Sequence record: MT613935.1
Direction: 5' to 3' (one strand)
Length of the DNA stretch: 44,033 nucleotides
Source of the DNA: Pseudomonas phage Persinger
The notes beneath the pieces are model-generated. The model worked only from the letters and a program-made list of their open reading frames with translations. It was not told the DNA's origin and searched no databases. Position numbers and translations under genes: made by a program. Below are positions 1 through 44,033 of the stretch, piece after piece (position 1 is the stretch's first letter; each line of letters opens with the position of its first letter).

Positions 1-555
1 TTAGCGGAGTCTCACGCGCACGGTGGCGCCAAATGGATTTCGCCCGCAAGCCTTGGCACGTTCTCGCCGCACCTGCTCGGCGTAGTAGCTGCGCAGCTTC
101 AGCAGGTCGGCAATCGGGGTGCGGTACAACTCGCGGTTGTTGATGCGGTAGCGTTCCTGGTCCAGCGTTGCCCGCTTCGCCAGCACGGCGTCGATGGCCT
201 CCAGGGCGATCTGCGCCTGGCTGCGTCCGTCGAACTCACCAGTGACGGCGGACAGGTCGGGCGTGATGGTCAGCTGGCCTTGCTCGACTTCCACCACTTC
301 GTCGCCGCGAGTGGCGCGCATGGTGAACCAGTAATCGCCTGGCGCCCATGTTGCTGTCGTTGCCGCATTGACGCGCAGGCGGTGCTGGCTGCCCTCGGCC
401 GTGGTCTGCAAATCAATTGCGGACTTGCCGCGCAGCAGCACGGACACGGACCAGTCCGGCGCCGGAAACGCGGTCAGCGTCAGCAGCACGTCGAAGGTCA
501 GGCCAGCGCCAATTTTTCCAGGAATGCTTCCGCAGCTCACCAGCTTTTCACCCAT
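1..555 (-). CDS. Head-tail joining protein; C-terminal gpW-like domain with ~110-aa N-terminal extension
   Basis: 184-aa ORF directly downstream of the large terminase and, across the circular junction, upstream of the portal (lambda order Nu1-A-W-B). C-terminal ~60 aa (QAQIALEAIDAVLAKRATLDQERYRINNRELYRTPIADLLKLRSYY) aligns by eye to lambda gpW. Stop codon TAA occupies positions 1-3. Confidence 0.45.
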   Translation of the reverse strand: MGEKLVSCGSIPGKIGAGLTFDVLLTLTAFPAPDWSVSVLLRGKSAIDLQTTAEGSQHRLRVNAATTATWAPGDYWFTMRATRGDEVVEVEQGQLTITPDLSAVTGEFDGRSQAQIALEAIDAVLAKRATLDQERYRINNRELYRTPIADLLKLRSYYAEQVRRERAKACGRNPFGATVRVRLR

Positions 556-2582
556 CCGCCCTTGCGCCCAGCAACCGATTTTGAGCGCTTAATAGTGGGC
601 TTAGTCTGTGGGCGCGTGGCCTTCTGTTCCTCTTGTGGGATTTCCGCAGGCTTGTTGTCGTTGGCTGGCCGCTGCGGCTTTTGCTGCGGCTTGGGCGTTG
701 GCGCCGGCAGCTCGCGCGCCTTGCCATCGTCCGGCATCGCGTAGCGCTCGGCGAGCCGTTTAAACGATGGATTCATGATCTTGAGCGCGGCGAGCGCGTA
801 CACGCGGCAGTCCAGACCTTCGTTCCGTGCGCGGTCTGGCTTGTGCCACTCGCGCACAGGCTGGCCCTTAACGTACCTGGTGACCAGCTTTTCGGAAGTT
901 ATTTGCTTGTACCAGTCCGCATCGCGGTCGCTCGGCGTGTGGCAGTAGCCAGGACCGCCGGTCTTTTCTTCGGCGCCCACGGTGGCCGCCAGACGGCGCA
1001 TGACCACCAGCTTGGCTTCGTCGGTGCCGACCAGGAACAGGTCCACTTTCCTGGCGCGTTTTCCCGACTGCTTGCGCTGCGGCTTCTCGACAATCGGACG
1101 GCCCCAGCCGGACACGCCCTTGCCGGCGAACAGGCGCCGGCCAGTCCTGCCTTTGGCGTAGTCGTAGGCCGCCTGGGTCATGCCGTTGGTGCCGCCGGTA
1201 TCCAGCAGGGCGGCGCTGATTGGCATGATGGCGCCGCTTTCGTGCTGGTAGGTGGACGCCAGCAGGTCGTCCAGGTCGTCCCATACGTCCTGGTGCAGAG
1301 GGTCGCCCCACAGCACGTAATAGCCGATGGACCACGATTCCTCACCGACGCCCCAGGCGACCACTTCGCATTCCAGGCGGTCCATCTGCATGTCGATGCC
1401 TGCGGTAAGGTACAGGCCACCGGCCGGAACCTCGGCGCGGTATTCCTCGGCGCGTCCCTGCAGGCTGTTCGGGTCTGCCTTCTCGCCCTTCTCAGCGTAG
1501 GTCAGCGCCAACGACACGTTGACGAACGACTGCAGGTCGTCCAGCGCCAGCTTGTCCAGGTACGACTGCACGATATCGCGCAGACGGCGGAACGTTGAAA
1601 GCATTTCAGGTGCATGGAAGCTGGCGTGCCCTTTGAACGGCTTGGTCGCCTTCCAGCCGTGGCCAAGGCGCTCGGCGTTGCGGATCGCGGCCACGCGCTC
1701 GCCGTCATCCCATCCGACGCCGCAGCCTTCGCAGTGATAGTGCGCAGTGCCGGGGTCGTGTTCCTGGTCCTTGTCTTTTTCGGCGTCGTCTATGCCGGTG
1801 GAAACGCGACCCGACCAGGACACGTTTTCCCATCGCAGGTGCTGGGCGTGACCGCAGTGCGGGCACGGCACGTAGTAGCGGCGCTGGTCGCCTTCGTTGA
1901 ACGCCGTTTCAATGCGGCTGGCGCCTTCGATGGTCGGCGTGCTGGACTCGGTACGCAGCGCATCGTCGCCGAAGGACGCTGAACGCTGCGCCAGCAGCTC
2001 GCCTGGGTCGCCTTCTGGCGTAGCTTCGAATCCGTCGATTTCGTCGGCCTGGGTTACCGGCGCCGAGCGGCCCCGCAGTGTCTTTGGCGAACCAGCCCAG
2101 CTGAACATCAGCCAGCCGCCGATATACGAAATGATGCGGCTGTTGTTGACGCCCTCGCGGCCCCGCTGCTTGGCCATCTTGCTGCTGATGGCCGGGTTGG
2201 CGTCCAGCATCGGGCGCAGCTTCGTTTCCAGGAACGTCTGCACGTCGCCCTGCGTCGGCTGAACCAGGATTTGCGAGCGCGGCTCATGCTCGATGAAATA
2301 GCCGGTGACGCACTGCTGGACGGTGGTTTTCCCCAGCTGCGCGCCGGTCATGTACGACACGCGGCGCACGCCTGGTTCCTTGATGGCGTCCAGCATGCCG
2401 CGCTGATAGGGTGCGTTGGCGAACCGGATCGGACCCGGCTTCGCGTTGCCCACTGGAATGCGCACGTTCTTTTCGGCCCACACGCTCGGAAGCATGTCGG
2501 GCGGTGGCACCAGGTTCTGCGCAGCGCGTCGGGTGGCAGCGATGACGGCGGCGCGGTTGCTGAACTGCACCACGTCAGCCAT
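537..2582 (-). CDS. Terminase large subunit, lambda gpA family
   Basis: 681-aa ORF with recognisable GpA-family sequence throughout (ATPase N-terminus, nuclease C-terminus). Low-complexity Pro/Gln/Lys C-terminal tail contains ANDNK and EIPQEE (the 19-bp repeat). Overlaps the small-terminase stop. Confidence 0.85.
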   Translation of the reverse strand: MADVVQFSNRAAVIAATRRAAQNLVPPPDMLPSVWAEKNVRIPVGNAKPGPIRFANAPYQRGMLDAIKEPGVRRVSYMTGAQLGKTTVQQCVTGYFIEHEPRSQILVQPTQGDVQTFLETKLRPMLDANPAISSKMAKQRGREGVNNSRIISYIGGWLMFSWAGSPKTLRGRSAPVTQADEIDGFEATPEGDPGELLAQRSASFGDDALRTESSTPTIEGASRIETAFNEGDQRRYYVPCPHCGHAQHLRWENVSWSGRVSTGIDDAEKDKDQEHDPGTAHYHCEGCGVGWDDGERVAAIRNAERLGHGWKATKPFKGHASFHAPEMLSTFRRLRDIVQSYLDKLALDDLQSFVNVSLALTYAEKGEKADPNSLQGRAEEYRAEVPAGGLYLTAGIDMQMDRLECEVVAWGVGEESWSIGYYVLWGDPLHQDVWDDLDDLLASTYQHESGAIMPISAALLDTGGTNGMTQAAYDYAKGRTGRRLFAGKGVSGWGRPIVEKPQRKQSGKRARKVDLFLVGTDEAKLVVMRRLAATVGAEEKTGGPGYCHTPSDRDADWYKQITSEKLVTRYVKGQPVREWHKPDRARNEGLDCRVYALAALKIMNPSFKRLAERYAMPDDGKARELPAPTPKPQQKPQRPANDNKPAEIPQEEQKATRPQTKPTIKRSKSVAGRKGGWVKSW
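627..645 (-). repeat. 19-bp late element copy A (TTCCTCTTGTGGGATTTCC on + strand)
   Basis: Lies in the terminase 3' tail (read as EIPQEE), 72-90 bp upstream of the gpW-like start (555). Confidence 0.8.
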
Positions 2583-3096
2583 CTGAATCAGCCTCTTCGT
2601 CGTCTTCGTCGTCCAGGTTCAGGTCGGCTTCGGCGGCAGTCTCCAGCGCCAGCGTCAGTTCCTCGCGCAGCTTCGCCTTGAAAATGATTTCATCAGTCTC
2701 TCCCAGCAGCTGCAGCACCGCGCGCGCCGGCACCTGCATGACGTTGGCGCGAATGGCGGCCATCAATGCGGCGGTGGCGCGTTCGAACTCGCGAACCGGC
2801 GCCACGTCGCCTTTCGCCTTGGCCACTTCCAGTTCGGCCCGCTCGGCTTCGGCGGCGAGCTTGCGGCGCTTCAGCTGGTTTTCATCCGCCAGGGTGGTGC
2901 CGCTACCTTCCTCGCGCGCCTTCTCCCGAAGGAACGCTGCGACCTCGGCTGAATTGAATTCGCTAGCGACGCCGCGCTGACCTTTCTTTACAGGGCAACC
3001 AGCACGAACCCAGGCGTCAACGGTCGGCGGAGTGACGCCGAAAAACTCGGCGCACTCGCCACGGTTCAGGGTTTGGCCCTTGCCTTTGCTCGCCAT
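2575..3096 (-). CDS. Terminase small subunit, Nu1-like (N-terminal HTH, acidic C-terminus)
   Basis: 173 aa. N-terminus TLNRGECAEFFGVTPPTVDAWVRAGCPV is a Nu1-type winged HTH. Coiled-coil middle, acidic DDEDDEEADSDG tail. Immediately upstream of and overlapping the large terminase. Confidence 0.6.
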   Translation of the reverse strand: MASKGKGQTLNRGECAEFFGVTPPTVDAWVRAGCPVKKGQRGVASEFNSAEVAAFLREKAREEGSGTTLADENQLKRRKLAAEAERAELEVAKAKGDVAPVREFERATAALMAAIRANVMQVPARAVLQLLGETDEIIFKAKLREELTLALETAAEADLNLDDEDDEEADSDG

Positions 3097-3260
3097 AAAT
3101 TTCCTTGATTGATAGCACTTTGCTAATCAAAAAACTTGATTTGAAACGGCACGCAGATGTGAAGTTTCGCGGAGTGTCTGCCCCCGCATGGCATCGGCCG
3201 CCCGGAAGGACCCGTCGATGAGAATTTTTCTCATTGTCAAGTGCCATTCGTCGGCTCCCG
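3097..3260. promoter_or_regulatory. Putative cos / packaging-recognition and late-promoter region upstream of Nu1
   Basis: Non-coding stretch 5' of the small terminase gene. TTGATT...AATCAA inverted repeat (3105-3130), a third TTGATTTGAAACGG copy (3135-3149), an A-tract, and the ATGAGAATTTTTCTCAT palindrome (3218-3234). Lambda-type cos lies immediately upstream of Nu1. Confidence 0.3.
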
Positions 3261-3278
3261 ACAGACGGTCACGCACCA

Positions 3279-3800
3279 TCATGGTGCGCCCCTCACGCTG
3301 TCATAGGCCGCTTCACACGCTAGCCCCCTTGCCCTGGCCTGGTCAGCAACTGCAGCCAGGTGGCCCGCCGCTTGGTCAGCCCGCTTGAACACGTCGGCAA
3401 GCACTCGGGCGTACTCGGCAGCTGCCTTGCTTGCGGCGGTAGTGCAGGCACTGCGGCCGGCTTCACTGTCTGCCAGTCGGGCGGCGAGCTGGTCGGCTGC
3501 GTCGCGCAGGCTGCCAGCAGTGGCAGCAGCATCAGCGGCATCAGCTGCCGCACGGTCGATTTCACGCTGTGCATCTTGGGTCACCTTGTCGATGGATTGC
3601 TGGCGCATGGCCTCGATAGCGCGCTGTTCGGCCTGTGCCTGAGCGGTGGCCTTGGCATCGGCCGCCAGGTGCGCTTCCCACTTGGCCTTCCAGGTGTTGT
3701 CAGTCGCGCCCTGACCATTCCAGTAACCGGCCGTGTAGATGGCGAGCGCGGCCACCAGGGCAGCGATGGCGCGCCAGTGCTTCAGTGCCCAGGCCATCAT
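3279..3800 (-). CDS. Rz-like i-spanin
   Basis: 173 aa with an N-terminal TM helix (WRAIAALVAALAIYTAGYW) followed by Ala/Gln/Arg-rich coiled coil. Start ATG overlaps the endolysin stop (ATGA). Last gene of the lysis cassette. Confidence 0.6.
   Translation of the reverse strand: MMAWALKHWRAIAALVAALAIYTAGYWNGQGATDNTWKAKWEAHLAADAKATAQAQAEQRAIEAMRQQSIDKVTQDAQREIDRAAADAADAAATAGSLRDAADQLAARLADSEAGRSACTTAASKAAAEYARVLADVFKRADQAAGHLAAVADQARARGLACEAAYDSVRGAP
3320..3574 (-). CDS. Rz1-like o-spanin lipoprotein, embedded in Rz in a different frame
   Basis: MHSVKSTVRQLMPLMLLPLLAAC: signal peptide with LAAC lipobox, followed by a Pro-rich body (PTSSPPDWQTVKPAAVPALPPQ). Fully nested within the Rz ORF. Start could also be the internal Met (3541). 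Confidence 0.5.
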   Translation of the reverse strand: MHSVKSTVRQLMPLMLLPLLAACATQPTSSPPDWQTVKPAAVPALPPQARQLPSTPECLPTCSSGLTKRRATWLQLLTRPGQGG

Positions 3801-4279
3801 GCCGCCTTCACTCCAGTCGAAATGGCTTCAGCGCCGCCCATGCCCAGGAACAGGCACTGCTCTGCAGCACGACGACGCACAAGGCCGCGCATGACCTTGC
3901 CGTCGTTCTTCACCCAGCGCTTGAACTGCTGCGCAGCCTCTGCGGTCTTGCCTTCGTTCAGCAGGCGCAGCAGCGTGGAAGAACGCAGGTTGCCAAGCCC
4001 AAGGTTGTAGGCGAACGAAACCAGGGCGTCGAACTGGCCCTGAGTGACTGGCACCTGGACCATTTCCAGCACGCCACTTTCGAACCTGCGCAAGTCCTTG
4101 ACGAACGCCGCATCAGCCTGCGCCTGGGTCCAGACCAGGCCCTTGCGCACTTCCGGCCCGGTATGCCCCCAGCCGATGGTCCACGGCGTGCCATCCTTGC
4201 TACCAGGGTCAGGGTAGGCGGTCAGGCGGCAGGACTCGAAATAGTGCATCACCGCGATGCCATGGGCGGACGTGCGCAT
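3797..4279 (-). CDS. Endolysin, GH24 phage lysozyme (lambda R / T4 e family)
   Basis: 160 aa with ESCRLTAYPD...GTPWTIGWGHT catalytic region typical of GH24 lysozymes. GGAGTAA RBS 7 nt upstream of ATG 4279. Confidence 0.85.
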   Translation of the reverse strand: MRTSAHGIAVMHYFESCRLTAYPDPGSKDGTPWTIGWGHTGPEVRKGLVWTQAQADAAFVKDLRRFESGVLEMVQVPVTQGQFDALVSFAYNLGLGNLRSSTLLRLLNEGKTAEAAQQFKRWVKNDGKVMRGLVRRRAAEQCLFLGMGGAEAISTGVKAA

Positions 4280-4285
4280 GGTCGA

Positions 4286-4576
4286 TTACTCCACGTTATG
4301 CGGACAGGTAGCGCAACGAATGCGCCTGATGACGGCGGCACGAATGTGCGGCCAAACGGTTTTCATCCAGCAGTGACGAACGCCGATGGCTGCCACAGTG
4401 CAGTTCAGCGCGGTTTCGCTGCCCTGGCCTGGGTTGCTCAGCACGCCCAAGGCCGCGAGCATCAGCAGCATGTAAAGGACTTTGCCCACGATGCCGTCAC
4501 TGACGCGCTTGTACAGGATGCACCAGAACGCCCAAACCACGATGACGGACACTGCCACCACGTTGACCAGGATCAT
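4286..4576 (-). CDS. Small two-TM membrane protein (holin/antiholin-like)
   Basis: 96 aa with two hydrophobic helices (VNVVAVSVIVVWAFWCILY; VLYMLLMLAALGVL). Lies between the holin and the endolysin, ATGA-coupled to the holin. Confidence 0.4.
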   Translation of the reverse strand: MILVNVVAVSVIVVWAFWCILYKRVSDGIVGKVLYMLLMLAALGVLSNPGQGSETALNCTVAAIGVRHCWMKTVWPHIRAAVIRRIRCATCPHNVE

Positions 4577-4902
4577 TATTCGCCGCCTCCAGTCTTGCCG
4601 ATCTTCGCTTTGACCAGCGAAATCAGGTCAAGGTTCTTGATGGCGCGAAATCCAGCAGCCAGCAGCGAACCGCCGAACGCACCCAGCAGGAAGCCGACGC
4701 TACCAGCCAGGCCGGGGTCGATGCTGTAAGCGCTGATGGCCCAGGGAGTGCCCCAATAGGCGCAGGCCACGCCAGTGCATACGAACCACGCACGCCCGCC
4801 CCAGCCGCTCAGTTCCTCTTGGAACTTCAGCGCGACCAGGGCGCCAATGAAGCCGGCGATGATGGCCTTGTCGGTGTTCAGTAGCCGTTCCAGGAAGTCC
4901 AT
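4576..4902 (-). CDS. Holin
   Basis: 108 aa with three predicted TM segments, Gly/Ala-rich (IIAGFIGALVALKF..., FVCTGVACAYWGTPWAISAY, GSVGFLLGAFGGSLLAAGF), charged C-terminus. First gene of the lysis cassette. Confidence 0.5.
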   Translation of the reverse strand: MDFLERLLNTDKAIIAGFIGALVALKFQEELSGWGGRAWFVCTGVACAYWGTPWAISAYSIDPGLAGSVGFLLGAFGGSLLAAGFRAIKNLDLISLVKAKIGKTGGGE

Positions 4903-5408
4903 CAGCGGCGGACCTGTTTGCGGGTGATGGGTTGCATGGTTGCCGACCTCTGAAGTGATGATGGCGGATTGTTATCGTTCGCTGCCTTGGCATCCTCTTG
5001 TGGGATTTCCCGCAGCAGGTTTCGAACGTGACGGTCAGACACGCCCAGCAGCTCGGCGATGGCATCAGGCTTCATTCCCTCGCGTGCCATGCGGATTGCC
5101 GACTGGTCACGGAATCGCCTGTAAATCTCTGCGCAGCTCGCCGGCTGCAGAATCTCGCCACCGAACGCATCGACCAGGCGCTTGGCGTCGTGCCATCCAA
5201 GGATGCGCACCAGGCTGTCGTCAGGCTTCAATCGCTTGGGCACGTACATGATGACCCGGACGCCGCGCTTGCTGGTCTTTCCGTCGCGGCCATAGGACTT
5301 TGCGCCATCGACGCCCGCATAGCACCTTGGCAGCTGCCCGATCAAGTATAACGCGCGCTCACGCCCAATAACGTCCGCTATCTCCTGTGCGCTCGCAGGT
5401 AATTGCAC
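4902..5408 (-). CDS. Mor/C-family transcriptional activator (candidate late-gene activator)
   Basis: Core resembles Mu Mor. LVRILGWHDAKRLVDAFGGEILQPASCAEIYRRFRDQSAIRMAREGMKPDAIAELLGVSDRHVRNLLR ends in the C-terminal HTH. The ORF reads on through EIPQED (19-bp repeat copy B) and AANDNN before stopping. Confidence 0.55.
   Translation of the reverse strand: MQLPASAQEIADVIGRERALYLIGQLPRCYAGVDGAKSYGRDGKTSKRGVRVIMYVPKRLKPDDSLVRILGWHDAKRLVDAFGGEILQPASCAEIYRRFRDQSAIRMAREGMKPDAIAELLGVSDRHVRNLLREIPQEDAKAANDNNPPSSLQRSATMQPITRKQVRR
4992..5010 (-). repeat. 19-bp late element copy B (18/19 match, ATCCTCTTGTGGGATTTCC)
   Basis: Lies in the 3' tail of the Mor-like gene (read as EIPQED), 90-108 bp upstream of the holin start (4902). 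Confidence 0.75.
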
Positions 5409-5490
5409 GTCACGCCCCTTGTATTTCTATGTTTGTCTAGTGGGGCAATTGTAGCAGATGCTTTGGCTGTGCTGTGCAGAAAATGAGCGA

Positions 5491-5753
5491 ATGACCACCG
5501 TAGTGACCAGCTTGTCACAGGCTGAAGCCTTAGTGCCACAAGGCTTTCAGGCGTTTTCAGTGACCACCATGACCAACATGACCACAGTTCCTATAAATAC
5601 CCATACCGTTATGTCACTCTGCTACTACGCCCCTATATTTCTTTTAAATGGTAGTCACGTAGTCACTGATATAGCTGTAAGCCTTCTACGGCGCGGGTTT
5701 CAGCGATGACCAGCGTTGGTCACGGTGGTCATGGTGGTCACTGAGTTGGTCAC
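5491..5753. repeat. Iteron cluster: two opposed arrays of 7-bp repeats (GTGACCA/ATGACCA vs TGGTCAC/TGGTCAT) flanking an AT-rich core; candidate P4-type ori/crr or multi-site operator
   Basis: Left array same orientation: 5491, 5504, 5560, 5569, 5578 (9-bp period), 5706. Right array inverted: 5717, 5726, 5735, 5747 (9/9/12 spacing), plus TAGTCAC x2 at 5652 and 5660. AT-rich 5585-5650 between. No ORF of substance spans it. Confidence 0.6.
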
Positions 5754-5795
5754 TGAATGACGGATCGCTGACGCAAGCTTTCCGCCTGGGGAATG

Positions 5796-5822
5796 AAAAA
5801 CCCCGCGCGTGGCGGGGTTCTT
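5796..5822 (-). terminator. Rho-independent terminator ending the 7795->5838 early operon (stem also readable on + strand)
   Basis: AACCCCGC (5799-5806) / loop GCGTG / GCGGGGTT (5812-5819). On the minus strand the stem is followed by TTTTTCATT. Confidence 0.7.
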
Positions 5823-5837
5823 CGGGTTGTTGCTGTT

Positions 5838-6254
5838 TCAGTTGAACGGGATATCTCCAGGCTGCTCGCATGCGTTGCCGTAAAGAACAGCTTGGAACAG
5901 TGCGATGCGGTCGGCCTTGTCCATCAGGTTAAGGCGCTTGGCCACGGTCGTTGCGGCGACGAATCGGCGATAGAACTTTTCGTCAATGGTGACGATCAGG
6001 TTATCTTCGCCCAGGCGGTAAGATTGGAAGCGGCCAGACTGGCCGGAATTGAGCGCATCGGCCGCGTAGCCGTCGCCCAGTTCAACTTCACAGCCTGCGC
6101 TCTCCAGCTCGGAAATGAAGTCTTCCGACTGGCTGGCCTTAATCAGCACCAGCGTGTCACGGTCGGTATCGGTCGGCGCCGGGTCGCAGGTCACGCGCGA
6201 GCCTACAGGCTCAGTTTTCCATGCGTAGCGCTTCAGCAGTTGTTCAACGGTCAC
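5838..6254 (-). CDS. Hypothetical protein
   Basis: Start placed at GTG 6254 (MTVEQLLKRYAWK...) behind GAGGAAAGG RBS. The track ORF 5838-6425 has an Arg/Pro-rich implausible N-terminal extension overlapping the upstream gene. Confidence 0.45.
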   Translation of the reverse strand: MTVEQLLKRYAWKTEPVGSRVTCDPAPTDTDRDTLVLIKASQSEDFISELESAGCEVELGDGYAADALNSGQSGRFQSYRLGEDNLIVTIDEKFYRRFVAATTVAKRLNLMDKADRIALFQAVLYGNACEQPGDIPFN

Positions 6255-6306
6255 GTTCCTTTCCTCATTCAATCGGGCGCCGCCTTGGCGCCCTGGTGGT
6301 TGATGG

Positions 6307-6810
6307 TCAGAATTTCTTGCCGTCAGCCTTGGCGCGATTTTCCGGCTTGTGGTCGGCGCGCTTCGCGTTGTAGGCGAGCTTTTCGACCAGGGCGCCTGCC
6401 AGGTCCAGGCCGCGAGCGCCGGCATAGTCGAAGATGCGCACCAGCGTGTCGGCCAGCTCGACTTCCACAGACCTGCGATGCGGCAGGTGGTCGTCCTGGC
6501 GATCCTTGCGCAGACCTTCCAGCGCTTCGGACAGTTCGCTGTGCATCAGCGCGATCATTTCGCCGTCGTTGCGGTCCTTCGGCTCGCCAGTCTGCAGGTC
6601 GTGCCACCAGCCTGCGCGCTTGGCCAGTCCATGGCACAGCACAGTTGCGCAGTACAGGCCATTGACGGCCTTAATCGCGATGTCGTCATTGCCGAGAATG
6701 CCAACCAGGCTTTGGAACGCTTCGAATTCCATGTTGCTGGGTTCGCCGCATTTTGCTTCCAGCTCTGCAGCAATGGTAACGAACGGTTCTTGCGGTTGAT
6801 TGACTTGCAT
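6307..6810 (-). CDS. MazG-like nucleoside-triphosphate pyrophosphohydrolase (all-alpha NTP-PPase)
   Basis: 167 aa. SELSEALEGLRKD...VEVELADTLVRIFDYAGARGLDLAGALVEKLAYNAKR matches the MazG/HisE-type EExxE...DxxxY...KxxxNxxR pattern. Confidence 0.6.
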   Translation of the reverse strand: MQVNQPQEPFVTIAAELEAKCGEPSNMEFEAFQSLVGILGNDDIAIKAVNGLYCATVLCHGLAKRAGWWHDLQTGEPKDRNDGEMIALMHSELSEALEGLRKDRQDDHLPHRRSVEVELADTLVRIFDYAGARGLDLAGALVEKLAYNAKRADHKPENRAKADGKKF

Positions 6811-6867
6811 GGGTTTTTTCCCCTGTCGTTGATTGGGGCGCCAGCTCGGCGCCCTGGTGGTGGATGG

Positions 6868-7212
6868 TTAGTGCTTGGTTGCCGCGAGCGCGACCCTTGC
6901 CGCCGACACGCGCTGTTCGGTGATTTCAATCATGGTGATCGCCTCGACATGCTGGCCATCCAAAAGACTCTTGGCAGCGATCATTTCGCCTGGGACGATT
7001 TCAGGACTTGGCATGCTGCCGGACTGCATCAATACGGCATTGCCGTTTGCCTTCTGAGACACGCAGCAGGCGAGCATTACTGGAATCTGGTTGCGTTTGC
7101 AGACCTCCAGCAACTGTTCAATGATCGGCGCGATTTCGGCGAAATACTCTTTCTCGCGCTCGTATTCGGTGAACGGGGTTTCAATGATCTGCTGAGCGGT
7201 GAACTCTGCCAT
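6868..7212 (-). CDS. Hypothetical protein
   Basis: Start at Met 7212 (MAEFTAQQIIETPF...) with GAAGAGG RBS. Earlier in-frame Met gives an Arg-rich junk extension. Confidence 0.45.
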   Translation of the reverse strand: MAEFTAQQIIETPFTEYEREKEYFAEIAPIIEQLLEVCKRNQIPVMLACCVSQKANGNAVLMQSGSMPSPEIVPGEMIAAKSLLDGQHVEAITMIEITEQRVSAARVALAATKH

Positions 7213-7279
7213 GGGTTGTTGCCTCTTCATTATTGGGCGCTGTGCGCCAGTTGATGCCCTGCTACCGGCAGGGCGGCGG

Positions 7280-7438
7280 TTAGATGATCCCTTCAAACTC
7301 AGCTAAGGCCGTCAGCGCTACGCATGCGGCGTAAAGGCCGCCGAAGATGCAGAGCGAAGCCAGCGTTGCTCCAGCGACGGCTACCAGCATCACGCAAGGT
7401 ATCGACAGGCCAGCAGTCATTGCCATTGTCGCCTTCAT
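7280..7438 (-). CDS. Small hydrophobic membrane protein (52 aa), below the ORF-track size cutoff
   Basis: MKATMAMTAGLSIPCVMLVAVAGATLASLCIFGGLYAACVALTALAEFEGII read from the sequence. GAGGAAAGAAC ATG RBS. Fits the gap between flanking genes. Confidence 0.45.
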   Translation of the reverse strand: MKATMAMTAGLSIPCVMLVAVAGATLASLCIFGGLYAACVALTALAEFEGII

Positions 7439-7480
7439 GTTCTTTCCTCGGTGATGCCCCGGCGAACCGGGGCTGGGTGG

Positions 7481-7726
7481 TTAGGCGCCGACTGCGCTGG
7501 CGTACGCGATCATTTGGATCATCTGCTCGATAAACCCCATGGCGTGCGCCTCCAGGCGGTCTTCGTCGGTTGCTTCGATCAGCAACTTGTGGCTCTTCAT
7601 GCCGGAGTTGGTTTGCTTCCAGATCACGTAGAAGCTGCCTTCGACGCTGCGTTGTACGGTGATTGCCACGCCGTAGGCGCTGGCGTTGACTTTCTTGGCT
7701 ACTGCGTCGGCTACTTGCTGGCTCAT
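7481..7726 (-). CDS. Hypothetical protein, first gene of the early operon
   Basis: Start at Met 7726 (MSQQVADAVAKK...) behind GGAGGG RBS. The longer track ORF (to 7795) translates the conserved promoter block. Confidence 0.45.
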   Translation of the reverse strand: MSQQVADAVAKKVNASAYGVAITVQRSVEGSFYVIWKQTNSGMKSHKLLIEATDEDRLEAHAMGFIEQMIQMIAYASAVGA

Positions 7727-7750
7727 CGTCTTGCCCTCCAGGGCGTTGTT

Positions 7751-7806
7751 CGTTTCGTTGAAATCATTTTCAGGTTTACGCACGTAAACATCCAATTGAT
7801 TGTTTC
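7751..7806 (-). promoter_or_regulatory. Conserved promoter/operator block, copy 1 (perfect 16-bp palindrome GTTTACGTGCGTAAAC)
   Basis: Reading the minus strand: TCAATTGGATGTTTACGTGCGTAAACCTGAAAATGATTTCAACGAAACG. TTGGAT / 17 bp / (TG)AAAAT geometry with the palindrome (7774-7789) in the spacer. Near-identical block at 16652-16706. Confidence 0.5.
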
Positions 7807-7856
7807 TATCGCCTCCACGCGCGCCAATAGAAAACCCCGCCGAAGCGGGGTTGGTC

Positions 7857-10130
7857 TTAGATTGGCGGTCCTATGTGCCTGTGCAGCTCGGGCGGCATCT
7901 TGAACAGCCGTTTGCTGGCCGTCCTGCGCGGTGGTCCGCCGGTCATCTTCTGCAGTAGGCGCGAACAATCGGTGGCCTGGCTCTTGGTCGGCCTGTCGTA
8001 ACCCAGCGCCATCAGCACGTCGGTGGCGGTCATTTCCTGGCCGCTGCCGCGCATGTTCCAGTTGAACCGCTGCAGCAGCAGTTCTTCCAGCGGGTCGATG
8101 GCTTCGTGTTCCTTGTTGACGCCTTCCAGTTCGGCTTCCTCTTCGCGCTCCAGCCACCAGCGTTCGCCTGCACGGTAAAGGGTCGCGACCTCTGCCCACA
8201 GCTGCTGCACGTCGATGCCGTGCTGGTAGTCCAGGTTCACAATGGGGATGGTCCACCAGCGGACGTTTCCAGTGTCGTCGGCCAGGAACCGTTCGGGGTT
8301 CACGCTGGCGAAAAACACGGTGCGGCGCTGGTATGCGGATTCAAGGCGGTCATACGGCCGGCGCAGCTGGTCAACGTCCTGCGAAATGAACGCCTTCAGC
8401 TTCGCAATGTCGGCCTTGCGGAAAGTGCCGTCCAGTTCGCCCAGCTCGACAATCCAGTGACCAATCGCGCTGCTGATGGTGTCCTTGTTGTTCGGGTCGA
8501 TGCTGGCGCCGATCTTCACCAGCTCGCGCTGCAGTGCCGGCAGCAGCGCCTTGACCCAGGCTGTCTTCCCAAGCGATTGCGGACCCTGCAGCACCAGCAC
8601 GCCTTTGGACCAGAAACCCTTCGGCATCAGTGCTGCTGCCACGGCCGAAATCAGCCAGCGGCGCACGAACAATTCCAGCATCTTGCGCGGGTAGCCTGGC
8701 GCAGTCTCCAGCGTGTCATAAAGCGCCTGCAACCTGCTGACGCCATCCCATTGCCTGGACAGGATGAAGTCAGCGGCTGGGTTGTAGCTGTTCATGGTGC
8801 CGATCAGCTTCAAGTAATCGGACGTGTCGGCCTTGGGCATGCGATTGCGCGCGCACAGTGAATTGATTTCAGCCAGGGCGCAGTTCGCCGCGTTGTCGTC
8901 GCCGTAGTGCCTGCCTGGGACGGTCACCACCACGTCTTTCTTGATTACGTTGTATTTCGCCGTGATGCCGTACTGCTCCAGCATCCACTGCAGGTTTTCC
9001 CAGGTGTTCAGCGGCTGCTGTCGGTCGGACAGGTGCGGGAACATGAACGGGTTAACGCTGCTGTCCAGGTCCAGGTAATTGTCGTTCGCGGCCTTCGGGA
9101 CTGCTGCGTTGATCTGCTCGCGCACGGCTTCGATGCCTTCCAGGGCGTGCAGGTCGTTGAAGTCGGTCGGCTTGGTCGTCAGGCTTTCGAACTGTGGCAC
9201 CACCAGGATTGCGTTAGCCGAGCTGGCCGCCTGGCGCGCGTAGTGGATACCGTCGTTTTTCTTGTCCTTTGCCCACTGGTCGTTATCCGCGCAAATCAGC
9301 AGGGTGGCAGCTGGGAACAACTCACGCATGGCGCGCGCGATGGTCGGCACGTTGCCTGCGTCGAACGCCACGGCGACGCAGTGTCCGGTGGCCATATGGA
9401 TGCTGGCGCCTGTCGAATAACCCTCGGCCACGGCGATGACCGGCTGTGCGCCAATGGGCTTGCCGCCGAGCATGAAGAACCCGCCGCGCTTCTGGCCGCC
9501 TGGCAGATAGTCGCGGTCGCGGCCGATTTCGGCGTTTTCGTTGGCGAAAATTGCCTGCAGGCTGACCAGGTGGCCGTCGATGTTCTGGATGGGCACCAGC
9601 AGCGCTTCCTGGCCGTTTCGCCACTTGCCGATGCGCAGACCGAACGACAGCACGCCTTTGCGCTGCAGATAGGGGTGTTCGTCGCCTTCCAGGTCGGCGG
9701 CCAGGTTCCAGATAGACTGCGCGCGCTCGGCTGCCATGGCGCGTTTGCGTTCGCGCTCCATGCGCTCGGCCTCTTCCTCGGCTTTGCGCTGCTGCCTGCG
9801 CCGCTCGATTTCCGATTGGTCGATTGGCTCGCGCAGGTCTTCGTTCAAGCTGAAGCCGAACTGCTGCGCCTCATGAATCAGGGTGGCAATAGTGATGCCG
9901 CCGTTAGGCTTGATGGACTTCCATGTGTCGCGGGCGTCCTTGCTGTCGTACTTTCCGGTCGCCTTCTTGCTCCAGTCGTCCCACAGTCTGAACCCGTCAT
10001 TGCCCAATTCGGACTTGATGGCCATGCCGATGCGCACCCACTCTTCGCGGCCACAGCTCGCGTCCAGGTAGGCCAGCGCCTCGGCGATCTCTTGTTCTGT
10101 CAAGTCGCGGTAAGCGTTCAGGGCGGTCAT
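7857..10130 (-). CDS. P4 alpha-like DNA primase/helicase (TOPRIM primase + SF3/D5-type helicase)
   Basis: 757 aa. TOPRIM signature (VAEGYSTGAS...LICADND). Walker A GPQSLGKT with downstream D5_N/DUF5906-like helicase region. AANDNY motif mid-protein. Confidence 0.8.
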   Translation of the reverse strand: MTALNAYRDLTEQEIAEALAYLDASCGREEWVRIGMAIKSELGNDGFRLWDDWSKKATGKYDSKDARDTWKSIKPNGGITIATLIHEAQQFGFSLNEDLREPIDQSEIERRRQQRKAEEEAERMERERKRAMAAERAQSIWNLAADLEGDEHPYLQRKGVLSFGLRIGKWRNGQEALLVPIQNIDGHLVSLQAIFANENAEIGRDRDYLPGGQKRGGFFMLGGKPIGAQPVIAVAEGYSTGASIHMATGHCVAVAFDAGNVPTIARAMRELFPAATLLICADNDQWAKDKKNDGIHYARQAASSANAILVVPQFESLTTKPTDFNDLHALEGIEAVREQINAAVPKAANDNYLDLDSSVNPFMFPHLSDRQQPLNTWENLQWMLEQYGITAKYNVIKKDVVVTVPGRHYGDDNAANCALAEINSLCARNRMPKADTSDYLKLIGTMNSYNPAADFILSRQWDGVSRLQALYDTLETAPGYPRKMLELFVRRWLISAVAAALMPKGFWSKGVLVLQGPQSLGKTAWVKALLPALQRELVKIGASIDPNNKDTISSAIGHWIVELGELDGTFRKADIAKLKAFISQDVDQLRRPYDRLESAYQRRTVFFASVNPERFLADDTGNVRWWTIPIVNLDYQHGIDVQQLWAEVATLYRAGERWWLEREEEAELEGVNKEHEAIDPLEELLLQRFNWNMRGSGQEMTATDVLMALGYDRPTKSQATDCSRLLQKMTGGPPRRTASKRLFKMPPELHRHIGPPI

Positions 10131-10169
10131 GGCTGGCGCCCTGTGCTGGTGAAATTCATTCGATGCCCC

Positions 10170-10409
10170 TTAGCCCTGGCGTGCGTACCAGATGGCCTTA
10201 ATTGTCGCTTCCAGACGCTGCACGGCCGCTTCGCCGCGCTTCTCCAGGATGCCGCCGCGTCGCTTGCCGCCTATTTCGTCCAGCTCGCCGCGCAGGAACT
10301 TGCGCCGTGCTGCCAGTGTCGGCATGGCGATGATGGCGCGTGCCTCGCATTCGTGCCGCCATTCCTCGCTGTCGCTGGCCGCCTGGCGGCCGTCGTGCAG
10401 CGTCACCAT
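10170..10409 (-). CDS. Hypothetical protein (79 aa)
   Basis: Start at internal Met (MVTLHDGRQAASDSEEWRHE...). The N-terminal part of the 166-aa track ORF overlaps the AlpA-like gene in another frame. Confidence 0.35.
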   Translation of the reverse strand: MVTLHDGRQAASDSEEWRHECEARAIIAMPTLAARRKFLRGELDEIGGKRRGGILEKRGEAAVQRLEATIKAIWYARQG

Positions 10410-10432
10410 AGTGGGTCGCCAGCTGCAGACGT

Positions 10433-10615
10433 TCACGACTGCGCGACCTTCACGCGCAGCAGCTCCAGGGCGTGTTCGGGAATCTCGCGGCGGTCGTCTT
10501 TGCACCGCCAGATGCGGACGGTTTGCGGCTTGCGGTTCAGCAGCTCGCCGACCTTTGCGGGCGTCAAGCCGTGTTCGGCCATCAGCTGGTGCAGCTGTTC
10601 GGTTCGTGTAGTCAT
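10433..10615 (-). CDS. AlpA/Xis-like small HTH regulator
   Basis: MTTRTEQLHQLMAEHGLTPAKVGELLNRKPQTVRIWRCK...: short HTH protein of the AlpA type sitting upstream of the alpha-like primase as in P4. Start at Met 10615. Confidence 0.5.
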   Translation of the reverse strand: MTTRTEQLHQLMAEHGLTPAKVGELLNRKPQTVRIWRCKDDRREIPEHALELLRVKVAQS

Positions 10616-10641
10616 GTCGTGTAATCGCTGGTGTTGAGGTA

Positions 10642-10689
10642 GGCGCCCATTGTACATGGGCGCGTTTCAATAAGTAAACAGTATCTGTT
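10642..10689. promoter_or_regulatory. Two perfect palindromes upstream of the AlpA-like gene (candidate operators)
   Basis: GCGCCCAT-TGTAC-ATGGGCGC (10642-10662) and AAACAG-TAT-CTGTTT (10675-10689), 27-75 bp upstream of start 10615. Confidence 0.4.
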
Positions 10690-10711
10690 TTTACTCACGC
10701 ATCACTGCAAA

Positions 10712-10870
10712 TCACTTCAGGCCATGCCGGATAGCGTGATAGACGGCCTTCTGCAGCGTTGACACTTCGACGCCGAGCGCTCGCGCTATGGCCTTCCATC
10801 CGATTCCTTCCTGGCGCAGCTCATAGGCCAGCGCCAGGTCGGCGTTCGTGTAGGTGGTCGGCCGGCTCAC
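10712..10870 (-). CDS. Small HTH protein (52 aa), below the ORF-track cutoff
   Basis: VSRPTTYTNADLALAYELRQEGIGWKAIARALGVEVSTLQKAVYHAIRHGLK. GTG start overlapping the HNH stop (GTGA). Hin/resolvase-type HTH (GIGWKAIARALGVEVSTL). Confidence 0.4.
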   Translation of the reverse strand: MSRPTTYTNADLALAYELRQEGIGWKAIARALGVEVSTLQKAVYHAIRHGLK

Positions 10871-11160
10871 GGCTGCGCCACCGGCTGGAACAGCACCGCG
10901 TCGCCACGGTGCACGTTCTCGCGTTGGGTCACTGGGTCCAGGTGGTCAGGGTTGCAGCACGCCCGGTTCTTGCACAGGTGGTCAAGCACCAGGCCGCCAG
11001 CGATGGGTCCGCGCAGCAGCTGCCAGACGACGCGGTGGACCATCAGGCGCTTGCCCTGGACCCACACGCGGCCATAGCCGTTGCGGTTCAGTTCGCCTTG
11101 CCATTCCCAGCACCAGGCAGCCGTCACCATGATGCGCGGCTGCAGTTTCTCCAGGCTCAC
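10867..11160 (-). CDS. HNH endonuclease
   Basis: 97 aa. WQGELNRNGYGRVWVQGKRLMVHRVVWQLLRGPIAGGLVLDHLCKNRACCNPDHL: HNH_3 pattern. Confidence 0.75.
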   Translation of the reverse strand: MSLEKLQPRIMVTAAWCWEWQGELNRNGYGRVWVQGKRLMVHRVVWQLLRGPIAGGLVLDHLCKNRACCNPDHLDPVTQRENVHRGDAVLFQPVAQP

Positions 11161-11459
11161 GCATCACGCGCCTTTCCGGCCTCGCCGGCTGCCTGGTTGT
11201 CGTTGTCTTCCTTGCCGGGCGCGGGTCGATGCGCTGCGCAGTAAGGACAGACCCAGCCATGGCGGTACTTAACCCACCCACGCTCACGCGCTTCCGTCTC
11301 AAGGTCGCGGTATGTATTGATCACTGAAGCCTGCGTGTCGGATGCTTCTTGCATCGGCCCTTCATTGTCGTGCGACCAGCACCTCTCCGGTGAGTAGCCT
11401 TTTCCATCTGACCACTTCTCGCACCGATCTTCGCAGCGTATTTCGATCCAGAAGCCCAT
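11157..11459 (-). CDS. Cys-rich hypothetical protein (100 aa), C-terminal EDNDNQ tail
   Basis: Start at Met 11459 (MGFWIEIRCEDRCEKW...), overlapping the upstream stop (TGATG). GWVCPYC near the C-terminus. Confidence 0.4.
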   Translation of the reverse strand: MGFWIEIRCEDRCEKWSDGKGYSPERCWSHDNEGPMQEASDTQASVINTYRDLETEARERGWVKYRHGWVCPYCAAHRPAPGKEDNDNQAAGEAGKARDA

Positions 11460-11692
11460 CACACCCCCTCCTTGCTGTTGCGCCGACGCCTCTCCCATGC
11501 TTCGAACTCCTGTCGCGTTGCCACACAGGATCCATGCGAGCAGCCATACTCGTGGCAAACGGTTTTGTTGCAGACCGAGCGAAATCCAGTTCCGCCGCAG
11601 TGATCGCATCCGGAGCGGCAGTGCGTGCATCTGAAGACCTCGCCAACCTGGCCGGTTCTGTTTCCGCCTGCATCCTGAACAGCATTCATCAC
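11459..11692 (-). CDS. Cys-rich zinc-finger-like protein (77 aa)
   Basis: CTHCRSGCDHCGG...CNKTVCHEYGCSHGSC: 12 Cys in 77 aa. ATGA-coupled to the upstream gene. Confidence 0.45.
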   Translation of the reverse strand: MMNAVQDAGGNRTGQVGEVFRCTHCRSGCDHCGGTGFRSVCNKTVCHEYGCSHGSCVATRQEFEAWERRRRNSKEGV

Positions 11693-12735
11693 ACCCCCTC
11701 CTTGCCGGGCGCGGCGGCGAGAAACTTACGTAGGTCACGAAGGAGTGCCCTGCCGGTGACGCCACGTTGTGCAAGAAATTCAGCTAGTCTGCCGATGAAC
11801 TCTTCCGGCACGCTGTGCTGAGCCTGGGCGCTATCCCCGGAGGCCTTCACGCATGACTTGATCGACGCCAACAGGTAGGACCAGGCGAAGCCGCGCTCCT
11901 GATTCGGGCGCAAACCAAGCGCACGTGCCACGTCATCGCGACACTGTTTGTCCAGGTCGTTGAGTTGCTGAGCCTGGGCTACAGGGGTACGAAGCCCGGC
12001 GATCAGCCGATCCACAATGGCCTTGTTCTTGAAATCGCCGTAGCGGGCGTCTGCTGTCGCATCGAGCAACTGTCTGGCCATGCGCAAAGTGCCTTCCTGC
12101 TCTGGATTGGTCGCCGTCTTGAACGAACCGAGCATTGCTGATAGTCCAATGCGCAGCGGGTCATGCGCGCGACTCAGCTTCTCCAACTCCGCGACCCTGG
12201 CCAGGGCGGCGTCGCGCTCCAGCACGATCTTCTGGGCAGCCTTGATGCTGGCGTGGTCGCCATGAACGAACAGATTGCCGTCGCCGCCACCAACGCCCAT
12301 GGTGCATTCGTAGGTTGGTCGCTCCGCCTCTGCCTGCACCGTGAATGGTTGTTTGAGCAGCTCGTTAACGCAGGCATCACGTTCTTTCTTGTCGCTGTAC
12401 CCATTGGGGTTGTTCTGTCCGTCGCCATAGCCCCACTCGTAAGCCTCGCGCAGCCGCTCCATCTCTTCCTGCTCGGACCGCGCCAGGAGGGCACGGCCTT
12501 GCCATGCCCGCCATGCTATTCGTTCGTCCTCCACAGAGAGAGTTTGGTGGCGCTGCACCTTGAAAACGCCTCTGTCTGTGTTTTCCTCGTAGGTGACTTC
12601 GTTCAGCCACGCATTGAACGCCGTGCGCTCATCCCCGCCTGCCTGCTCTACATTCGCAAACTCGCACCCCGGAATGCTGCACGGCATTCCGTCATTGTCG
12701 CCACACTTCCCGCATTTCTTGATAGTCATTTGCAC
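11689..12735 (-). CDS. Hypothetical protein (348 aa) with N-terminal Cys cluster
   Basis: CGKCGDNDGMPCSIPGC at the N-terminus. Long ORF in operon context with coupled start/stop. No family recognised. Confidence 0.55.
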   Translation of the reverse strand: MQMTIKKCGKCGDNDGMPCSIPGCEFANVEQAGGDERTAFNAWLNEVTYEENTDRGVFKVQRHQTLSVEDERIAWRAWQGRALLARSEQEEMERLREAYEWGYGDGQNNPNGYSDKKERDACVNELLKQPFTVQAEAERPTYECTMGVGGGDGNLFVHGDHASIKAAQKIVLERDAALARVAELEKLSRAHDPLRIGLSAMLGSFKTATNPEQEGTLRMARQLLDATADARYGDFKNKAIVDRLIAGLRTPVAQAQQLNDLDKQCRDDVARALGLRPNQERGFAWSYLLASIKSCVKASGDSAQAQHSVPEEFIGRLAEFLAQRGVTGRALLRDLRKFLAAAPGKEGV

Positions 12736-12911
12736 ACCTCAGCAGCATTCCCGCGATAGTCCGGCCAGCCGTACTGGCCGCGAGTGTCTTTGAAGGTCTG
12801 GACCATTTCGCAGTAGGTCGCCTGCTGTTGGTCCAGGTCGTCCGGTTGCCGTGCGTGATCCAGGGTCAGCATCACAGCGATGGCGAGCGCCAGCATTCCA
12901 AGCCAGTTCAT
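12726..12911 (-). CDS. Small protein with hydrophobic N-terminus (61 aa)
   Basis: MNWLGMLALAIAVMLTLDHA...: signal/TM-like start. ATGA-coupled to the upstream gene. Confidence 0.4.
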   Translation of the reverse strand: MNWLGMLALAIAVMLTLDHARQPDDLDQQQATYCEMVQTFKDTRGQYGWPDYRGNAAEVCK

Positions 12912-13069
12912 TTCGCGTCACTCAGGTGCCAGCCGTTGCAGTACCGGCATCCTTCCGGCCGGCGCAGAACGCCCTGGCGCTGGGCAATCGAATTGCAGGC
13001 GGCCTGCGCCTGGTCCTTGGTCTGGAAACGGCGGCGCAGCTTGCACTGGTGGTCGTCTTGAATCCGCAT
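12908..13069 (-). CDS. Small zinc-finger protein (53 aa) with CRYCNGWHLS motif
   Basis: Start at Met 13069 behind GAGGAA RBS. C-terminal C-x2-C-NGWHLS motif shared with the C-terminus of 13174-13512. Confidence 0.4.
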   Translation of the reverse strand: MRIQDDHQCKLRRRFQTKDQAQAACNSIAQRQGVLRRPEGCRYCNGWHLSDAK

Positions 13070-13120
13070 GGGTTGGTTCCTCGCGTTGTTGGTGTTTACG
13101 GTTGGAAATACTAGCCAGCG

Positions 13121-13158
13121 GCAAAGAAAAACGCCCATGAATTTCTTCTATGGGCGTT
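13121..13158 (-). terminator. Rho-independent terminator (minus strand)
   Basis: AACGCCCAT (13130-13138) / 11-nt loop / ATGGGCGTT (13150-13158). On the minus strand followed by TTTCTTTGC. Confidence 0.5.
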
Positions 13159-13173
13159 CGGGCGTATGATAGG

Positions 13174-13512
13174 TTACTGCGCGTTGTTGTCGTTCGCTGG
13201 CGCCTGGCTGCTCAAGTGCCAGCCGTTACAGTGCGGGCACAGGTAGAACCGCGTTGGTATCTTCGGCGTCTTCGGGTCGTGCCTGATGTGACCAAGCGCA
13301 ATCATCGCGTCCAGCTCGGTGCGATAGCGCCGTTTTCTGCAAACGATTTGCCCATTCGGCAGACGCCACGCCACCGCCTTGCCGTGCACGATGATGATAG
13401 CGGCTCCAGCATCGCGCACCAGGGCGGCCATGGCCTTGGCGATGTAGCCACGACGCCGGCCATGTTCGTGTTCGATGCGCGCCCGACGCTTGGCGAACTC
13501 GGCGGCGTTCAC
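13174..13512 (-). CDS. Putative HNH-like/zinc-ribbon nuclease with CPHCNGWHLS motif and C-terminal PANDNNAQ
   Basis: Start set at GTG 13512, overlapping the stop of the small zinc-ribbon ORF (GTGA). ...EHEHG...LGHIRHDP...YLCPHCNGWHLSSQAPANDNNAQ. The track's longer N-terminus is Arg-rich and overlaps a better small ORF. Confidence 0.35.
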   Translation of the reverse strand: MNAAEFAKRRARIEHEHGRRRGYIAKAMAALVRDAGAAIIIVHGKAVAWRLPNGQIVCRKRRYRTELDAMIALGHIRHDPKTPKIPTRFYLCPHCNGWHLSSQAPANDNNAQ

Positions 13513-13655
13513 AGCGCACCGCCTACGATTTCCTTTCCTTTCGCGTTCGCCTTGGCTTTGCATGACTTGCCGCAGTACAGACCCCAGCCACGGCGGGCAT
13601 CGGACGCGCGAGCCTTGAATGACTGTCCGCAATTGGCGCACTCGCGATCAACCAT
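13509..13655 (-). CDS. Small C4 zinc-ribbon protein (48 aa), below the ORF-track cutoff
   Basis: MVDRECANCGQSFKARASDARRGWGLYCGKSCKAKANAKGKEIVGGAL read from the sequence (CxxC...CxxxC). Weak RBS. Confidence 0.3.
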   Translation of the reverse strand: MVDRECANCGQSFKARASDARRGWGLYCGKSCKAKANAKGKEIVGGAL

Positions 13656-13675
13656 CAGCGGCTGTGGTTTGCGGT

Positions 13676-14059
13676 TCACATTTCACCTTCCACGACGCGC
13701 ACCGCGTCTTCAGCGCAGCGGACCACGCCAGCGCGCCCGCCGTTGTCGTTCACGGCCTGGATGAATGCCTGCTGCTGGGTGGTCGGCTTGCCCTTCGGCG
13801 TCTTCACTTCCAGCGCGGTGAACACGGCGACTTTCTGTCCGACCATATCGGCGGTGATCGTCACCGGCACCAGGCCGAACAGGTCGCTGAACCCAGGCGG
13901 CAGGCCGGTGGTGAACGGTCGCGCGTTGATAATCAGCATGTTCCGGCCCTGGCGCACGAACTGTTCACCAGTCCACGCCTGGCCGACGTTGGCGCGGAAG
14001 ATCAGTCCCTTGCCGGCCAGTGCGTTTCTGATGGTGTTCTGGATGGCGTGTTCGCTCAT
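13676..14059 (-). CDS. VRR-NUC domain nuclease
   Basis: 127 aa. GFSDLFGLVP...ALEVKTPKGKPTTQQQAFIQAV fits the VRR-NUC PD-(D/E)xK core (D...E-x-K). Confidence 0.55.
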   Translation of the reverse strand: MSEHAIQNTIRNALAGKGLIFRANVGQAWTGEQFVRQGRNMLIINARPFTTGLPPGFSDLFGLVPVTITADMVGQKVAVFTALEVKTPKGKPTTQQQAFIQAVNDNGGRAGVVRCAEDAVRVVEGEM

Positions 14060-14286
14060 TTCTTCGCCCTCGACTTCGTGACGATGTGGTTAGGGTTCGC
14101 CTGCGCCAGCCGCTCGGCCGGCACGCAAATGAACGGCCGAACGCCGGTCAGCACAGGGAACCATTCGCCATCGAACTGCACCCAGTCGCGGCGCGTGCGC
14201 TTCCGGTATTCCGGCTGGCGATCCACCGTGGTGAACAGGTGGCCAGGCGACCCATCGGGCCGCCTTTCGTGAACGTCGATCAGCAC
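14056..14286 (-). CDS. Hypothetical protein
   Basis: Start proposed at GTG 14286, overlapping the upstream stop (GTGCTGA). The ATG at 14376 would overlap the upstream gene by ~95 nt. Confidence 0.3.
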   Translation of the reverse strand: MLIDVHERRPDGSPGHLFTTVDRQPEYRKRTRRDWVQFDGEWFPVLTGVRPFICVPAERLAQANPNHIVTKSRAKK

Positions 14287-14546
14287 GGTGCACCACCAAG
14301 CAGTCCAACTGGCTGCAGCTGGGAAGTGCCCACAACGTCCAGCACTTCCAGGGTCATAGCTTCCACCATCAGCCATGCTAAGGCTTTGGCGGTGTTCTTG
14401 GGCATGGCCGCGCGAGTGACGTACTCACCGCCATCTGGATAGCGGCAGCTGGCGAAGATTACGCGCTCGCCGTACTGGTTTCCCTCAACCCACCAGCGCA
14501 TCGGAAGCCGGTGGGGGAAAGGGTATCGGGTGAATTGGCGGTTCAT
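14280..14546 (-). CDS. Hypothetical protein (88 aa)
   Basis: ATGA-coupled to the upstream gene. No family recognised. Confidence 0.4.
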   Translation of the reverse strand: MNRQFTRYPFPHRLPMRWWVEGNQYGERVIFASCRYPDGGEYVTRAAMPKNTAKALAWLMVEAMTLEVLDVVGTSQLQPVGLLGGAPC

Positions 14547-15199
14547 GCTGTCAGTTCCTTTGATTCGTTGTTGTCGTTGGCCGGGTTTCGCACAGCGCTT
14601 CTGGCTATAGAAATCAGAACGTCACGAAACTCTTGCGGCGTTGCGTTGCGAATCCTGGTCTTATCCTTACCTCCAACCATCGCCATCATCCCGATACGCC
14701 TGGCTTTCTCATACCCGTAAAGCTCGACGGCGCGAGGATGAAGCTTTTGCGGTGATGGACCCCATACTAGTTCAGGAAGATGTACGCCTGCCGCGTAAAG
14801 CCATGTGGGCTTGCGTGAAAGGTGCCCATAGTGCCCCTGCTCGACGTAGCAGGTCCACCCACCATATTCGTCAGCCTTCACCCATCCGCCAGATTTTGGC
14901 GGCACGTTCAGGCCGAAGTATCGCCACGCATGCGAGTGCGCAGGGTGTTCGATTACGCCGCCATAGTTTCTAACTGCCGTCAGTGCGGCTGCGAAGCATC
15001 CGCCATCCTCGCCAAGACGAAACTGGTGCGGCTTGTTTGGCGCGCCGTGCCAGTAACGCCCCCAGCGCTGGCACGGCGGATGCGCAACGACAGGATTCAT
15101 TCCGCTGTACTTCCTCGCGTCTCTAGCCTCATCCCAAGGGTCAACGCCATCAAGCCCGAAGTAGGCACCATCAGTTTCGACGTAGAGCGCAGCAATCAT
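14543..15199 (-). CDS. Conserved hypothetical protein (218 aa), C-terminal PANDNNESKELTA
   Basis: Trp/His/Tyr-rich (HPPCQRWGRYWHG, HPAHSHAWRYFG) suggesting a metal or nucleotide site. No confident family assignment. Confidence 0.45.
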   Translation of the reverse strand: MIAALYVETDGAYFGLDGVDPWDEARDARKYSGMNPVVAHPPCQRWGRYWHGAPNKPHQFRLGEDGGCFAAALTAVRNYGGVIEHPAHSHAWRYFGLNVPPKSGGWVKADEYGGWTCYVEQGHYGHLSRKPTWLYAAGVHLPELVWGPSPQKLHPRAVELYGYEKARRIGMMAMVGGKDKTRIRNATPQEFRDVLISIARSAVRNPANDNNESKELTA

Positions 15200-16173
15200 A
15201 CCGCACCTTCCTGCAGCTCCAGCTGCTTGGCCTTGTCGGCCTTCTCGCGCGCCTTGCGCTGTTTCTCTTCCAGGACGCGCTGCGCTTCCTCCAGGATCAG
15301 ATGCACCTGCATGGCGGCTTCCACGCTGATGGTCACGGTGCCTTCGGTGATTTCGCCCCGGTGGAATCGGTCGATGGCCACCAGGTCGTCAGGCTTGAAC
15401 GCGGCGTGCAGCTTGGTGGCGGTCTGGTGCAGGTCGTCCAGCAGGCTGCGCGGCACGCTCGGCCCTTTGATGGTGCCGGCAGTGACCTTGCCTTTCCCCT
15501 GCGCCTTGGCTTTCTCCAGTTCCTCGGCCAGCGCCTCGCCGGCCTTCTCGCCGTGCTTGCGCACCAGCTTGACCGCCTCTGCACCGGACACGACGCCATC
15601 CCTTACGCCCTGCTGAACTTCCGGCGGTGCGCTCGCGAGCGCCAGCAGCTGGTCCACGCGCTGCCTGGTCATGCCAATGGCCTTGGCGATTTCATCAGGC
15701 TTGCGCCCACGCGCAGCCTTGCGCTGGCAGCCACGCGCCATTTCCAGGTCGGTCAGCCGGCGGTTCTTGTTGCTGGTGAAAATGCGGTCTTCCTGTTCCT
15801 CTTCGTCGCCGTCGAACGGCACGACGGAAACCCAGTAATCCGTCACGCTAGGGTCGGTCTTGCTGGGCGTGCGCGCCAGTCGGCCTTCGGTGTCCAGCTT
15901 CCACAGTGCGCGCGTGCGGCACTCGCCATCGACCAGCCAAACGCCGCCTTCCTCGCGCGGAACGACTTCCAGCGGCGGAATGGGCATGCCGTCTGCGATC
16001 AGGTCGGCCAGTTCGTCGATGCTTTCCTGGAAGGTCTTCCCGTTCTCGTCGCGCTCTTCCGGGTCACGCAGGTTGAAGCCGGGTCGAATGTGGATTTCTT
16101 CCAGTCGGACTTTCCAGGCGTCGGCGCGTTTCGCGGTGCCTTGGTCGCGCAGCTGGTTAAAGGTCGTTGCCAT
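15196..16173 (-). CDS. ParB-like nuclease (ParB/Srx N-terminal) domain protein with HTH and coiled-coil C-terminus
   Basis: IHIRPGFNLR...PIPPLEVV...VDGECRTRA ParB N-domain signature. HTH (IAKAIGMTRQRVDQLL). Lys/Glu-rich C-terminus. No ParA partner in the window. Confidence 0.65.
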   Translation of the reverse strand: MATTFNQLRDQGTAKRADAWKVRLEEIHIRPGFNLRDPEERDENGKTFQESIDELADLIADGMPIPPLEVVPREEGGVWLVDGECRTRALWKLDTEGRLARTPSKTDPSVTDYWVSVVPFDGDEEEQEDRIFTSNKNRRLTDLEMARGCQRKAARGRKPDEIAKAIGMTRQRVDQLLALASAPPEVQQGVRDGVVSGAEAVKLVRKHGEKAGEALAEELEKAKAQGKGKVTAGTIKGPSVPRSLLDDLHQTATKLHAAFKPDDLVAIDRFHRGEITEGTVTISVEAAMQVHLILEEAQRVLEEKQRKAREKADKAKQLELQEGAV

Positions 16174-16408
16174 GTTTAAACACTCCGTGGTTGATGAATT
16201 TGCAGCCGGCAGAGCCGACGCGGTGGGGGAAGTGGTAGCCGTCGCAGTGGCAGGTGCGCGGGTGGTTCTTGCGCTCGTTCATCCACCGATCAGGCCGGAA
16301 ATCGCGGGCGCCGCAGTTCCCGCATCGTGGCTGTACCTGGTACGCATCCGGGTGTCGTTTCAACGCCCGGCGCGACCCACAGCGGCGGCAGCGGCAGTGG
16401 GTTTTCAT
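16157..16408 (-). CDS. Cys/His-rich zinc-finger protein (83 aa)
   Basis: CRCRRCGS...CGNCG...CHCDGYHFPH...GC. Confidence 0.45.
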   Translation of the reverse strand: MKTHCRCRRCGSRRALKRHPDAYQVQPRCGNCGARDFRPDRWMNERKNHPRTCHCDGYHFPHRVGSAGCKFINHGVFKHGNDL

Positions 16409-16627
16409 TTACACGGCGCGCCAGTCGCTACCGGAAACGACCAGCTTGCTGCCGTCGCTGAACGTCCAGGTAGTGGCCTCGTTCTCCCAGTCCTGTACAC
16501 CTTCGCAGAACTGGTCGGCCGCACGCATGGCGTCGTCGGCGTCAATTGCGGTGGTAGCGATTGCCACAGCGGTGCTGGTGGTGGCCAGGCTGGTGGCGGA
16601 AATATTGGTGTCGGCGGTCATGTCCAT
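16409..16627 (-). CDS. Hypothetical acidic protein, first gene of the second early operon
   Basis: Start at Met 16627 (MDMTADTNISATS...) behind AAGAGGAA RBS. The track's longer ORF translates the conserved promoter block. Confidence 0.4.
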   Translation of the reverse strand: MDMTADTNISATSLATTSTAVAIATTAIDADDAMRAADQFCEGVQDWENEATTWTFSDGSKLVVSGSDWRAV

Positions 16628-16651
16628 GGCGCGTTCCTCTTGGCGGTGTTG

Positions 16652-16706
16652 CGTTTCGTTGAAATGATTTTCGCCGTTTCCATCCGTAAACATCCAATTG
16701 ATTTTC
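16652..16706 (-). promoter_or_regulatory. Conserved promoter/operator block, copy 2 (degenerate palindrome GTTTCCATCCGTAAAC)
   Basis: Minus strand reads AATCAATTGGATGTTTACGGATGGAAACGGCGAAAATCATTTCAACGAAACGC, near-identical to 7751-7806. Lies between the helicase stop and the 16627 start. Confidence 0.5.
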
Positions 16707-16710
16707 GCTA

Positions 16711-18172
16711 TCAGCGCCGCCGGCCTGCGAAAACTTTTCGCGCCCAGGCCATCGGCGAGCTGTAGCCACGGCGGTGACCCAGCGCCACCAGCTCGTCCAG
16801 GGTCTTGGCCTCGGCCTGTTCGCGTGCACGTTCGCGACGGATGCGCGCCTTGTCGTCGTCGGTCATTTCGCGCAGCTCGCCTTCGGCTACTTCCATCGGC
16901 TTTTCTTCGCGCTTCAGCAGCTTTTGGCAGTATGGGCAGCAGTCCGGCAGCGGACGGCGGATGGCGTTAAAACAGCCTTCGCAGATGACTGGCGGCGGTG
17001 GTCCGTTGTCGTTCGATGCCTTGCCCTTCTCGCGCCCTTCCAGTGACCATTCGCGGTCATCGTCAGGGAAGCCGTGGCGCATGGCGTTGCCGGCGTGGTC
17101 CAGGATGACGGCGACTTTGCCAGGTGCTGGGCGCAGCGCTCGGCCGACTTGCTGCAGGTGCAGCGACAGCGATTGCGTCGGCCTGGCCTGGATAACCGCG
17201 TCAATGGTCACGTCCTGCTGTGCGATGGCCGACAGGTCGAAGCCTTCGCCGAACAGGTCAACGTTCGTCAGCACCTGGATACGTCCGGCGGCATAACCCT
17301 GGATGATGCTCTTTCGCTCGCCCTTGGGCGTGCCGCCGTCCAGGTGCGCAGCTGGGATGCCTGCCAGGTTGAACTGCTCGGCCAGGTGCTGGCTGTGCGC
17401 GACAGTGACGCCGAACGCCACGGTGCGCATGCCCTCGGCGTACTTGCGCCAGTGGCTGATGATGTTGCCGGTTAGCTTCGGCTTGTCCATCTTTTCTGCG
17501 GCGTCTTTCTTGCCGAAGTCGCCCATCTTCCGGCGAACGCCCTTCATGTCCGGCACGTCCGGCGCGAACACGCGGTAATGCGATAGGTGCCCTTGGTCGA
17601 TCAGCCAGCCAACGGATGGACCAAGCACGATTTCGTCAAAGTGGTCATCAAGGCCCTGGCCATCCAGGCGCTGCGGCGTGGCCGACAGGCCGACAACATA
17701 GGCGCCATTCTCGCTCAGCCACTGGATGACCAGCGCCCAACCTGCGGCGCCACTATGGTGCGCTTCGTCCACGATGGCGACCTTGGGCGGTATCAGCTGA
17801 GCCAGGCGGTTCTTTAGGGTGTCGATGCTCGCAATCTGCACCAGCTCGCGCAGGTTCATTGGCTGGCCGGCGGCGATGAAGGCGTGGGCGATGCCGAACT
17901 TGCGGAACGTCAAGCTGGTCTGTAGCACCAGTTCGGCGCGGTGGCAGATGAACCAGCAGCCCTGGTTCCTGGCGGCAGTCTCCCAGTTCGGCGCGGTGGC
18001 AGATGAACCAGCAGCCCTGGTTCCTGGCGGCAGTCTCGCCTGCCATGAACGACGCCAGGGCGGTTTTCCCTGCGCCGGTCGGAGCCTGCAGCAGCACACG
18101 CCGCGACCTGCGCATGGCCTGCCTAGCCTTCTGGATTATGTCCTGCTGATAGTCACGCAGCTGAATTGCCAT
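16711..18172 (-). pseudogene. SF2 (DEAD/DEAH, SNF2/type-III-res-like) helicase, frameshifted by a 55-bp tandem duplication
   Basis: N-terminal ORF (17753-18172: DYQQDII...LLQAPTGAGKT) and C-terminal ORF (16711-18099) both contain ETAARNQGCWFICHRAEL. Removing one 55-bp repeat unit restores a single helicase reading frame. Motifs DEAH (VDEAHH), SAT (LSATP), arginine finger region QQVGRALR. Confidence 0.7.
17928..18037. repeat. Perfect tandem duplication, 2 x 55 bp
   Basis: CCAGTTCGGCGCGGTGGCAGATGAACCAGCAGCCCTGGTTCCTGGCGGCAGTCTC occurs twice back to back (17928-17982 and 17983-18037). 55 is not a multiple of 3. Confidence 0.9.
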
Positions 18173-18238
18173 AATTTGAATTCATCATGGGTAACGGAGG
18201 TTAACCGACAGTATACAGAAGTAATCGGAAGGAATGCC

Positions 18239-18646
18239 ATGCCCAAAAGCTTAAAAAACGCCGAGCATCGCGCAGTAGTCATGAAAATGACCATAGAAAT
18301 TGTCGTCACGTTCTGTAAAGCCTATTTCGACAGCGCGCGGCCGGCGGATCGCGTCAATGACATGCTGATTTGTGGGGCGCTGGTGGTCGGCCAGGCAGAG
18401 GGGCACCCGCTGAATGCGTCGAAGGTTTCAGAGTGGACGACGATGGCCAGGCCAACGGTCATCAGACGCCTTGCCGTGCTTGAGAAAAAGGGGTTCGTGC
18501 AGCGTCACGGAAATGTGTTCAGGGTTAGTGACGACAGGGTTAACGCAGGGGCGATTGAGGAGGCAGGAAAGGCGGCGCGCGGGCTTATCCTGAACGCAGC
18601 CGCGCAACTGTCCAAACTGGACACTAAGGGCGTTGCTCGGCGCTGA
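18239..18646 (+). CDS. Winged-helix transcriptional regulator (candidate immunity/switch regulator)
   Basis: 135 aa. NASKVSEWTTMARPTVIRRLAVLEKKGFVQRHGNVFRV: wHTH. Sits alone between the divergent minus-strand early operon and the plus-strand recombination operon. AGGAA RBS. Palindromes GGTTAACC / GTATAC in the 66-bp gap to the helicase start. Confidence 0.5.
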   Translation: MPKSLKNAEHRAVVMKMTIEIVVTFCKAYFDSARPADRVNDMLICGALVVGQAEGHPLNASKVSEWTTMARPTVIRRLAVLEKKGFVQRHGNVFRVSDDRVNAGAIEEAGKAARGLILNAAAQLSKLDTKGVARR

Positions 18647-18764
18647 ACCGTAGCAATATCTTTACTTCCAGTGATCTTGCGTTACGGGGTTGCAACCTAA
18701 ATGAATACTCAGCTATGCTTCATCTGCCATCACGGCCAATAACCAATAATCACGGAATCAAACC

Positions 18765-19889
18765 ATGAAACCAGGCGTTTATCCCGGCATCCCGAATGCC
18801 GACTACCACGGCGGCCCCGGCATCAGTAAGTCGGGGCTGGACCTGATCCACCGCAGCCCGATGCACTATCATGCCGTGGTCACGTCGGCGAACGACAACC
18901 GCGAACCGACCGCAGCCCAGGCGTTCGGCACTGCTGCGCATTCGCTCATTCTGGAGCCGGCAGAATTCGTGAAGGAATACTGCCTGGCTCTGCGCCAGGC
19001 CGACGTTCCGCACGCCATTGATGACCGCGACCAGCTGGTGGCGATGGTGGCCAAGCTGAACGAAAACCGTTTGCCGAAACTGGCAACCACCGGAAGCAAG
19101 GCCGAGCAAATCGAACGCATCCTGGATGCGCAGCCGCAGGAAACCTGGACGCCCGACCAGTTGGACAAGATGAAGGGAGCCGAGCTGAAAGAGATTCTGA
19201 ACCAGCTGAACGTCAATCGCCCTGGCCTGCTGCCCACCAGCGGCAACCGCCACGAACTGGCCGAGCTGCTGCGCGACAACGGCGTGGAAGTCACGCTGTG
19301 GTCGGACGTGCAGGCCGAGTGGTCGAAGAACAACGGAACCCGCACGGTGCTGACCCAGGAACAATGGGACCAGCTGCACGCGATGCGTGACGCGGTGATG
19401 GCGCACCCAGCCGCCGGCAAGCTGCTGACGGGCGTTCCTGGCGTTGCCGAACTGTCCGTGTACTGGAACGACCCGATGACCGGCGTTCTGTGCCGCTGCC
19501 GCCCCGACTGGTGGCGCGAAGATGACCTGCTGGTGGACCTGAAGACCACCGACGACGCCAGCCTGGAAGGGTTCGCCAGGTCGATTGCGAACTGGCGCTA
19601 TGACGTGCAGGCGCCTTTCTATCTCGACGGCGTGCGCATCGCCACCGGCCGCAAGCCTCGCGGGTTCGTGTTCATCGCCGTGGAGAAAAAGCCGCCGTAT
19701 GCGGTGGGCGTATACGTCCTCGACGCGGAAAGCCTGGAACTCGGCCGCGCCCAGTATATCGCCGACCTGAAGCGCTATGCCGAGTGCGAGCGGACGAACA
19801 CCTGGCCTGGATACGGCGACAAAATCCAGACCATCAGCGTGCCGGCCTGGCACGCGAACAAGAACGCGCATCTGCTCGATGCGTCCTGA
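18765..19889 (+). CDS. PD-(D/E)xK exonuclease (YqaJ / lambda-Exo / RecE-like) with N-terminal SAP-like motif
   Basis: 374 aa. PDWWREDDLLVDLKTT nuclease core. ELKEILNQLNVNRPGLL SAP/HeH-like. SANDNREP near the N-terminus. Followed by a Sak4-like annealase. Confidence 0.65.
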   Translation: MKPGVYPGIPNADYHGGPGISKSGLDLIHRSPMHYHAVVTSANDNREPTAAQAFGTAAHSLILEPAEFVKEYCLALRQADVPHAIDDRDQLVAMVAKLNENRLPKLATTGSKAEQIERILDAQPQETWTPDQLDKMKGAELKEILNQLNVNRPGLLPTSGNRHELAELLRDNGVEVTLWSDVQAEWSKNNGTRTVLTQEQWDQLHAMRDAVMAHPAAGKLLTGVPGVAELSVYWNDPMTGVLCRCRPDWWREDDLLVDLKTTDDASLEGFARSIANWRYDVQAPFYLDGVRIATGRKPRGFVFIAVEKKPPYAVGVYVLDAESLELGRAQYIADLKRYAECERTNTWPGYGDKIQTISVPAWHANKNAHLLDAS

Positions 19890-19916
19890 CTATCAGTGAA
19901 CGAGAACCTATAGAAA

Positions 19917-20894
19917 ATGGCAATCTTCAAGATCGAAGACGCCGAGCGCGAAGGCGCGCGGCTGGTCCTGGGCATCGGCGGCGTTTCCGGCAGCGGCAAG
20001 ACCTATTCCGCGCTGCAGGTGGCCTGGGGCTTGGCGAACTACGACAGTTCGAAAGTCGGCCTTATCTGCACCGAAAACCGCCGTGGGCGCCTGTACGCGG
20101 ATATCCTGGTGGACGCGCAGGGCAAGGTGCACAAGTTCAAGGTCGGCGACCTGACGCCGCCGTTCAGCCCCCAGCGCTACGTCGAAGCCATCCAGGCGTT
20201 CGTCGCGGCCGGCGTGGAAGTGCTGGTAATCGACAGCGTTTCGCACGAATGGGAAGGGCAGGGCGGCTGCGAAGATATCGCGCACGCTGGCAATAGCCGG
20301 AACCCGGAGTGGAACAAGGCGAAGCGCGAACACAAGTCCTTCATGAACGCCATGCTGCAGTCGCCGGTCCACGTTATCGCCTGCATGCGTGCACGCGAAA
20401 AGGTGAAGCTGGAAAAGGACGGCCAGGGAAAGACCCAGTACGTGCCGCAGGGCGTGCTGCCGATCCAGGAAAAGAACTTCACGTTCGAACTGACCGCCAG
20501 CCTGATGATGTGGAACGGCGGCCACCAGCGCGAAATCCTGAAGTGCCCCGCCGAGCTGATTCCGATCTTCGGCACGCCTGGCGAGTGGGCGGAAGGCTAC
20601 CTGACCCACGAACACGGTAAGCGCCTGCGCGACTGGGTGGACGGCGGCAAGCACCTGGACCCGGAAGTGCAGCGCGCGCGCGACAGCCTGCAGATGGCCT
20701 GCGAACAGGGCATGGACGCGCTGGTGGCTGCGTGGAAAGCGCTGCCGCCGCAGATGAAGAAAGCCATCAGCCCGGACGGCAAGGGTTGCCCCGATGACCT
20801 GAAGCGCTCGGCGGAAGCCTTCGACCAGCAGCGGCAAGCTGGCCACGATGACCAGGCCGCCGTCGATGATCTGAACGCACAGGTGCTGGGATAA
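19917..20894 (+). CDS. Sak4-like RecA-fold ATPase (single-strand annealing / AAA_24)
   Basis: Walker A GGVSGSGKT, Walker B VLVIDSVSH. Typical partner of a YqaJ exonuclease and SSB in phage recombination modules. Confidence 0.65.
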   Translation: MAIFKIEDAEREGARLVLGIGGVSGSGKTYSALQVAWGLANYDSSKVGLICTENRRGRLYADILVDAQGKVHKFKVGDLTPPFSPQRYVEAIQAFVAAGVEVLVIDSVSHEWEGQGGCEDIAHAGNSRNPEWNKAKREHKSFMNAMLQSPVHVIACMRAREKVKLEKDGQGKTQYVPQGVLPIQEKNFTFELTASLMMWNGGHQREILKCPAELIPIFGTPGEWAEGYLTHEHGKRLRDWVDGGKHLDPEVQRARDSLQMACEQGMDALVAAWKALPPQMKKAISPDGKGCPDDLKRSAEAFDQQRQAGHDDQAAVDDLNAQVLG

Positions 20895-20929
20895 TCCCAG
20901 CACCACCCAACCAGGAAAGGAAAGACGAA

Positions 20930-21148
20930 ATGGGACAAGCTGCCGAATACCTGACGCCTGCCGAACTGGCGAAGCGCTGGGGTGGTGCTGTGACCACCGG
21001 CACGCTGGCGAACTGGCGCAGTAAGGGCACCGGCCCGGCCTTCGCGAAGTTCGGTAGCCGTGTCCGGTATCCGCTGGCAAAGGTGGTGGAGTGGGAAACC
21101 GCGAACCTGCACCTGGTCGGCGCAAACGATAACGAACAGGGGAACTGA
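20930..21148 (+). CDS. Excisionase/AlpA-type HTH DNA-binding protein (72 aa), C-terminal GANDNEQGN
   Basis: LTPAELAKRWGGAVTTGTLANWRSKGTGPAFAKFGSRVRYPLAKVVEW: HTH_17-like. Confidence 0.5.
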   Translation: MGQAAEYLTPAELAKRWGGAVTTGTLANWRSKGTGPAFAKFGSRVRYPLAKVVEWETANLHLVGANDNEQGN

Positions 21149-21150
21149 AA

Positions 21151-21549
21151 GTGGACAACGTGAAGGGTTACGAACAGCTGACCAACGTTCTGGCGCGGGC
21201 GTTCAACCAGGCCGCAGTCGGAAAGGGTGCCGAGCGTCACGCGAACGACAAGCCGTTTCATGAACAGCCGATGCAAAAGATTGCCGAACGGCGAGGCATC
21301 GGATTCATCCTCGGCCAGGCCGACAAAAAGTCGGAAGAGGCGCAGGGCATGGCGGAACGCGGCGAGCGCGACGCCGCAGTGCGCGAGCTGCTGGGCGCAA
21401 TCAACTACCTGTCCGGCGCCATCATCTTCCTGGAACGCCAGCAATCGACGGAGCCGATAGCGGCGAACGACAATAAGCAGTACGACAAATGCATAGTCTG
21501 CGGCGCCCGCGACTTGATGCATCATGCAGGGTGCCCACGCAATGACTGA
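21151..21549 (+). CDS. Hypothetical protein (132 aa) with C-terminal CxxC...HHAGC and AANDNK
   Basis: KGAERHANDKPFHEQPMQKIAERRGIGFILGQADKK. No confident family. Confidence 0.45.
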   Translation: MDNVKGYEQLTNVLARAFNQAAVGKGAERHANDKPFHEQPMQKIAERRGIGFILGQADKKSEEAQGMAERGERDAAVRELLGAINYLSGAIIFLERQQSTEPIAANDNKQYDKCIVCGARDLMHHAGCPRND

Positions 21550-21754
21550 CGTATTCGACCAAGCGAGCGAACGCGAGCAGATGGACCGAGAACTGGCGAT
21601 CAAGGAAGCGCTGCGGCGCGCCAAGCTGTCCGTCCTGGTGCCGAACGGTCGCTGCTACAACTGCATGGAACCGATAGCGCACCCGAAGCTGTTCTGCGAC
21701 GCGGACTGTTCGGCCGACCATGAAGTGCGCATGCGCGCACGTCGGCGCAACTGA
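21542..21754 (+). CDS. TraR/DksA-family C4 zinc-finger protein
   Basis: Start at Met 21542 (ATGACTGA overlap). ...GRCYNCMEPIAHPKLFCDADCSADHEV: CxxC...CxxxC with the TraR-like acidic N-helix. Confidence 0.55.
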   Translation: MTDVFDQASEREQMDRELAIKEALRRAKLSVLVPNGRCYNCMEPIAHPKLFCDADCSADHEVRMRARRRN

Positions 21755-21806
21755 TTTCAAACCCTGCGGCCGGTGCGAGCTGGCCGCCACTACTGAGATT
21801 ATCGAA

Positions 21807-22256
21807 ATGCTACTGAACGGACTTGCACGCCTCGGGCGTGATGCTGAACTTCGCCGCACCCAATCCGGCGAAGCTGTGTCGAACCTGTCGCTGGCCTACA
21901 ACTACGGCATGAAGGACCAGCAGACCGGAAACAGGCCCGCCCAGTGGGTGGAAGCCGCACTGTGGGGGCGCCAGGCAGAAGCGCTCCAGCAGTACCTGCT
22001 GAAAGGAACCCAGGTGGTCGTCGCCCTGCGCGATGTGCACCTGGAAACCTTCCAGCGCCAGGACGGCAGCAGCGGCACCAAGCTGGTGGGCACCGTGCTG
22101 CAGTTGGAGCTGGCCGGCAGCCGCCAGGACAGCGGCGAGCAACAGCAGCAACAGCAGCGCCCGCCGCAGCAGCAGCGGCCACAGCAGGCACCGCAGCAGC
22201 GCCCCGCACCGCCCGCGCAGGATTACGACAGCTTCGACGACGATACCCCGTTCTAG
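21807..22256 (+). CDS. ssb: Single-stranded DNA-binding protein (SSB)
   Basis: OB-fold region alignable to bacterial SSB (NGLARLGRDAELRRTQSGEAVSNLSLA...). Gln/Pro-rich linker. Canonical acidic tip DSFDDDTPF. Start could be earlier (ATG 21720). Confidence 0.75.
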   Translation: MLLNGLARLGRDAELRRTQSGEAVSNLSLAYNYGMKDQQTGNRPAQWVEAALWGRQAEALQQYLLKGTQVVVALRDVHLETFQRQDGSSGTKLVGTVLQLELAGSRQDSGEQQQQQQRPPQQQRPQQAPQQRPAPPAQDYDSFDDDTPF

Positions 22257-22351
22257 TTCTAAGTAATCGCGCGCTTATAGCCCGTCATTATTGGCGGGCT
22301 ATAAGCGCGCCTACCATTTCACTGCGTTTAAACACATTAGGACTTGAGACT

Positions 22352-23041
22352 ATGAACCGTGAAACGTGGTTGAACCTGCTTGCCGACAAGATGGCGCCGC
22401 GCTTTGCTGAAATGGGTTTCCCGCTGCCGAAATTCCGTGTGTCGGTCGGCTTCGGCGCCGCCGGCCAGCGCTCCAGAACTGCTGCCGAAGTCTGGAACGC
22501 AGCCTGCAGCGAAGATGGAACGTTTGAAATTCTCATCATGCCGGACCAGGTGGACGCTGACCTGGTTGCCTGCCACCTGGCGCACGAACTGACCCATACG
22601 GCGGTCGGCTTCGAACAGGGGCACAAGGGCGATTTCGCCAGGGTGGCGCTGGCGCTCGGCATGAACCGGCCGATGACGGCCACCACGCCAGGACCAGCGT
22701 TCAAGGAATGGGTGGCGCCGTTCCTGGCTGAGTTGGGACCGATGCCGCACGCCAAGCTGCGATTTGATCGCGGCCTGGGTGAATCGGCACCAGCTGCGCC
22801 GAAGAGTGGCAGCCAGGACCAGCCGGAAGGCGCAGCGCCTGCTGCCAGGACGCCGCGTCGTGCTGGCGAGTCCACCAGGCCGCCGAAGCAAACCACCAGG
22901 CTGAAGAAAGCCGAGTGCAGCCAGTGCGGCTACACGGTGCGCGTGACCAGCAAGTGGCTGGAAGTCGGCCCGCCGCACTGCCCGAAGCATGGGGCCATGG
23001 ACTGCGACGTGGACCTGCCGGACGGTGGCGACGATGAATAA
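22352..23041 (+). CDS. SprT-like zinc metalloprotease with C-terminal zinc ribbon
   Basis: HExxH (LVACHLAHELTHTAV) preceded by FRVSVGFGAAGQRSRTAAEVW, as in SprT. C-terminal CSQCGYTVRVTSKWLEVGPPHCPKHG ribbon. Confidence 0.45.
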   Translation: MNRETWLNLLADKMAPRFAEMGFPLPKFRVSVGFGAAGQRSRTAAEVWNAACSEDGTFEILIMPDQVDADLVACHLAHELTHTAVGFEQGHKGDFARVALALGMNRPMTATTPGPAFKEWVAPFLAELGPMPHAKLRFDRGLGESAPAAPKSGSQDQPEGAAPAARTPRRAGESTRPPKQTTRLKKAECSQCGYTVRVTSKWLEVGPPHCPKHGAMDCDVDLPDGGDDE

Positions 23042-23252
23042 GCGCTGCAAGTGCTGCAGGAATGACAAGCCGCTGGATGCGTTCGGCCCATCATCGCGGA
23101 CCAGGGACGGCCGCCTGGGCGTGTGCCGGGCGTGCCTGGCCGCCAGGAAGTCGAAGGAACGCGCCACGCCGCCGGAAGTGCGACAGGCGCGCCGCGATCT
23201 GCGGGACGAACAGATGGCGGACGCCTGGGCGCGGATGCACGACGCCGAGTAA
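23034..23252 (+). CDS. Small Cys-rich protein (72 aa)
   Basis: MNKRCKCCRNDKPLD...GVCRACLAARK. ATGAATAA overlap with the upstream stop. Last gene before the terminator. Confidence 0.4.
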   Translation: MNKRCKCCRNDKPLDAFGPSSRTRDGRLGVCRACLAARKSKERATPPEVRQARRDLRDEQMADAWARMHDAE

Positions 23253-23255
23253 CGA

Positions 23256-23288
23256 AAAACCCCGCCGAGTGGCGGGGTTTTTGTTTGT
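23256..23288. terminator. Bidirectional rho-independent terminator between the convergent plus-strand operon and the integrase
   Basis: AAAAA-CCCCGCC-GAGT-GGCGGGG-TTTTTGTTTGT. A-run upstream makes it functional on both strands. Confidence 0.75.
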
Positions 23289-23399
23289 GCAGTGGCAGGT
23301 CGCTAACCCTGCTTACCCCAACCGCGTGCCGTTGCCTCGTAGGGGTAGCCATCGGCAAATGCGTGTCTGCTTTCCACGCCGCACTGCCGAAACAGTGTA

Positions 23400-24644
23400 T
23401 CAAGCCTCCACGTCTGCCTGCAAATCTTCATCAGCCAGCACCTTGCCCAGCCAGGCTTCCCACTTCGCCATCGCCTCGCGCATCTGCGGCAGGTACTCGG
23501 CGCGGTCATAGTGTTTCGTGCCGGTGTCGTTCTGCGCGTGCTGCTGGATCAGGTCGCGGGTGAACCGATCCACGCCAGCGTCGTGCGCCCTGGACTTCCA
23601 GGTGCGGCGCAGGTCACGCGGCTGGAAGGGTGCGCAGCAGGTCAGGCGGGACGCGCCACGGCTGACGCTGGGAACGCCGATCAGCTCGCCCTTGGCGCCG
23701 GCCCTGGCAGGGAACAGCAGGCCGTCGCCGTGAAGCGCCTTCAGCTGGGCGAAAATCTCGACGGCCTGGCGAGGCAGCGGGATGGTATGCGGCCGCCTGC
23801 CGCCCTTCGTCTTGTGCGCAGGCATGTTCCACAGGCCAGCGTTCAGGTCCACGTCCTCGCCGGCCACCCGGATGGTTTCCAGGACGCGCTGCCCTGTAGC
23901 GATGACCAGGCGCAGCACGTCGCCGGTCTGGTCGGGCGCGGCATACCACACGGCCCGCAGTTCCTCGGCCGTCAGGTTCCGGTCGCGAACCTTGTTGGCC
24001 TCCACGTCGCGGGGCACAGCCGCCACCGGGTTCATCCTGATGCCCCAATCGCGGCGCGCCTCGGTGCGGTAATCGTGGGTGGACTTGATGCCCCAATTGA
24101 ACGCGGCTGCCATGTAGGTGCGGCAGATATCCGTCTGCCGGCGCGACCCGCGTTCGAACCCTTTCGCCAGGAACGCCGACACGTCGGCCGGCTCGATGGC
24201 TCCAGCCATGCGCTGGCGCCCCAGGCCGTCTGCGGCGTTGTACTTGCCAGTCAGCAGGGTGCGTTCGATTTCGTCGGCCCGCCTGGCGCCCTTCTGCCGA
24301 AGCGCGGCCAGGTAGGCTTTGAACAGCGCTTCCACGGTCGGCTTGTCGGCGCTGACCACCACTGCGCGCGGGTTGCGGCCGGTCTGCAGCACCTGGCGGA
24401 CCTCGGCGGCGAATGCGTCGCGAGCCTCGGCCAGCGTCATGTCGGGATAGCGTCCCAGCTGCTTGCTGGCGCGCTTGCCGTCCACCTTCCAGAACCCCAG
24501 CCAGGTTGCCGACACGCCGTCGCTGGTCGGCCGCAGGCGCAGGCGCAGGCTTCCGGTTCCACGGCCTGCGGCGCCGTCGTTCAGGGTGGTTTCGGTCGTC
24601 AGCTCGCGGATGGCGCGCTGAATTTGCTTGTCCGTCAGTGCCAT
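23400..24644 (-). CDS. int: Tyrosine integrase, P4-like
   Basis: 414 aa. N-terminal arm-binding region (LRLRLRPTSDGVSATWLGFWKVDGKRASKQLGRYPDMTLAEARDAFAAE) typical of P4-family integrases. Catalytic R...HDLRRT...Y region. Adjacent to the tRNA. Confidence 0.85.
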   Translation of the reverse strand: MALTDKQIQRAIRELTTETTLNDGAAGRGTGSLRLRLRPTSDGVSATWLGFWKVDGKRASKQLGRYPDMTLAEARDAFAAEVRQVLQTGRNPRAVVVSADKPTVEALFKAYLAALRQKGARRADEIERTLLTGKYNAADGLGRQRMAGAIEPADVSAFLAKGFERGSRRQTDICRTYMAAAFNWGIKSTHDYRTEARRDWGIRMNPVAAVPRDVEANKVRDRNLTAEELRAVWYAAPDQTGDVLRLVIATGQRVLETIRVAGEDVDLNAGLWNMPAHKTKGGRRPHTIPLPRQAVEIFAQLKALHGDGLLFPARAGAKGELIGVPSVSRGASRLTCCAPFQPRDLRRTWKSRAHDAGVDRFTRDLIQQHAQNDTGTKHYDRAEYLPQMREAMAKWEAWLGKVLADEDLQADVEA

Positions 24645-24676
24645 GTTTTGCCCTTAGCAGTTGGTCTGTACTGGGT

Positions 24677-24702
24677 GCACTATTGGGTGCACCATGGGCA
24701 AA
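24677..24702. repeat. Arm-type direct repeats GGGTGCACTATTGGGTGCAC (candidate integrase arm sites in attP)
   Basis: Two tandem GGGTGCAC units. The same pair recurs at 24893-24918. Confidence 0.45.
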
Positions 24703-24892
24703 GTCAAATACCGCAACGCTTGAAATGACTTGTCAGGCGATGAACGGAAATGATGATGTTCTGCAATGGATTAGGCGGAATTTCGGTGATGCTCGGTGAC
24801 GCCGGATTATGGCTCTGTAACCGCCTTCTAAGCAGTTATACAGTTTCGAAAAAGGACAGTGAAAACAAGGACTTAGGCTAATCCGGCGGAAA

Positions 24893-24918
24893 GATTGGGT
24901 GCACTAATGGGTGCACTG
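24893..24918. repeat. Second copy of arm-type repeats GGGTGCACTAATGGGTGCAC
   Basis: Same 8-mer pair as 24677-24702, ~215 bp away, ~40 bp upstream of the tRNA. Confidence 0.45.
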
Positions 24919-24957
24919 TGGATAACCCTTCACGCCGACTCACGCACGTTCATTTCC

Positions 24958-25034
24958 GGCCCCGTAGCTCAACCGGATAGAGCACCAGCCTTCTAAGCTG
25001 GGGGTTCCAGGTTCGATTCCTGGCGGGGTCGCCA
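24958..25034 (+). tRNA. tRNA-Arg (anticodon TCT), complete with CCA
   Basis: Cloverleaf folds by hand. Acceptor GGCCCCG/CGGGGTC (one G-U), D-stem GCTC/GAGC, anticodon stem CCAGC/GCTGG with loop CUUCUAA, T-stem CCAGG/CCTGG with TTCGATT, discriminator G + CCA. Probable attP core at its 3' end. Confidence 0.85.
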
Positions 25035-26084
25035 TCACTCGGCCTTCACCTCGACTTCCGGCGATTCATCCTTGTTCGGCTTCTCGCCTTCCACGTCGCA
25101 GACGTAGCCGCCAGATGCGTCCAGGCGGTGGGTCACCCGCGAAATCAGCCATTGGCCATCCACTCCAGGCCGGAACCCTGCCAGGGTCAGCGGGGCTTCG
25201 GCGGCGATCAGCGGCGAGCCGGTGACGGTCAGTGAAATGGTTTCCTGTCCGCGCTCGCGCCGCGCCAGGTCAGCCCGCGCAGCAGCCAGCGCCATTTCCT
25301 CGGTCGGGTAGTATTGTTTCAGCCTGCGCACCGGCTCGCCCTTGCCCACCTTCACTTCGTTGCGCTTGGCCTGCTTCACGGCGTGCCAGTACGCCACGAC
25401 CATGCCGGCGGTTTCCCGCTTGGCCAGGACCATGCGCCAACTGGCGCAGTCGGCCGGCTCCAGGAACACAGGCGCCAGTGCCTCGCCGCTGACCGACTTG
25501 GATTCGCCGCGCTTGGCCAGCACCAGCTTGCCGCCTGCCGGCTTCACCACGGCGTCGTATTTCTTCGCCAGGCGGACCAGCAGGTTAATGTCCGATTCGT
25601 CGGCCTGGTCGGTGTGGGGAAGGGCAATGGACTTCAGCGACGCGGCCACGGCTGGTTCCATGCCGTGTTCCTTGGCGATCTTCGCCACCATGTCGCCCAG
25701 CTTGGTGCCCTTCGGCCAGCTGCGGGTTTTCTGCGTCTGCAGGTCCGATTTGCCGCCCTTGCTCTTGTCGTAAGTGGCCGCTCGCGCGCGGATGACCATT
25801 TCGCCAGGCCAGCCGGCCAGCTCCACTTCATCGCACACGAACATGCCCATGGGCAGGGTGAAGCCGTCGTAACCCAGGAACAACTGCAGTTCGGCGCCGG
25901 TCGGCGGGATCGCGATAGGCGCCATCGGGTCGTTGTCGGACAGGGTGATTTCCAGGGTGTCCGATTCCATGCCAACGGCGTCGGTCAGCGTCAGGCTGAT
26001 GAAGCGCTGGGCGATGGTCGCGGTTATGTCCGCCTGGTCCGCCAGGATGCGCCAACTGGGTGCAATGCCGGTAATCAGTCCCAC
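25035..26084 (-). CDS. Tail protein D (P2 gpD-like)
   Basis: 349 aa, gpD-family sequence. Last gene of the P2-type tail block. Stop abuts the tRNA 3' end. Confidence 0.8.
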   Translation of the reverse strand: MGLITGIAPSWRILADQADITATIAQRFISLTLTDAVGMESDTLEITLSDNDPMAPIAIPPTGAELQLFLGYDGFTLPMGMFVCDEVELAGWPGEMVIRARAATYDKSKGGKSDLQTQKTRSWPKGTKLGDMVAKIAKEHGMEPAVAASLKSIALPHTDQADESDINLLVRLAKKYDAVVKPAGGKLVLAKRGESKSVSGEALAPVFLEPADCASWRMVLAKRETAGMVVAYWHAVKQAKRNEVKVGKGEPVRRLKQYYPTEEMALAAARADLARRERGQETISLTVTGSPLIAAEAPLTLAGFRPGVDGQWLISRVTHRLDASGGYVCDVEGEKPNKDESPEVEVKAE

Positions 26085-26287
26085 AGGCGCACCACCTGCG
26101 CGGCCGTGGCCGGCTCCAGCTCGGGCAGGGTGACCAGCACGCCGGCCGGCAGCACCGGCCCCAGGTCAGCCAGTCCGGGGTTCGCCTCCAGCAGTTGTTC
26201 GACCACCTGGCCGTCCTGGGTGCCGTAGTATTTCCAGGCGATGTAATCGGCGGTGTCGCCGTCGCTGGTCCTGTAGGTCAGGCTCAT
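26075..26287 (-). CDS. Tail protein X (P2 gpX-like, LysM-like)
   Basis: 70 aa, between gpU and gpD as in P2. Confidence 0.65.
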   Translation of the reverse strand: MSLTYRTSDGDTADYIAWKYYGTQDGQVVEQLLEANPGLADLGPVLPAGVLVTLPELEPATAAQVVRLWD

Positions 26288-26688
26288 TCTTCGCGCTTCC
26301 GAAGCTGCAGGGTGAATTCTTGTTTGCGTGGGCGGCCGAACGCCGCGAACACGGACTGGCCTTCCTCCACGCCTTCGATGACGAACCGCCCCAGCAGGCG
26401 GCCGTAACCGTCCACCAGCAGCTGCGGAGTGCCGCGCCTGGCCAGGGCGCGCATTGCGTCCAACTGGGCGGTGCCGCCCCGGTACTCGGTGAAGATGACG
26501 CCCGACAGCGTGATGCTGTCGCCTCCTGGCCCGGTGTACTGAAGCGCCGGCATCCGGCCGAACCGATCCTGCGCCGCCCAGCGGTATTCGGTGCGGCGAC
26601 GCAGTTCCTGGTACGCCGCCGTGTTGATGCTGAACTGGAAGGTGCCCAGCTGCATCATGACAGTGCCGCCGAGTGAATAGCCGATCAT
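26284..26688 (-). CDS. Tail protein U (P2 gpU-like)
   Basis: 134 aa, follows the tape measure as in P2. Confidence 0.65.
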   Translation of the reverse strand: MIGYSLGGTVMMQLGTFQFSINTAAYQELRRRTEYRWAAQDRFGRMPALQYTGPGGDSITLSGVIFTEYRGGTAQLDAMRALARRGTPQLLVDGYGRLLGRFVIEGVEEGQSVFAAFGRPRKQEFTLQLRKREE

Positions 26689-29051
26689 TGCGCGGGTGCC
26701 CCGTCGATCATGGCGCCGCGTCTACGCACAGCGCGTTCCTGTTCCTGCAGCCGGGTGATTTCCCGCGCCAGCTCGCGCGTGTTCTGCCCTGGCTGCTGCG
26801 TCACCTGGATGGTGGTCTGGCTGTTGTCGTTCACCGTGGTTCCTCCCTGGCCGCGAGCGGTGGCCATGGCCGGCGTCGGCAGGCGGGGTGCATCCTGGGC
26901 GCCCTTGGCCGGTGCCGCGTCATCGCCGCCGAAAAACGCTTTGGTCTTGTCCCAAGCGCCGCCGATGGCGTTGCCAGCTGCGTTCTTGAACTCGACAGCC
27001 TTGGCCGCGATTCCGCCGATGTTGTTGGCTACCCAGGTCAGGCCCTGAATCAGCGTCTGCAGAGGCATCAGCACCAGATTGATGCCGGCCGCCAGCGCCT
27101 CGCCGAACGCCTCGCCGGCGGCGCCTGCCTTGCCCAGTTCCTCGGTGCTGTACTTCACCGGCTGCAACAGGTTGGTGAACCATTGCCATGCGGTCTTCAG
27201 CCCGTCACCGACCAGGGCGAACGCCGGGTGCAGCGGCTCCAGCGCCTGCCAGAAGTCGCGGAAGGTCTGGACGACAGGCTGCAGGCCGGCGGTGATACCT
27301 TCGAACGTGCCGACCATGAAGGCTTTCACGCCGTCCCAGTGGCGATAGATCATCAGACCAGCAAACGCGATGCCGGCAACGATGGCGCCAATCGGGTTGG
27401 TGACCAGCGCCAGGGTCACGGCGCGAATGCCGCCGACGACGGCCGGCAGGGCGCCAGTGGCCAGGCCGAGCAGTCCGCCCCTGGCAGTCGCGGCGCTGGC
27501 GCCGAGCGCCCGCGATCCGATGGACGCCAGCAGCATCTGCGCGCGAGCGCCAGCCAGGGCGCCAGCCACTTGCAGGGCGCCGCCCTTCAGGAACGTGAAG
27601 GCATATCCGCCGGCCAGGGTTGCCAGGCGCAGGCCGACCAGAGCCACGGCGGTGCCGACCACGGCCTGGGTCAGCTTCGGATGCTCGCGCGCGAAGTCGG
27701 CCACGGCACTGACGACCGGCGAAATCGCCGCGAACGTGGAATTGACGGCCGGCAGCAGGACGGTGCCCAGGTTTACCGCGACTTCCTGCACGCGGTTTTT
27801 CATGATCTGCCATTGCGCGTTCGTGGTCGCCAGGCGTGCTGCGAACTCGCGCGACATGCTGCCTTTCGCGGCTGCGCTGTTGGCCAGCTCCAGCTGCCGG
27901 CGCCACTCGGCGGTATTGTTCGCAAGCTTGGCCAGGGTGTCGGAATGCTCCAGGCCGACCAGCTCGACCATGACGCCCAGCTGCTTTTCGGCCGGCAGCT
28001 TGCCGATAGCTTCCATGACTTTCATCAGCGTGCCGGTGGCGTCCTTCTGCATGCCTTTCTGCACGGCAGCGGTGGACAGGCCGATTTCCTTCATGGCCGC
28101 CTTGAATTTCTTGGTGCCCTTGTCGGCCGCGCCCAGCTTGCTGAACATCGCATTGACGGCGGTTCCGGCGGTTTCGGTGCGCTCGCCAAGCGTCAGCAGC
28201 GTGGAACCCAGCGCCGCCATTTCCTGGCCGGTGATCTTGACGGACGACGCCACGCCGCCAGTGCGGGTCAGGAAGTCGATGATATCGCCACCCTTCGAAA
28301 TGGCGTTGTCGTCCAGGTAGTTGATGGAGTCGGCCAGCTCGCCGATTGCCGGAATCGGGATTTTGAACAAGCCGGCAATCTTGCCCATGTTGTCCGCCAG
28401 CTCGCCAGCCGGCAGTTCGAAGGCGTCGGCCATCATGGCAGCGGTACGGGTGAAGCCGATAAGTTCGTCACGCGCAACGCCCATGCGCGAGCCTGCAGCC
28501 ACCATGTCGGCCAGGTCGTTGGTAGCCAGAGGGATTTCGCGGCCGAGCTGCTGAATCGACTTCGCCATTTGATGATAAACGGGCGTCAGTCGTCCGGCGG
28601 AATCTCGCGCACCGTCCACCTGCTTAGCGACGCCGAGCATGGCGGTTTCGAAACGGGCGGCCTGGATGATGGGGCTTGCGGCAGTTGCGCCCAGCGCCAG
28701 CGCGTCGAATATCTGGCCGCGATACTCGGCGCGTTTCGCGGCGTTTGCCTGCTGGGCAGCCTCGACACGGCGCAGGCGTTCGTGCGCGACGCGCAGCTTA
28801 TCCACCTGCCCGGTAAGAATGGCGTAGCGTGCGCGCAATCCGTCAACGTTCTTGCCGGCCTCGCCGAACGTGCGAATGGCGCTGGTAAGGGTGCGCTGTT
28901 CGGTTTCCAGGCGACGCAGTGCTGCGCCGACTTGACCCACCTGGCCCTTGATATCGCCGAACGCCGAACGCAGACTTGATGCGACGGCACCGCCGATAGT
29001 GATTGTCGCATTCAGCCGTTTGTTAGCCATCTGCCTTCGGTAATCCTTCAA
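26685..29051 (-). CDS. Tail tape measure protein (gpT)
   Basis: 788 aa, Ala/Gly-rich coiled-coil and TM-like segments. Follows E/E'. Track start is TTG 29051; ATG 29030 lies 2 nt after the E' stop. Confidence 0.8.
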   Translation of the reverse strand: MKDYRRQMANKRLNATITIGGAVASSLRSAFGDIKGQVGQVGAALRRLETEQRTLTSAIRTFGEAGKNVDGLRARYAILTGQVDKLRVAHERLRRVEAAQQANAAKRAEYRGQIFDALALGATAASPIIQAARFETAMLGVAKQVDGARDSAGRLTPVYHQMAKSIQQLGREIPLATNDLADMVAAGSRMGVARDELIGFTRTAAMMADAFELPAGELADNMGKIAGLFKIPIPAIGELADSINYLDDNAISKGGDIIDFLTRTGGVASSVKITGQEMAALGSTLLTLGERTETAGTAVNAMFSKLGAADKGTKKFKAAMKEIGLSTAAVQKGMQKDATGTLMKVMEAIGKLPAEKQLGVMVELVGLEHSDTLAKLANNTAEWRRQLELANSAAAKGSMSREFAARLATTNAQWQIMKNRVQEVAVNLGTVLLPAVNSTFAAISPVVSAVADFAREHPKLTQAVVGTAVALVGLRLATLAGGYAFTFLKGGALQVAGALAGARAQMLLASIGSRALGASAATARGGLLGLATGALPAVVGGIRAVTLALVTNPIGAIVAGIAFAGLMIYRHWDGVKAFMVGTFEGITAGLQPVVQTFRDFWQALEPLHPAFALVGDGLKTAWQWFTNLLQPVKYSTEELGKAGAAGEAFGEALAAGINLVLMPLQTLIQGLTWVANNIGGIAAKAVEFKNAAGNAIGGAWDKTKAFFGGDDAAPAKGAQDAPRLPTPAMATARGQGGTTVNDNSQTTIQVTQQPGQNTRELAREITRLQEQERAVRRRGAMIDGAPAQ

Positions 29052-29432
29052 GCCACCAGATGAATTTTGACGTGCGCAGCGCTGTGATTTCCGCCAATGA
29101 CCAGCCGGTATGGCTGGCCAATGCTAAGACGCCCTGGCGGATGTACTTGGCGCTTAGTCGATGAAACCCAGGTATGCGGTCTGGAACCGCCTGTAGTCGC
29201 GCAGCGGCAGCTTGCGGATATCGTCCGGCGCCAGGTCGCACAGATTGGCGAACACGTTGATTTCGCGCGACGCATCGCTGCCGCTCATTTCCGACGCCAC
29301 TTCCTGGTCGCCCACGGTCGGCTCACGCATGCGAACGGTGCTGGTCTTCACGCCGCCGAACTCGGCCGGCTTCGACAGGGTAATGTCCACGCTGCCGTCG
29401 TCGTTGTGCTTCAGATACTCGGGTTTCTTCAT
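29023..29432 (-). CDS. gpE+E' fusion product via programmed -1 ribosomal frameshift
   Basis: Slippery heptamer G_GGT_TTC (minus strand, ~29163-29169) in the gpE frame. The -1 frame continues ...FHRLSAKYIRQGVLALASHTGWSLAEITALRTSKFIWWLEGLPKADG to a stop at 29023, exactly like P2 E/E'. Confidence 0.45.
29154..29432 (-). CDS. Tail assembly chaperone gpE
   Basis: 92 aa between tube and tape measure. Ends 5 codons after a GGGTTTC heptamer. Confidence 0.6.
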   Translation of the reverse strand: MKKPEYLKHNDDGSVDITLSKPAEFGGVKTSTVRMREPTVGDQEVASEMSGSDASREINVFANLCDLAPDDIRKLPLRDYRRFQTAYLGFID

Positions 29433-29498
29433 TTCCGTTTCACCTGCAAATGATTTCTGGTTTGGAGAAAGGCCGGTCTGCGCCGGCCTCGGTGTTTC

Positions 29499-30005
29499 TT
29501 AGATGCCCAGCGCGCCGCGAATGGCTGCCAGCACGTCCACGCCGTTGATGATGCGCACCATGTTTTCGGCGTCCACTTCGTGCACCACGGACCCGCCGTG
29601 CTGCATCTTGTAGTAGGTCAGCGACATGGTGACTTTCAGCAGCGGCAGTTCGCCGGGCTTACTGGTGCCAGGGTCCAGCTCGGTGATTTTCCCGCGCATG
29701 GTATGCACTACCGGGGTCACGGTGCCGTCGAAGGATTCCAGCGCCTCGCGGACCACCAGCGGAACGCTGGCGCCCTGGACGACGCCGAACAGCGCCAGCA
29801 CGTTGCGGTCGTATGCTTTCAGGCTGAAATCGCAGACCAGCTTTTCCATGCCCATCGTTACGTCAATGGGCAGGTCCATGCCGCCAGCGCGGAATTCTTC
29901 GGTCTGCAGCGTCAGCTTGGGCGGGTTGAATTCGTCGGCCTGGCCGGCGTAGCCCCGGCCATCCACGAACAGGTTAAAGTTCTTGCGAACGTCGCGAGCG
30001 GCCAT
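29499..30005 (-). CDS. Tail tube protein (gpFII)
   Basis: 168 aa, FII-family sequence, directly after the sheath. Confidence 0.8.
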   Translation of the reverse strand: MAARDVRKNFNLFVDGRGYAGQADEFNPPKLTLQTEEFRAGGMDLPIDVTMGMEKLVCDFSLKAYDRNVLALFGVVQGASVPLVVREALESFDGTVTPVVHTMRGKITELDPGTSKPGELPLLKVTMSLTYYKMQHGGSVVHEVDAENMVRIINGVDVLAAIRGALGI

Positions 30006-30006
30006 T

Positions 30007-31440
30007 TTAGAAAATCTCCGTCAGGTATTCGGTGGTCAGGTAGCTGCGGAAGATCAGATGTTCCGCCGGGTAGACCGGGGTGAAATCGAAGTCCCAGTAG
30101 ACCTTTCCCTGTGCGATCTGGTCCGGGGTGTTGATATCCGGGTCAGCCCAGCAGTCGCCGCCGATGATAGCACCGATGGTCACCAGGTGGCGAAGGTAAG
30201 CGCGAACGCCTTCCTGCACGTCCTGGATATACTGCTTGGTAATGCCGCGATCCACGGCCCACAGGTGCGCAGCCATCAGACTGTCGTTTATGATATCGGC
30301 GGTGCGGACCACGCACAGGAACGCCCATTTCGGATCGCTCGAAAGCGTGCGGTTGCCCCACAAGCGGAAACCGTCCTCGCGAATGATGGTCGCCACTTTC
30401 TTTTCGTTCAGCAGGTTTGCGCGCGCGTTCGGGTCGCCCAGCGTGAAGTCGATAGGCCGCGCGGTGCCGATGATGCCGTTGATGTTCTGGTTGGACGGCG
30501 ACCACCAGAACCCACGCTCGTTGTCGGACTTCGCCAGCAGGCCAGCGACGCAGGCGCTTGCCCACTCGGTGACGTTTTCGCCTTCGTCGTCCACTTTGAT
30601 GACCTTGGGGTCCACCACGTAGACGCGCTTCGAACCGAAGTCGCCAGCGTAGGCGATGGCGTCGGCGTCGTTGGTGTTCGGGCCGTCCGCGATGATGACA
30701 GCGCGCAGGCGCTCGGCAATGCCGATCAGCTCGGCGACCACGGCATTGCCCACGGTGCCGAACGATGCGGTGGCCGCAGCCAGGGTGCCGCCGCCGCCAG
30801 CGAATGCCACGGTGGGCGCGCTGGTGTAGCCGCTGCCAGGGTTGGTGACCCGCACGGAAACCACTTTTCCGGCGTCGGCTCCAGTGCCCAGCACGGCTTC
30901 AGCGGTCGCGCCAGTGCCACCGCCGCCGGTCAGGGTGACGGTCGGGGCGCTGGTATAGCCGCTGCCCTGGTTGGTCACGGTGATGGCGGTAACGCCGCCC
31001 TGCACGCGCGTGTGCGTGAAGCCAGGCGCCACCAGGATGCGCGGCTGGAAGCCGACCACACTCTTGGCAGCGACCAGCGCGTGCACGCCTTCGTACTGTC
31101 CGGTAACTGCGTTCACGCCGCCAAGGACGTTTGCCAGGGTTTCGGCGTCGGTTTCGCCTTCCTCGACACGCACCACGATGACCACGGCGCCGGCCTGGTC
31201 AAAGATGCTGTCCATTGCGGCCGGCAGGGTGCCTTCGCCAGTGCCCAGCATGTCCAGCTTGGCGGCCTCGCGGCGGCTGCCGGCGATCAGTACCGGGGTG
31301 TTCAGCGGGAAGGCGGTAGCATCGGCGTTCGGCGCGGTGCCGACCAGGCCAATGACGCTGGAACGAACGGTGGAAATCGGGCGGGGTCCGGCGTCAATGT
31401 CGATGACCTCGACGCCGTGCAGGAAAGTTTCGCCAGCCAT
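30007..31440 (-). CDS. Tail sheath protein (gpFI) with an internal tandem-duplicated insertion
   Basis: 477 aa FI-family. Contains VTNQGSGYTSAPTVTLTGGGGT ... VTNPGSGYTSAPTVAFAGGGGT (two ~40-aa repeats). Confidence 0.85.
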   Translation of the reverse strand: MAGETFLHGVEVIDIDAGPRPISTVRSSVIGLVGTAPNADATAFPLNTPVLIAGSRREAAKLDMLGTGEGTLPAAMDSIFDQAGAVVIVVRVEEGETDAETLANVLGGVNAVTGQYEGVHALVAAKSVVGFQPRILVAPGFTHTRVQGGVTAITVTNQGSGYTSAPTVTLTGGGGTGATAEAVLGTGADAGKVVSVRVTNPGSGYTSAPTVAFAGGGGTLAAATASFGTVGNAVVAELIGIAERLRAVIIADGPNTNDADAIAYAGDFGSKRVYVVDPKVIKVDDEGENVTEWASACVAGLLAKSDNERGFWWSPSNQNINGIIGTARPIDFTLGDPNARANLLNEKKVATIIREDGFRLWGNRTLSSDPKWAFLCVVRTADIINDSLMAAHLWAVDRGITKQYIQDVQEGVRAYLRHLVTIGAIIGGDCWADPDINTPDQIAQGKVYWDFDFTPVYPAEHLIFRSYLTTEYLTEIF

Positions 31441-31507
31441 TTGTTTGGGCCTCGATAGACGCGGGTTTGTGAATCGTGCCGGAATGGTCGCAGGCTGGCG
31501 GTCGCCG

Positions 31508-31526
31508 TTCCTCTTGTGGGATTTCC
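31508..31526 (-). repeat. 19-bp late element copy C (intergenic)
   Basis: Sits between the terminator (31531-31556) and the sheath start (31440), 68-86 bp upstream of the ATG. Confidence 0.8.
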
Positions 31527-31530
31527 AGGC

Positions 31531-31556
31531 ATAAAAAGACCGCCCCGAAGGGCGGT
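31531..31556 (-). terminator. Rho-independent terminator after the fiber module
   Basis: ACCGCCC-CGAA-GGGCGGT, followed on the minus strand by CTTTTTAT. Confidence 0.7.
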
Positions 31557-31574
31557 AAGCAGGCGTGCGGTCGA

Positions 31575-32213
31575 TCAGGTCTTGATGATGTGGTTTAGAA
31601 CGATGGTCGGCTGGGTGTTGTTGTGCGCGCCACCGCCGCCCTGTGCCTGAATGCTGATTCCTGTAGCTGCGGCATAGATTCCGATTCCGGTAGCTGACGC
31701 CGTGGTGGTGTTCACGACGCCAAGGTTTCCGCTAGCTGGCGCATCAGCGCCGACCTGGTGCGGACCTCCGGTTCCGTCGAAGCTGGTCAGGTTCCAGGAC
31801 TGCTGGGTATGCGCGTGCGTCGGGTCATAGACGCTGTGCGCGTGCGTCGGGTCAGAAACGGCATGCGCGTGTGACGGCATTTGTGCAGTCGTCAGCGTAT
31901 GAGATTGGGCGCCACCAGCTGCGCCAAGGGCGTTGCCATCCACGCCAGCGCCTGCAGTGGTCAGTCGGCCTGCAGCCGTGCCGCCCATGTTGTCCTTGCC
32001 GGCTGCAACGCGCCCGCGCAGGTCGGGAAGGTTGAAAGTAGAACTGCCATCACCAGCGCCATAGGCGGTTCCGATGACGGCGAACAGGTGCGCATAGGTC
32101 GTGCGACTTACTGCCTGTCCATGGCAAAGCAGCCAGCCATTAGGTGCTGCCGCTCCAGCGAACGGCAGCACAACGCCGGCAAGTCCGAAAATTGATTGTG
32201 TCGCTCGACTCAT
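31575..32213 (-). CDS. Stand-alone phage tail-collar domain protein (MdpB-like) with PTHAH repeats
   Basis: Start at Met 32213, ATGA-coupled to the chaperone gene. Collar motif STFNLPDLRGR. HAHAVSDPTHAHSVYDPTHAHTQ His-rich repeats. Paralogous to the C-terminus of fiber 32418-33818. Occupies the P2 Z/fun position (G|FI). Confidence 0.55.
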   Translation of the reverse strand: MSRATQSIFGLAGVVLPFAGAAAPNGWLLCHGQAVSRTTYAHLFAVIGTAYGAGDGSSTFNLPDLRGRVAAGKDNMGGTAAGRLTTAGAGVDGNALGAAGGAQSHTLTTAQMPSHAHAVSDPTHAHSVYDPTHAHTQQSWNLTSFDGTGGPHQVGADAPASGNLGVVNTTTASATGIGIYAAATGISIQAQGGGGAHNNTQPTIVLNHIIKT

Positions 32214-32413
32214 ACACTGGCGCCTCCATCGGCTACCTGGGTCCATTTCGTTCCGTTCCAGCGTCGGCGATGCCCTGCCTTCGCCATCGGCGGTTTGCGA
32301 GTGATGCATCCGGCAGGAATCTGCCAGGTGCCGTCCTTCAGCTTGTCGGCGGTGGCGGGTCCGACAAGGAACCCGTCAGCATCCAGCTGGTAAACCTCTT
32401 TCGATTCGCTCAT
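32210..32413 (-). CDS. Tail fiber assembly chaperone (gpG-like)
   Basis: Start at Met 32413 (MSESKEVYQLDADGFLVGPATAD...) overlapping the fiber stop. Small protein immediately downstream of the fiber gene. Confidence 0.45.
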   Translation of the reverse strand: MSESKEVYQLDADGFLVGPATADKLKDGTWQIPAGCITRKPPMAKAGHRRRWNGTKWTQVADGGASV

Positions 32414-32417
32414 GTCG

Positions 32418-33818
32418 TTACGCCTTGATGCAATACAGCAGTGCCACGTTACGCGGGCGGGTTTCGGTGGCAAACGTGCCGATACTGCCGTTGTTGTCGA
32501 AGGTCACAGCGATTTCGCCAGATGCCGGGTTAGCGTTTGCGCCACCCTTCTGCCAAGCGCTGTCAGGAATGGTCCAAGTGTTTCCGGCCTCTGCGCTGGA
32601 AGTCGGAAGATAGTGGTTGTGCTGCTGCAGAGCATGCCCCTGGTTGCTGCCCAGCAGGCGCCCGCTATCCACGCCTCGCCCATCGTCCAGGCCACGGATG
32701 AATTCGCCGCGCAGGTCCGGCAGGTTGAACGTCGTGGACCCGTCGCCAGCGCCGAACGTGGTTCCGATGGCAGCGAACAGCGCGTTGTAAGTGGTCCGGT
32801 TCACTGCGGCGCCATTGCACCTCAGCCATCCCAGCGGCGGCGTGCTGCGCGCGAATGCCTGGACAGCTCCCGCCGGGGTAAGGATTGCGCCGATGTTCTT
32901 GATGTACTGCGCCAGCACGTCAACGGCAGGAACGCGCCCAGTGTCAGTTCCAGCGGTCAGTTCGTCCAGGGTCGCCAGTTCCACCAGTCCGCGCACCGTG
33001 GTGGATGCGCCAGCGATACCGTCCAGCGCGTCGTTCTGGTATGCGTGGATGATAGAGCCAGCCGGGTGCGATTCCGCCAGCGTGATCTGCGCAGCGCCGG
33101 TCACGTTGTAGTCAACGGTTTCAATCAGGCGCACGCCCTCGATGTAAACCGCAATGCCGTTGGCCTGGATAGTGGCGAAGTTCACGACGGTTTGACCGGA
33201 GGCGAGCGTCTGCCGCTCCGGCTTCACGTCAACGATTACGTCAACGGCGGCGTTCGGGTTCACCCATTTGAAATCTTCGTCCGTGTTGCTGTTCTTGGCC
33301 AGCACCTGGCCAGCCAGACCGCCGGCCACCTTGCTGCGCAGCAGGAACTGGCTGACCACCCACTGACGCGATGCCAGGACAATGCTGGGGTCGATCTTCA
33401 GTTGCACCACCGAAGCGTTCGACACTTCGATGATGACGCGCACTACCAGGTCGCGGGTGGCGCCTTCGGACAGCTGCGGCTTGTAGGTTTCCGGGAAATT
33501 GCCGACCGCGAGCAACTGGCCGTCAACGTCGTACAGGCCGACTTCGCGCACGGTCCAGCCGCCAACGTCGGACGGCACCACCAGCTCGGCGATGACGTAA
33601 TTGGGATTCGCCGGGTCCGTACTCAACTGGTTGAGCTGCGCGCGGTAGACCTGGCGCACCAGGCCGGTCTGCGACTGGCTGGGCGTGGTCGGGTTGCCGT
33701 TGCCGTCGCCCAGCGCCATTTCGGTGACCTGGATTTGCTGGCCGAGCGCAACGGCGTTGGCGATTTTCGCCTGGCCGATGCTGGTAAGAATCGTGAAGAA
33801 TGCCATTCTGTCCACCAA
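32418..33818 (-). CDS. Tail fiber protein (gpH-like N-terminus, C-terminal collar domain)
   Basis: 466 aa. N-terminal DUF3751-like fiber attachment region (MAFFTILTSIGQAKIANA...). C-terminal TTFNLPDLRGEFIRG collar domain. Confidence 0.7.
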   Translation of the reverse strand: MVDRMAFFTILTSIGQAKIANAVALGQQIQVTEMALGDGNGNPTTPSQSQTGLVRQVYRAQLNQLSTDPANPNYVIAELVVPSDVGGWTVREVGLYDVDGQLLAVGNFPETYKPQLSEGATRDLVVRVIIEVSNASVVQLKIDPSIVLASRQWVVSQFLLRSKVAGGLAGQVLAKNSNTDEDFKWVNPNAAVDVIVDVKPERQTLASGQTVVNFATIQANGIAVYIEGVRLIETVDYNVTGAAQITLAESHPAGSIIHAYQNDALDGIAGASTTVRGLVELATLDELTAGTDTGRVPAVDVLAQYIKNIGAILTPAGAVQAFARSTPPLGWLRCNGAAVNRTTYNALFAAIGTTFGAGDGSTTFNLPDLRGEFIRGLDDGRGVDSGRLLGSNQGHALQQHNHYLPTSSAEAGNTWTIPDSAWQKGGANANPASGEIAVTFDNNGSIGTFATETRPRNVALLYCIKA

Positions 33819-33827
33819 TCAGTTGGA

Positions 33828-35525
33828 TTATTGCCGTGCCAGGATTTCGCAGACCGCAGCAATGTTGGTCGCTGCCGCCCCCGCGTCGTTGCCTGCAATG
33901 GTGAAGCGAAGAGTTGCAGGCGCAATCGCAGCAAGGCTGGTCGTTACTGCAGACGCCCCGCTGTTCGCCGTCCTGGTAACGGTCTGGTTCTTGATCGAAA
34001 GCTGACCAGAGGCGTTAACCGACAGCGCCACGGTGAATTCGTCCACGAACATGGCGCTGGCGCCGCTCACGGTGACAGAACCCACCAGGTAGAACTTGGC
34101 GAAAAAGTCGCAAGGTCCGAGCATATGACCCAGCATGGTTCGCGTGGTCATCGTAACAGTCTGTCCAAGGGACACGTTAGAAACAGTGAACTTTTCGCCG
34201 GTTACGATTGCGATTCCCTGCGTGCCGAACTGCTGCACATATCCGCCGTTCACCTTGACACGCGGAATGCGAGCAAAGTTCGTCGGGACAGACAGCAGTT
34301 TTCCGCGACCAGGCACAAGGTCCATCCAGTCCTGGTTCACCTCGATTTCCACGCCATCCAGCGTGCCTTGCGAAACCGGAACTATGGTGCCTGGTCCAGC
34401 AATCTGGTGCTTGATCTCGAAGGCGGTAGGGTCTTGCTTGGTGCCAGCGAAAAGCAGCGCGCTGACACGAACCCCGCGAATGACCATGGCCGAACTATTC
34501 ACGCCTTCGTCTGCGGTGAAACCGATCAGCGCGGGCGCATACCAGTTCGCTTTAATCAGGCGAGCATTGATGTTCGTGGTAGCCGGCCCGACGCCGTAAT
34601 TGGTGACGATGAAATCATTTGTGCTGACGTACTGGTTCAGGCTGAAAATCAGCACGTCATGGTTCGACACGCCATAGACGAAATACGCTCGGCGGTGGCC
34701 ACTCGACACGCAGCGGCCACGCAGCTGGTCGCCGTTGTTTGCGCAGTTGATGCCGTAATAGCAATCGTAGGTGACGACATCCACTTTTACGTCGGAAATG
34801 CGCCACGAATGGTTCGGATTGGTGGTCGGATCGGACTGAATGGTCACCAGCGACTGGCAGTTATACGCCTTGCCTACCACGACATAGCCGGACGTGTGCT
34901 TTTCCTTCGCAAAGAAGTTGAACGCTACCAGCCCACGGTTCGGGTCTACATCGACCGGCTTCAGGTTCCTGATAACGAAATTCAGGGCGACGCACGGCGT
35001 GTCGTAGAACCGATGGACGACGCCAGACGCAGGCGCGGCAATGTCGAAAATCAGTTCTGCGCCGTTGTAGTCGATGACCATCGGCTTGCCATGGCTCACC
35101 TGCACGCCGTAGGCCGGCAATACGCCCAGGTAGTATTTCTTGCCGGGGCTTGCTCGGAACTGCGTTTTACCGGAAGTCAGCATGGCCCGATATGCTGCCT
35201 GGTTGTCGGTGCCACGGTTGTTCTGGTCCACGTAGTCGCCGACCATTCCCCAGTCTTCGAAGGTTTCGAAGTCGTCGCCCAGGCGATCAATGATCTTGTT
35301 CAGCTCGCCGCCAATGGTGCCGTCTGCGTATGGCTCCGAAGCCAGGAAGCCTACCAGGCCGGCCCCGCCCGAACTCGCCAGGTCGGATGCCAGCGTGTCG
35401 TCGAAACCAGGCAGCAGGTCCATGACGCGCACCTGGCGGCTGTTTCCGCCCTGCTCCAGCTCCAGGATTTCCTGACCAGTCAGCGGCAGGGCGGCGCCCT
35501 GCAAATCGTTTATTCTCCAGCCCAC
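33828..35525 (-). CDS. Tailspike-like protein, probable beta-helix (candidate depolymerase)
   Basis: 565 aa between gpI and the fiber. Repetitive beta-strand-rich body with many N/G/V/T periodic segments. No collar motif. Confidence 0.45.
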   Translation of the reverse strand: MGWRINDLQGAALPLTGQEILELEQGGNSRQVRVMDLLPGFDDTLASDLASSGGAGLVGFLASEPYADGTIGGELNKIIDRLGDDFETFEDWGMVGDYVDQNNRGTDNQAAYRAMLTSGKTQFRASPGKKYYLGVLPAYGVQVSHGKPMVIDYNGAELIFDIAAPASGVVHRFYDTPCVALNFVIRNLKPVDVDPNRGLVAFNFFAKEKHTSGYVVVGKAYNCQSLVTIQSDPTTNPNHSWRISDVKVDVVTYDCYYGINCANNGDQLRGRCVSSGHRRAYFVYGVSNHDVLIFSLNQYVSTNDFIVTNYGVGPATTNINARLIKANWYAPALIGFTADEGVNSSAMVIRGVRVSALLFAGTKQDPTAFEIKHQIAGPGTIVPVSQGTLDGVEIEVNQDWMDLVPGRGKLLSVPTNFARIPRVKVNGGYVQQFGTQGIAIVTGEKFTVSNVSLGQTVTMTTRTMLGHMLGPCDFFAKFYLVGSVTVSGASAMFVDEFTVALSVNASGQLSIKNQTVTRTANSGASAVTTSLAAIAPATLRFTIAGNDAGAAATNIAAVCEILARQ

Positions 35526-35527
35526 GG

Positions 35528-36223
35528 CTATGCCCCTATGGTTCGTAGTTGTCCGCCAGTCGTGACGCGGAATTGTCCGTCCGTTGTCGTCCTGGCAATC
35601 AGTTCATCCGGCACCCAGCCTTGCGGGTAGACGGCGGTGGTTGTTACGTCCTGGCTCGCCGATCCGAAGAACAGCTGGCCGATGTTTTCCAGCTCGCGCA
35701 GCTGGTACGGGTAAACCGTCGTGTCCACGCCTTCGACCAGCGCGGCGCCTGCGTACACGGTGCCGCGCACGTCGGCTTTGACGGTCAGGGCGCGCAGGTG
35801 CGAACGCAGGTTCTTGTAAGTCAGCACGATGCGCTCGGCTTTTGCGTACAGCTCGGCGGTTACCGGCTTGCTGCCTGTGCCCATCACGATACTGAACGTG
35901 TACGGGTCACCTGGCGGGGTCATTTCCCACCACTCGATAACCTCGATCAGATAGCCCAGGGGCTTCAGCGCGCGGTCAATGGCGCCGATTGTGCCCTTGT
36001 GCTTGTGCACGTCCAGACTGGCCTTGATGACCTCGCGCTTTTCCTGCTCGGTCCAGGTCGTATCCCATTCGTCCACGCTGAACGCCCAGGCGAGCCACGG
36101 CAGCAGCTCGGCTGGGCAGGTGTCGGGGTTCCACGACTCGCGAACCAGAACCGGCACGTCGGAAACGCGAGCGATGGCCTCGGCCAGTGCGCGTTCCTGC
36201 GCCGTGGCGCTCGGCGGCAGCAT
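35528..36223 (-). CDS. Baseplate/tail protein I (gpI)
   Basis: Start at Met 36223, 4 nt after the gpJ stop. gpI-family sequence. The track's longer N-terminus overlaps gpJ. Confidence 0.65.
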   Translation of the reverse strand: MLPPSATAQERALAEAIARVSDVPVLVRESWNPDTCPAELLPWLAWAFSVDEWDTTWTEQEKREVIKASLDVHKHKGTIGAIDRALKPLGYLIEVIEWWEMTPPGDPYTFSIVMGTGSKPVTAELYAKAERIVLTYKNLRSHLRALTVKADVRGTVYAGAALVEGVDTTVYPYQLRELENIGQLFFGSASQDVTTTAVYPQGWVPDELIARTTTDGQFRVTTGGQLRTIGA

Positions 36224-36227
36224 GTCG

Positions 36228-37127
36228 TTACTCACCAGTGCCACCCACGGCAATGGTAGTCCCGGTGCACCATGCGGCCTGGTCCCAGTTTGCCACAACG
36301 CTGGCGGTCGGCGCGGCTAGGGTGACGTTCTGGACGCCTTCCTGGTGCAATGCCGCGTACAGTCCCGACAGGGTAACGTCGCGCCCCAGGCGGTGGTTAT
36401 TCTCCACGTAGGCGTCCAGTGCGGCCTGCGCGTTGGCAACCACCACGTCGGCGTCCGGCCCAGGATACAGGGTCAGGGTAGCGCTGACGGTGTACGGCAG
36501 GATTTCGGCCGACTTGACCAGCACCTGGTCGGTCAGCGGGCGCACGTCGTCGGCGCTCAAGGTCGCGTCTACGGCGTCCAGCAGGTCGGACGGCGCGGTT
36601 CCGTCGCCGATGTTGGACAGCACGGCGACCACCACCTGGCCAGGGACTGGGCTGTGCGCGCTCGCGTCCAGCACGCGCGCGTCGGCGCCGAGTGAATGGA
36701 AGATGTAGGCGCCTTCCGGCCCTGCGGTGCTGAATCCTTCGAACGACAGTTGGACTCGGCGGCGCAGTGCGTCGTCGGATTCCAGAACGGCCGGCGTCGG
36801 CGGCACGGTGGTGTCGTCTGCCGGGGTGATGACCAGGCGCTGGACGTTGTAGCGCGCCGCGATCTGGTCCAGGTCGCTGCCCATGGCATAGGCCAGCGTC
36901 ACGCCCTTGATGGCTTCGTTGACGCGCTGGCGCAGCAGGACTTCGCGGAACGCGCAGACCTCCAGCACCTTATAGGCCGGGTCACTCTCCACCAGCGCGG
37001 AAAACGCAGGGTCGCGCGTCTGCAGGTCGGCAATCATCGCCGCCAGGATGACTTCGAAATCCAGGTTTTCGACAGCTGCCGGGAATGGCAGCTTGGAAAG
37101 GTCCACCGCCGTGAATGCGCCTGCCAC
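36228..37127 (-). CDS. Baseplate assembly protein J (gpJ)
   Basis: 299 aa, Baseplate_J-family sequence, follows gpW. Confidence 0.8.
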   Translation of the reverse strand: MAGAFTAVDLSKLPFPAAVENLDFEVILAAMIADLQTRDPAFSALVESDPAYKVLEVCAFREVLLRQRVNEAIKGVTLAYAMGSDLDQIAARYNVQRLVITPADDTTVPPTPAVLESDDALRRRVQLSFEGFSTAGPEGAYIFHSLGADARVLDASAHSPVPGQVVVAVLSNIGDGTAPSDLLDAVDATLSADDVRPLTDQVLVKSAEILPYTVSATLTLYPGPDADVVVANAQAALDAYVENNHRLGRDVTLSGLYAALHQEGVQNVTLAAPTASVVANWDQAAWCTGTTIAVGGTGE

Positions 37128-37475
37128 TTATTCCACCACTATGCCGTCAAGGGTGATTGTTTGGCCGTCCGGCAGATACTCGCCGGTAAGGTCCAGTTCG
37201 ATGCGGCCGGGTTCTGCTGCCACGGCCTGCACCTGGTCCAATCTGAAACGGGGTTCCCAGCGCTCCAGCGCCTCGGCTACGGCCGCGTACACGTCCAGCA
37301 GCGTGGAACGGTTCATCGGGGCATCTATCAGCCGCATCAGCCGGCTGCCGTACTCGCGGCGCATCACGCGGCTGCCAATGGGCGTCCGTAGAATGTCGCG
37401 GATGGATTGCCGCAGATGCTGCAGGCCGCCCAGGCGCTTACCGTTCGATGCGTTGATGCCGTCCATGCGCGCCAT
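37128..37475 (-). CDS. Baseplate assembly protein W (GPW/gp25 family)
   Basis: 115 aa. SIRDILRTPIGSRVMRREYGSRL is typical of gp25/W. Confidence 0.75.
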   Translation of the reverse strand: MARMDGINASNGKRLGGLQHLRQSIRDILRTPIGSRVMRREYGSRLMRLIDAPMNRSTLLDVYAAVAEALERWEPRFRLDQVQAVAAEPGRIELDLTGEYLPDGQTITLDGIVVE

Positions 37476-37497
37476 TCTGCTGGGCAGGGCGTGGCGC

Positions 37498-37516
37498 TTC
37501 CTCTTGTGGGATTTCC
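37498..37516 (-). repeat. 19-bp late element copy D (intergenic)
   Basis: Sits between the PAAR stop (37518) and the gpW start (37475), 23-41 bp upstream of the ATG. Confidence 0.8.
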
Positions 37517-37517
37517 G

Positions 37518-37793
37518 TCAGTCAGGAATGCGGAACCAGGGTCGGCCGGTCGATGCGTGACCGCAGTTCGCCAGGTGCCCTTCTCGACAGACTGGGGTTC
37601 CGTTTAAACGCATCCACCCGGAACCCTGCGCCATGACCGGCGCCGTATGCGGGGGGATGGGCGGCGGGTGCGGCGTCACAGGATCACCCAGCAGGACGAC
37701 TGGCTGACCCTCGACGTTGAAGAACGACTGCCCACCCGCGAGCTGTGCGCCCTCGGCCGCGTCAAGCGCCTTCACGGCTATGCCGAAACTCAC
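37518..37793 (-). CDS. PAAR-like spike-tip protein
   Basis: 91 aa. GDPVTPHPPPIPPHTAPVMAQGS...NGTPVCREGHLANCGHAS resembles PAAR-repeat cone proteins. Sits between V and W. Confidence 0.45.
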   Translation of the reverse strand: MSFGIAVKALDAAEGAQLAGGQSFFNVEGQPVVLLGDPVTPHPPPIPPHTAPVMAQGSGWMRLNGTPVCREGHLANCGHASTGRPWFRIPD

Positions 37794-38260
37794 GACTGCA
37801 CGCCCTCGAACTGCGGCGTGGTCAGGGTGGTGCCGTCCGCGCGCAGCTCCAGCGTGGTGGCGCCGATCTTGAAAACGATTTTCCCGCCGGCCGGCACTTC
37901 CAGGGTGAACGTGTGGCTGGCGCTGTTGTAGTCCTGGCGCGCGCCGTCAGGGTAGACGGTGGTTTCCTGGTCCTTGCTGGCGGCCGGCGCTGGGCTGTCA
38001 TCTTGGAACAGCGACCCGATGACGACGGCCTGCGCCATGTCGCCATAAGGCGATGCGATCACCACCTGCTCGCCCACCTGCGGCGGGGACCACTGGCGCG
38101 TCTTGCCGGCGCGAGCGGCGCCCCACGGCAGCCAGTCCGTGGTCAGGCCGGCGGTGCTGACCTTCACGCGGGCGTTCGCTTCGTCCAGCTCGGCAACCTT
38201 GCCGACGCGCACCAGGTTGGCCAGCTGGCGCCCCAGCTCGCCCAGCTCGTATTCGCTCAT
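37790..38260 (-). CDS. Baseplate spike protein V (gpV)
   Basis: 156 aa. gpV-family (VGKVAELDEANARVKV...GEQVVIASPYGDMAQAVVIG). Confidence 0.75.
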   Translation of the reverse strand: MSEYELGELGRQLANLVRVGKVAELDEANARVKVSTAGLTTDWLPWGAARAGKTRQWSPPQVGEQVVIASPYGDMAQAVVIGSLFQDDSPAPAASKDQETTVYPDGARQDYNSASHTFTLEVPAGGKIVFKIGATTLELRADGTTLTTPQFEGVQS

Positions 38261-38829
38261 TCGTCCACCTGCTCGTATCCGTCGCCAGGGTTTCCATTGA
38301 CGTGGCCCTGCACGAACACGTCGGCCGGCGTCTCGCCTTCATCGGTCCACACGGTCTTGCCCAGGTGGACGATTTGCTGCCACTCGACGCGCCAGATTTC
38401 GAACTGCTCCAGCGCCTGGTCGCGCTGGTGACCCATCACCGAAAAGTCGTCCTGATAGGCGCCGATGACCTCGGCGGGTCCGGTGGGAAGTTTCGGGGTT
38501 GTGCCGCTGTAGTTCGTCCAGCGGCGCTTGCGCAGCCAGGCGGCGAGCGCGGCGGCCAGCAGGCGGATGGACTGCTTGGCCTTCGGCGTGCGGAAGCTGA
38601 TAACCAGTTCGGCTTCGAACTTCGCCATGACGGCCAGCTGCTCGGTGCCTGGGTCTTCGTCTGGCAGCGCCTCCAGCTCGGTCAGCTCAAGCAGGCAGGC
38701 CGGCTTCGGCAGTTCCTTTCGGTCCTCTCGGTAAAACTCGACGGTGACCAGCTGCGGAAACTGCGCCTTGATATCGGCCACGATGGCGTCGTGCAGCACG
38801 CCCAGGTCCACTTCGGTGTTCGCATTCAT
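38257..38829 (-). CDS. Tail completion / virion morphogenesis protein (gpS-like, tentative)
   Basis: 190 aa immediately upstream of V, the position of P2 gpS. No strong motif. Confidence 0.3.
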   Translation of the reverse strand: MNANTEVDLGVLHDAIVADIKAQFPQLVTVEFYREDRKELPKPACLLELTELEALPDEDPGTEQLAVMAKFEAELVISFRTPKAKQSIRLLAAALAAWLRKRRWTNYSGTTPKLPTGPAEVIGAYQDDFSVMGHQRDQALEQFEIWRVEWQQIVHLGKTVWTDEGETPADVFVQGHVNGNPGDGYEQVDE

Positions 38830-39389
38830 CAGGATTCACCCAGCTGGAATTTCACACGCGCGCGCAGGTCGCGTCGGAAGTGCTGCCAGAAAATATCAAG
38901 CACCTGGTCGAAAATTTCATCTTCAATGAACGTAATTGCCTTGTCTTCGACGGCGTGCAGCTGCTCGGCGACAGGCAGGCGCGCTTCGCGCACGCGCTTG
39001 AAAATGGTTTGCTTGCCCTTCACCTTGCTGCGGCCGACGAACGCCCCGGCGTATTCCTCGCCACGGAACGACGCGCCGTCGTTGGTGTTCTTCGGGCGCC
39101 CCTTGAAGCTCGATACGGGCAGGTCATTCAGGCCGTACCACAGCCCCATCGACTGGTCGCGCGAACCTATCGCGCTCATGCGCATGCGAATTGATTTCAG
39201 GCGCTTGCGAAGGGCGCCAGCGGCACGCAGCTGCAGAACCTTGGTCAGCCCCTTGGACGACATGCGCCGCAGGGTTGCTTCCGTGCGGCGCATGGCGCGC
39301 GACAGCGCGAAGATGACCTGCTTGTCGGTGGCTTGCAGTTCATCGCCAACGGTCAGCAGCTGGTTCCAGTCGATATCAAAGTGCAGCAT
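38829..39389 (-). CDS. Tail completion protein (gpR-like, tentative)
   Basis: 186 aa, position of P2 gpR. Confidence 0.3.
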   Translation of the reverse strand: MLHFDIDWNQLLTVGDELQATDKQVIFALSRAMRRTEATLRRMSSKGLTKVLQLRAAGALRKRLKSIRMRMSAIGSRDQSMGLWYGLNDLPVSSFKGRPKNTNDGASFRGEEYAGAFVGRSKVKGKQTIFKRVREARLPVAEQLHAVEDKAITFIEDEIFDQVLDIFWQHFRRDLRARVKFQLGES

Positions 39390-39708
39390 CTTGGCGCGCC
39401 ATCGTTACCAGTGCCCAGCCGGTTCCATCGGCCTGCGGACTGGTCAGAACGTCGAAGGTTTCGCCGGCCACGGTCACCACGTCGCCACGTCGAACGCCGG
39501 CCAGGTCGGTTTCCTTGCCGCTGATGCGCGGTTCGCTGGTGTCCGCTTCGTACTCGCCCAGCTCGGCGTTCAGATACGGGTCATCAAACAGCACGCTGAT
39601 GGTCCTGGTGCCGCCGTCCTGAAACTGGATGACGGCGGGCGTTGCAAACCCGCCGTCATCATCCAGCTGCAGGAATTCGTCCAGGTTTTCCCAGGACGGC
39701 CCGCGCAT
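39376..39708 (-). CDS. Head-tail joining/adaptor protein (tentative)
   Basis: 110 aa acidic protein downstream of the head genes. Confidence 0.35.
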   Translation of the reverse strand: MRGPSWENLDEFLQLDDDGGFATPAVIQFQDGGTRTISVLFDDPYLNAELGEYEADTSEPRISGKETDLAGVRRGDVVTVAGETFDVLTSPQADGTGWALVTMARQDAAL

Positions 39709-40064
39709 CAGCTGTACTGCTTGCGGCCGACCAGGTGGACGCTGCGGACCACGGAAGTGGCGCCGCCGGCCAGGGTATCGACCACGCGAACGAATTTCAG
39801 CAGGCGGTCAGCATTGATCATCAGCGACTGTTCGGACGCTGCGGTGCCGACAGCGGCGAACGCACCACCCGGAACATCGGTCCAGCCGGTGCTGCCGTCA
39901 GCGCTGTGCTGCAGCTTGATGGTGTCGGTGCCGGCGTTGGTGGCGCCAGCGTTCAGCACCAGCAGGGCAATGCCCTGATAGTCGCCGACGTTGACGGCAG
40001 CGCCGTTGCCGGTCGCGGTGATGCTGGCAGCTACGTCCAGCGCGGTTGCGGATACGCCACGCAT
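39708..40064 (-). CDS. Hypothetical virion protein (118 aa, Gly/Ala/Thr-rich)
   Basis: Position after capsid. Possible decoration or connector protein. Confidence 0.3.
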   Translation of the reverse strand: MRGVSATALDVAASITATGNGAAVNVGDYQGIALLVLNAGATNAGTDTIKLQHSADGSTGWTDVPGGAFAAVGTAASEQSLMINADRLLKFVRVVDTLAGGATSVVRSVHLVGRKQYS

Positions 40065-40066
40065 GG

Positions 40067-40381
40067 TTATTTAGCCTCGCTGTGCTTGGCTTCGATGGCT
40101 TCGACCAGCTCGGCTTTGTTCATGCCGGCGGCGCCTTCGATGCTGAGTTTTTCGGCCAGGTCCAGCAGCTGAGCTTTGTTCAGCTTGGACAGGTCGGTGG
40201 TGTCTTCGTCGTCGCTTTCGGCTACCGGCGCGCCGTCTTCGGCAGTGGCCAGCCGCGCCTTGCCGCGAGCCAGCAGGTTCTCGGCTTCCCGCTCGCTGAC
40301 TTCCACCAGCGAATTGGCGCGGCAAATACCGCCGTCGATGGCAATGGCGCTGGTCAGCACCAGGAAAATGGATCGGCTCAT
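40067..40381 (-). CDS. Small protein with Rho-N/SAP-like HeH motif
   Basis: LSKLNKAQLLDLAEKLSIEGAAGMNKAELVEAIEAKH: HeH motif common in phage head-associated proteins. Confidence 0.4.
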   Translation of the reverse strand: MSRSIFLVLTSAIAIDGGICRANSLVEVSEREAENLLARGKARLATAEDGAPVAESDDEDTTDLSKLNKAQLLDLAEKLSIEGAAGMNKAELVEAIEAKHSEAK

Positions 40382-40400
40382 TTCTGCAGTTCCTCGGTTG

Positions 40401-40426
40401 TGAAGAAAAGGCCGCCGAAGCGGCCT
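40401..40426 (-). terminator. Rho-independent terminator after the capsid gene
   Basis: AGGCCGC-CGAA-GCGGCCT, followed on the minus strand by TTTCTTCA. Confidence 0.65.
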
Positions 40427-40438
40427 ATTCCTGGTGCC

Positions 40439-42496
40439 TTACGGGGTGACGGTCTGGCTGCCGTAGGCGATGGACTCGACGCGGCGCAGTGCCAGGTCGA
40501 TATCCTGGAAGACCACCACGCGCAGGCCGCCGGACTTGCTCAGGCTGTACGGGTCAACGGTCAGGTCCAGGCCGCCCCACAGGCCAATCAGCAGGTCGGC
40601 GAAGTTGCCGAAGAACACATCGCCGTTCTGCAGCTGGTTGGTGATTTCGGCGCGGTAGCCGTTCACGGTGCCGCCCGATTCCCAGATGGTGCCGCCGTCC
40701 ACGGCGTCCGGGAACTTGCGGTTGGTCTTCGCGTGACCACGGAACCGCGCGTTGGCCACATAGCCCATCTGGCCGATATCGGCGTTGTCGGCGGCGATTT
40801 CGGTTTCCATCTGCACCAGCTCGGCATAGGTCGGCCACAGGGCGGCGAAGTCCACGGCGTTGATGCCGGTGTAGTTCTTCAGGCCGCGCGGCTGGTTGCC
40901 GGTGCCGCTGCCGTAGTAGCCGGCCATGTCGATGGCTTGGCCGATGGCGTTCACCAGGTCACGGCGCACGATGCCTTCGGCGTCCGGGGTGGACTGCATC
41001 AGCAGGCGACGGGTCATGTCGGTGTAAGCCGCAACGGTCTTTGGCGACAGTTCCAGCTGGCCGATGGTCGGGGTGCCTTCGGTGGCGTCGTCACCCTCGC
41101 CGATCCAGTACGCGGTCGCGCCGCCGGTCTGCTTGGGAATATCCACGTTGCCGACCAGGCCGCCCATGCTGGTTCCCAGGCGCATCAGGGTGGTGCGATT
41201 GCGCAGCATTTCGATGAACGAACCGGCCATGAAGTCGGTCGCTACCAGGTTGCTGCCGGTCTGCGCGCCGGCCGGGGTGTTGCCTGCGCCGCCAGCGTTG
41301 AACGCACGGCTGCCCAGCACGTCTTCCGGCACCAGGATGCCTTGCGCGGTACGGCCGAGCTGGCGCTGGGCGGCTTCGCTGCACTCGATCTCGAACTTGG
41401 CGGCTTCGCGGTCCTTCTGGCTGGCGTTCGGCTGCAGGGCGCGAATGGCCTTGAACAGCGAATACTTCCGCACTTCCTTGTCGCTCAGGCCGATTTTCGG
41501 GTCAGCCATTTCCGACAGCGGGGTGCCGGAACGCTTGCCGTCCTGCTTGTTGGTGTCCACGCTGGTGACGCCCTTGGTGTTGATGTGGTCCAGGGCGGCG
41601 CGGGCGAATTCATCCACCGACTTGCCATCGGCCACGGCCTTGGCGGCCAGCTCGCGGCAGTCGTACTTCTCGCCCATTTCCAGGATGGAAGCGGTACGCT
41701 TGCGCTCGGCCTCGGCGGCGTTGCGCTGAGCGGCGCGAACGTCGGCGCCGGCCTCTTCCAGAACTTCCAGCACCTTGGTGATGCTGCCGTGTTCGTCCAC
41801 TTCGGCGCGGACCAGGTTGCCAGAGGCATCCCGCAGAACTTTGATTTTCATGTTTCTGATTTCCTCAGAGATAGGTTTTTCCGTGGCCGCGCCACTTCGG
41901 ACGGTCGCAGTTTGTGCGGCCTGCGCGGCGGGTTCCTCTTGTGGGATTTCCAGGTCGCGACCGATGCCCACGCTGTGGTCCGCCGGAACGCTGACGATGG
42001 AAATTTCGTAGGGTTCCCACTTGGTGATGCGGTACACGTCAACGTCGCCGCGCTGTTCGAACAGCACCGCGCGCAGGACGCGATAGCCGACCGAAACGTG
42101 CTTGCGGATTCCATCGACGATATCCTGGAAAATCTCGTCAGCGCGCGCGCTTCGCCCGAAACGCACGACAGCACGGCCCCGCCGGTCTGCGTCGATACTG
42201 ACAGATTCCACGACGCCCACCTGGTCGTCCCAGTCGTGGTTCACCAGCAGCGCGCCGCCATCGCTCAGGCGATCCAGCAGCACGCTGTCGGGGTCGTGGT
42301 CCAGAATTTCGATGCCAAACCAGCGTTCGACCTCTAATTCAGAGCTGAACGCCAGTTCAACGGTGCGCTTGTCCTTGTCGAAGCTGCGCACTTCCATGGT
42401 GCGTTGCAGCTGGCCCTTGCCGTTGAAATCAGGCAGTGCCTTGCTTTCGCTGGCGTCGCGGCGCAGATAGGCGCCGATCAGGTCACGCAGGTGCAT
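40439..42496 (-). CDS. Prohead protease (S78/HK97-type) - scaffold/delta domain - HK97-fold major capsid protein, single ORF
   Basis: 685 aa. N-terminal ~180 aa protease. Coiled-coil linker. C-terminal HK97-like MCP. Copy E of the 19-bp repeat and an internal RBS+ATG (41851) lie at the protease/capsid junction. Confidence 0.8.
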   Translation of the reverse strand: MHLRDLIGAYLRRDASESKALPDFNGKGQLQRTMEVRSFDKDKRTVELAFSSELEVERWFGIEILDHDPDSVLLDRLSDGGALLVNHDWDDQVGVVESVSIDADRRGRAVVRFGRSARADEIFQDIVDGIRKHVSVGYRVLRAVLFEQRGDVDVYRITKWEPYEISIVSVPADHSVGIGRDLEIPQEEPAAQAAQTATVRSGAATEKPISEEIRNMKIKVLRDASGNLVRAEVDEHGSITKVLEVLEEAGADVRAAQRNAAEAERKRTASILEMGEKYDCRELAAKAVADGKSVDEFARAALDHINTKGVTSVDTNKQDGKRSGTPLSEMADPKIGLSDKEVRKYSLFKAIRALQPNASQKDREAAKFEIECSEAAQRQLGRTAQGILVPEDVLGSRAFNAGGAGNTPAGAQTGSNLVATDFMAGSFIEMLRNRTTLMRLGTSMGGLVGNVDIPKQTGGATAYWIGEGDDATEGTPTIGQLELSPKTVAAYTDMTRRLLMQSTPDAEGIVRRDLVNAIGQAIDMAGYYGSGTGNQPRGLKNYTGINAVDFAALWPTYAELVQMETEIAADNADIGQMGYVANARFRGHAKTNRKFPDAVDGGTIWESGGTVNGYRAEITNQLQNGDVFFGNFADLLIGLWGGLDLTVDPYSLSKSGGLRVVVFQDIDLALRRVESIAYGSQTVTP
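41933..41951 (-). repeat. 19-bp late element copy E (in protease/capsid ORF linker, read as EIPQEE)
   Basis: 82-100 bp upstream of the internal Met (41851) that begins the scaffold/capsid portion. Confidence 0.8.
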
Positions 42497-44033
42497 TTTG
42501 TTGGCCTCCAGTCGGCGCGGGTTTGGGCGGCTGCCGGCCCATGCTCAGCAGCACCAGTTCTTTGGCCGTTGCTTCGTCAATTCCTTCGGCCTTGTATGCT
42601 TCGATCATCGCCGCCACGTCGCGGGCGGACTCGCGCCAAACCGCGTCAGGGTCTTGGCCCTGCTCGCGAATGATGCGGCCTGGACTGGTCAGCATGTTGT
42701 TTTTCGACTCCACGGCGGCGTCCACGTCGGCGCGCGGGTCGATCCACTGCCAGCGGCGAGCCTGCCAGGAAACGTTCCGGTAACGGTCGATGCGCTCAGG
42801 CTTCAGCGGGCGGCCACGGACCACCAGCTTGCCCAGCAGCAGGGCGCGAGGTAGCCAGGCGTTGAACACCGGCTGAACCAGGCTTTCAATCAGCCATTCT
42901 TGCAGGTCTTTCCAGTGTTCGCGCTCGTCCAGCGTGCCCTGCCTGATGCTGGAAAAGTTCACGCCTTCCAGGTCGCTGGCCAGGTTGTTGTACAGGACGC
43001 CGAAACCGGCGGCCATGCCGCGCAGCGTCTGCTTGACGAACGGCGCATATTCGTTGCTCGGGTACTGCGGCGTGGTTTCCTTCACGCGGGCGCCGCGCGG
43101 CAGCACGTTCCATTCGCCAGGCTCGCTGTCGATAATCAGTTCTTCGTCTTCATCCAGGTCAGGCCCGGCGTCATCTTCCCACTCGATGAATCCCAGCTTG
43201 TTGGCGCCCACGCGAGCGTTCACGATTGCCGCGTCTTCCATGGCGGCGAGCTGGCGCATGCGGAACAGCGCGGTGGCCATCCAGGGCAGCCCGCGTTTCT
43301 GCCCCACCATGTCCTCCAGGAAGCCATGCACGATTTCAGCGGCAGGCACGCGGACGAAATGCTGACCGCCCCAGCGGTAATCGCTTTCGGTTTCGTCGGT
43401 GGTGCTGAAGTAATACGCCAGCGGTCGGCCGTAGCGGTTGAACTCGATACCCTGGCGGATGAAAGCGCCATGCGGCGGCCGGTCTTCGTTCATCCAGATA
43501 GGGCAGCGCTGCGGGTCCAGCACCTGCACGGCGAACTGCCACGGCCCCGCGTCGCGGCCGAAGACCAGGCGCACCATGAATTCGCCGTCTTTCGCGGCGG
43601 TGGTAACACAGCTGGTTTGAATGGCGCGCCAGGAACGCGTGCCGGTCACGTCGCAGTTCTCGCGCTGACCCCATTCCCACCAGCCGTTTTCAATCGCCTG
43701 GTTCGCCAGGGTGTCCAGCTTGCCGCGCTCGTCAGCACTCTGCGCCTGCAGCTGCACGCCCTGCGGCCCGACGATGTTCTGCCGGCACTGTCGCAGGAAC
43801 GAACGCGCATAGTCGTTGTTCGCGGACTGCTCCCGCGAGCGCGCGACAAGCACCTGCTGATTCCGGTCAACCACCTGGTCGGCCGTCAGCGGAGTGCCGC
43901 CCCAGGCAGTGGCCAGTCGGTCCTGCTTGGTGGCGGCGAACATGCGCGCTTGCAGTCGGCTGCGCATGGGCATGCGCTGCTTGTCGGCGGCCGGTTCTTC
44001 CGGTGCTTTGTTGCGCTTCAGCCAGTTGAACAT
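42483..44033 (-). CDS. Portal protein, lambda gpB family
   Basis: 516 aa, gpB-family throughout. ATG is the last three bases of the window. Continues the Nu1-A-W-B order across the circular junction. Confidence 0.85.
   Translation of the reverse strand: MFNWLKRNKAPEEPAADKQRMPMRSRLQARMFAATKQDRLATAWGGTPLTADQVVDRNQQVLVARSREQSANNDYARSFLRQCRQNIVGPQGVQLQAQSADERGKLDTLANQAIENGWWEWGQRENCDVTGTRSWRAIQTSCVTTAAKDGEFMVRLVFGRDAGPWQFAVQVLDPQRCPIWMNEDRPPHGAFIRQGIEFNRYGRPLAYYFSTTDETESDYRWGGQHFVRVPAAEIVHGFLEDMVGQKRGLPWMATALFRMRQLAAMEDAAIVNARVGANKLGFIEWEDDAGPDLDEDEELIIDSEPGEWNVLPRGARVKETTPQYPSNEYAPFVKQTLRGMAAGFGVLYNNLASDLEGVNFSSIRQGTLDEREHWKDLQEWLIESLVQPVFNAWLPRALLLGKLVVRGRPLKPERIDRYRNVSWQARRWQWIDPRADVDAAVESKNNMLTSPGRIIREQGQDPDAVWRESARDVAAMIEAYKAEGIDEATAKELVLLSMGRQPPKPAPTGGQQNAPA

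Follow-up and report, generated by a model that had tools for sequence, protein, structure and literature searches.

The window analysed here (MT613935.1) has 44,033 nucleotides and represents the whole genome of Pseudomonas phage Persinger, which is related to PPpW-3. A 19-mer, GGAAATCCCACAAGAGGAA on the minus strand, recurs in it five times, and we wondered what this element might do and which factor might read it. On the plus strand the sequence TTCCTCTTGTGGGATTTCC is found with 0 mismatches at boxes A, C, D and E, while box B differs from the 19-mer at one position (ATCC...; Table 1). No further match was found on either strand of the whole window when up to 3 mismatches were allowed; 100 dinucleotide-preserving shuffles yielded 0 matches, and the chance expectation is 0. 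All five boxes run the same way as the minus-strand genes, and their 3' ends lie 71, 89, 67, 31 and 81 nt (boxes A, B, C, D and E, respectively) from the next start codon. An earlier note on this DNA had described five co-oriented copies of 18-19 bp, four perfect and one with a substitution, 25-110 bp ahead of late genes, and this description holds throughout.

Three boxes lie within genes, namely those for terminase large subunit (537-2582), putative activator and protease-capsid fusion (40439-42496), and are read there in-frame as EIPQE(E/D), as had been noticed before. Of the two intergenic boxes, C follows a terminator hairpin and D begins 1 nt past the PAAR stop. That the peptide itself is the conserved feature is barely credible: the three embedded copies do share one reading frame, but 3/3 in one frame has a chance probability of 1/9 and no frame holds a stop; moreover, two copies are not translated at all, and nucleotide identity reaches wobble positions. 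The earlier note had left it undecided whether the C-terminal extensions around embedded copies are real or the stops mis-called. These extensions are genuinely coding, and the stops are correctly called. At its end the terminase tail has a motif with a W, which is seen again at the C-terminus predicted for TerL in 6/6 relatives, where it was read from sequence downstream of the TerL-embedded box.

A separate in-frame motif, ANDN, is present in eight copies, for which no explanation was found. Promoter, Chi-like site, primase site and parS were considered, as was a peptide resembling the start of the ssrA tag. Codon analysis was ambiguous, inspection of the flanks of the eight copies by eye revealed no fixed downstream partner, and literature search was uninformative.

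Other genomes were compared as well. Each of six relatives with complete genomes, whose hosts belong to different genera, contains exactly five same-strand boxes, in the same five syntenic places. Position is constant across genomes and sequence is not: genome-specific variants are GGCAAACCCACAAGAGGAA, GGAAAAnCCGCAAGAGGAA, (T/G)GACAAACCCCAAGAAGAA, GGAAATCCCACCAAtGGAA, GGAAATCCCACGGGAGGAA and GGAAATTCCGGACATGGAA. Copies within one genome change in concert, which is explained by a shared trans-acting reader. Weight-matrix scan returned 5 forward and 0 reverse matches in 5/7 complete genomes and no reverse-strand match in any of the seven; in ep3 only 2/5 sites passed, because the anchors were off by 1 nt. 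In 25 further viral loci, 40 forward matches versus 1 reverse match were detected at expected spacings. No dyad symmetry is conserved in the seven box variants; the best symmetry comprises 4-5 of 8-10 pairs, with centres differing between genomes, and the site is directional. Near-perfect identity of all boxes per genome is unusual for activator sites.

Boxes have a fixed partner. In every genome (Persinger and the six relatives) a -10-like hexamer, xAxAAT, is located exactly 18 nt downstream of the box. In an alignment of 35 sites, information rises to a second peak over positions 38-43 (A39 in 31/35, A41 in 27/35, A42 in 25/35 and T43 in 31/35 sites), and position 50, where +1 would fall, is A-rich. 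In the window alone, NANNNT is found at that offset in 5/5 sites, compared with 0/20,000 random five-position sets at any offset. Given the fixed distance, the box would span about -49 to -31 (centre -40), counted from the -10 hexamer with the transcription start predicted, and not a position near -55 as suggested earlier. The weak similarity reported after copies A and D is accounted for in one part: with its "CAG" begin the -10 hexamers, CAGACT for box A and CAGAAT for box D. A -35 hexamer is absent, since the corresponding positions read AGGAAC with 2/6 matches to TTGACA. Region 30000-44033, which holds boxes C, D and E, was scanned for the sigma-70 consensus; no full promoter was found at these boxes, as expected for promoters without -35.

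Two start codons add to this picture. The ATG of baseplate W follows the -10 hexamer by 6-7 nt in 7/7 genomes and has no Shine-Dalgarno sequence (SD), so a leaderless baseplate W mRNA is predicted. Downstream of box E, an internal SD and ATG are kept in 7/7 genomes, which predicts a scaffold/capsid product without protease.

Synteny, concerted variation, orientation and the fixed -10 support, by comparison of genomes, the earlier proposal of a DNA-level signal marking late units. A box acting in RNA, as processing, antitermination or translational signal in long late transcripts, is improbable. Every copy is indeed on the transcribed strand, three within ORFs and one after a terminator. However, Rfam search of the window and ten other box-carrying loci retrieved tRNAs only, neither flanking conservation nor self-complementarity is seen, what is conserved alongside the box is a -10 hexamer of DNA type at fixed distance, and an ATG placed so close behind it makes sense only for transcription initiation. 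A DNA site with a role outside transcription is slightly less probable still. Strand-specific short repeats are nick sites in some phages, and the box could by analogy be a nick, a replication or packaging signal or debris of a mobile-element repeat; against this, the boxes of seven genomes keep to the starts of gene clusters, the -10 partner is fixed, flanks lack homology, and cohesive ends predicted by PhageTerm for Mano and Mica are located elsewhere. Beyond the core of 18-19 nt, the flanks of the five Persinger copies cannot be aligned with one another, and because no extended homology surrounds the copies, a mobile element or duplicated segment was rejected as their source.

We therefore regard the 19-mer, with a probability of about 0.78, as the upstream, activator-recognised half of five Persinger late promoters. 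In the proposed layout, the box at about -49 to -31 has no -35 and is followed after 18 nt by a weak -10 of sigma-70 type (xAxAAT); host RNA polymerase would fire these promoters only when a phage protein sits on the box. From this arrangement we infer activator binding, transcription starts and late timing. Five units are predicted: (i) lysis and terminase genes; (ii) head-tail joining, portal and protease-capsid genes; (iii) scaffold/capsid via the internal start; (iv) baseplate W to tail fibres, on a leaderless mRNA; and (v) sheath to tail tip. Box A precedes the head-tail joining gene (1-555), and its unit runs over the window ends into the portal gene. Genes located between the capsid terminator (40409) and the PAAR gene have no box ahead of them, so the map of late transcription is incomplete.

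Table 1. Predicted late promoters of phage Persinger and associated features (window coordinates)
Feature	Position	Strand	Remarks
Box A	627..645	-	predicted promoter within disordered C-terminal tail of terminase large subunit gene
Box A -10 hexamer CAGACT	603..608	-	predicted TSS ~596 (A); ATG 555-553
Box B GGAAATCCCACAAGAGGAT	4992..5010	-	predicted P_lys upstream element (-49..-31); in 3' end of activator gene, ahead of holin
P_lys -10 hexamer AACAAT	4968..4973	-	predicted TSS ~4961-4962; holin ATG 4902-4900
Putative late transcriptional activator gene	4902..5408	-	168 aa; C-terminal HTH and FGGEILQP linker
Box C	31508..31526	-	intergenic; predicted promoter for sheath/tube/tape-measure genes
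Box C -10 hexamer GACCAT	31484..31489	-	predicted TSS ~31477 (A); sheath ATG 31440-31438
Intrinsic terminator hairpin and T run	31539..31556	-	closes baseplate/fibre unit, just upstream of box C
Box D	37498..37516	-	intergenic; predicted promoter for baseplate W/J/I and tail fibre genes
Box D -10 hexamer CAGAAT (37479-37474), 7 nt, baseplate W ATG (37466-37464)	37464..37479	-	no SD
Intrinsic terminator after capsid gene	40409..40426	-	
Internal SD GAGGAA (41866-41861) and in-frame ATG (41851-41849)	41849..41866	-	downstream of box E
Box E	41933..41951	-	predicted internal promoter; linker between protease (S78) and capsid (HK97-type) domains of fused gene
Box E -10 hexamer CAAACT	41909..41914	-	predicted TSS ~41902

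Which protein could occupy the box? The best candidate is the helix-turn-helix (HTH) protein encoded at 4902-5408, remotely similar to Mor and C, and the reader is probably this Mor-like protein of the phage itself. In every genome compared, its gene is the one directly upstream of the first box. The protein matches PHROG 836 "late transcriptional activator" (E 4.7e-28), and its UniRef cluster is named "Mor transcription activator domain-containing". It is a small protein with C-terminal TrpR-like HTH after a conserved beta-strand linker (GGxQVYIP in Mor), and its collinearity with Mor and C extends to the GG-x-(I/V)-(L/Y)-(Q/I)-P linker. On the other hand, the Pfam Mor model (PF08765) does not match it at E<=10 and gives weak matches to 3/6 (best E 3.3e-7) and 5/30 (best E 1.5e-4) of its homologues. 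Alignment of the family profile with Mu C and Mor by hhalign was not significant (probability <1%), and among PDB sequences the profile retrieved generic HTH/LuxR-type proteins and a designed repeat protein only, Mor and C not being among them. An extra N-terminal segment of ~60 aa includes a low-confidence insert. Residues 1-82 carry a net charge of +6 and residues 83-168 one of +4, so that the N-terminal half is not acidic, unlike in the Mor/C family. In correction of the earlier note, which named a Mor/C-type activator, the protein is a borderline, remote Mor/C relative only.

Recognition-helix classes of the activators track box positions 2-6. Classes xRH(V/I)(R/K)N, SDRQVRN, SRRHVSN and SERMVSN pair with GGAAA boxes, VTGVRA with GGCAAA, ERTVKR with GACAAA, EQHVRF and VQHVRQ with GAAGAA, and RETVNA with GCAGAA. 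This covariation was counted without phylogenetic control, and it is partly trivial for the lys copy, because that box is coded within the activator's own gene.

Among 56 candidate ORFs, 30 were scanned against PHROGs or Pfam, and neither phage RNA polymerase nor sigma factor was found among them; the remaining ones are all too small for a single-subunit RNA polymerase. The largest ORFs encode tape measure (788 aa), primase (757), protease-capsid fusion (685) and terminase (681). T7-like promoters of a single-subunit polymerase were rejected on these grounds. A further reading takes the box, or its 3' part AGGAA(C), for a -35-type element of an alternative or appropriated sigma function: either the 4902-5408 protein would stand in for sigma region 4, or GGAAC would be read by an ECF-like sigma of the host. 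Indeed, the box is asymmetric and strictly oriented, and its 3' block (positions 15-20, A-G-G-A-A-C/A), conserved across hosts and 17 nt from -10, resembles the GGAAC consensus of ECF -35 elements. Weak Pfam Sigma70_r4_2 matches are found in 13/30 members of the activator family, and near-perfect copy identity is reminiscent of promoters of dedicated polymerases or sigma factors. We nevertheless consider this reading unlikely: the -10 is sigma-70-like (xAxAAT) and not ECF-like, the variable 5' block follows phage and not host, no sigma region 2 is present in the 30 ORFs scanned, and the protein shares the collinear layout of Mor and C, linker included.

An activator-dependent late promoter can be compared with several known systems. 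In Mu Plys, a 19-bp region spans -52 to -34, the C footprint covers -30 to -55, and there is a -10 but no -35 (PMC2582627). Persinger would share with the C-dependent promoters (Plys, PI, PP, Pmom) host sigma-70 polymerase, a -10 without -35, an essential region of ~19 bp overlapping or just upstream of the -35 position, and a handful of late promoters heading lysis, head and tail operons, with the gene of a small activator with C-terminal HTH directly upstream of the lysis promoter. In contrast to Mu C sites, which share a loose consensus only, the five Persinger boxes are almost identical, lack the imperfect dyad and lie ~3 bp further downstream, and three of them are embedded in coding sequence. 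Nor is Persinger a transposing, Mu-like phage; it has lambda-type terminase, P2-type tail and integrase. Mor and C touch alpha C-terminal domain, sigma-70 region 4 and beta flap (bioRxiv 10.1101/2025.05.02.651988). Protein family and recruitment logic would be the same as for Mor at Pm, but no two-step cascade of Mor and then C is evident in Persinger, since it has a single activator gene. A related Sphingopyxis prophage carries two tandem activator paralogues.

T4 MotA middle promoters likewise have an asymmetric box in place of -35 at ~-30 together with a sigma-70 -10, but that system needs the co-factor AsiA, and PHROG or Pfam scans of the 30 ORFs revealed no homologue of MotA or AsiA. P2 and 186 possess 4-5 late promoters whose conserved upstream element replaces -35. 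Their activators Ogr/B differ: Ogr, a zinc-finger protein without homology to the Persinger protein, has as its site a TGT-N12-ACA dyad centred near -55. Satellite P4 carries the P2/186 late-promoter element, so that the helper switches the satellite on. Comparable with it are satellite-like primase-TerS islands of Pseudomonas, which carry the Persinger box. Among ORFs near the box of the Pseudomonas baetica island only primase and TerS were identified (Pfam, PHROG).

On a more tentative reading, the box may serve as a private promoter code of ~30 bits that is directional and not a dyad of Mor/C type. A reader derived from Mor would then act in one orientation, replace -35 recognition and co-evolve rapidly with its five sites, and the same code, at times as two different variants in tandem, would be found on small, tRNA-linked primase-TerS islands without an activator in Pseudomonas chromosomes, which would be phage satellites wired to the late switch of their helper.

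In the literature searched, no late promoters or promoter map are described for this phage group, and box sequences matched unrelated primers only. The group, which comprises Hiroshimavirus, Iiscvirinae/Jilinvirus, Manovirus, Micavirus, Foxunavirus and many prophages, has been called poorly characterised (PMC11990801). The principle of activator-dependent late promoters is already well known, and the switch proposed here is of a fairly ordinary type, undescribed for this group. The result is a testable map of late transcription for the whole group, with five predicted promoters per genome. Annotation is corrected as well, for baseplate W start codons and for the terminase tail, which is real. 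The internal promoter and start would set the ratio of protease to capsid. Natural variants of activator and box constitute a set for studying how specificity evolves in the Mor-like family, and may yield orthogonal promoter-activator pairs of great specificity for use in Pseudomonas, Burkholderia, Xanthomonas and E. coli.

The 19-bp box repeated in the window is best described as the putative activator box of five late promoters. The earlier note had taken it for a DNA- or RNA-level signal ahead of late transcription units, with the binding site of the Mor/C-type activator as obvious candidate; this reading is supported by strong comparative evidence (synteny, concerted variation and a -10 element at fixed distance), from which we infer activator binding, activation, transcription starts and late timing. 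The claimed five-fold repeat was recovered by search of the window: the coding-strand 19-mer GGAAATCCCACAAGAGGAA has five minus-strand copies, of which four are perfect and one has its last base substituted. No other match with three or fewer mismatches was found on either strand of the window, and the box was absent from 100 of 100 shuffled sequences. Alignment of 200-nt flanks of the copies revealed only 18 common bases, so the element is short and self-contained and not a piece of a longer repeat. Three copies do read EIPQE(E/D) in real ORFs (terminase large subunit, activator and protease-capsid fusion), as had been noticed before, and copies C and D are intergenic. Coordinates are listed in the Table.

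Persinger has a complete temperate myovirus genome of approximately 44 kb with 63% G+C. In minus-strand order, replication and early genes come first and are followed by the activator, by holins, endolysin and spanin, by a lambda-type terminase (Pfam GpA_ATPase and GpA_nuclease) and by the head-tail joining gene. The portal gene is then reached across the window ends, followed by the fused S78 protease/HK97 capsid gene, head completion genes, P2-type baseplate genes V, PAAR, W, J and I, fibres, and finally sheath, tube and tape measure. The ends of the record fall exactly between the head-tail joining gene's stop and the portal gene's start, and the transcription unit of box A therefore crosses the window ends. 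Compared with PPpW-3, the genome is circularly permuted. Next to the integrase gene there is a tRNA gene (Rfam, 68.6 bits), and a tRNA or tRNA remnant is found at the equivalent place in Mano, Mica and FoX2; it is probably tied to the attachment site.

Among sequenced phages, Pseudomonas phage PPpW-3 is nearest to Persinger, with about 80% identity over structural genes. Remoter relatives are Achromobacter phage Mano, E. coli phages ep3 and ECOO78 (Jilinvirus), Ralstonia phage phiRSP, Burkholderia phage Mica and Xanthomonas phages FoX1-3. Six relatives were taken as whole genomes and repeated k-mers were sought without prior model. In each of them a 14-19-mer occurs exactly five times, always on one strand and never on the other, and the five places are syntenic in all seven genomes. 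The sequence of the box differs by genome, yet is clearly related among the seven: GGAAATCCCACAAGAGGAA in Persinger, GGCAAACCCACAAGAGGAA in PPpW-3, GGAAAAnCCGCAAGAGGAA in Mano, (T/G)GACAAACCCCAAGAAGAA in ep3, GGAAATCCCACCAAtGGAA in phiRSP, GGAAATCCCACGGGAGGAA in Mica and GGAAATTCCGGACATGGAA (also given as GGAAATTCCGGACATGG) in FoX2. Copies of one genome vary in concert and their flanks diverge freely. Such concerted variation is the signature of sites with one common sequence-specific reader, predicted to be encoded by the genome itself.

A weight matrix built from the 35 sites of the seven genomes retrieved all five sites in six genomes and two of five in ep3, where anchors are 1 nt out of register; no extra site was detected in any of the seven, whichever strand was scanned. 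A further 25 viral-contig loci, fetched via the activator protein, gave 40 forward matches and one reverse match. Their distances from the activator, on its downstream side, are as expected, and they include the extra variants GAAGAACCC..., GCAGAACCC... and GAAAAACCCCAAGAGG. Random orientation elsewhere, which according to the earlier note would indicate chance or repeat debris, was observed neither in relatives nor in viral loci, and retention of the element at late junctions holds for all six relatives.

When the 35 sites were aligned on the box, information was flat save for the box and a second peak at positions 38-43 (A39 31/35, A41 27/35, A42 25/35, T43 31/35). The consensus of this partner is xAxAAT, with GACAAT, CAGAAT, GAAAAT, CAGACT and CAAACT as examples, and A is enriched also at position 50. 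In the sigma-70 -10 hexamer, A-11 and T-7 are the two most conserved positions. Judged by this pattern, the partner is a predicted sigma-70 -10 hexamer followed by a purine where +1 is expected. All five sites of the window carry NANNNT at the partner offset, which was true for none of 20,000 random five-position sets at any offset from 19 to 89. With the hexamer set at -12 to -7, the box occupies -49 to -31 and the bases at the expected -35 position read AGGAAC. Predicted 5' ends of the late transcripts would then fall on the minus strand near 596, 4961, 31477, 37466 and 41902. This is why a generic sigma-70 consensus scan of 30000-44033, a region with three of the five boxes, called none of them. 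The conserved 3' block of the box, AGGAA(C), is located 17 nt from the -10. This would permit a different, less probable mechanism: the activator might stand in for -35 recognition, or a host ECF-like sigma might read the box or its 3' block as a -35-type element.

Further features downstream of the boxes agree with the predicted promoters. At the baseplate W site of every one of the seven genomes, ATG follows the hexamer by 6-7 nt and lacks a Shine-Dalgarno sequence, and the gene is annotated without RBS in Mano. Such spacing is explicable only by a transcription start at or beside the A of ATG, and baseplate W appears to be translated from leaderless mRNA. The start called in the window (MARMDG...) is probably wrong, since its ATG overlaps the -10; the real one, giving MDGINA..., would lie at 37466. 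At the capsid site, one ORF of 685 aa encodes S78 prohead protease and HK97-type capsid protein as a fusion, and an in-frame ATG with GAGG or GAAGG-type Shine-Dalgarno sequence is kept about 50 nt past the predicted start in seven of seven genomes. Conservation of internal box, Shine-Dalgarno sequence and ATG in all relatives predicts two nested products: upstream transcripts would yield the full-length protease-scaffold-capsid protein, and a shorter protein lacking the protease and starting MKIKVL... would be made in greater amount from the internal promoter and start. The ratio of protease to capsid would thereby be controlled by the layout of the gene itself. A strong intrinsic terminator directly precedes box C and a second one lies past the capsid gene. 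Positions of terminators, ATG and Shine-Dalgarno sequences may be counted as independent support for the five promoters.

The terminase large subunit extends beyond its nuclease domain by a low-complexity tail of about 75 aa, which hosts box A and ends in a GxW(V/A)xxW motif conserved in all relatives (GGWVKSW in the window). Between the two options of the earlier note, real C-terminal extensions or mis-called stops, this conserved end favours the former for the terminase: the tail is real coding sequence, with the promoter set in a low-complexity linker.

Another repeated motif, GCNAAYGAYAAY, occurs in the same tail; its in-frame translation is (A/S/V)-N-D-N, and x-P often comes next. Together with four more AAYGAYAAY copies, the window contains 12; the six relatives have 6-15 matches each, roughly 3-13 of them in frame. 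About 95% of copies are in frame and co-oriented with genes. They sit in tails and linkers of non-homologous, mostly DNA-handling proteins: terminase, activator, primase, helicase, exonuclease, VRR-NUC, SSB, tape measure and a cytosine-methyltransferase-like ORF (by eye; PHROG gives unknown function). Among tripeptides, NDN shows the strongest over-representation (12 observed, 1.0 expected), with no enrichment of neighbouring ones such as NEN and NDD. All synonymous codons are used for the Ala, Ser or Val ahead of it, which suggests a peptide-level motif. However, C-ending codons are somewhat over-used (94:10 versus 76% expected). There is a likeness to proteobacterial ssrA tags, whose first residues are AANDENY... 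ANDN codons also provide the -10 hexamer of the lys promoter, the predicted promoter with box B.

We wondered which protein might read the box. A scan of 30 of the 56 candidate ORFs yielded neither a phage RNA polymerase nor a sigma factor, and the other ORFs are too small for a single-subunit polymerase. The activator is the only conserved candidate adjoining the first box. Its family counts 565 proteins at E<=1e-3. The FGG-E-I-L-Q-P strand is invariant, and a three-helix HTH comes after it. Compared by eye with Mu Mor and C, the activator is collinear with both, with a similar N-terminal helix motif, the linker GG-x-(V/I)-(Y/L)-(I/Q)-P and, in the HTH region, RD..I followed by G...EL..(Y)G(V)(S/T)...V. 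Pfam Mor does not detect the window protein itself and is matched by only 3/6 and 5/30 homologues, and hhalign of the family against Mu C and Mor was not significant. By eye, then, and with formal tests weak, it is a putative remote Mor/C-like protein. Recognition helices ...RH(V/I)(R/K)N, DRQVRN, RRHVSN and ERMVSN go with boxes starting GGAAA, VTGVRA with GGCAAA, ERTVKR with GACAAA, EQHVRF and VQHVRQ with GAAGAA, and RETVNA with GCAGAA. This correspondence, taken without control for phylogeny, suggests that helix class goes with the variable 5' portion of the box.

In outline, the Persinger promoters would work like Mu late promoters, which have a -10, no -35 and a C footprint from -30 to -55; the 19-bp essential region of Plys, -52 to -34, holds an imperfect dyad (PMC2582627). 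In recent cryo-EM structures, tetramers of Mor and C touch two adjacent major grooves and contact alpha C-terminal domain, sigma-70 region 4 and beta flap (bioRxiv 10.1101/2025.05.02.651988). In Mu, too, the C gene lies just upstream of lys. Unlike the Plys region, the Persinger box has no conserved dyad, is strictly directional and lies about 3 bp nearer to the -10. Its copies also differ from Mu in being almost identical within the genome (about 30 bits, more than needed for uniqueness in a host genome), and three of them are embedded in coding sequence.

Table. Features of the Persinger genome and of related loci
Feature	Position	Strand	Remarks
Box A	627-645	minus	3' tail of terminase large subunit gene, ahead of head-tail joining gene
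Box B	4992-5010	minus	3' end of activator gene, ahead of holin
Box C	31508-31526	minus	downstream of terminator hairpin, ahead of sheath gene
Box D	37498-37516	minus	directly ahead of baseplate W
Box E	41933-41951	minus	linker between protease and capsid domains
Head-tail joining gene	1-555	minus	
Terminase large subunit tail	537-760	minus	
Activator	4902-5408	minus	PHROG 836 'late transcriptional activator', E 4.7e-28
Integrase	23400-24644	minus	
tRNA gene	24958-25031	plus	
Baseplate W site	37464-37479		
Baseplate W ORF start as called	37475	minus	
Protease-capsid fusion	40439-42496	minus	
Internal capsid ATG	41851	minus	
Portal gene	42483-44033	minus	
Opening of record	1-3 / 44031-44033		
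GCNAAYGAYAAY copies	654-665, 4971-4982, 9078-9089, 13186-13197, 14570-14581	minus	
GCNAAYGAYAAY copies	18888-18899, 21122-21133, 21463-21474	plus	
Activator paralogues, L074	2632-3399	reverse complement	Sphingopyxis prophage
Island boxes, L083	3451-3534		Pseudomonas baetica
Island boxes, L081	5482-5565		Pseudomonas
Island box, L086	4809-4826	minus	Pseudomonas
Box with GTCGTGAC	L063 2898; L076; L079/L092; L090; L091; L098		stretches of bacterial genomes

The exact 18-mer was also found in 26 viral-contig stretches. Bacterial genomes gave 40 stretches, against about 17 expected by chance (own calculation). Non-random bacterial matches include related prophages of Sphingopyxis and Limnohabitans; the Sphingopyxis prophage carries six exact Persinger boxes, all on the same strand. 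Two tandem activator paralogues in this prophage are reminiscent of the Mu Mor and C pair. Three Pseudomonas islands, from Pseudomonas baetica SMK4, Pseudomonas sp. 30_B and P. pseudonitroreducens BML-PP015, share the order primase-helicase, two tandem boxes, uncharacterised ORFs and small terminase subunit (called by PHROG in L083, by eye in L081). Their tandem boxes are different variants, GGAAATCCCACAAGAGGA and GGAAAAA(A/G)CCCAAGAGGAA; a correctly spaced -10 accompanies both in L083 and the first in L081 and L086, and a tRNA gene is near the island in L083 and L086. No activator homologue was found within 8 kb in any of the three. As a lead only, a Persinger-type helper might switch on these islands through its late activator, which would make them phage satellites. 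In Pusillimonas, Candidimonas, Cellvibrio, Pseudomonas, Cupriavidus and Chromobacterium, the exact 19-mer is paired with GTCGTGAC, 0-30 nt downstream and sometimes upstream too. These pairs have no context in common: they adjoin an integrase or SRAP gene, or come past a tail gene. Rfam gave no match at these loci.

In the literature searched, regulation of this phage group was not described. The five predicted late promoters are a new, well-defined example of an already known kind of system.

Follow-up and report, generated by a model that had tools for sequence, protein, structure and literature searches.

A short Ala-Asn-Asp-Asn motif recurs in unrelated proteins of Pseudomonas phage Persinger and resembles the head of the SsrA tag

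The SsrA tag is added to proteins by trans-translation and has a two-part layout, an adaptor site and a ClpX site. In E. coli it reads AANDENYALAA, of which the adaptor SspB contacts the first seven residues (AANDENY); the aromatic residue of this head reportedly matters for E. coli SspB, a point ascribed to Flynn et al. 2001. The tag of P. aeruginosa, the probable host of phage Persinger, is AANDDNYALAA (also given as ANDDNYALAA), and the X. campestris head is ANDDNY. The tags of Caulobacter (AANDNFAEEFAVAA; PMC9393093) and A. tumefaciens (ANDNNAKEYALAA; PMC12493166) are of the alphaproteobacterial type, whose exact head, judged by sequence, is AANDN. When an SspB-binding head is joined to a weak ClpX terminus, as in the engineered DAS+4 tags, degradation becomes SspB-dependent, and SspB binding by itself can inactivate a protein (PMC10659297). 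In phages, the repressor and integrase of mycobacteriophage BPs are controlled by encoded ssrA-like tags, which target them for proteolysis and set the life-cycle decision (PMC4557955). Some phages carry an SspB homologue of their own, making the adaptor a step at which phages are known to interfere (PMC5587285).

The window analysed here is the whole genome of Pseudomonas phage Persinger (44,033 nucleotides). A sequence-only reading had listed ten instances of an ANDN-type motif in its proteins, and a six-frame scan confirmed every one of them, with the right sequence and coordinates, in frame and co-oriented with its gene, including the tail PANDNNESKELTA-stop given for the ORF at 14543-15199. 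The scan returned exactly 12 AAYGAYAAY sites, all in frame and co-oriented with long ORFs; the antisense strand, the remaining frames and the intergenic DNA of the whole window had none. Two sites were additional to that list: AVNDNGG in a resolvase-like protein (13676-14059) and TVNDNS in the tape-measure protein (26685-29051). A PHROG family match was obtained for each of the motif-bearing ORFs tested, and these are hence real genes; terminase, primase and tape measure owe their identities to homology.

Shuffles and control loci rule out a chance or composition artefact of Asn/Asp-rich, low-complexity tails, a reading that retains practically no probability. Comparison with 5000 composition-preserving, per-protein shuffles of the window proteome, a control the sequence-only reading had called for, gave 12 NDN against a mean of 1.03 (maximum 7) and 8 ANDN against 0.12 expected (maximum 3), so that no shuffle reached the observed counts. 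In an unbiased ranking of k-mers the top outliers were NDN (p=8e-10) and ANDN (p=1e-12), the most enriched tripeptide and tetrapeptide of the proteome. NDN and ANDN are also top-ranked in the proteomes of the related phages PPpW-3, ECO1230-10, Mano and phiRSP, the motif being the top k-mer in five genomes, and control loci from other phages and bacteria were at expectation (NDN 23 versus 28.7, and 7 versus 3.7). In favour of chance, two or three sites among the twelve seem incidental (the tape-measure VNDNS, the resolvase AVNDNGG and EDNDNQ). The recurrence of [Ala/Pro]-Ala-Asn-Asp-Asn in a dozen unrelated Persinger proteins is real and far above chance, a stronger observation than was originally put forward, and we found no earlier description of it. 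Its proposed concentration in early proteins applies to the window, where early, middle and lysis genes hold 10 NDN in 6197 aa and structural genes plus terminase 2 in 7217 aa, but not elsewhere, where portal and major head proteins carry it too.

The 9-mer is over-represented in the DNA as well (12 observed versus 1.34 in dinucleotide-preserving shuffles), is always co-oriented with transcription and is identical, AACGACAAC, in 9 of 12 copies; moreover, a true DNA element, the EIPQEE repeat, is embedded in nearby coding tails. All this would fit a DNA- or RNA-level signal, AACGACAAC, read as N-D-N by chance, such as a site bound by a host or phage protein, a Chi-like sequence, a methylation target or an element in the mRNA. 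Codon usage argues otherwise. AAC (85%) and GAC (80%) are the preferred codons, and T-ending variants occur in the motif at background rate (AAT 2/24 and GAT 2/12; genome background 15% and 20%), consistent with the variable third positions described before. Codons differ between orthologues and vary freely in an E. coli relative of 53% G+C (AAT GAT AAC, AAC GAC AAT and others), and the four Ala codons, the two for Asn and the two for Asp all occur at near-background frequency in 196 AANDN sites of other phages. Flanking DNA is unconserved, out-of-frame, antisense and intergenic copies are lacking, and the preference for Ala or Pro before NDN belongs to the protein level. The EIPQEE element shows the reverse pattern, with five identical copies, two of them intergenic, and identical synonymous sites. 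It adjoins the motif, as had been pointed out, but is a separate DNA-level element and no part of it. The nucleic-acid signal is thus largely refuted and very improbable, and selection acts on the ANDN peptide rather than on the DNA, as originally proposed.

Sites were compared one by one with their orthologues in PPpW-3, FoX5, ECO1230-10, Mano and phiRSP. The large terminase terL (537-2582) has QRPANDNKPAE (654-665, minus strand) in its C-terminal tail, which is disordered, with 38 residues between NDN and the stop; PPpW-3 (ADNDN), Mano and phiRSP retain the motif at the corresponding position, ECO1230-10 has it displaced and FoX5 lacks it there. The Mor-like late activator (4902-5408; phrog_836) bears AKAANDNNPPS (4971-4982, minus) in its C-terminal tail, kept in four of the five relatives, the exception being FoX5 with a relic, PANNRAA-stop. 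The AANDNY of the primase (7857-10130), within PKAANDNYLDLD (9078-9089, minus), lies in an inter-domain linker flanked by gappy, variable alignment columns and corresponds to AANDNF in PPpW-3, VNDNF in ECO1230-10, PANDND in Mano and HANDNE in phiRSP; FoX5 has lost it. A weaker variant with D at -1, GKEDNDNQAAG (11196-11207, minus), stands near the C-terminus of the ORF at 11157-11459 (phrog_8303), which has no orthologue in any of the five relatives. The tail PANDNNAQ-stop (13186-13197, minus) of the ORF at 13174-13512 is a lineage-specific gain, since the orthologues in PPpW-3, FoX5, Mano and phiRSP are without the motif. The resolvase/endonuclease-like protein has its site, IQAVNDNGGRAG (13742-13753, minus), inside the folded part, where AVNDNGG is a conserved block in an ungapped region that differs in FoX5 and ECO1230-10; this VNDN is possibly structural rather than a linear motif. 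In the ORF at 14543-15199 (phrog_12600), the motif (14570-14581, minus) starts a 12-residue C-terminal look-alike of the SsrA tag, ANDNNESKELTA-stop, comparable with the A. tumefaciens tag; among 120 homologues, 6 have an NDN tail and 27 end in AA.

The linker of the DEAD/DEAH-type helicase (16711-18099) carries SNDNG within KGKASNDNGPPPPV (17005-17016, minus), matched by AANDNGPPPP in PPpW-3 and FoX5 and ADNDNEVPPP in phiRSP and absent at the aligned place in ECO1230-10 and Mano. In the exonuclease VIII-like protein (18765-19889), VTSANDNREPT (18888-18899, plus) maps to a surface loop between helices 32-40 and 50-63 of an AF2 model, in a 10-residue block with a pLDDT of 71, the lowest bar the C-terminal end (protein mean 93). 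Its 120 homologues keep N in 119 and D in 116, the third position being N in 70, H in 35 and R in 14, and this AAND, flanked by strongly conserved residues, could be structural. The excisionase/MerR-like HTH protein (20930-21148) ends in GANDNEQGN-stop (21122-21133, plus); NDN is kept in 107 of 120 homologues despite a hypervariable tail, and in some of them ANDN is followed by 8-10 residues and a C-terminal AA. The ORF at 21151-21549 has AANDNK within EPIAANDNKQYD (21463-21474, plus), aligned with AGNDNE in ECO1230-10 and PANDNV in Mano. In the tape-measure protein, GTTVNDNSQT (26823-26834, minus) is probably accidental or unrelated to the motif; TDNS or TDSS stands at this site in orthologues and NDN is not conserved.

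FoX5, a Xanthomonas phage, has lost most copies. In orthologues ANDN forms a conserved island within gappy, variable tails and linkers, and non-orthologous proteins have gained it independently and repeatedly, with lineage-specific gains in the 13174 and 14543 ORFs, an ECO1230 methyltransferase and a Mano ParB. Such behaviour, together with the flexible loop that holds the exonuclease copy, is typical of a short linear motif, and the idea of a shared motif in the tails of unrelated proteins holds up.

The motif is not confined to this genome. In Persinger relatives whose hosts are E. coli, Achromobacter and Ralstonia the pattern [AP]-A-N-D-N-x-P is again top-enriched, and related prophages of Microvirga and Sphingopyxis are enriched for it as well. 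When IMG/VR was scanned for stretches of DNA that encode AANDNEP, at least 120 were returned, most non-homologous to Persinger, versus 23 for a scrambled control. Across 114 viral loci, 285 ANDN were counted against 2.9 expected (the viral-contig counts take in related prophages and represent 87 DNA-level clusters and 103 protein families), and instances outside the search pattern share the consensus of A/P at -2, A at -1 and P at +2. A host link is seen in the motif-rich contigs, which are related to Sinorhizobium/Rhizobium phages; motif-bearing ones include Sinorhizobium phage AP-16-3, a phage of S. meliloti with 21 NDN in 50 kb, and relatives of AP-16-3 and of phage 16-3. Elsewhere the bearers include portal proteins, major head proteins (N-terminal region), nucleases and nucleotide hydrolases. 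The gamma-type heads AANDENY and AANDDNY showed no enrichment in the viral contigs; the mimicry does not track the host's exact tag.

AANDxNY had been described as exactly the SspB-contacted part of the proteobacterial tag. For the motif this was too strong: compared with the gammaproteobacterial AANDENY and AANDDNY it is one residue short and mostly lacks the aromatic, and its exact match is with the alphaproteobacterial heads. The likeness itself is backed by complete C-terminal tag look-alikes, frequent in other viral contigs (for example AANDNEPVRAVA-stop and PANDNQEDEAEAA-stop). There the NDN-to-C-terminus distances show a sharp peak at 7-10 residues, in tails from at least 41 protein families. 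Ala-Ala ends 49 of 100 (49%) such tails, compared with 188 among 1600 other ORFs, so that the layout of the real tag, with its two parts, is reproduced. As ANDN copies the start of the SsrA tag, it most likely connects phage proteins to host SspB/ClpXP, and from the sequence likeness we tentatively propose an SsrA-head mimic that SspB would bind, tethering phage proteins to ClpXP; the interpretation first offered is in this respect partly supported. On this view host SspB would bind [A/P]-A-N-D-N-x-(P) in the surface loops, linkers and disordered tails that display it in many unrelated proteins, and would tether the bearer to ClpX, making the lifetime of the bearer adaptor-dependent, a built-in and tunable degron. 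With a C-terminal Ala-Ala 7-10 residues further on, the motif would amount to a complete pseudo-SsrA tag; for internal copies and weak termini, as in Persinger, the tether would do the work, as in DAS+4. We infer SspB as the reader and degradation as the outcome. The reader is probably host-encoded, because no phage gene was found that tracks the motif and no SspB-like domain was found in the early ORFs of the window. If true, rapid clearance or timing of the excisionase-like protein, the Mor-like activator, the primase, the helicase and the nuclease, and also of unassembled terminase, is plausible.

The phage motif departs from these precedents in several ways. It shares its first four to five residues with the SsrA tag, but is gene-encoded, often internal or N-terminal, has Pro at +2 and remains alpha-type even in gamma- and betaproteobacterial hosts. 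Persinger motifs precede no canonical ClpX-binding terminus, and a ClpX-engaging end is not evident in the window, where only 1 of 59 proteins ends in Ala-Ala. The Persinger arrangement, for example ANDNNESKELTA-stop, resembles that of DAS+4 tags, which are synthetic, with the E. coli head and a defined spacer, whereas the motifs of the phage occur naturally, are shorter and stand at varying distances from the termini. The BPs system uses the extreme C-terminal protease determinant only, in two proteins, and its hosts lack SspB; in the present case it is the adaptor-binding head that is conserved, in about ten or more proteins per genome and in many phage lineages. Points that weigh against SspB are the shortness relative to the P. 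aeruginosa head and the usual lack of its aromatic, the frequent +2 Pro, the Persinger termini without Ala-Ala, the unenriched gamma-type heads, the possibly structural AAND of the exonuclease and the loss of most copies in FoX5, even though the X. campestris head is also of the ANDDNY type.

The motif might instead bind SspB for titration, a dozen abundant proteins, bearing the head but no ClpX-engaging terminus, saturating the adaptor and blocking delivery of SsrA-tagged proteins and anti-sigma (RseA/MucA) fragments to ClpXP, or might shield phage proteins from ClpXP. Persinger motifs are mostly internal or followed by a non-Ala-Ala terminus, P. aeruginosa SspB is involved in the handling of AlgU-MucA (PMC13251409), adaptor in excess, whether free or peptide-loaded, is a competitor in vitro (PMC10659297), and SspB homologues are carried by some phages (PMC5587285). 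Repeated independent gain and the strong conservation in single small regulators such as the Xis-like family, however, point to a benefit for each bearer; one dedicated decoy would cost less, and in many phages the motif belongs to full pseudo-tags with an AA end, which would be expected to be degraded and not to persist as stable decoys. We regard titration as unlikely.

Compared with tethering to SspB/ClpXP, a different kind of reader is possible though rather doubtful: ANDN would be a genuine short linear motif for another hub conserved in alpha-, beta- and gammaproteobacteria, such as part of the replication or recombination machinery, a chaperone component or a further protease adaptor, and the SsrA likeness would be coincidental, or SsrA would use the same reader. 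Features foreign to real tags (+2 Pro in about a third of sites, no aromatic) favour this, as does the persistence of ANDN in hosts with ANDEN or ANDDN tags. In the window's clade, bearers mostly serve DNA metabolism (SSB linker, primase, helicases, nuclease, ParB, methyltransferase, terminase), consistent with a common DNA-associated hub that recruits them. A match of four to five consecutive residues, A-A-N-D-N, speaks against it, and the tag-like spacing to a C-terminal Ala-Ala, the ClpX determinant, in other phages is hard to explain without the SsrA pathway; bearers outside the clade, among them nucleotide hydrolases, portal proteins and major head proteins, have no common DNA-related function. 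The SSB tip (DDDIPF) and the beta-clamp motif (QL[SD]LF) are likewise short peptides gained and lost in disordered tails of unrelated proteins, but their sequences are unrelated to ANDN, which, unlike such hub motifs, also occurs on structural proteins in other phages. The SSB of Persinger itself ends in DDDTPF.

A six-frame scan of the window found 12 N-D-N sites, eight of them A-N-D-N, and every one lies in a long ORF, in the coding frame and in the same orientation as the gene. The ten instances of an [A/P]-A-N-D-N peptide named in the sequence-only reading were all correct; the scan added AVNDNGG in a resolvase-like gene (13676-14059) and TVNDNS in the tape-measure protein. The ORFs that bear the motif have PHROG family matches and are hence real genes, with peptides such as KAANDNNPPS, RNPANDNNESKELTA and VGANDNEQGN. 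An excess over composition was borne out by 5000 shuffles that keep the composition of each protein, which gave a mean of 1.03 N-D-N (maximum 7, against 12 observed) and of 0.12 A-N-D-N (maximum 3, against 8 observed); dinucleotide-preserving shuffles of the DNA gave 1.34 sites against the 12. When all tri- and tetrapeptides of the window proteome were ranked without bias, NDN and ANDN were the top outliers, and no enrichment of ANDD or ANDE was seen in this ranking. Early, middle and lysis genes (6197 aa) hold 10 of the 12 N-D-N sites, structural and terminase genes (7217 aa) the other two. There is little room for chance as an explanation of this recurrence.

Selection could instead act on the DNA, the motif being the translated trace of a promoter, an operator or a Chi-like site. 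A search of both strands of the window for AAYGAYAAY returned the same 12 sites and no others, all in frame 0 on the sense strand, with no out-of-frame, antisense or intergenic copies. Varying third codon positions had been taken as a sign of selection on the peptide, and this argument stood: T-ending codons occur in the motif at the background rate (AAT in 2/24 against 15%, GAT in 2/12 against 20%), the Ala before N-D-N uses GCG, GCC and GCA, and the orthologous sites of Pseudomonas phage PPpW-3 differ at third positions while their amino acids are fixed. Motif codons also vary freely in ECO1230-10, a relative from E. coli with 53% G+C, and 196 AANDN sites in unrelated phages have codon frequencies that match the background. 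On the grounds of codon variation, strict frame and lack of intergenic copies we ruled out a DNA-level site, and little speaks for a DNA-level explanation. Queuosine-decoded NAY codons were considered as well; the residues following the motif show no NAY bias.

The EIPQEE repeat, reported beside the motif in the terminase and Mor-like genes, is a DNA element and shows all the marks of one that the ANDN motif lacks. The window has five identical copies of GAAATCCCACAAGAGGA, exact matches all on the minus strand (628-644, 4993-5009, 31509-31525, 37499-37515 and 41934-41950). Three are coding, in the tails of terL (537-2582, minus strand) and of the Mor-like gene (4902-5408, minus strand) and in a capsid-fusion gene, and the other two lie in intergenic DNA upstream of the genes for the sheath and baseplate W. 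All five use the same synonymous positions, including the rare codons CCA and CAA, and relatives each have their own version of the element, in 3-5 identical or nearly identical copies. We take it to be a probable late-promoter or (Mor-like) activator box. The closeness to ANDN in the two tails is real, and is most simply explained by the confinement of both to unconstrained protein sequence.

In PPpW-3, ECO1230-10, Mano (Achromobacter) and phiRSP (Ralstonia), each with 10-13 N-D-N sites, NDN ranks first or second among the tripeptides, as does ANDN among the tetrapeptides. Retention in orthologues had been proposed as a check, and alignments place a fixed N-D-N within gappy, variable segments, namely the terminase and Mor-like tails, the primase and helicase linkers, the Xis-like tail and the exonuclease loop; in the same alignments the motif is in places lost, displaced or gained within a particular lineage. 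Non-orthologous bearers occur in single lineages, such as a methyltransferase in ECO1230-10, ParB in Mano and, in phiRSP only, an unannotated ORF directly upstream of the large terminase gene. The consensus of 75 instances in the clade is [A/P]-A-N-D-N-x-P, with A37/P15/G8 at -2 and A50/V10 at -1 before N-D-N; the final 30% of the protein holds 50/75, and 19/75 are at most 15 residues from the C-terminus.

Single families show how the core is kept. The 72-aa Xis-like protein (20930-21148, plus strand) retains NDN in 107/120 homologues, within a tail that is otherwise hypervariable. In the exonuclease family (18765-19889, plus strand) the A-A-N-D has Asn in 119/120 and Asp in 116/120 members, with Ala at the two Ala positions in 96/120 and 84/120, and is followed by N, H or R. 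An AlphaFold2 model of the exonuclease (mean pLDDT 93) places the site in an inter-helix loop, and the 10-residue block around it has a pLDDT of 71, the lowest apart from the C-terminal end. Only 6/120 homologues of ORF 14543-15199 have the NDN tail, so here the motif is a recent gain. A short core within variable, disordered or loop regions, appearing convergently in unrelated proteins and gained and lost among orthologues, is what a short linear motif looks like, and we infer from these sequences that the motif is one, under peptide-level selection and with a reader common to unrelated phages.

The Xanthomonas phage FoX5 shows no enrichment of NDN or ANDN. Nearly all clade core genes are present in it (in the phyletic profile it lacks just a tail protein and the integrase) and the motif is kept only in the helicase and SSB linkers; decayed relics are visible in the exonuclease (SNDD) and at the end of the Mor-like protein (PANNRAA). 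Co-variation with the host tag was considered as the cause of this loss and rejected: a Xanthomonas tag reading ANEDNF would have accounted for it, but a literature table gives ANDDNYGSDFAIAA for X. campestris, with the head ANDDNY, and the host tag thus offers no evident reason for the loss. A replacement motif was rejected as well. The top k-mers of FoX5, ANPE and AANP, come from tandem repeats of ~15 residues (...AAWRAANPE...) in two HNH-type proteins (596-1234 and 31844-32428 of the FoX5 genome), unrelated to ANDN.

Among AAA-ATPase relatives in species-representative bacterial genomes, the motif is found only in close clade members, which include prophages of the alphaproteobacteria Microvirga alba and Sphingopyxis; in distant prophages of Proteobacteria and other phyla it occurs at expectation. 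A scan of IMG/VR for DNA encoding AANDNEP yielded at least 120 stretches, against 23 for a scrambled pattern of equal content. Among the matches listed, only 16 loci belong to the clade of the window, and most share zero or one homologue with it. In 114 of the loci listed (354,063 aa), counts that include related prophages, NDN occurs 341 times against 24 expected and ANDN 285 times against 2.9, and 228 non-ascertained contexts in other phages give the same consensus, including Pro at +2. Of the loci listed, 25 have DNA similarity to Sinorhizobium phage AP-16-3, and other loci have Rhizobium and Sinorhizobium phages as their best matches; the 50 kb of AP-16-3 hold 21 NDN, of which nearly all read [A/P/T]-A-N-D-N. 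Bearers among the matches listed fall into 103 protein families with NDN, 41 of them with C-terminal NDN tails, and include a DNA-repair exonuclease, a primase-polymerase, a dNMP phosphatase, an HNH endonuclease, a portal protein and the N-terminal region of a major head protein.

The proposed likeness to the SsrA tag held for tags of alphaproteobacterial type and failed for that of P. aeruginosa. Tag heads read A-A-N-D followed by E, D or N, and the clade consensus is the alpha-type head AANDN, with which the tags of Caulobacter (AANDNFAEEFAVAA; PMC9393093) and A. tumefaciens (ANDNNAKEYALAA; PMC12493166) begin exactly; the window tail ANDNNESKELTA resembles the Agrobacterium tag. The P. aeruginosa tag is ANDDNYALAA, and the motif is one residue short of its head ANDDNY and without the aromatic except in the primase (AANDNY). 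Compared with SsrA tags in general, the phage motif usually lacks the aromatic and often has Pro at +2. Mimicry of gamma-type heads was rejected, since AANDENY and AANDDNY are not enriched in viral contigs, with 8 and 26 stretches in IMG/VR against 23 for the scrambled control and no multi-motif loci. The only complete gamma-type tag in the scans, ...KAANDENYALAA before a stop codon, is read in a short frame at the end of the viral contig L190 (13735-13755, minus strand), and is probably the tag-coding region of a tmRNA, phage-borne or in host flank.

Likeness extends to the C-terminus. In the viral contigs among the matches listed, NDN most often lies 7 residues from the C-terminus (39 cases, a sharp peak), less often 8 (19), 9 (12) or 10 (9), and terminal tails read AANDNEPVRAVA (from alpha phages), AANDNEPARRAA, PANDNQEDEAEAA, AANDNVDWRIAA and PANDNTPSAEFAA. 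Among the same matches, 49/100 tails with NDN end in Ala-Ala and 69/100 in Ala, against 188/1600 and 379/1600 of the other ORFs of these contigs. In E. coli, SspB binds AANDENY, the seven residues that open the tag, and ClpX binds its terminal LAA (PMC10659297 for the ClpX/SspB system). Judged by sequence, an ANDN head with a C-terminal Ala-Ala reproduces the two-part layout of the SsrA tag. An xAA-COOH at tag-like distance is present in many other phages and in some relatives (phiRSP ...KFAA, Mano ...EDAA) but absent in the window, where motif tails end in NAQ, LTA and QGN and 1/59 ORFs ends in AA. SsrA tags are added co-translationally by tmRNA, whereas all copies of the phage motif are encoded in frame within genes, and ARAGORN found no tmRNA gene in the window or in 96 related or motif-bearing loci.

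C-terminal Ala-Ala is also over-represented, about ten-fold, in ORFs of many alpha- and betaproteobacterial phages and prophages: AA-ending ORFs make up 13.8%-30% against ~1.5% expected in Mano, phiRSP, the Microvirga prophage, AP-16-3 and loci L067-L186. The excess persists without an ANDN head and extends to prophage loci that show no NDN enrichment (12.4%); it may reflect widespread ClpX-type C-degrons or a termination-context bias.

We then asked what could read the motif. No phage gene tracks it in the phyletic profile of the clade relatives and motif-rich contigs, and the reader is hence likely a host protein. With unrelated motif-rich contigs the window shares no proteins save generic capsid homologues and one window-specific ORF, and its early ORFs contain no SspB-like Pfam domains. 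A 167-aa ORF (6307-6810, minus strand) has no Pfam match and is absent from the five close relatives; homologues of it occur in 8 ANDN-rich viral contigs that are otherwise unrelated. Since motif-rich relatives do without this ORF, it is an unlikely reader.

SspB is the leading candidate because of the identity with the SsrA head and the frequent ClpX-type terminus. Host SspB would bind the motif on phage proteins, and adaptor-dependent delivery of the bearers to ClpXP would be the likely consequence. Engineered DAS+4 tags show that a head with a weak terminus suffices for SspB-dependent degradation, and SspB binding alone can inactivate a protein (PMC10659297). We hold an SspB-dependent tether or degron to be a tentative reading, with chances slightly short of even. 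Caution is due in that the motif differs from the Pseudomonas head ANDDNY, usually lacks the aromatic and often has Pro at +2, the window tails do not end in Ala-Ala, and FoX5 lost the motif though the X. campestris head is ANDDNY. A decoy, in which the motif would occupy SspB, we consider improbable. Another conserved reader is rather unlikely but deserves more credit than the decoy; even without SspB, the ~100-fold enrichment and the recurrence in unrelated phages imply that some conserved host protein reads the motif, and such a reader could be captured directly with the peptide.

Encoded ssrA-like tags control the repressor and integrase of mycobacteriophage BPs (PMC4557955), where, in integration-dependent immunity, integration within the repressor gene removes the tag. 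The window phage differs in that its integrase (23400-24644, minus strand) ends in ...LQADVEA, without NDN or AA, and the motif is on other proteins. SspB, the SsrA tag and encoded tags of the ssrA-like kind are already known. New is the spread of the head motif over whole proteomes and through many phage lineages; the literature searched yielded no description of it, nor of phage proteomes mimicking the SsrA head. We hold as evenly balanced the prospect that many phages of Proteobacteria scatter an SsrA-head mimic over their proteomes, plugging their proteins into host SspB-ClpXP; they would include the classic Sinorhizobium 16-3 group and a clade of P2-tailed Pseudomonas, E. coli, Ralstonia and Achromobacter phages.

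To our knowledge, the natural SspB clients known at present are essentially SsrA-tagged proteins and RseA/MucA-type fragments. If SspB binds the motif, its bearers would make up a family of natural, non-tmRNA SspB clients with a wide distribution, the first of its kind, and encoding host degradation signals in their genes would be routine for phages. This would amount to a general, previously unrecognised post-translational control of phage proteins, or to sabotage of host quality control, with encoded pseudo-tags (AANDN, 7-10 residues, AA-COOH) as its most explicit form. It would give a handle on the timing and instability of phage regulators (excisionase-like proteins, late activators, replication proteins), on lysogen quiescence and on phage-host specificity at the level of proteostasis, and would offer synthetic biology short, portable, naturally tuned degrons for alpha-, beta- and gammaproteobacteria. 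ANDN enrichment is also a signature for annotating the disordered tails of phage 'hypothetical' proteins.

The window, of 44,033 bp, is the complete genome of a phage, and its nearest annotated relative is PPpW-3 (Hiroshimavirus), syntenic and with ~78-80% identity in parts. Genes run on the minus strand save for a plus-strand early block at ~18.7-22.3 kb. The SSB in this block (21720-22256, plus strand) ends in the canonical partner-binding tip DDDTPF; its linker has no NDN, and those of PPpW-3, ECO1230-10, Mano and FoX5 have one or two. Accessory genes at ~11450-12500, including a 348-aa ORF, have 92-99% DNA identity to phages of P. aeruginosa that are of other types (LESphi3, phPA-G and PAO1_Ab03), which indicates recent exchange and, by the same identity, that the host is probably P. 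aeruginosa. A tRNA-Arg(TCT) gene (24958-25034, plus strand) lies 314 bases from the integrase gene, which makes their neighbourhood a candidate for the attachment site. Taken with the excisionase-like gene, these features suggest a temperate phage, as PPpW-3 and Mano are.

Follow-up and report, generated by a model that had tools for sequence, protein, structure and literature searches.

Two separate stretches of the minus strand of Pseudomonas phage Persinger (MT613935.1) carry almost the same short block directly ahead of a gene set, which raises the question of what these blocks control and which protein reads them. A first-pass annotation of the window, the whole 44,033-nucleotide stretch analysed here, had described them as promoter/operator copies before two early operons and had placed them in a lysogenic setting. 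Comparison with related phages makes it fairly probable that the blocks belong to a family-wide sigma-70-type cassette, which starts successive units of the replication module and is repressed through a short dyad by a dimer of a 60-aa protein, HTH60. Such regulation would be nothing unusual for a phage, though it has yet to be described in this group.

The blocks at 16652-16706 (cassette A) and 7751-7806 (cassette B) are indeed nearly identical, matching in 48 of 56 aligned columns with seven substitutions and one 1-nt indel, and AATCAATTGGATGTTTACG and GAAAAT[G/C]ATTTCAACGAAACG are exactly common to both. Each lies upstream of a minus-strand gene set, 24 nt separating the block end from the first ATG (16627 and 7726, respectively). 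Both syntenic places are also occupied by homologues in PPpW-3 and the IMG/VR relative L002, and a more diverged one is present in L003, indicating that the repeat did not arise by chance. With a dyad between TTGGAT and GAAAAT, both resemble promoter-plus-operator cassettes before separate early (replication-module) units, as had been proposed. The dyad of B, GTTTACGTGCGTAAAC, had been described as a perfect palindrome of 16 bp. On the complementary strand it reads GTTTACGCACGTAAAC, so it is instead a perfect 7-bp inverted repeat flanking a non-symmetric TG or, in terms of the cassette family, 5-6-bp arms with a 4-bp spacer. The suggested frame TTGGAT-17-(TG)AAAAT actually reads TTGGAT-18-GAAAAT in B and TTGGAT-19-GAAAAT in A. 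Both cassettes match the sigma-70 consensus TTGACA/TATAAT at 7/12 positions and neither was called by the promoter scan, raising the possibility that an activator is needed. Among the domains assigned to the downstream genes, ParB HTH, VRR-NUC and HNH were recovered by Pfam, while MazG found no Pfam confirmation at E<=0.001.

Table 1. Cassettes, terminators and candidate regulatory genes in the window (promoter elements, starts and terminators are predicted).
Feature	Position	Strand	Remarks
wHTH protein, 135 aa	18239..18646	+	weak IclR/TrmB-type HTH; in immunity-repressor position
Weak dyad-like element ATTACTTCTGTATA	18212..18225	-	8/10 core positions; over TATACT -10-like hexamer
Cassette A (copy 2 of the first-pass annotation)	16652..16713	-	syntenic homologues in 12 phages
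A, upstream element TGATAG	16713-16708	-	its TGA is the helicase stop codon
A, -35-like TTGGAT	16697-16692	-	
A, dyad GTTTACGGATGGAAAC	16691-16676	-	
A, -10-like GAAAAT	16672-16667	-	
A, conserved start region CATTTCAACGAAACG	16666-16652	-	
A, predicted start	~16660	-	ATG 16627
Intrinsic terminator closing the A unit	13123..13158	-	AACGCCCAT / ATGGGCGTT stem and T-run; just upstream of cassette C
Cassette C, degenerate copy	13094..13118	-	before ATG 13069
C, -35-like CTGGCT	13118-13113	-	
C, dyad ATTTCCAACCGTAAAC	13109-13094	-	
Cassette D	10643..10679	-	putative promoter of the HTH60-DUF7696-primase unit
D, dyad GTTTACTTATTGAAAC	10679-10664	-	over -35 TTTACT 10678-10673
D, -10 TACAAT	10654-10649	-	spacer 18 nt; predicted start ~10642
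HTH60, 60 aa	10433..10615	-	Xre/Cro-like helix-turn-helix protein; candidate dyad-binding repressor
DUF7696 protein, 78 aa	10170..10406	-	always between HTH60 and primase
Primase, 757 aa	7857..10130	-	last gene of the D unit
Intrinsic terminator after the primase gene	7833..7852	-	8-bp stem, 6 GC pairs, T-run; directly upstream of cassette B
Cassette B (copy 1 of the first-pass annotation)	7751..7810	-	
B, upstream GATAG	7810-7806	-	
B, -35-like TTGGAT	7795-7790	-	
B, dyad GTTTACGTGCGTAAAC	7789-7774	-	perfect 7-2-7
B, -10-like GAAAAT	7771-7766	-	
B, start region GATTTCAACGAAACG	7765-7751	-	
B, predicted start	~7759	-	RBS GGAGGG 7739-7734; ATG 7726

The window contains four related cassettes, located near 16.69, 13.10, 10.67 and 7.78 kb and all built around the dyad core TTTAC-N4-GTAAA; the one at 10.67 kb (D) had been overlooked at first. 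The genes from 16627 to 10170, previously read as a single operon, are split by the terminator at 13158-13123, by the third site and by cassette D with its own putative promoter. The third site, reported earlier as a weaker match at 13088-13108 on the opposite strand, is real and syntenically conserved; its orientation did not hold up, since a quasi-palindromic dyad also matches the plus strand, and the intact cassette at this position in relatives points along the operon strand. In Persinger, cassette C has no credible -10 (CACCAA 13093-13088), and intact promoter versions occur at its position in L003, Mano and Mica. The terminator-then-cassette arrangement recurs in PPpW-3, L002, L003 and Mano. 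Cassette D was called by the promoter scan with the region's best sigma-70 match (9/12), and its -10 lies inside a GC-rich hairpin (arms 10663-10656 and 10650-10643) with compensatory changes between phages. The weak ATTACTTCTGTATA element, located in the 66-bp divergent region between the helicase and wHTH genes, is conserved in PPpW-3 and L002 and corresponds to a strong double dyad in Mano; it is possibly a fifth dyad site.

At one mismatch or fewer, the dyad core occurs three times against 0.12 expected, always between genes (3/3), and none of 100 shuffles reached three; the 16-mer at two mismatches or fewer gave 11 strand-hits against 1.96 expected. The dyad sits between -35 and -10 in A and B and across the -35 in D. 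Its fit to the symmetric consensus is perfect in B, one mismatch away in A and weaker in C and D, so the graded affinity suggested earlier is plausible.

Homologous cassettes (n = 42) were found at syntenic places in 12 relatives spanning eight host genera, following the helicase, a mid-module terminator and the primase and preceding HTH60. Their layout consists of T(G/A)ATAG, 10 nt, a TTGGNN -35, a 14-16-bp dyad, the -10 and the start region ATTTCAACGAAAC. The -10, GAAAAT in Persinger A and B, is GATAAT, TATAGT or TATAAT in relatives, and the better hexamers at the same position (GATAAT in L002, TTGGCA-16-GATAAT in KA2-1, TATAAT in Mano) support a promoter function. Across the cassettes, dyad and -10 are separated by -4 to +7 and the two hexamers by 16-19, with the dyad of Mano lying over its -10; such variable geometry fits steric repression. 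The half-site is TTTAC in Persinger, PPpW-3, L002, HeidiAbel, ep3, KA2-1 and MQ-4 and mostly so in Mano, TTCAC..GTGAA in phiRSP (three sites) and Mica (four sites), and TTTAA..TTAAA in Arya (three sites), while FoX5, read by eye, is mixed. Within one genome these changes are symmetric and affect every site, which marks the dyad as the putative operator of a phage-encoded dimeric protein.

The best candidate for this protein is HTH60, whose start was placed at the internal ATG 10615 by comparison with PPpW-3 ORF-49. It is encoded in 13/13 genomes, always adjoining the primase, and its own putative promoter bears the dyad. Its recognition helix is PQTVRIW, EQTVLIW or DQTVRIW in TTTAC phages, AQTVRVW in both TTCAC phages and VSTVRVW in Arya, a link that rests on few independent lineages and in part tracks phylogeny; Mano has the divergent helix PTTISMW, yet its half-site is mostly TTTAC. 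The AlphaFold model (pLDDT 87; four helices, 4-15, 19-25, 30-37 and 47-59) predicts a lambda-repressor-like helical HTH fold. Foldseek neighbours comprised Aca10, restriction-modification controller C proteins, ClgR, P22 c2 and 434 Cro (TM 0.66-0.80), with E-values that are weak (0.2-1), unsurprisingly for a domain of 60 aa; the majority are small regulators that bind operators as dimers. HTH60 also matched phrog_14341 (E = 5e-17), labelled 'transcriptional repressor' in PHROGs, and its Pfam HTH_23 score of 21.9 bits fell under the 24.6 cut-off.

The lysogenic reading, in which the dyad is the operator of an immunity repressor, the wHTH protein, silencing two early prophage operons with graded affinity, has several attractions: its gene occupies the classical divergent repressor position near the weak dyad-like element, Persinger encodes an integrase and possesses a tRNA-adjacent site, and homologues in PPpW-3, L002, Mano, Mica and phiRSP have the common helix RP(T/S)V(I/V)R(R/K). 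We nevertheless regard it as improbable. No wHTH homologue was found in L003, ep3, KA2-1 or FoX5, the first three lacking any repressor gene at that position, and an unrelated CI-like protein replaces it in HeidiAbel, Arya and MQ-4; the cassettes are kept in all six of the former and latter non-FoX5 phages, with related ones in FoX5. The CI-like proteins of HeidiAbel and Arya share one recognition helix although the dyads of the two phages differ, and phiRSP and Mica combine the wHTH protein with a TTCAC half-site. Thus, among the phages compared, the dyad did not co-vary with the immunity repressor. The strictly lytic relatives ep3 and ECO1230-10 retain the system (PMC9151335), which also argues against an immunity operator. 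The 52-aa HTH protein, another regulator named in the first-pass annotation, is unique to Persinger, with a homologue in none of the relatives. Binding by some other protein likewise has a low probability. The DUF7696 protein, as universal as HTH60 among the 13 genomes, may be a partner or alternative binder, although it has no recognisable DNA-binding motif. A Mor-like late activator is also encoded in essentially all genomes examined, but one form of its recognition helix (SERTVKRH) is common to Arya and HeidiAbel and another (DRHVRNL) to Mica and Persinger, despite the different dyads within each pair. The TTCAC of phiRSP and Mica resembles a parS half-site, which would suit the ParB-like protein; however, its gene is absent from HeidiAbel, ep3, KA2-1, MQ-4 and Arya, all with dyads, and the half-sites here stand 4 bp apart instead of abutting as in the 16-bp parS. 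A host factor is at odds with a half-site that recurs across eight host genera and varies among phages infecting closely related enterobacteria.

The direction of control invites other readings. HTH60 could be an activator or a dual C-protein-like regulator that switches on the weak A and B and represses only its own promoter, as suggested by their poor sigma-70 match with 18-19-nt spacers, by the C proteins among its closest structural neighbours and by the different dyad position in D. We consider this unlikely, given that the dyad centre in A and B lies at about -22 to -23, a position from which only MerR-type activators are known to work, that a face-of-helix-dependent activator should not tolerate the 11-bp range in -10 distance, and that the Mano dyad overlaps the -10. 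MerR-type binding by the AlpA-like HTH_17 protein, with activation by untwisting of the over-long spacer, would agree with the spacers of 19 and 18 bp in A and B, with a dyad centre about 8.5 bp after the -35, as in the mer, zntA and copA promoters, and with the MerR family annotation of the Arya homologue. It is very unlikely all the same: the geometry required is a 19-20-bp spacer of set length with the dyad centred at one position, whereas that of the homologous cassettes varies, the protein consists of 72 aa with the HTH_17 domain only, and its recognition region GAVTTGTLANWR stays the same in phages whose half-sites differ, which also counts against its earlier nomination as the regulator. 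Finally, the dyad could work as a hairpin, in RNA or in DNA, with no dedicated protein involved, the symmetric changes then being compensatory base-pair changes; they do preserve arm complementarity, and read-through transcripts would include the dyad. This idea is scarcely credible, because predicted stability is negligible (copy 1, -4.2 kcal/mol, z = -0.9; copy 2 unfolded), imperfect sites lose pairing without compensation, and a hairpin does not require one arm sequence at all sites of a genome. Rfam gave no family match except a tRNA elsewhere.

Repression by HTH60, the reading we favour, has its nearest counterparts in the Cro-type repressors (lambda, 434 and P22 Cro; Mu Ner), likewise small HTH proteins of the early lytic transcript that turn down early transcription from short dyad operators inside early promoters. 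In lambdoid phages, Cro and CI share operators in one immunity region and all three swap together, whereas in the Persinger group the dyads stay unchanged when the gene for the immunity repressor is exchanged or lost, the operators are distributed among 4-5 promoters within 9-10 kb, and the HTH60 gene lies mid-module by the primase, not first after a divergent promoter. The best structural matches, C.Esp1396I, C.BclI, C.EcoT38IS and Aca10 (TM 0.70-0.80), represent 60-80-aa Xre-type HTH dimers that autoregulate via inverted repeats at or near their own -35, the geometry that cassette D suggests for HTH60. They differ in controlling a single operon and share just 14-19% identity with HTH60, whose dimerisation and binding are predicted, and the Persinger cassettes show no evident activator-type upstream site.

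Scattered operators are familiar from the P1 C1 operators and from the conserved inverted repeats by conserved early promoters of phiC31. The stoperators of cluster A mycobacteriophages are repressor operators distributed over the phage genome in the same way (PMC9283540, PMC6550527). Persinger shares with these regulons one short operator in many genome copies, near-identical repeated promoters before separate units and concerted variation between relatives. Their operators belong to the immunity repressor, however, which the Persinger-type dyads do not track, and L5-type sites are asymmetric, monomer-bound elongation blocks in one orientation, unlike the symmetric sites within promoters that persist in strictly lytic relatives. 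The MerR promoters merT, zntA and copA resemble A and B in a dyad between -35 and -10 and an 18-19-bp spacer; they differ from them in that geometry varies among homologous cassettes and the HTH_17 protein does not change along with the dyad. No MerR-type regulator with an effector domain or coiled coil was found, this protein being the sole MerR-superfamily match.

These comparisons suggest a scheme in which host RNA polymerase would fire the cassette promoters early, and HTH60 would build up and bind the dyads as a dimer. RNA polymerase would then be blocked at A and B, HTH60 would limit its own synthesis at D, and it may act at the helicase promoter too, with promoter sensitivity following the fit of each dyad to the consensus. 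Transcription of the replication module would be throttled as infection proceeds, a role that is likely Cro-like and part of lytic growth rather than lysogenic immunity.

A plain repressor model leaves the TGATAG element and the conserved start region unexplained. Conservation covers about 70 bp of the cassette and reaches from phages of Pseudomonas to those of Escherichia, Serratia, Ralstonia and Burkholderia; it includes T(G/A)ATAG, placed exactly 10 nt ahead of the -35, and the fixed start region ATTTCAACGA(A/C)AAC. Together with the compensatory hairpin at the -10 of D, these extra elements could mark a transcription system dedicated to the replication module and reliant on a second phage factor, or a promoter dependent on DNA structure; this reading has a low probability, and the cassette would then be more than a promoter plus repressor site. 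The always-adjacent DUF7696 protein and a DksA-like protein are examples of such a second factor.

Persinger belongs to the genus Harrisonburgvirus, with a complete genome of 44,033 bp and a G+C content of ~63%. It is collinear, in reverse orientation, with Pseudomonas phage PPpW-3; its more distant relatives are Achromobacter Mano, Burkholderia Mica, Ralstonia phiRSP and the Xanthomonas FoX phages, together with the enterobacterial Escherichia phages ep3, ECO1230-10 and HeidiAbel, Enterobacter Arya, Klebsiella KA2-1 and Serratia MQ-4. The promoter-like cassettes treated here sit in the replication/recombination module and read on the minus strand. This module runs from a divergent region of 66 bp through the helicase, a ParB-like/VRR-NUC unit and an intrinsic terminator to small genes including an HNH endonuclease, a 60-aa Xre/Cro-like HTH protein (HTH60), DUF7696, the primase and a second terminator, followed by a further unit to near 5838, an iteron-like region, the Mor-like late activator and the lysis genes.

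The near-identity of the two blocks reported in the first-pass annotation (cassette B, its copy 1, and cassette A, its copy 2) was borne out, with 48 of 56 aligned columns matching and one 1-nt indel. In both, 24 nt separate the block end from the first ATG of the gene set. Direct indexing resolved each into a -35-like TTGGAT, a dyad and a -10-like GAAAAT, with spacers of 18 nt in B and 19 nt in A. The primase terminator precedes B, and A contains the helicase stop codon. The supposed perfect 16-bp palindrome of B is really a perfect 7-bp inverted repeat with a non-symmetric TG between the arms, and the single operon proposed for 16627->10170 is split by a terminator and two more cassettes. 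The exact string GATAG-N10-TTGG occurs in Persinger only at the two reported copies.

Further copies were found by motif scanning. The 16-mer GTTTAC-N4-GKAAAC with up to two mismatches gave 11 strand-hits against 1.96 expected, and the 10-position core TTTAC-N4-GTAAA with up to one mismatch gave three matches against 0.12 expected, a number reached in 0 of 100 shuffles. All three core matches are intergenic, namely both reported copies and the third match already noticed in the earlier reading (cassette C). A fourth dyad, absent from that reading, overlaps the -35 TTTACT of TTTACT-18-TACAAT (cassette D), which matches sigma-70 at 9 of 12 positions and is the only good match in that part of the minus strand. 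This predicted promoter lies ahead of the HTH60 gene, whose true start, judged against PPpW-3 ORF-49, is ATG 10615. The divergent region contains a weak fifth element, ATTACTTCTGTATA, which overlaps a TATACT hexamer. Five TTCAC..GTGAA matches in the window (0.9 expected) were rejected as sites and judged codon-composition effects, because all lie within coding regions, antisense to the genes.

Coordinates of the cassettes, repeats and associated features in Persinger, and of one leader in its relatives
Feature	Position (strand)	Remark
Block, cassette B	7751-7806 (-)	
-35-like, B	7795-7790 (-)	TTGGAT
Dyad, B	7789-7774 (-)	GTTTACGTGCGTAAAC
-10-like, B	7771-7766 (-)	GAAAAT
Block, cassette A	16652-16706 (-)	
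-35-like, A	16697-16692 (-)	TTGGAT
Dyad, A	16691-16676 (-)	GTTTACGGATGGAAAC
-10-like, A	16672-16667 (-)	GAAAAT
Dyad, C	13109-13094 (-)	ATTTCCAACCGTAAAC
Dyad, D	10679-10664 (-)	GTTTACTTATTGAAAC
-10, D	10654-10649	TACAAT
Hairpin, D	10643-10663 (-)	GC-rich
T(G/A)ATAG	7806-7810; 16708-16713	B; A
Primase terminator	7852-7833	
Terminator within 16627->10170	13158-13123	
Helicase stop codon	16713-16711	TGA
Divergent region	18173-18238	
HTH60	10615-10433 (-)	
wHTH protein	18239-18646	
Tandem duplication	17928-18037	helicase gene
Integrase-like gene	23400-24644 (-)	tyrosine type
tRNA gene	24958-25031 (+)	
GTGACC/GGTCAC array	~5440-5760	
28-nt inverted pair	5557-5584; 5717-5744	within array
GGTCACC array	2208-2615	HeidiAbel (L012)
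[AS]NDN	654-665 (-)	large terminase, C-terminal end
[AS]NDN	4971-4982 (-)	Mor-like activator, C-terminal end
[AS]NDN	9078-9089 (-)	primase
[AS]NDN	13186-13197 (-)	ORF 13174
[AS]NDN	14570-14581 (-)	ORF 14543
[AS]NDN	17005-17016 (-)	helicase
[AS]NDN	18888-18899 (+)	exonuclease VIII
[AS]NDN	21122-21133 (+)	AlpA-like protein, C-terminal end
[AS]NDN	21463-21474 (+)	ORF 21151
GGAAATCCCACAAGAGGA	31500-31526 (-)	intergenic, just upstream of tail sheath gene (ATG 31440)
GGAAATCCCACAAGAGGA	37490-37516 (-)	intergenic, just upstream of baseplate gene (ATG 37475)
GGAAATCCCACAAGAGGA	619-645 (-)	within terminase gene 3' end
GGAAATCCCACAAGAGGA	4984-5010 (-)	within Mor-like gene 3' end
GGAAATCCCACAAGAGGA	41925-41951 (-)	within capsid-protease gene
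Leader CACATAGGGCGGCGGCAGGATGCAGCCGGAGAGGAGCAACGCAGGGG	~4215-4275; ~4480-4540; ~4715-4775; ~4120-4180	related genomes L012; L015; L018; L019

An IMG/VR scan with the exact full-cassette pattern ATCAATTGGNTGTT..GAAAATNATTTC, which was overly strict, returned no match, and relatives were gathered via the primase instead. A primase search of genome contigs yielded only distant Zoogloea loci and an archaeal fragment, which were left out. A dyad-anchored set of 42 homologous cassettes from 12 phages falls at four syntenic places: A follows the helicase, C the mid-module terminator and B the primase, while D precedes the HTH60 gene. Types A, B and C have in common T(G/A)ATAG, 10 nt, a TTGGNN -35-like element, the dyad and a -10 hexamer, frequently with an ATTTCA-CGA(A/C)AAC start region. 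The relatives' hexamers (GATAAT, TATAGT, TAGAAT, TATTAT, TATAAT) are often far nearer consensus than Persinger's. In Persinger, PPpW-3 and the related genome L002, the left arm of cassette C is degenerate and no -10 is credible; this cassette looks like a decayed version of the intact promoter kept there by L003 (another relative), Mano and Mica.

Two accompanying elements were observed. T(G/A)ATAG stands exactly 10 nt upstream of the -35 TTGG in all A and B cassettes compared, from Pseudomonas phages to those of Escherichia, Ralstonia and Burkholderia, and D-type cassettes carry a related element, GTGATGCG; possible readings are an UP-like element, a second binding site and a stop-codon cluster. 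In enterobacterial relatives, a near-identical leader that is absent from Persinger follows several cassettes, whose position differs from phage to phage, and it may be a conserved structured leader or small RNA.

Within a genome all sites have a common half-site, and between genomes it changes symmetrically: TTTAC..GTAAA in Persinger, PPpW-3, L002, HeidiAbel, ep3, KA2-1, MQ-4 and mostly Mano, mixed TTYAC in L003, TTCAC..GTGAA in phiRSP (3 sites) and Mica (4 sites), and TTTAA..TTAAA in Arya (3 sites). This pattern identifies the dyad as a putative protein operator. Reading it as an RNA hairpin is unsupported, since the dyad is not stable as RNA (-4.2 kcal/mol, z = -0.9 for copy 1; copy 2 unfolded) and imperfect dyads break complementarity without compensation. 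As to the direction of control, activation of the MerR type was attractive judging from the Persinger window alone: an 18-19-bp spacer with the dyad directly after the -35 recalls MerR-family promoters such as merT, zntA and copA. It was given up once the homologous cassettes were compared, where spacers of 16-19 bp occur, the distance from dyad to -10 ranges from -4 (Mano, the dyad overlapping TATAAT) to +7, and in D the -35 itself is covered. Such free geometry fits steric occlusion of RNA polymerase rather than a helical-phase-dependent activator, and thus favors repression.

Candidate binders were discriminated by phyletic patterns and recognition-helix comparison. The half-site differs among phages of related enterobacteria, yet is common to eight host genera; this independence of the host argues against a host factor, which was rejected as the binder, as were ParB/parS, the Mor-like activator, the AlpA-like protein and the 52-aa HTH, each on phyletic or covariation grounds. 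The three regulators suggested by the first-pass annotation fared no better. Homologues of the wHTH protein occur in PPpW-3, L002, Mano, phiRSP and Mica, but its position has no gene (L003, ep3, KA2-1) or is taken by an unrelated CI-like protein (HeidiAbel, Arya, MQ-4) in six phages that retain the cassettes, and the HeidiAbel and Arya CI proteins have the same recognition helix, TTAVTVSRWE, with different dyads. Phages ep3 and ECO1230-10 have been reported as strictly lytic (PMC9151335). The AlpA-like HTH_17 protein occurs almost universally but is invariant in its recognition region GAVTTGTLANWR, and the 52-aa HTH protein has no homologue in any relative. The Mor-like activator shares its helix between Arya and HeidiAbel and likewise between Mica and Persinger; the ParB-like protein is missing from the five enterobacterial phages.

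HTH60 is present in 13 of 13 genomes, always directly upstream of the DUF7696 gene and primase. Its recognition helix is PQTVRIW, EQTVLIW or DQTVRIW with TTTAC, AQTVRVW in both TTCAC phages, VSTVRVW in Arya and VQTVYMW in L003; the correlation covers few lineages, and Mano (PTTISMW with mostly TTTAC) fits imperfectly. A homologue search returned only close relatives (72-83% identity) and added no power to this covariation. The confident structural model (pLDDT 87) resembles Aca10, restriction-modification controller C proteins, ClgR, P22 c2 and 434 Cro (TM 0.66-0.80), and PDB sequence searches were uninformative (best E = 0.14 for HTH60 and 0.21 for wHTH). HTH60 is nominated as the candidate regulator of the dyad cassettes, and DUF7696 may be its partner.

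The repeats, their positions, conservation, covariation and phyletic patterns are read directly from the sequences, and we infer promoter activity, binding, the binder and the direction of control. In early infection, host RNA polymerase would use A, D, B and the helicase promoter, and HTH60 would be produced from D along with the primase. It would then cover the -35 of its own promoter, giving negative autoregulation, and bind between -35 and -10 at A and B, so that rising HTH60 would lower replication-module transcription, B with its perfect dyad being the most sensitive, then A. This role would be Cro/Ner-like and independent of the swappable immunity repressor.

The proposed mechanism is of an ordinary kind; its logic is that of Cro-type lytic repressors and of small Xre proteins that regulate themselves, such as C proteins and Aca. 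Scattered operators are also known from the P1 C1 sites and the conserved inverted repeats near conserved early promoters of phiC31. Mycobacteriophage stoperators are likewise scattered and evolve concertedly (PMC9283540, PMC6550527). Unlike such systems, the Persinger type is decoupled from the immunity repressor, has symmetric sites within promoters and is retained in lytic relatives. Literature searches found no account of these cassettes or of HTH60 function. The proposal offers a concrete regulatory map, three or four units with one promoter type and one common operator, for the replication module of widespread P2-like-tailed myophages (Harrisonburgvirus, Hiroshimavirus, Jilinvirus, Manovirus, Micavirus and relatives), several of which have been proposed for phage therapy or biocontrol. 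The variants TTTAC, TTCAC and TTTAA with their variant helices would form a natural specificity series for HTH-DNA recognition, and a lytic module regulated separately from the swappable immunity repressor bears on whether 'lytic' members are mere repressor-deletion derivatives. The TGATAG at fixed distance, the conserved start region and a hairpin at D leave room for a richer mechanism.

That hairpin (-15.9 kcal/mol, z = -4.9) holds the -10 of the HTH60 promoter in its loop and right arm. Folded sequence by sequence, a strong hairpin appeared at the same place in 10 of 11 related phages (set L001, L002, L003, L011-L019) with differing arms, for example ATGGTCCT/AGGACCAT in Arya and CGCGACGT/ACGTCGCG in FoX5, which means that the arms have changed in a compensatory manner.

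Other features of the genome were recorded. Within the helicase gene, 55 bp are perfectly duplicated in tandem; the deposited frame stops after 139 aa, and removing one copy restores an intact 468-aa helicase as in relatives. The duplication is either an assembly artefact or a real mutation. A tRNA gene (Rfam 68.6 bits) adjoins a tyrosine-integrase-like gene, as would suit a temperate phage whose attachment region is associated with a tRNA. Dense direct and inverted GTGACC/GGTCAC repeats, including a 93%-complementary 28-nt inverted pair, lie between the last early unit's terminator and the Mor-like gene; HeidiAbel has a similar array at the same place, and the region is probably a replication origin or late-activator control region. 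The exact 18-19-nt repeat GGAAATCCCACAAGAGGA(A), in five copies, is a candidate for a late promoter or leader element on which the Mor-like activator may act. Nine copies of the peptide motif [AS]NDN are present, each in frame of a real gene (~0.08 expected from composition). Synonymous codon variation indicates conservation at the peptide level, and every Mor-like and AlpA-like homologue in relatives ends in ..ANDN... The motif resembles a short linear motif recognized by one shared partner.
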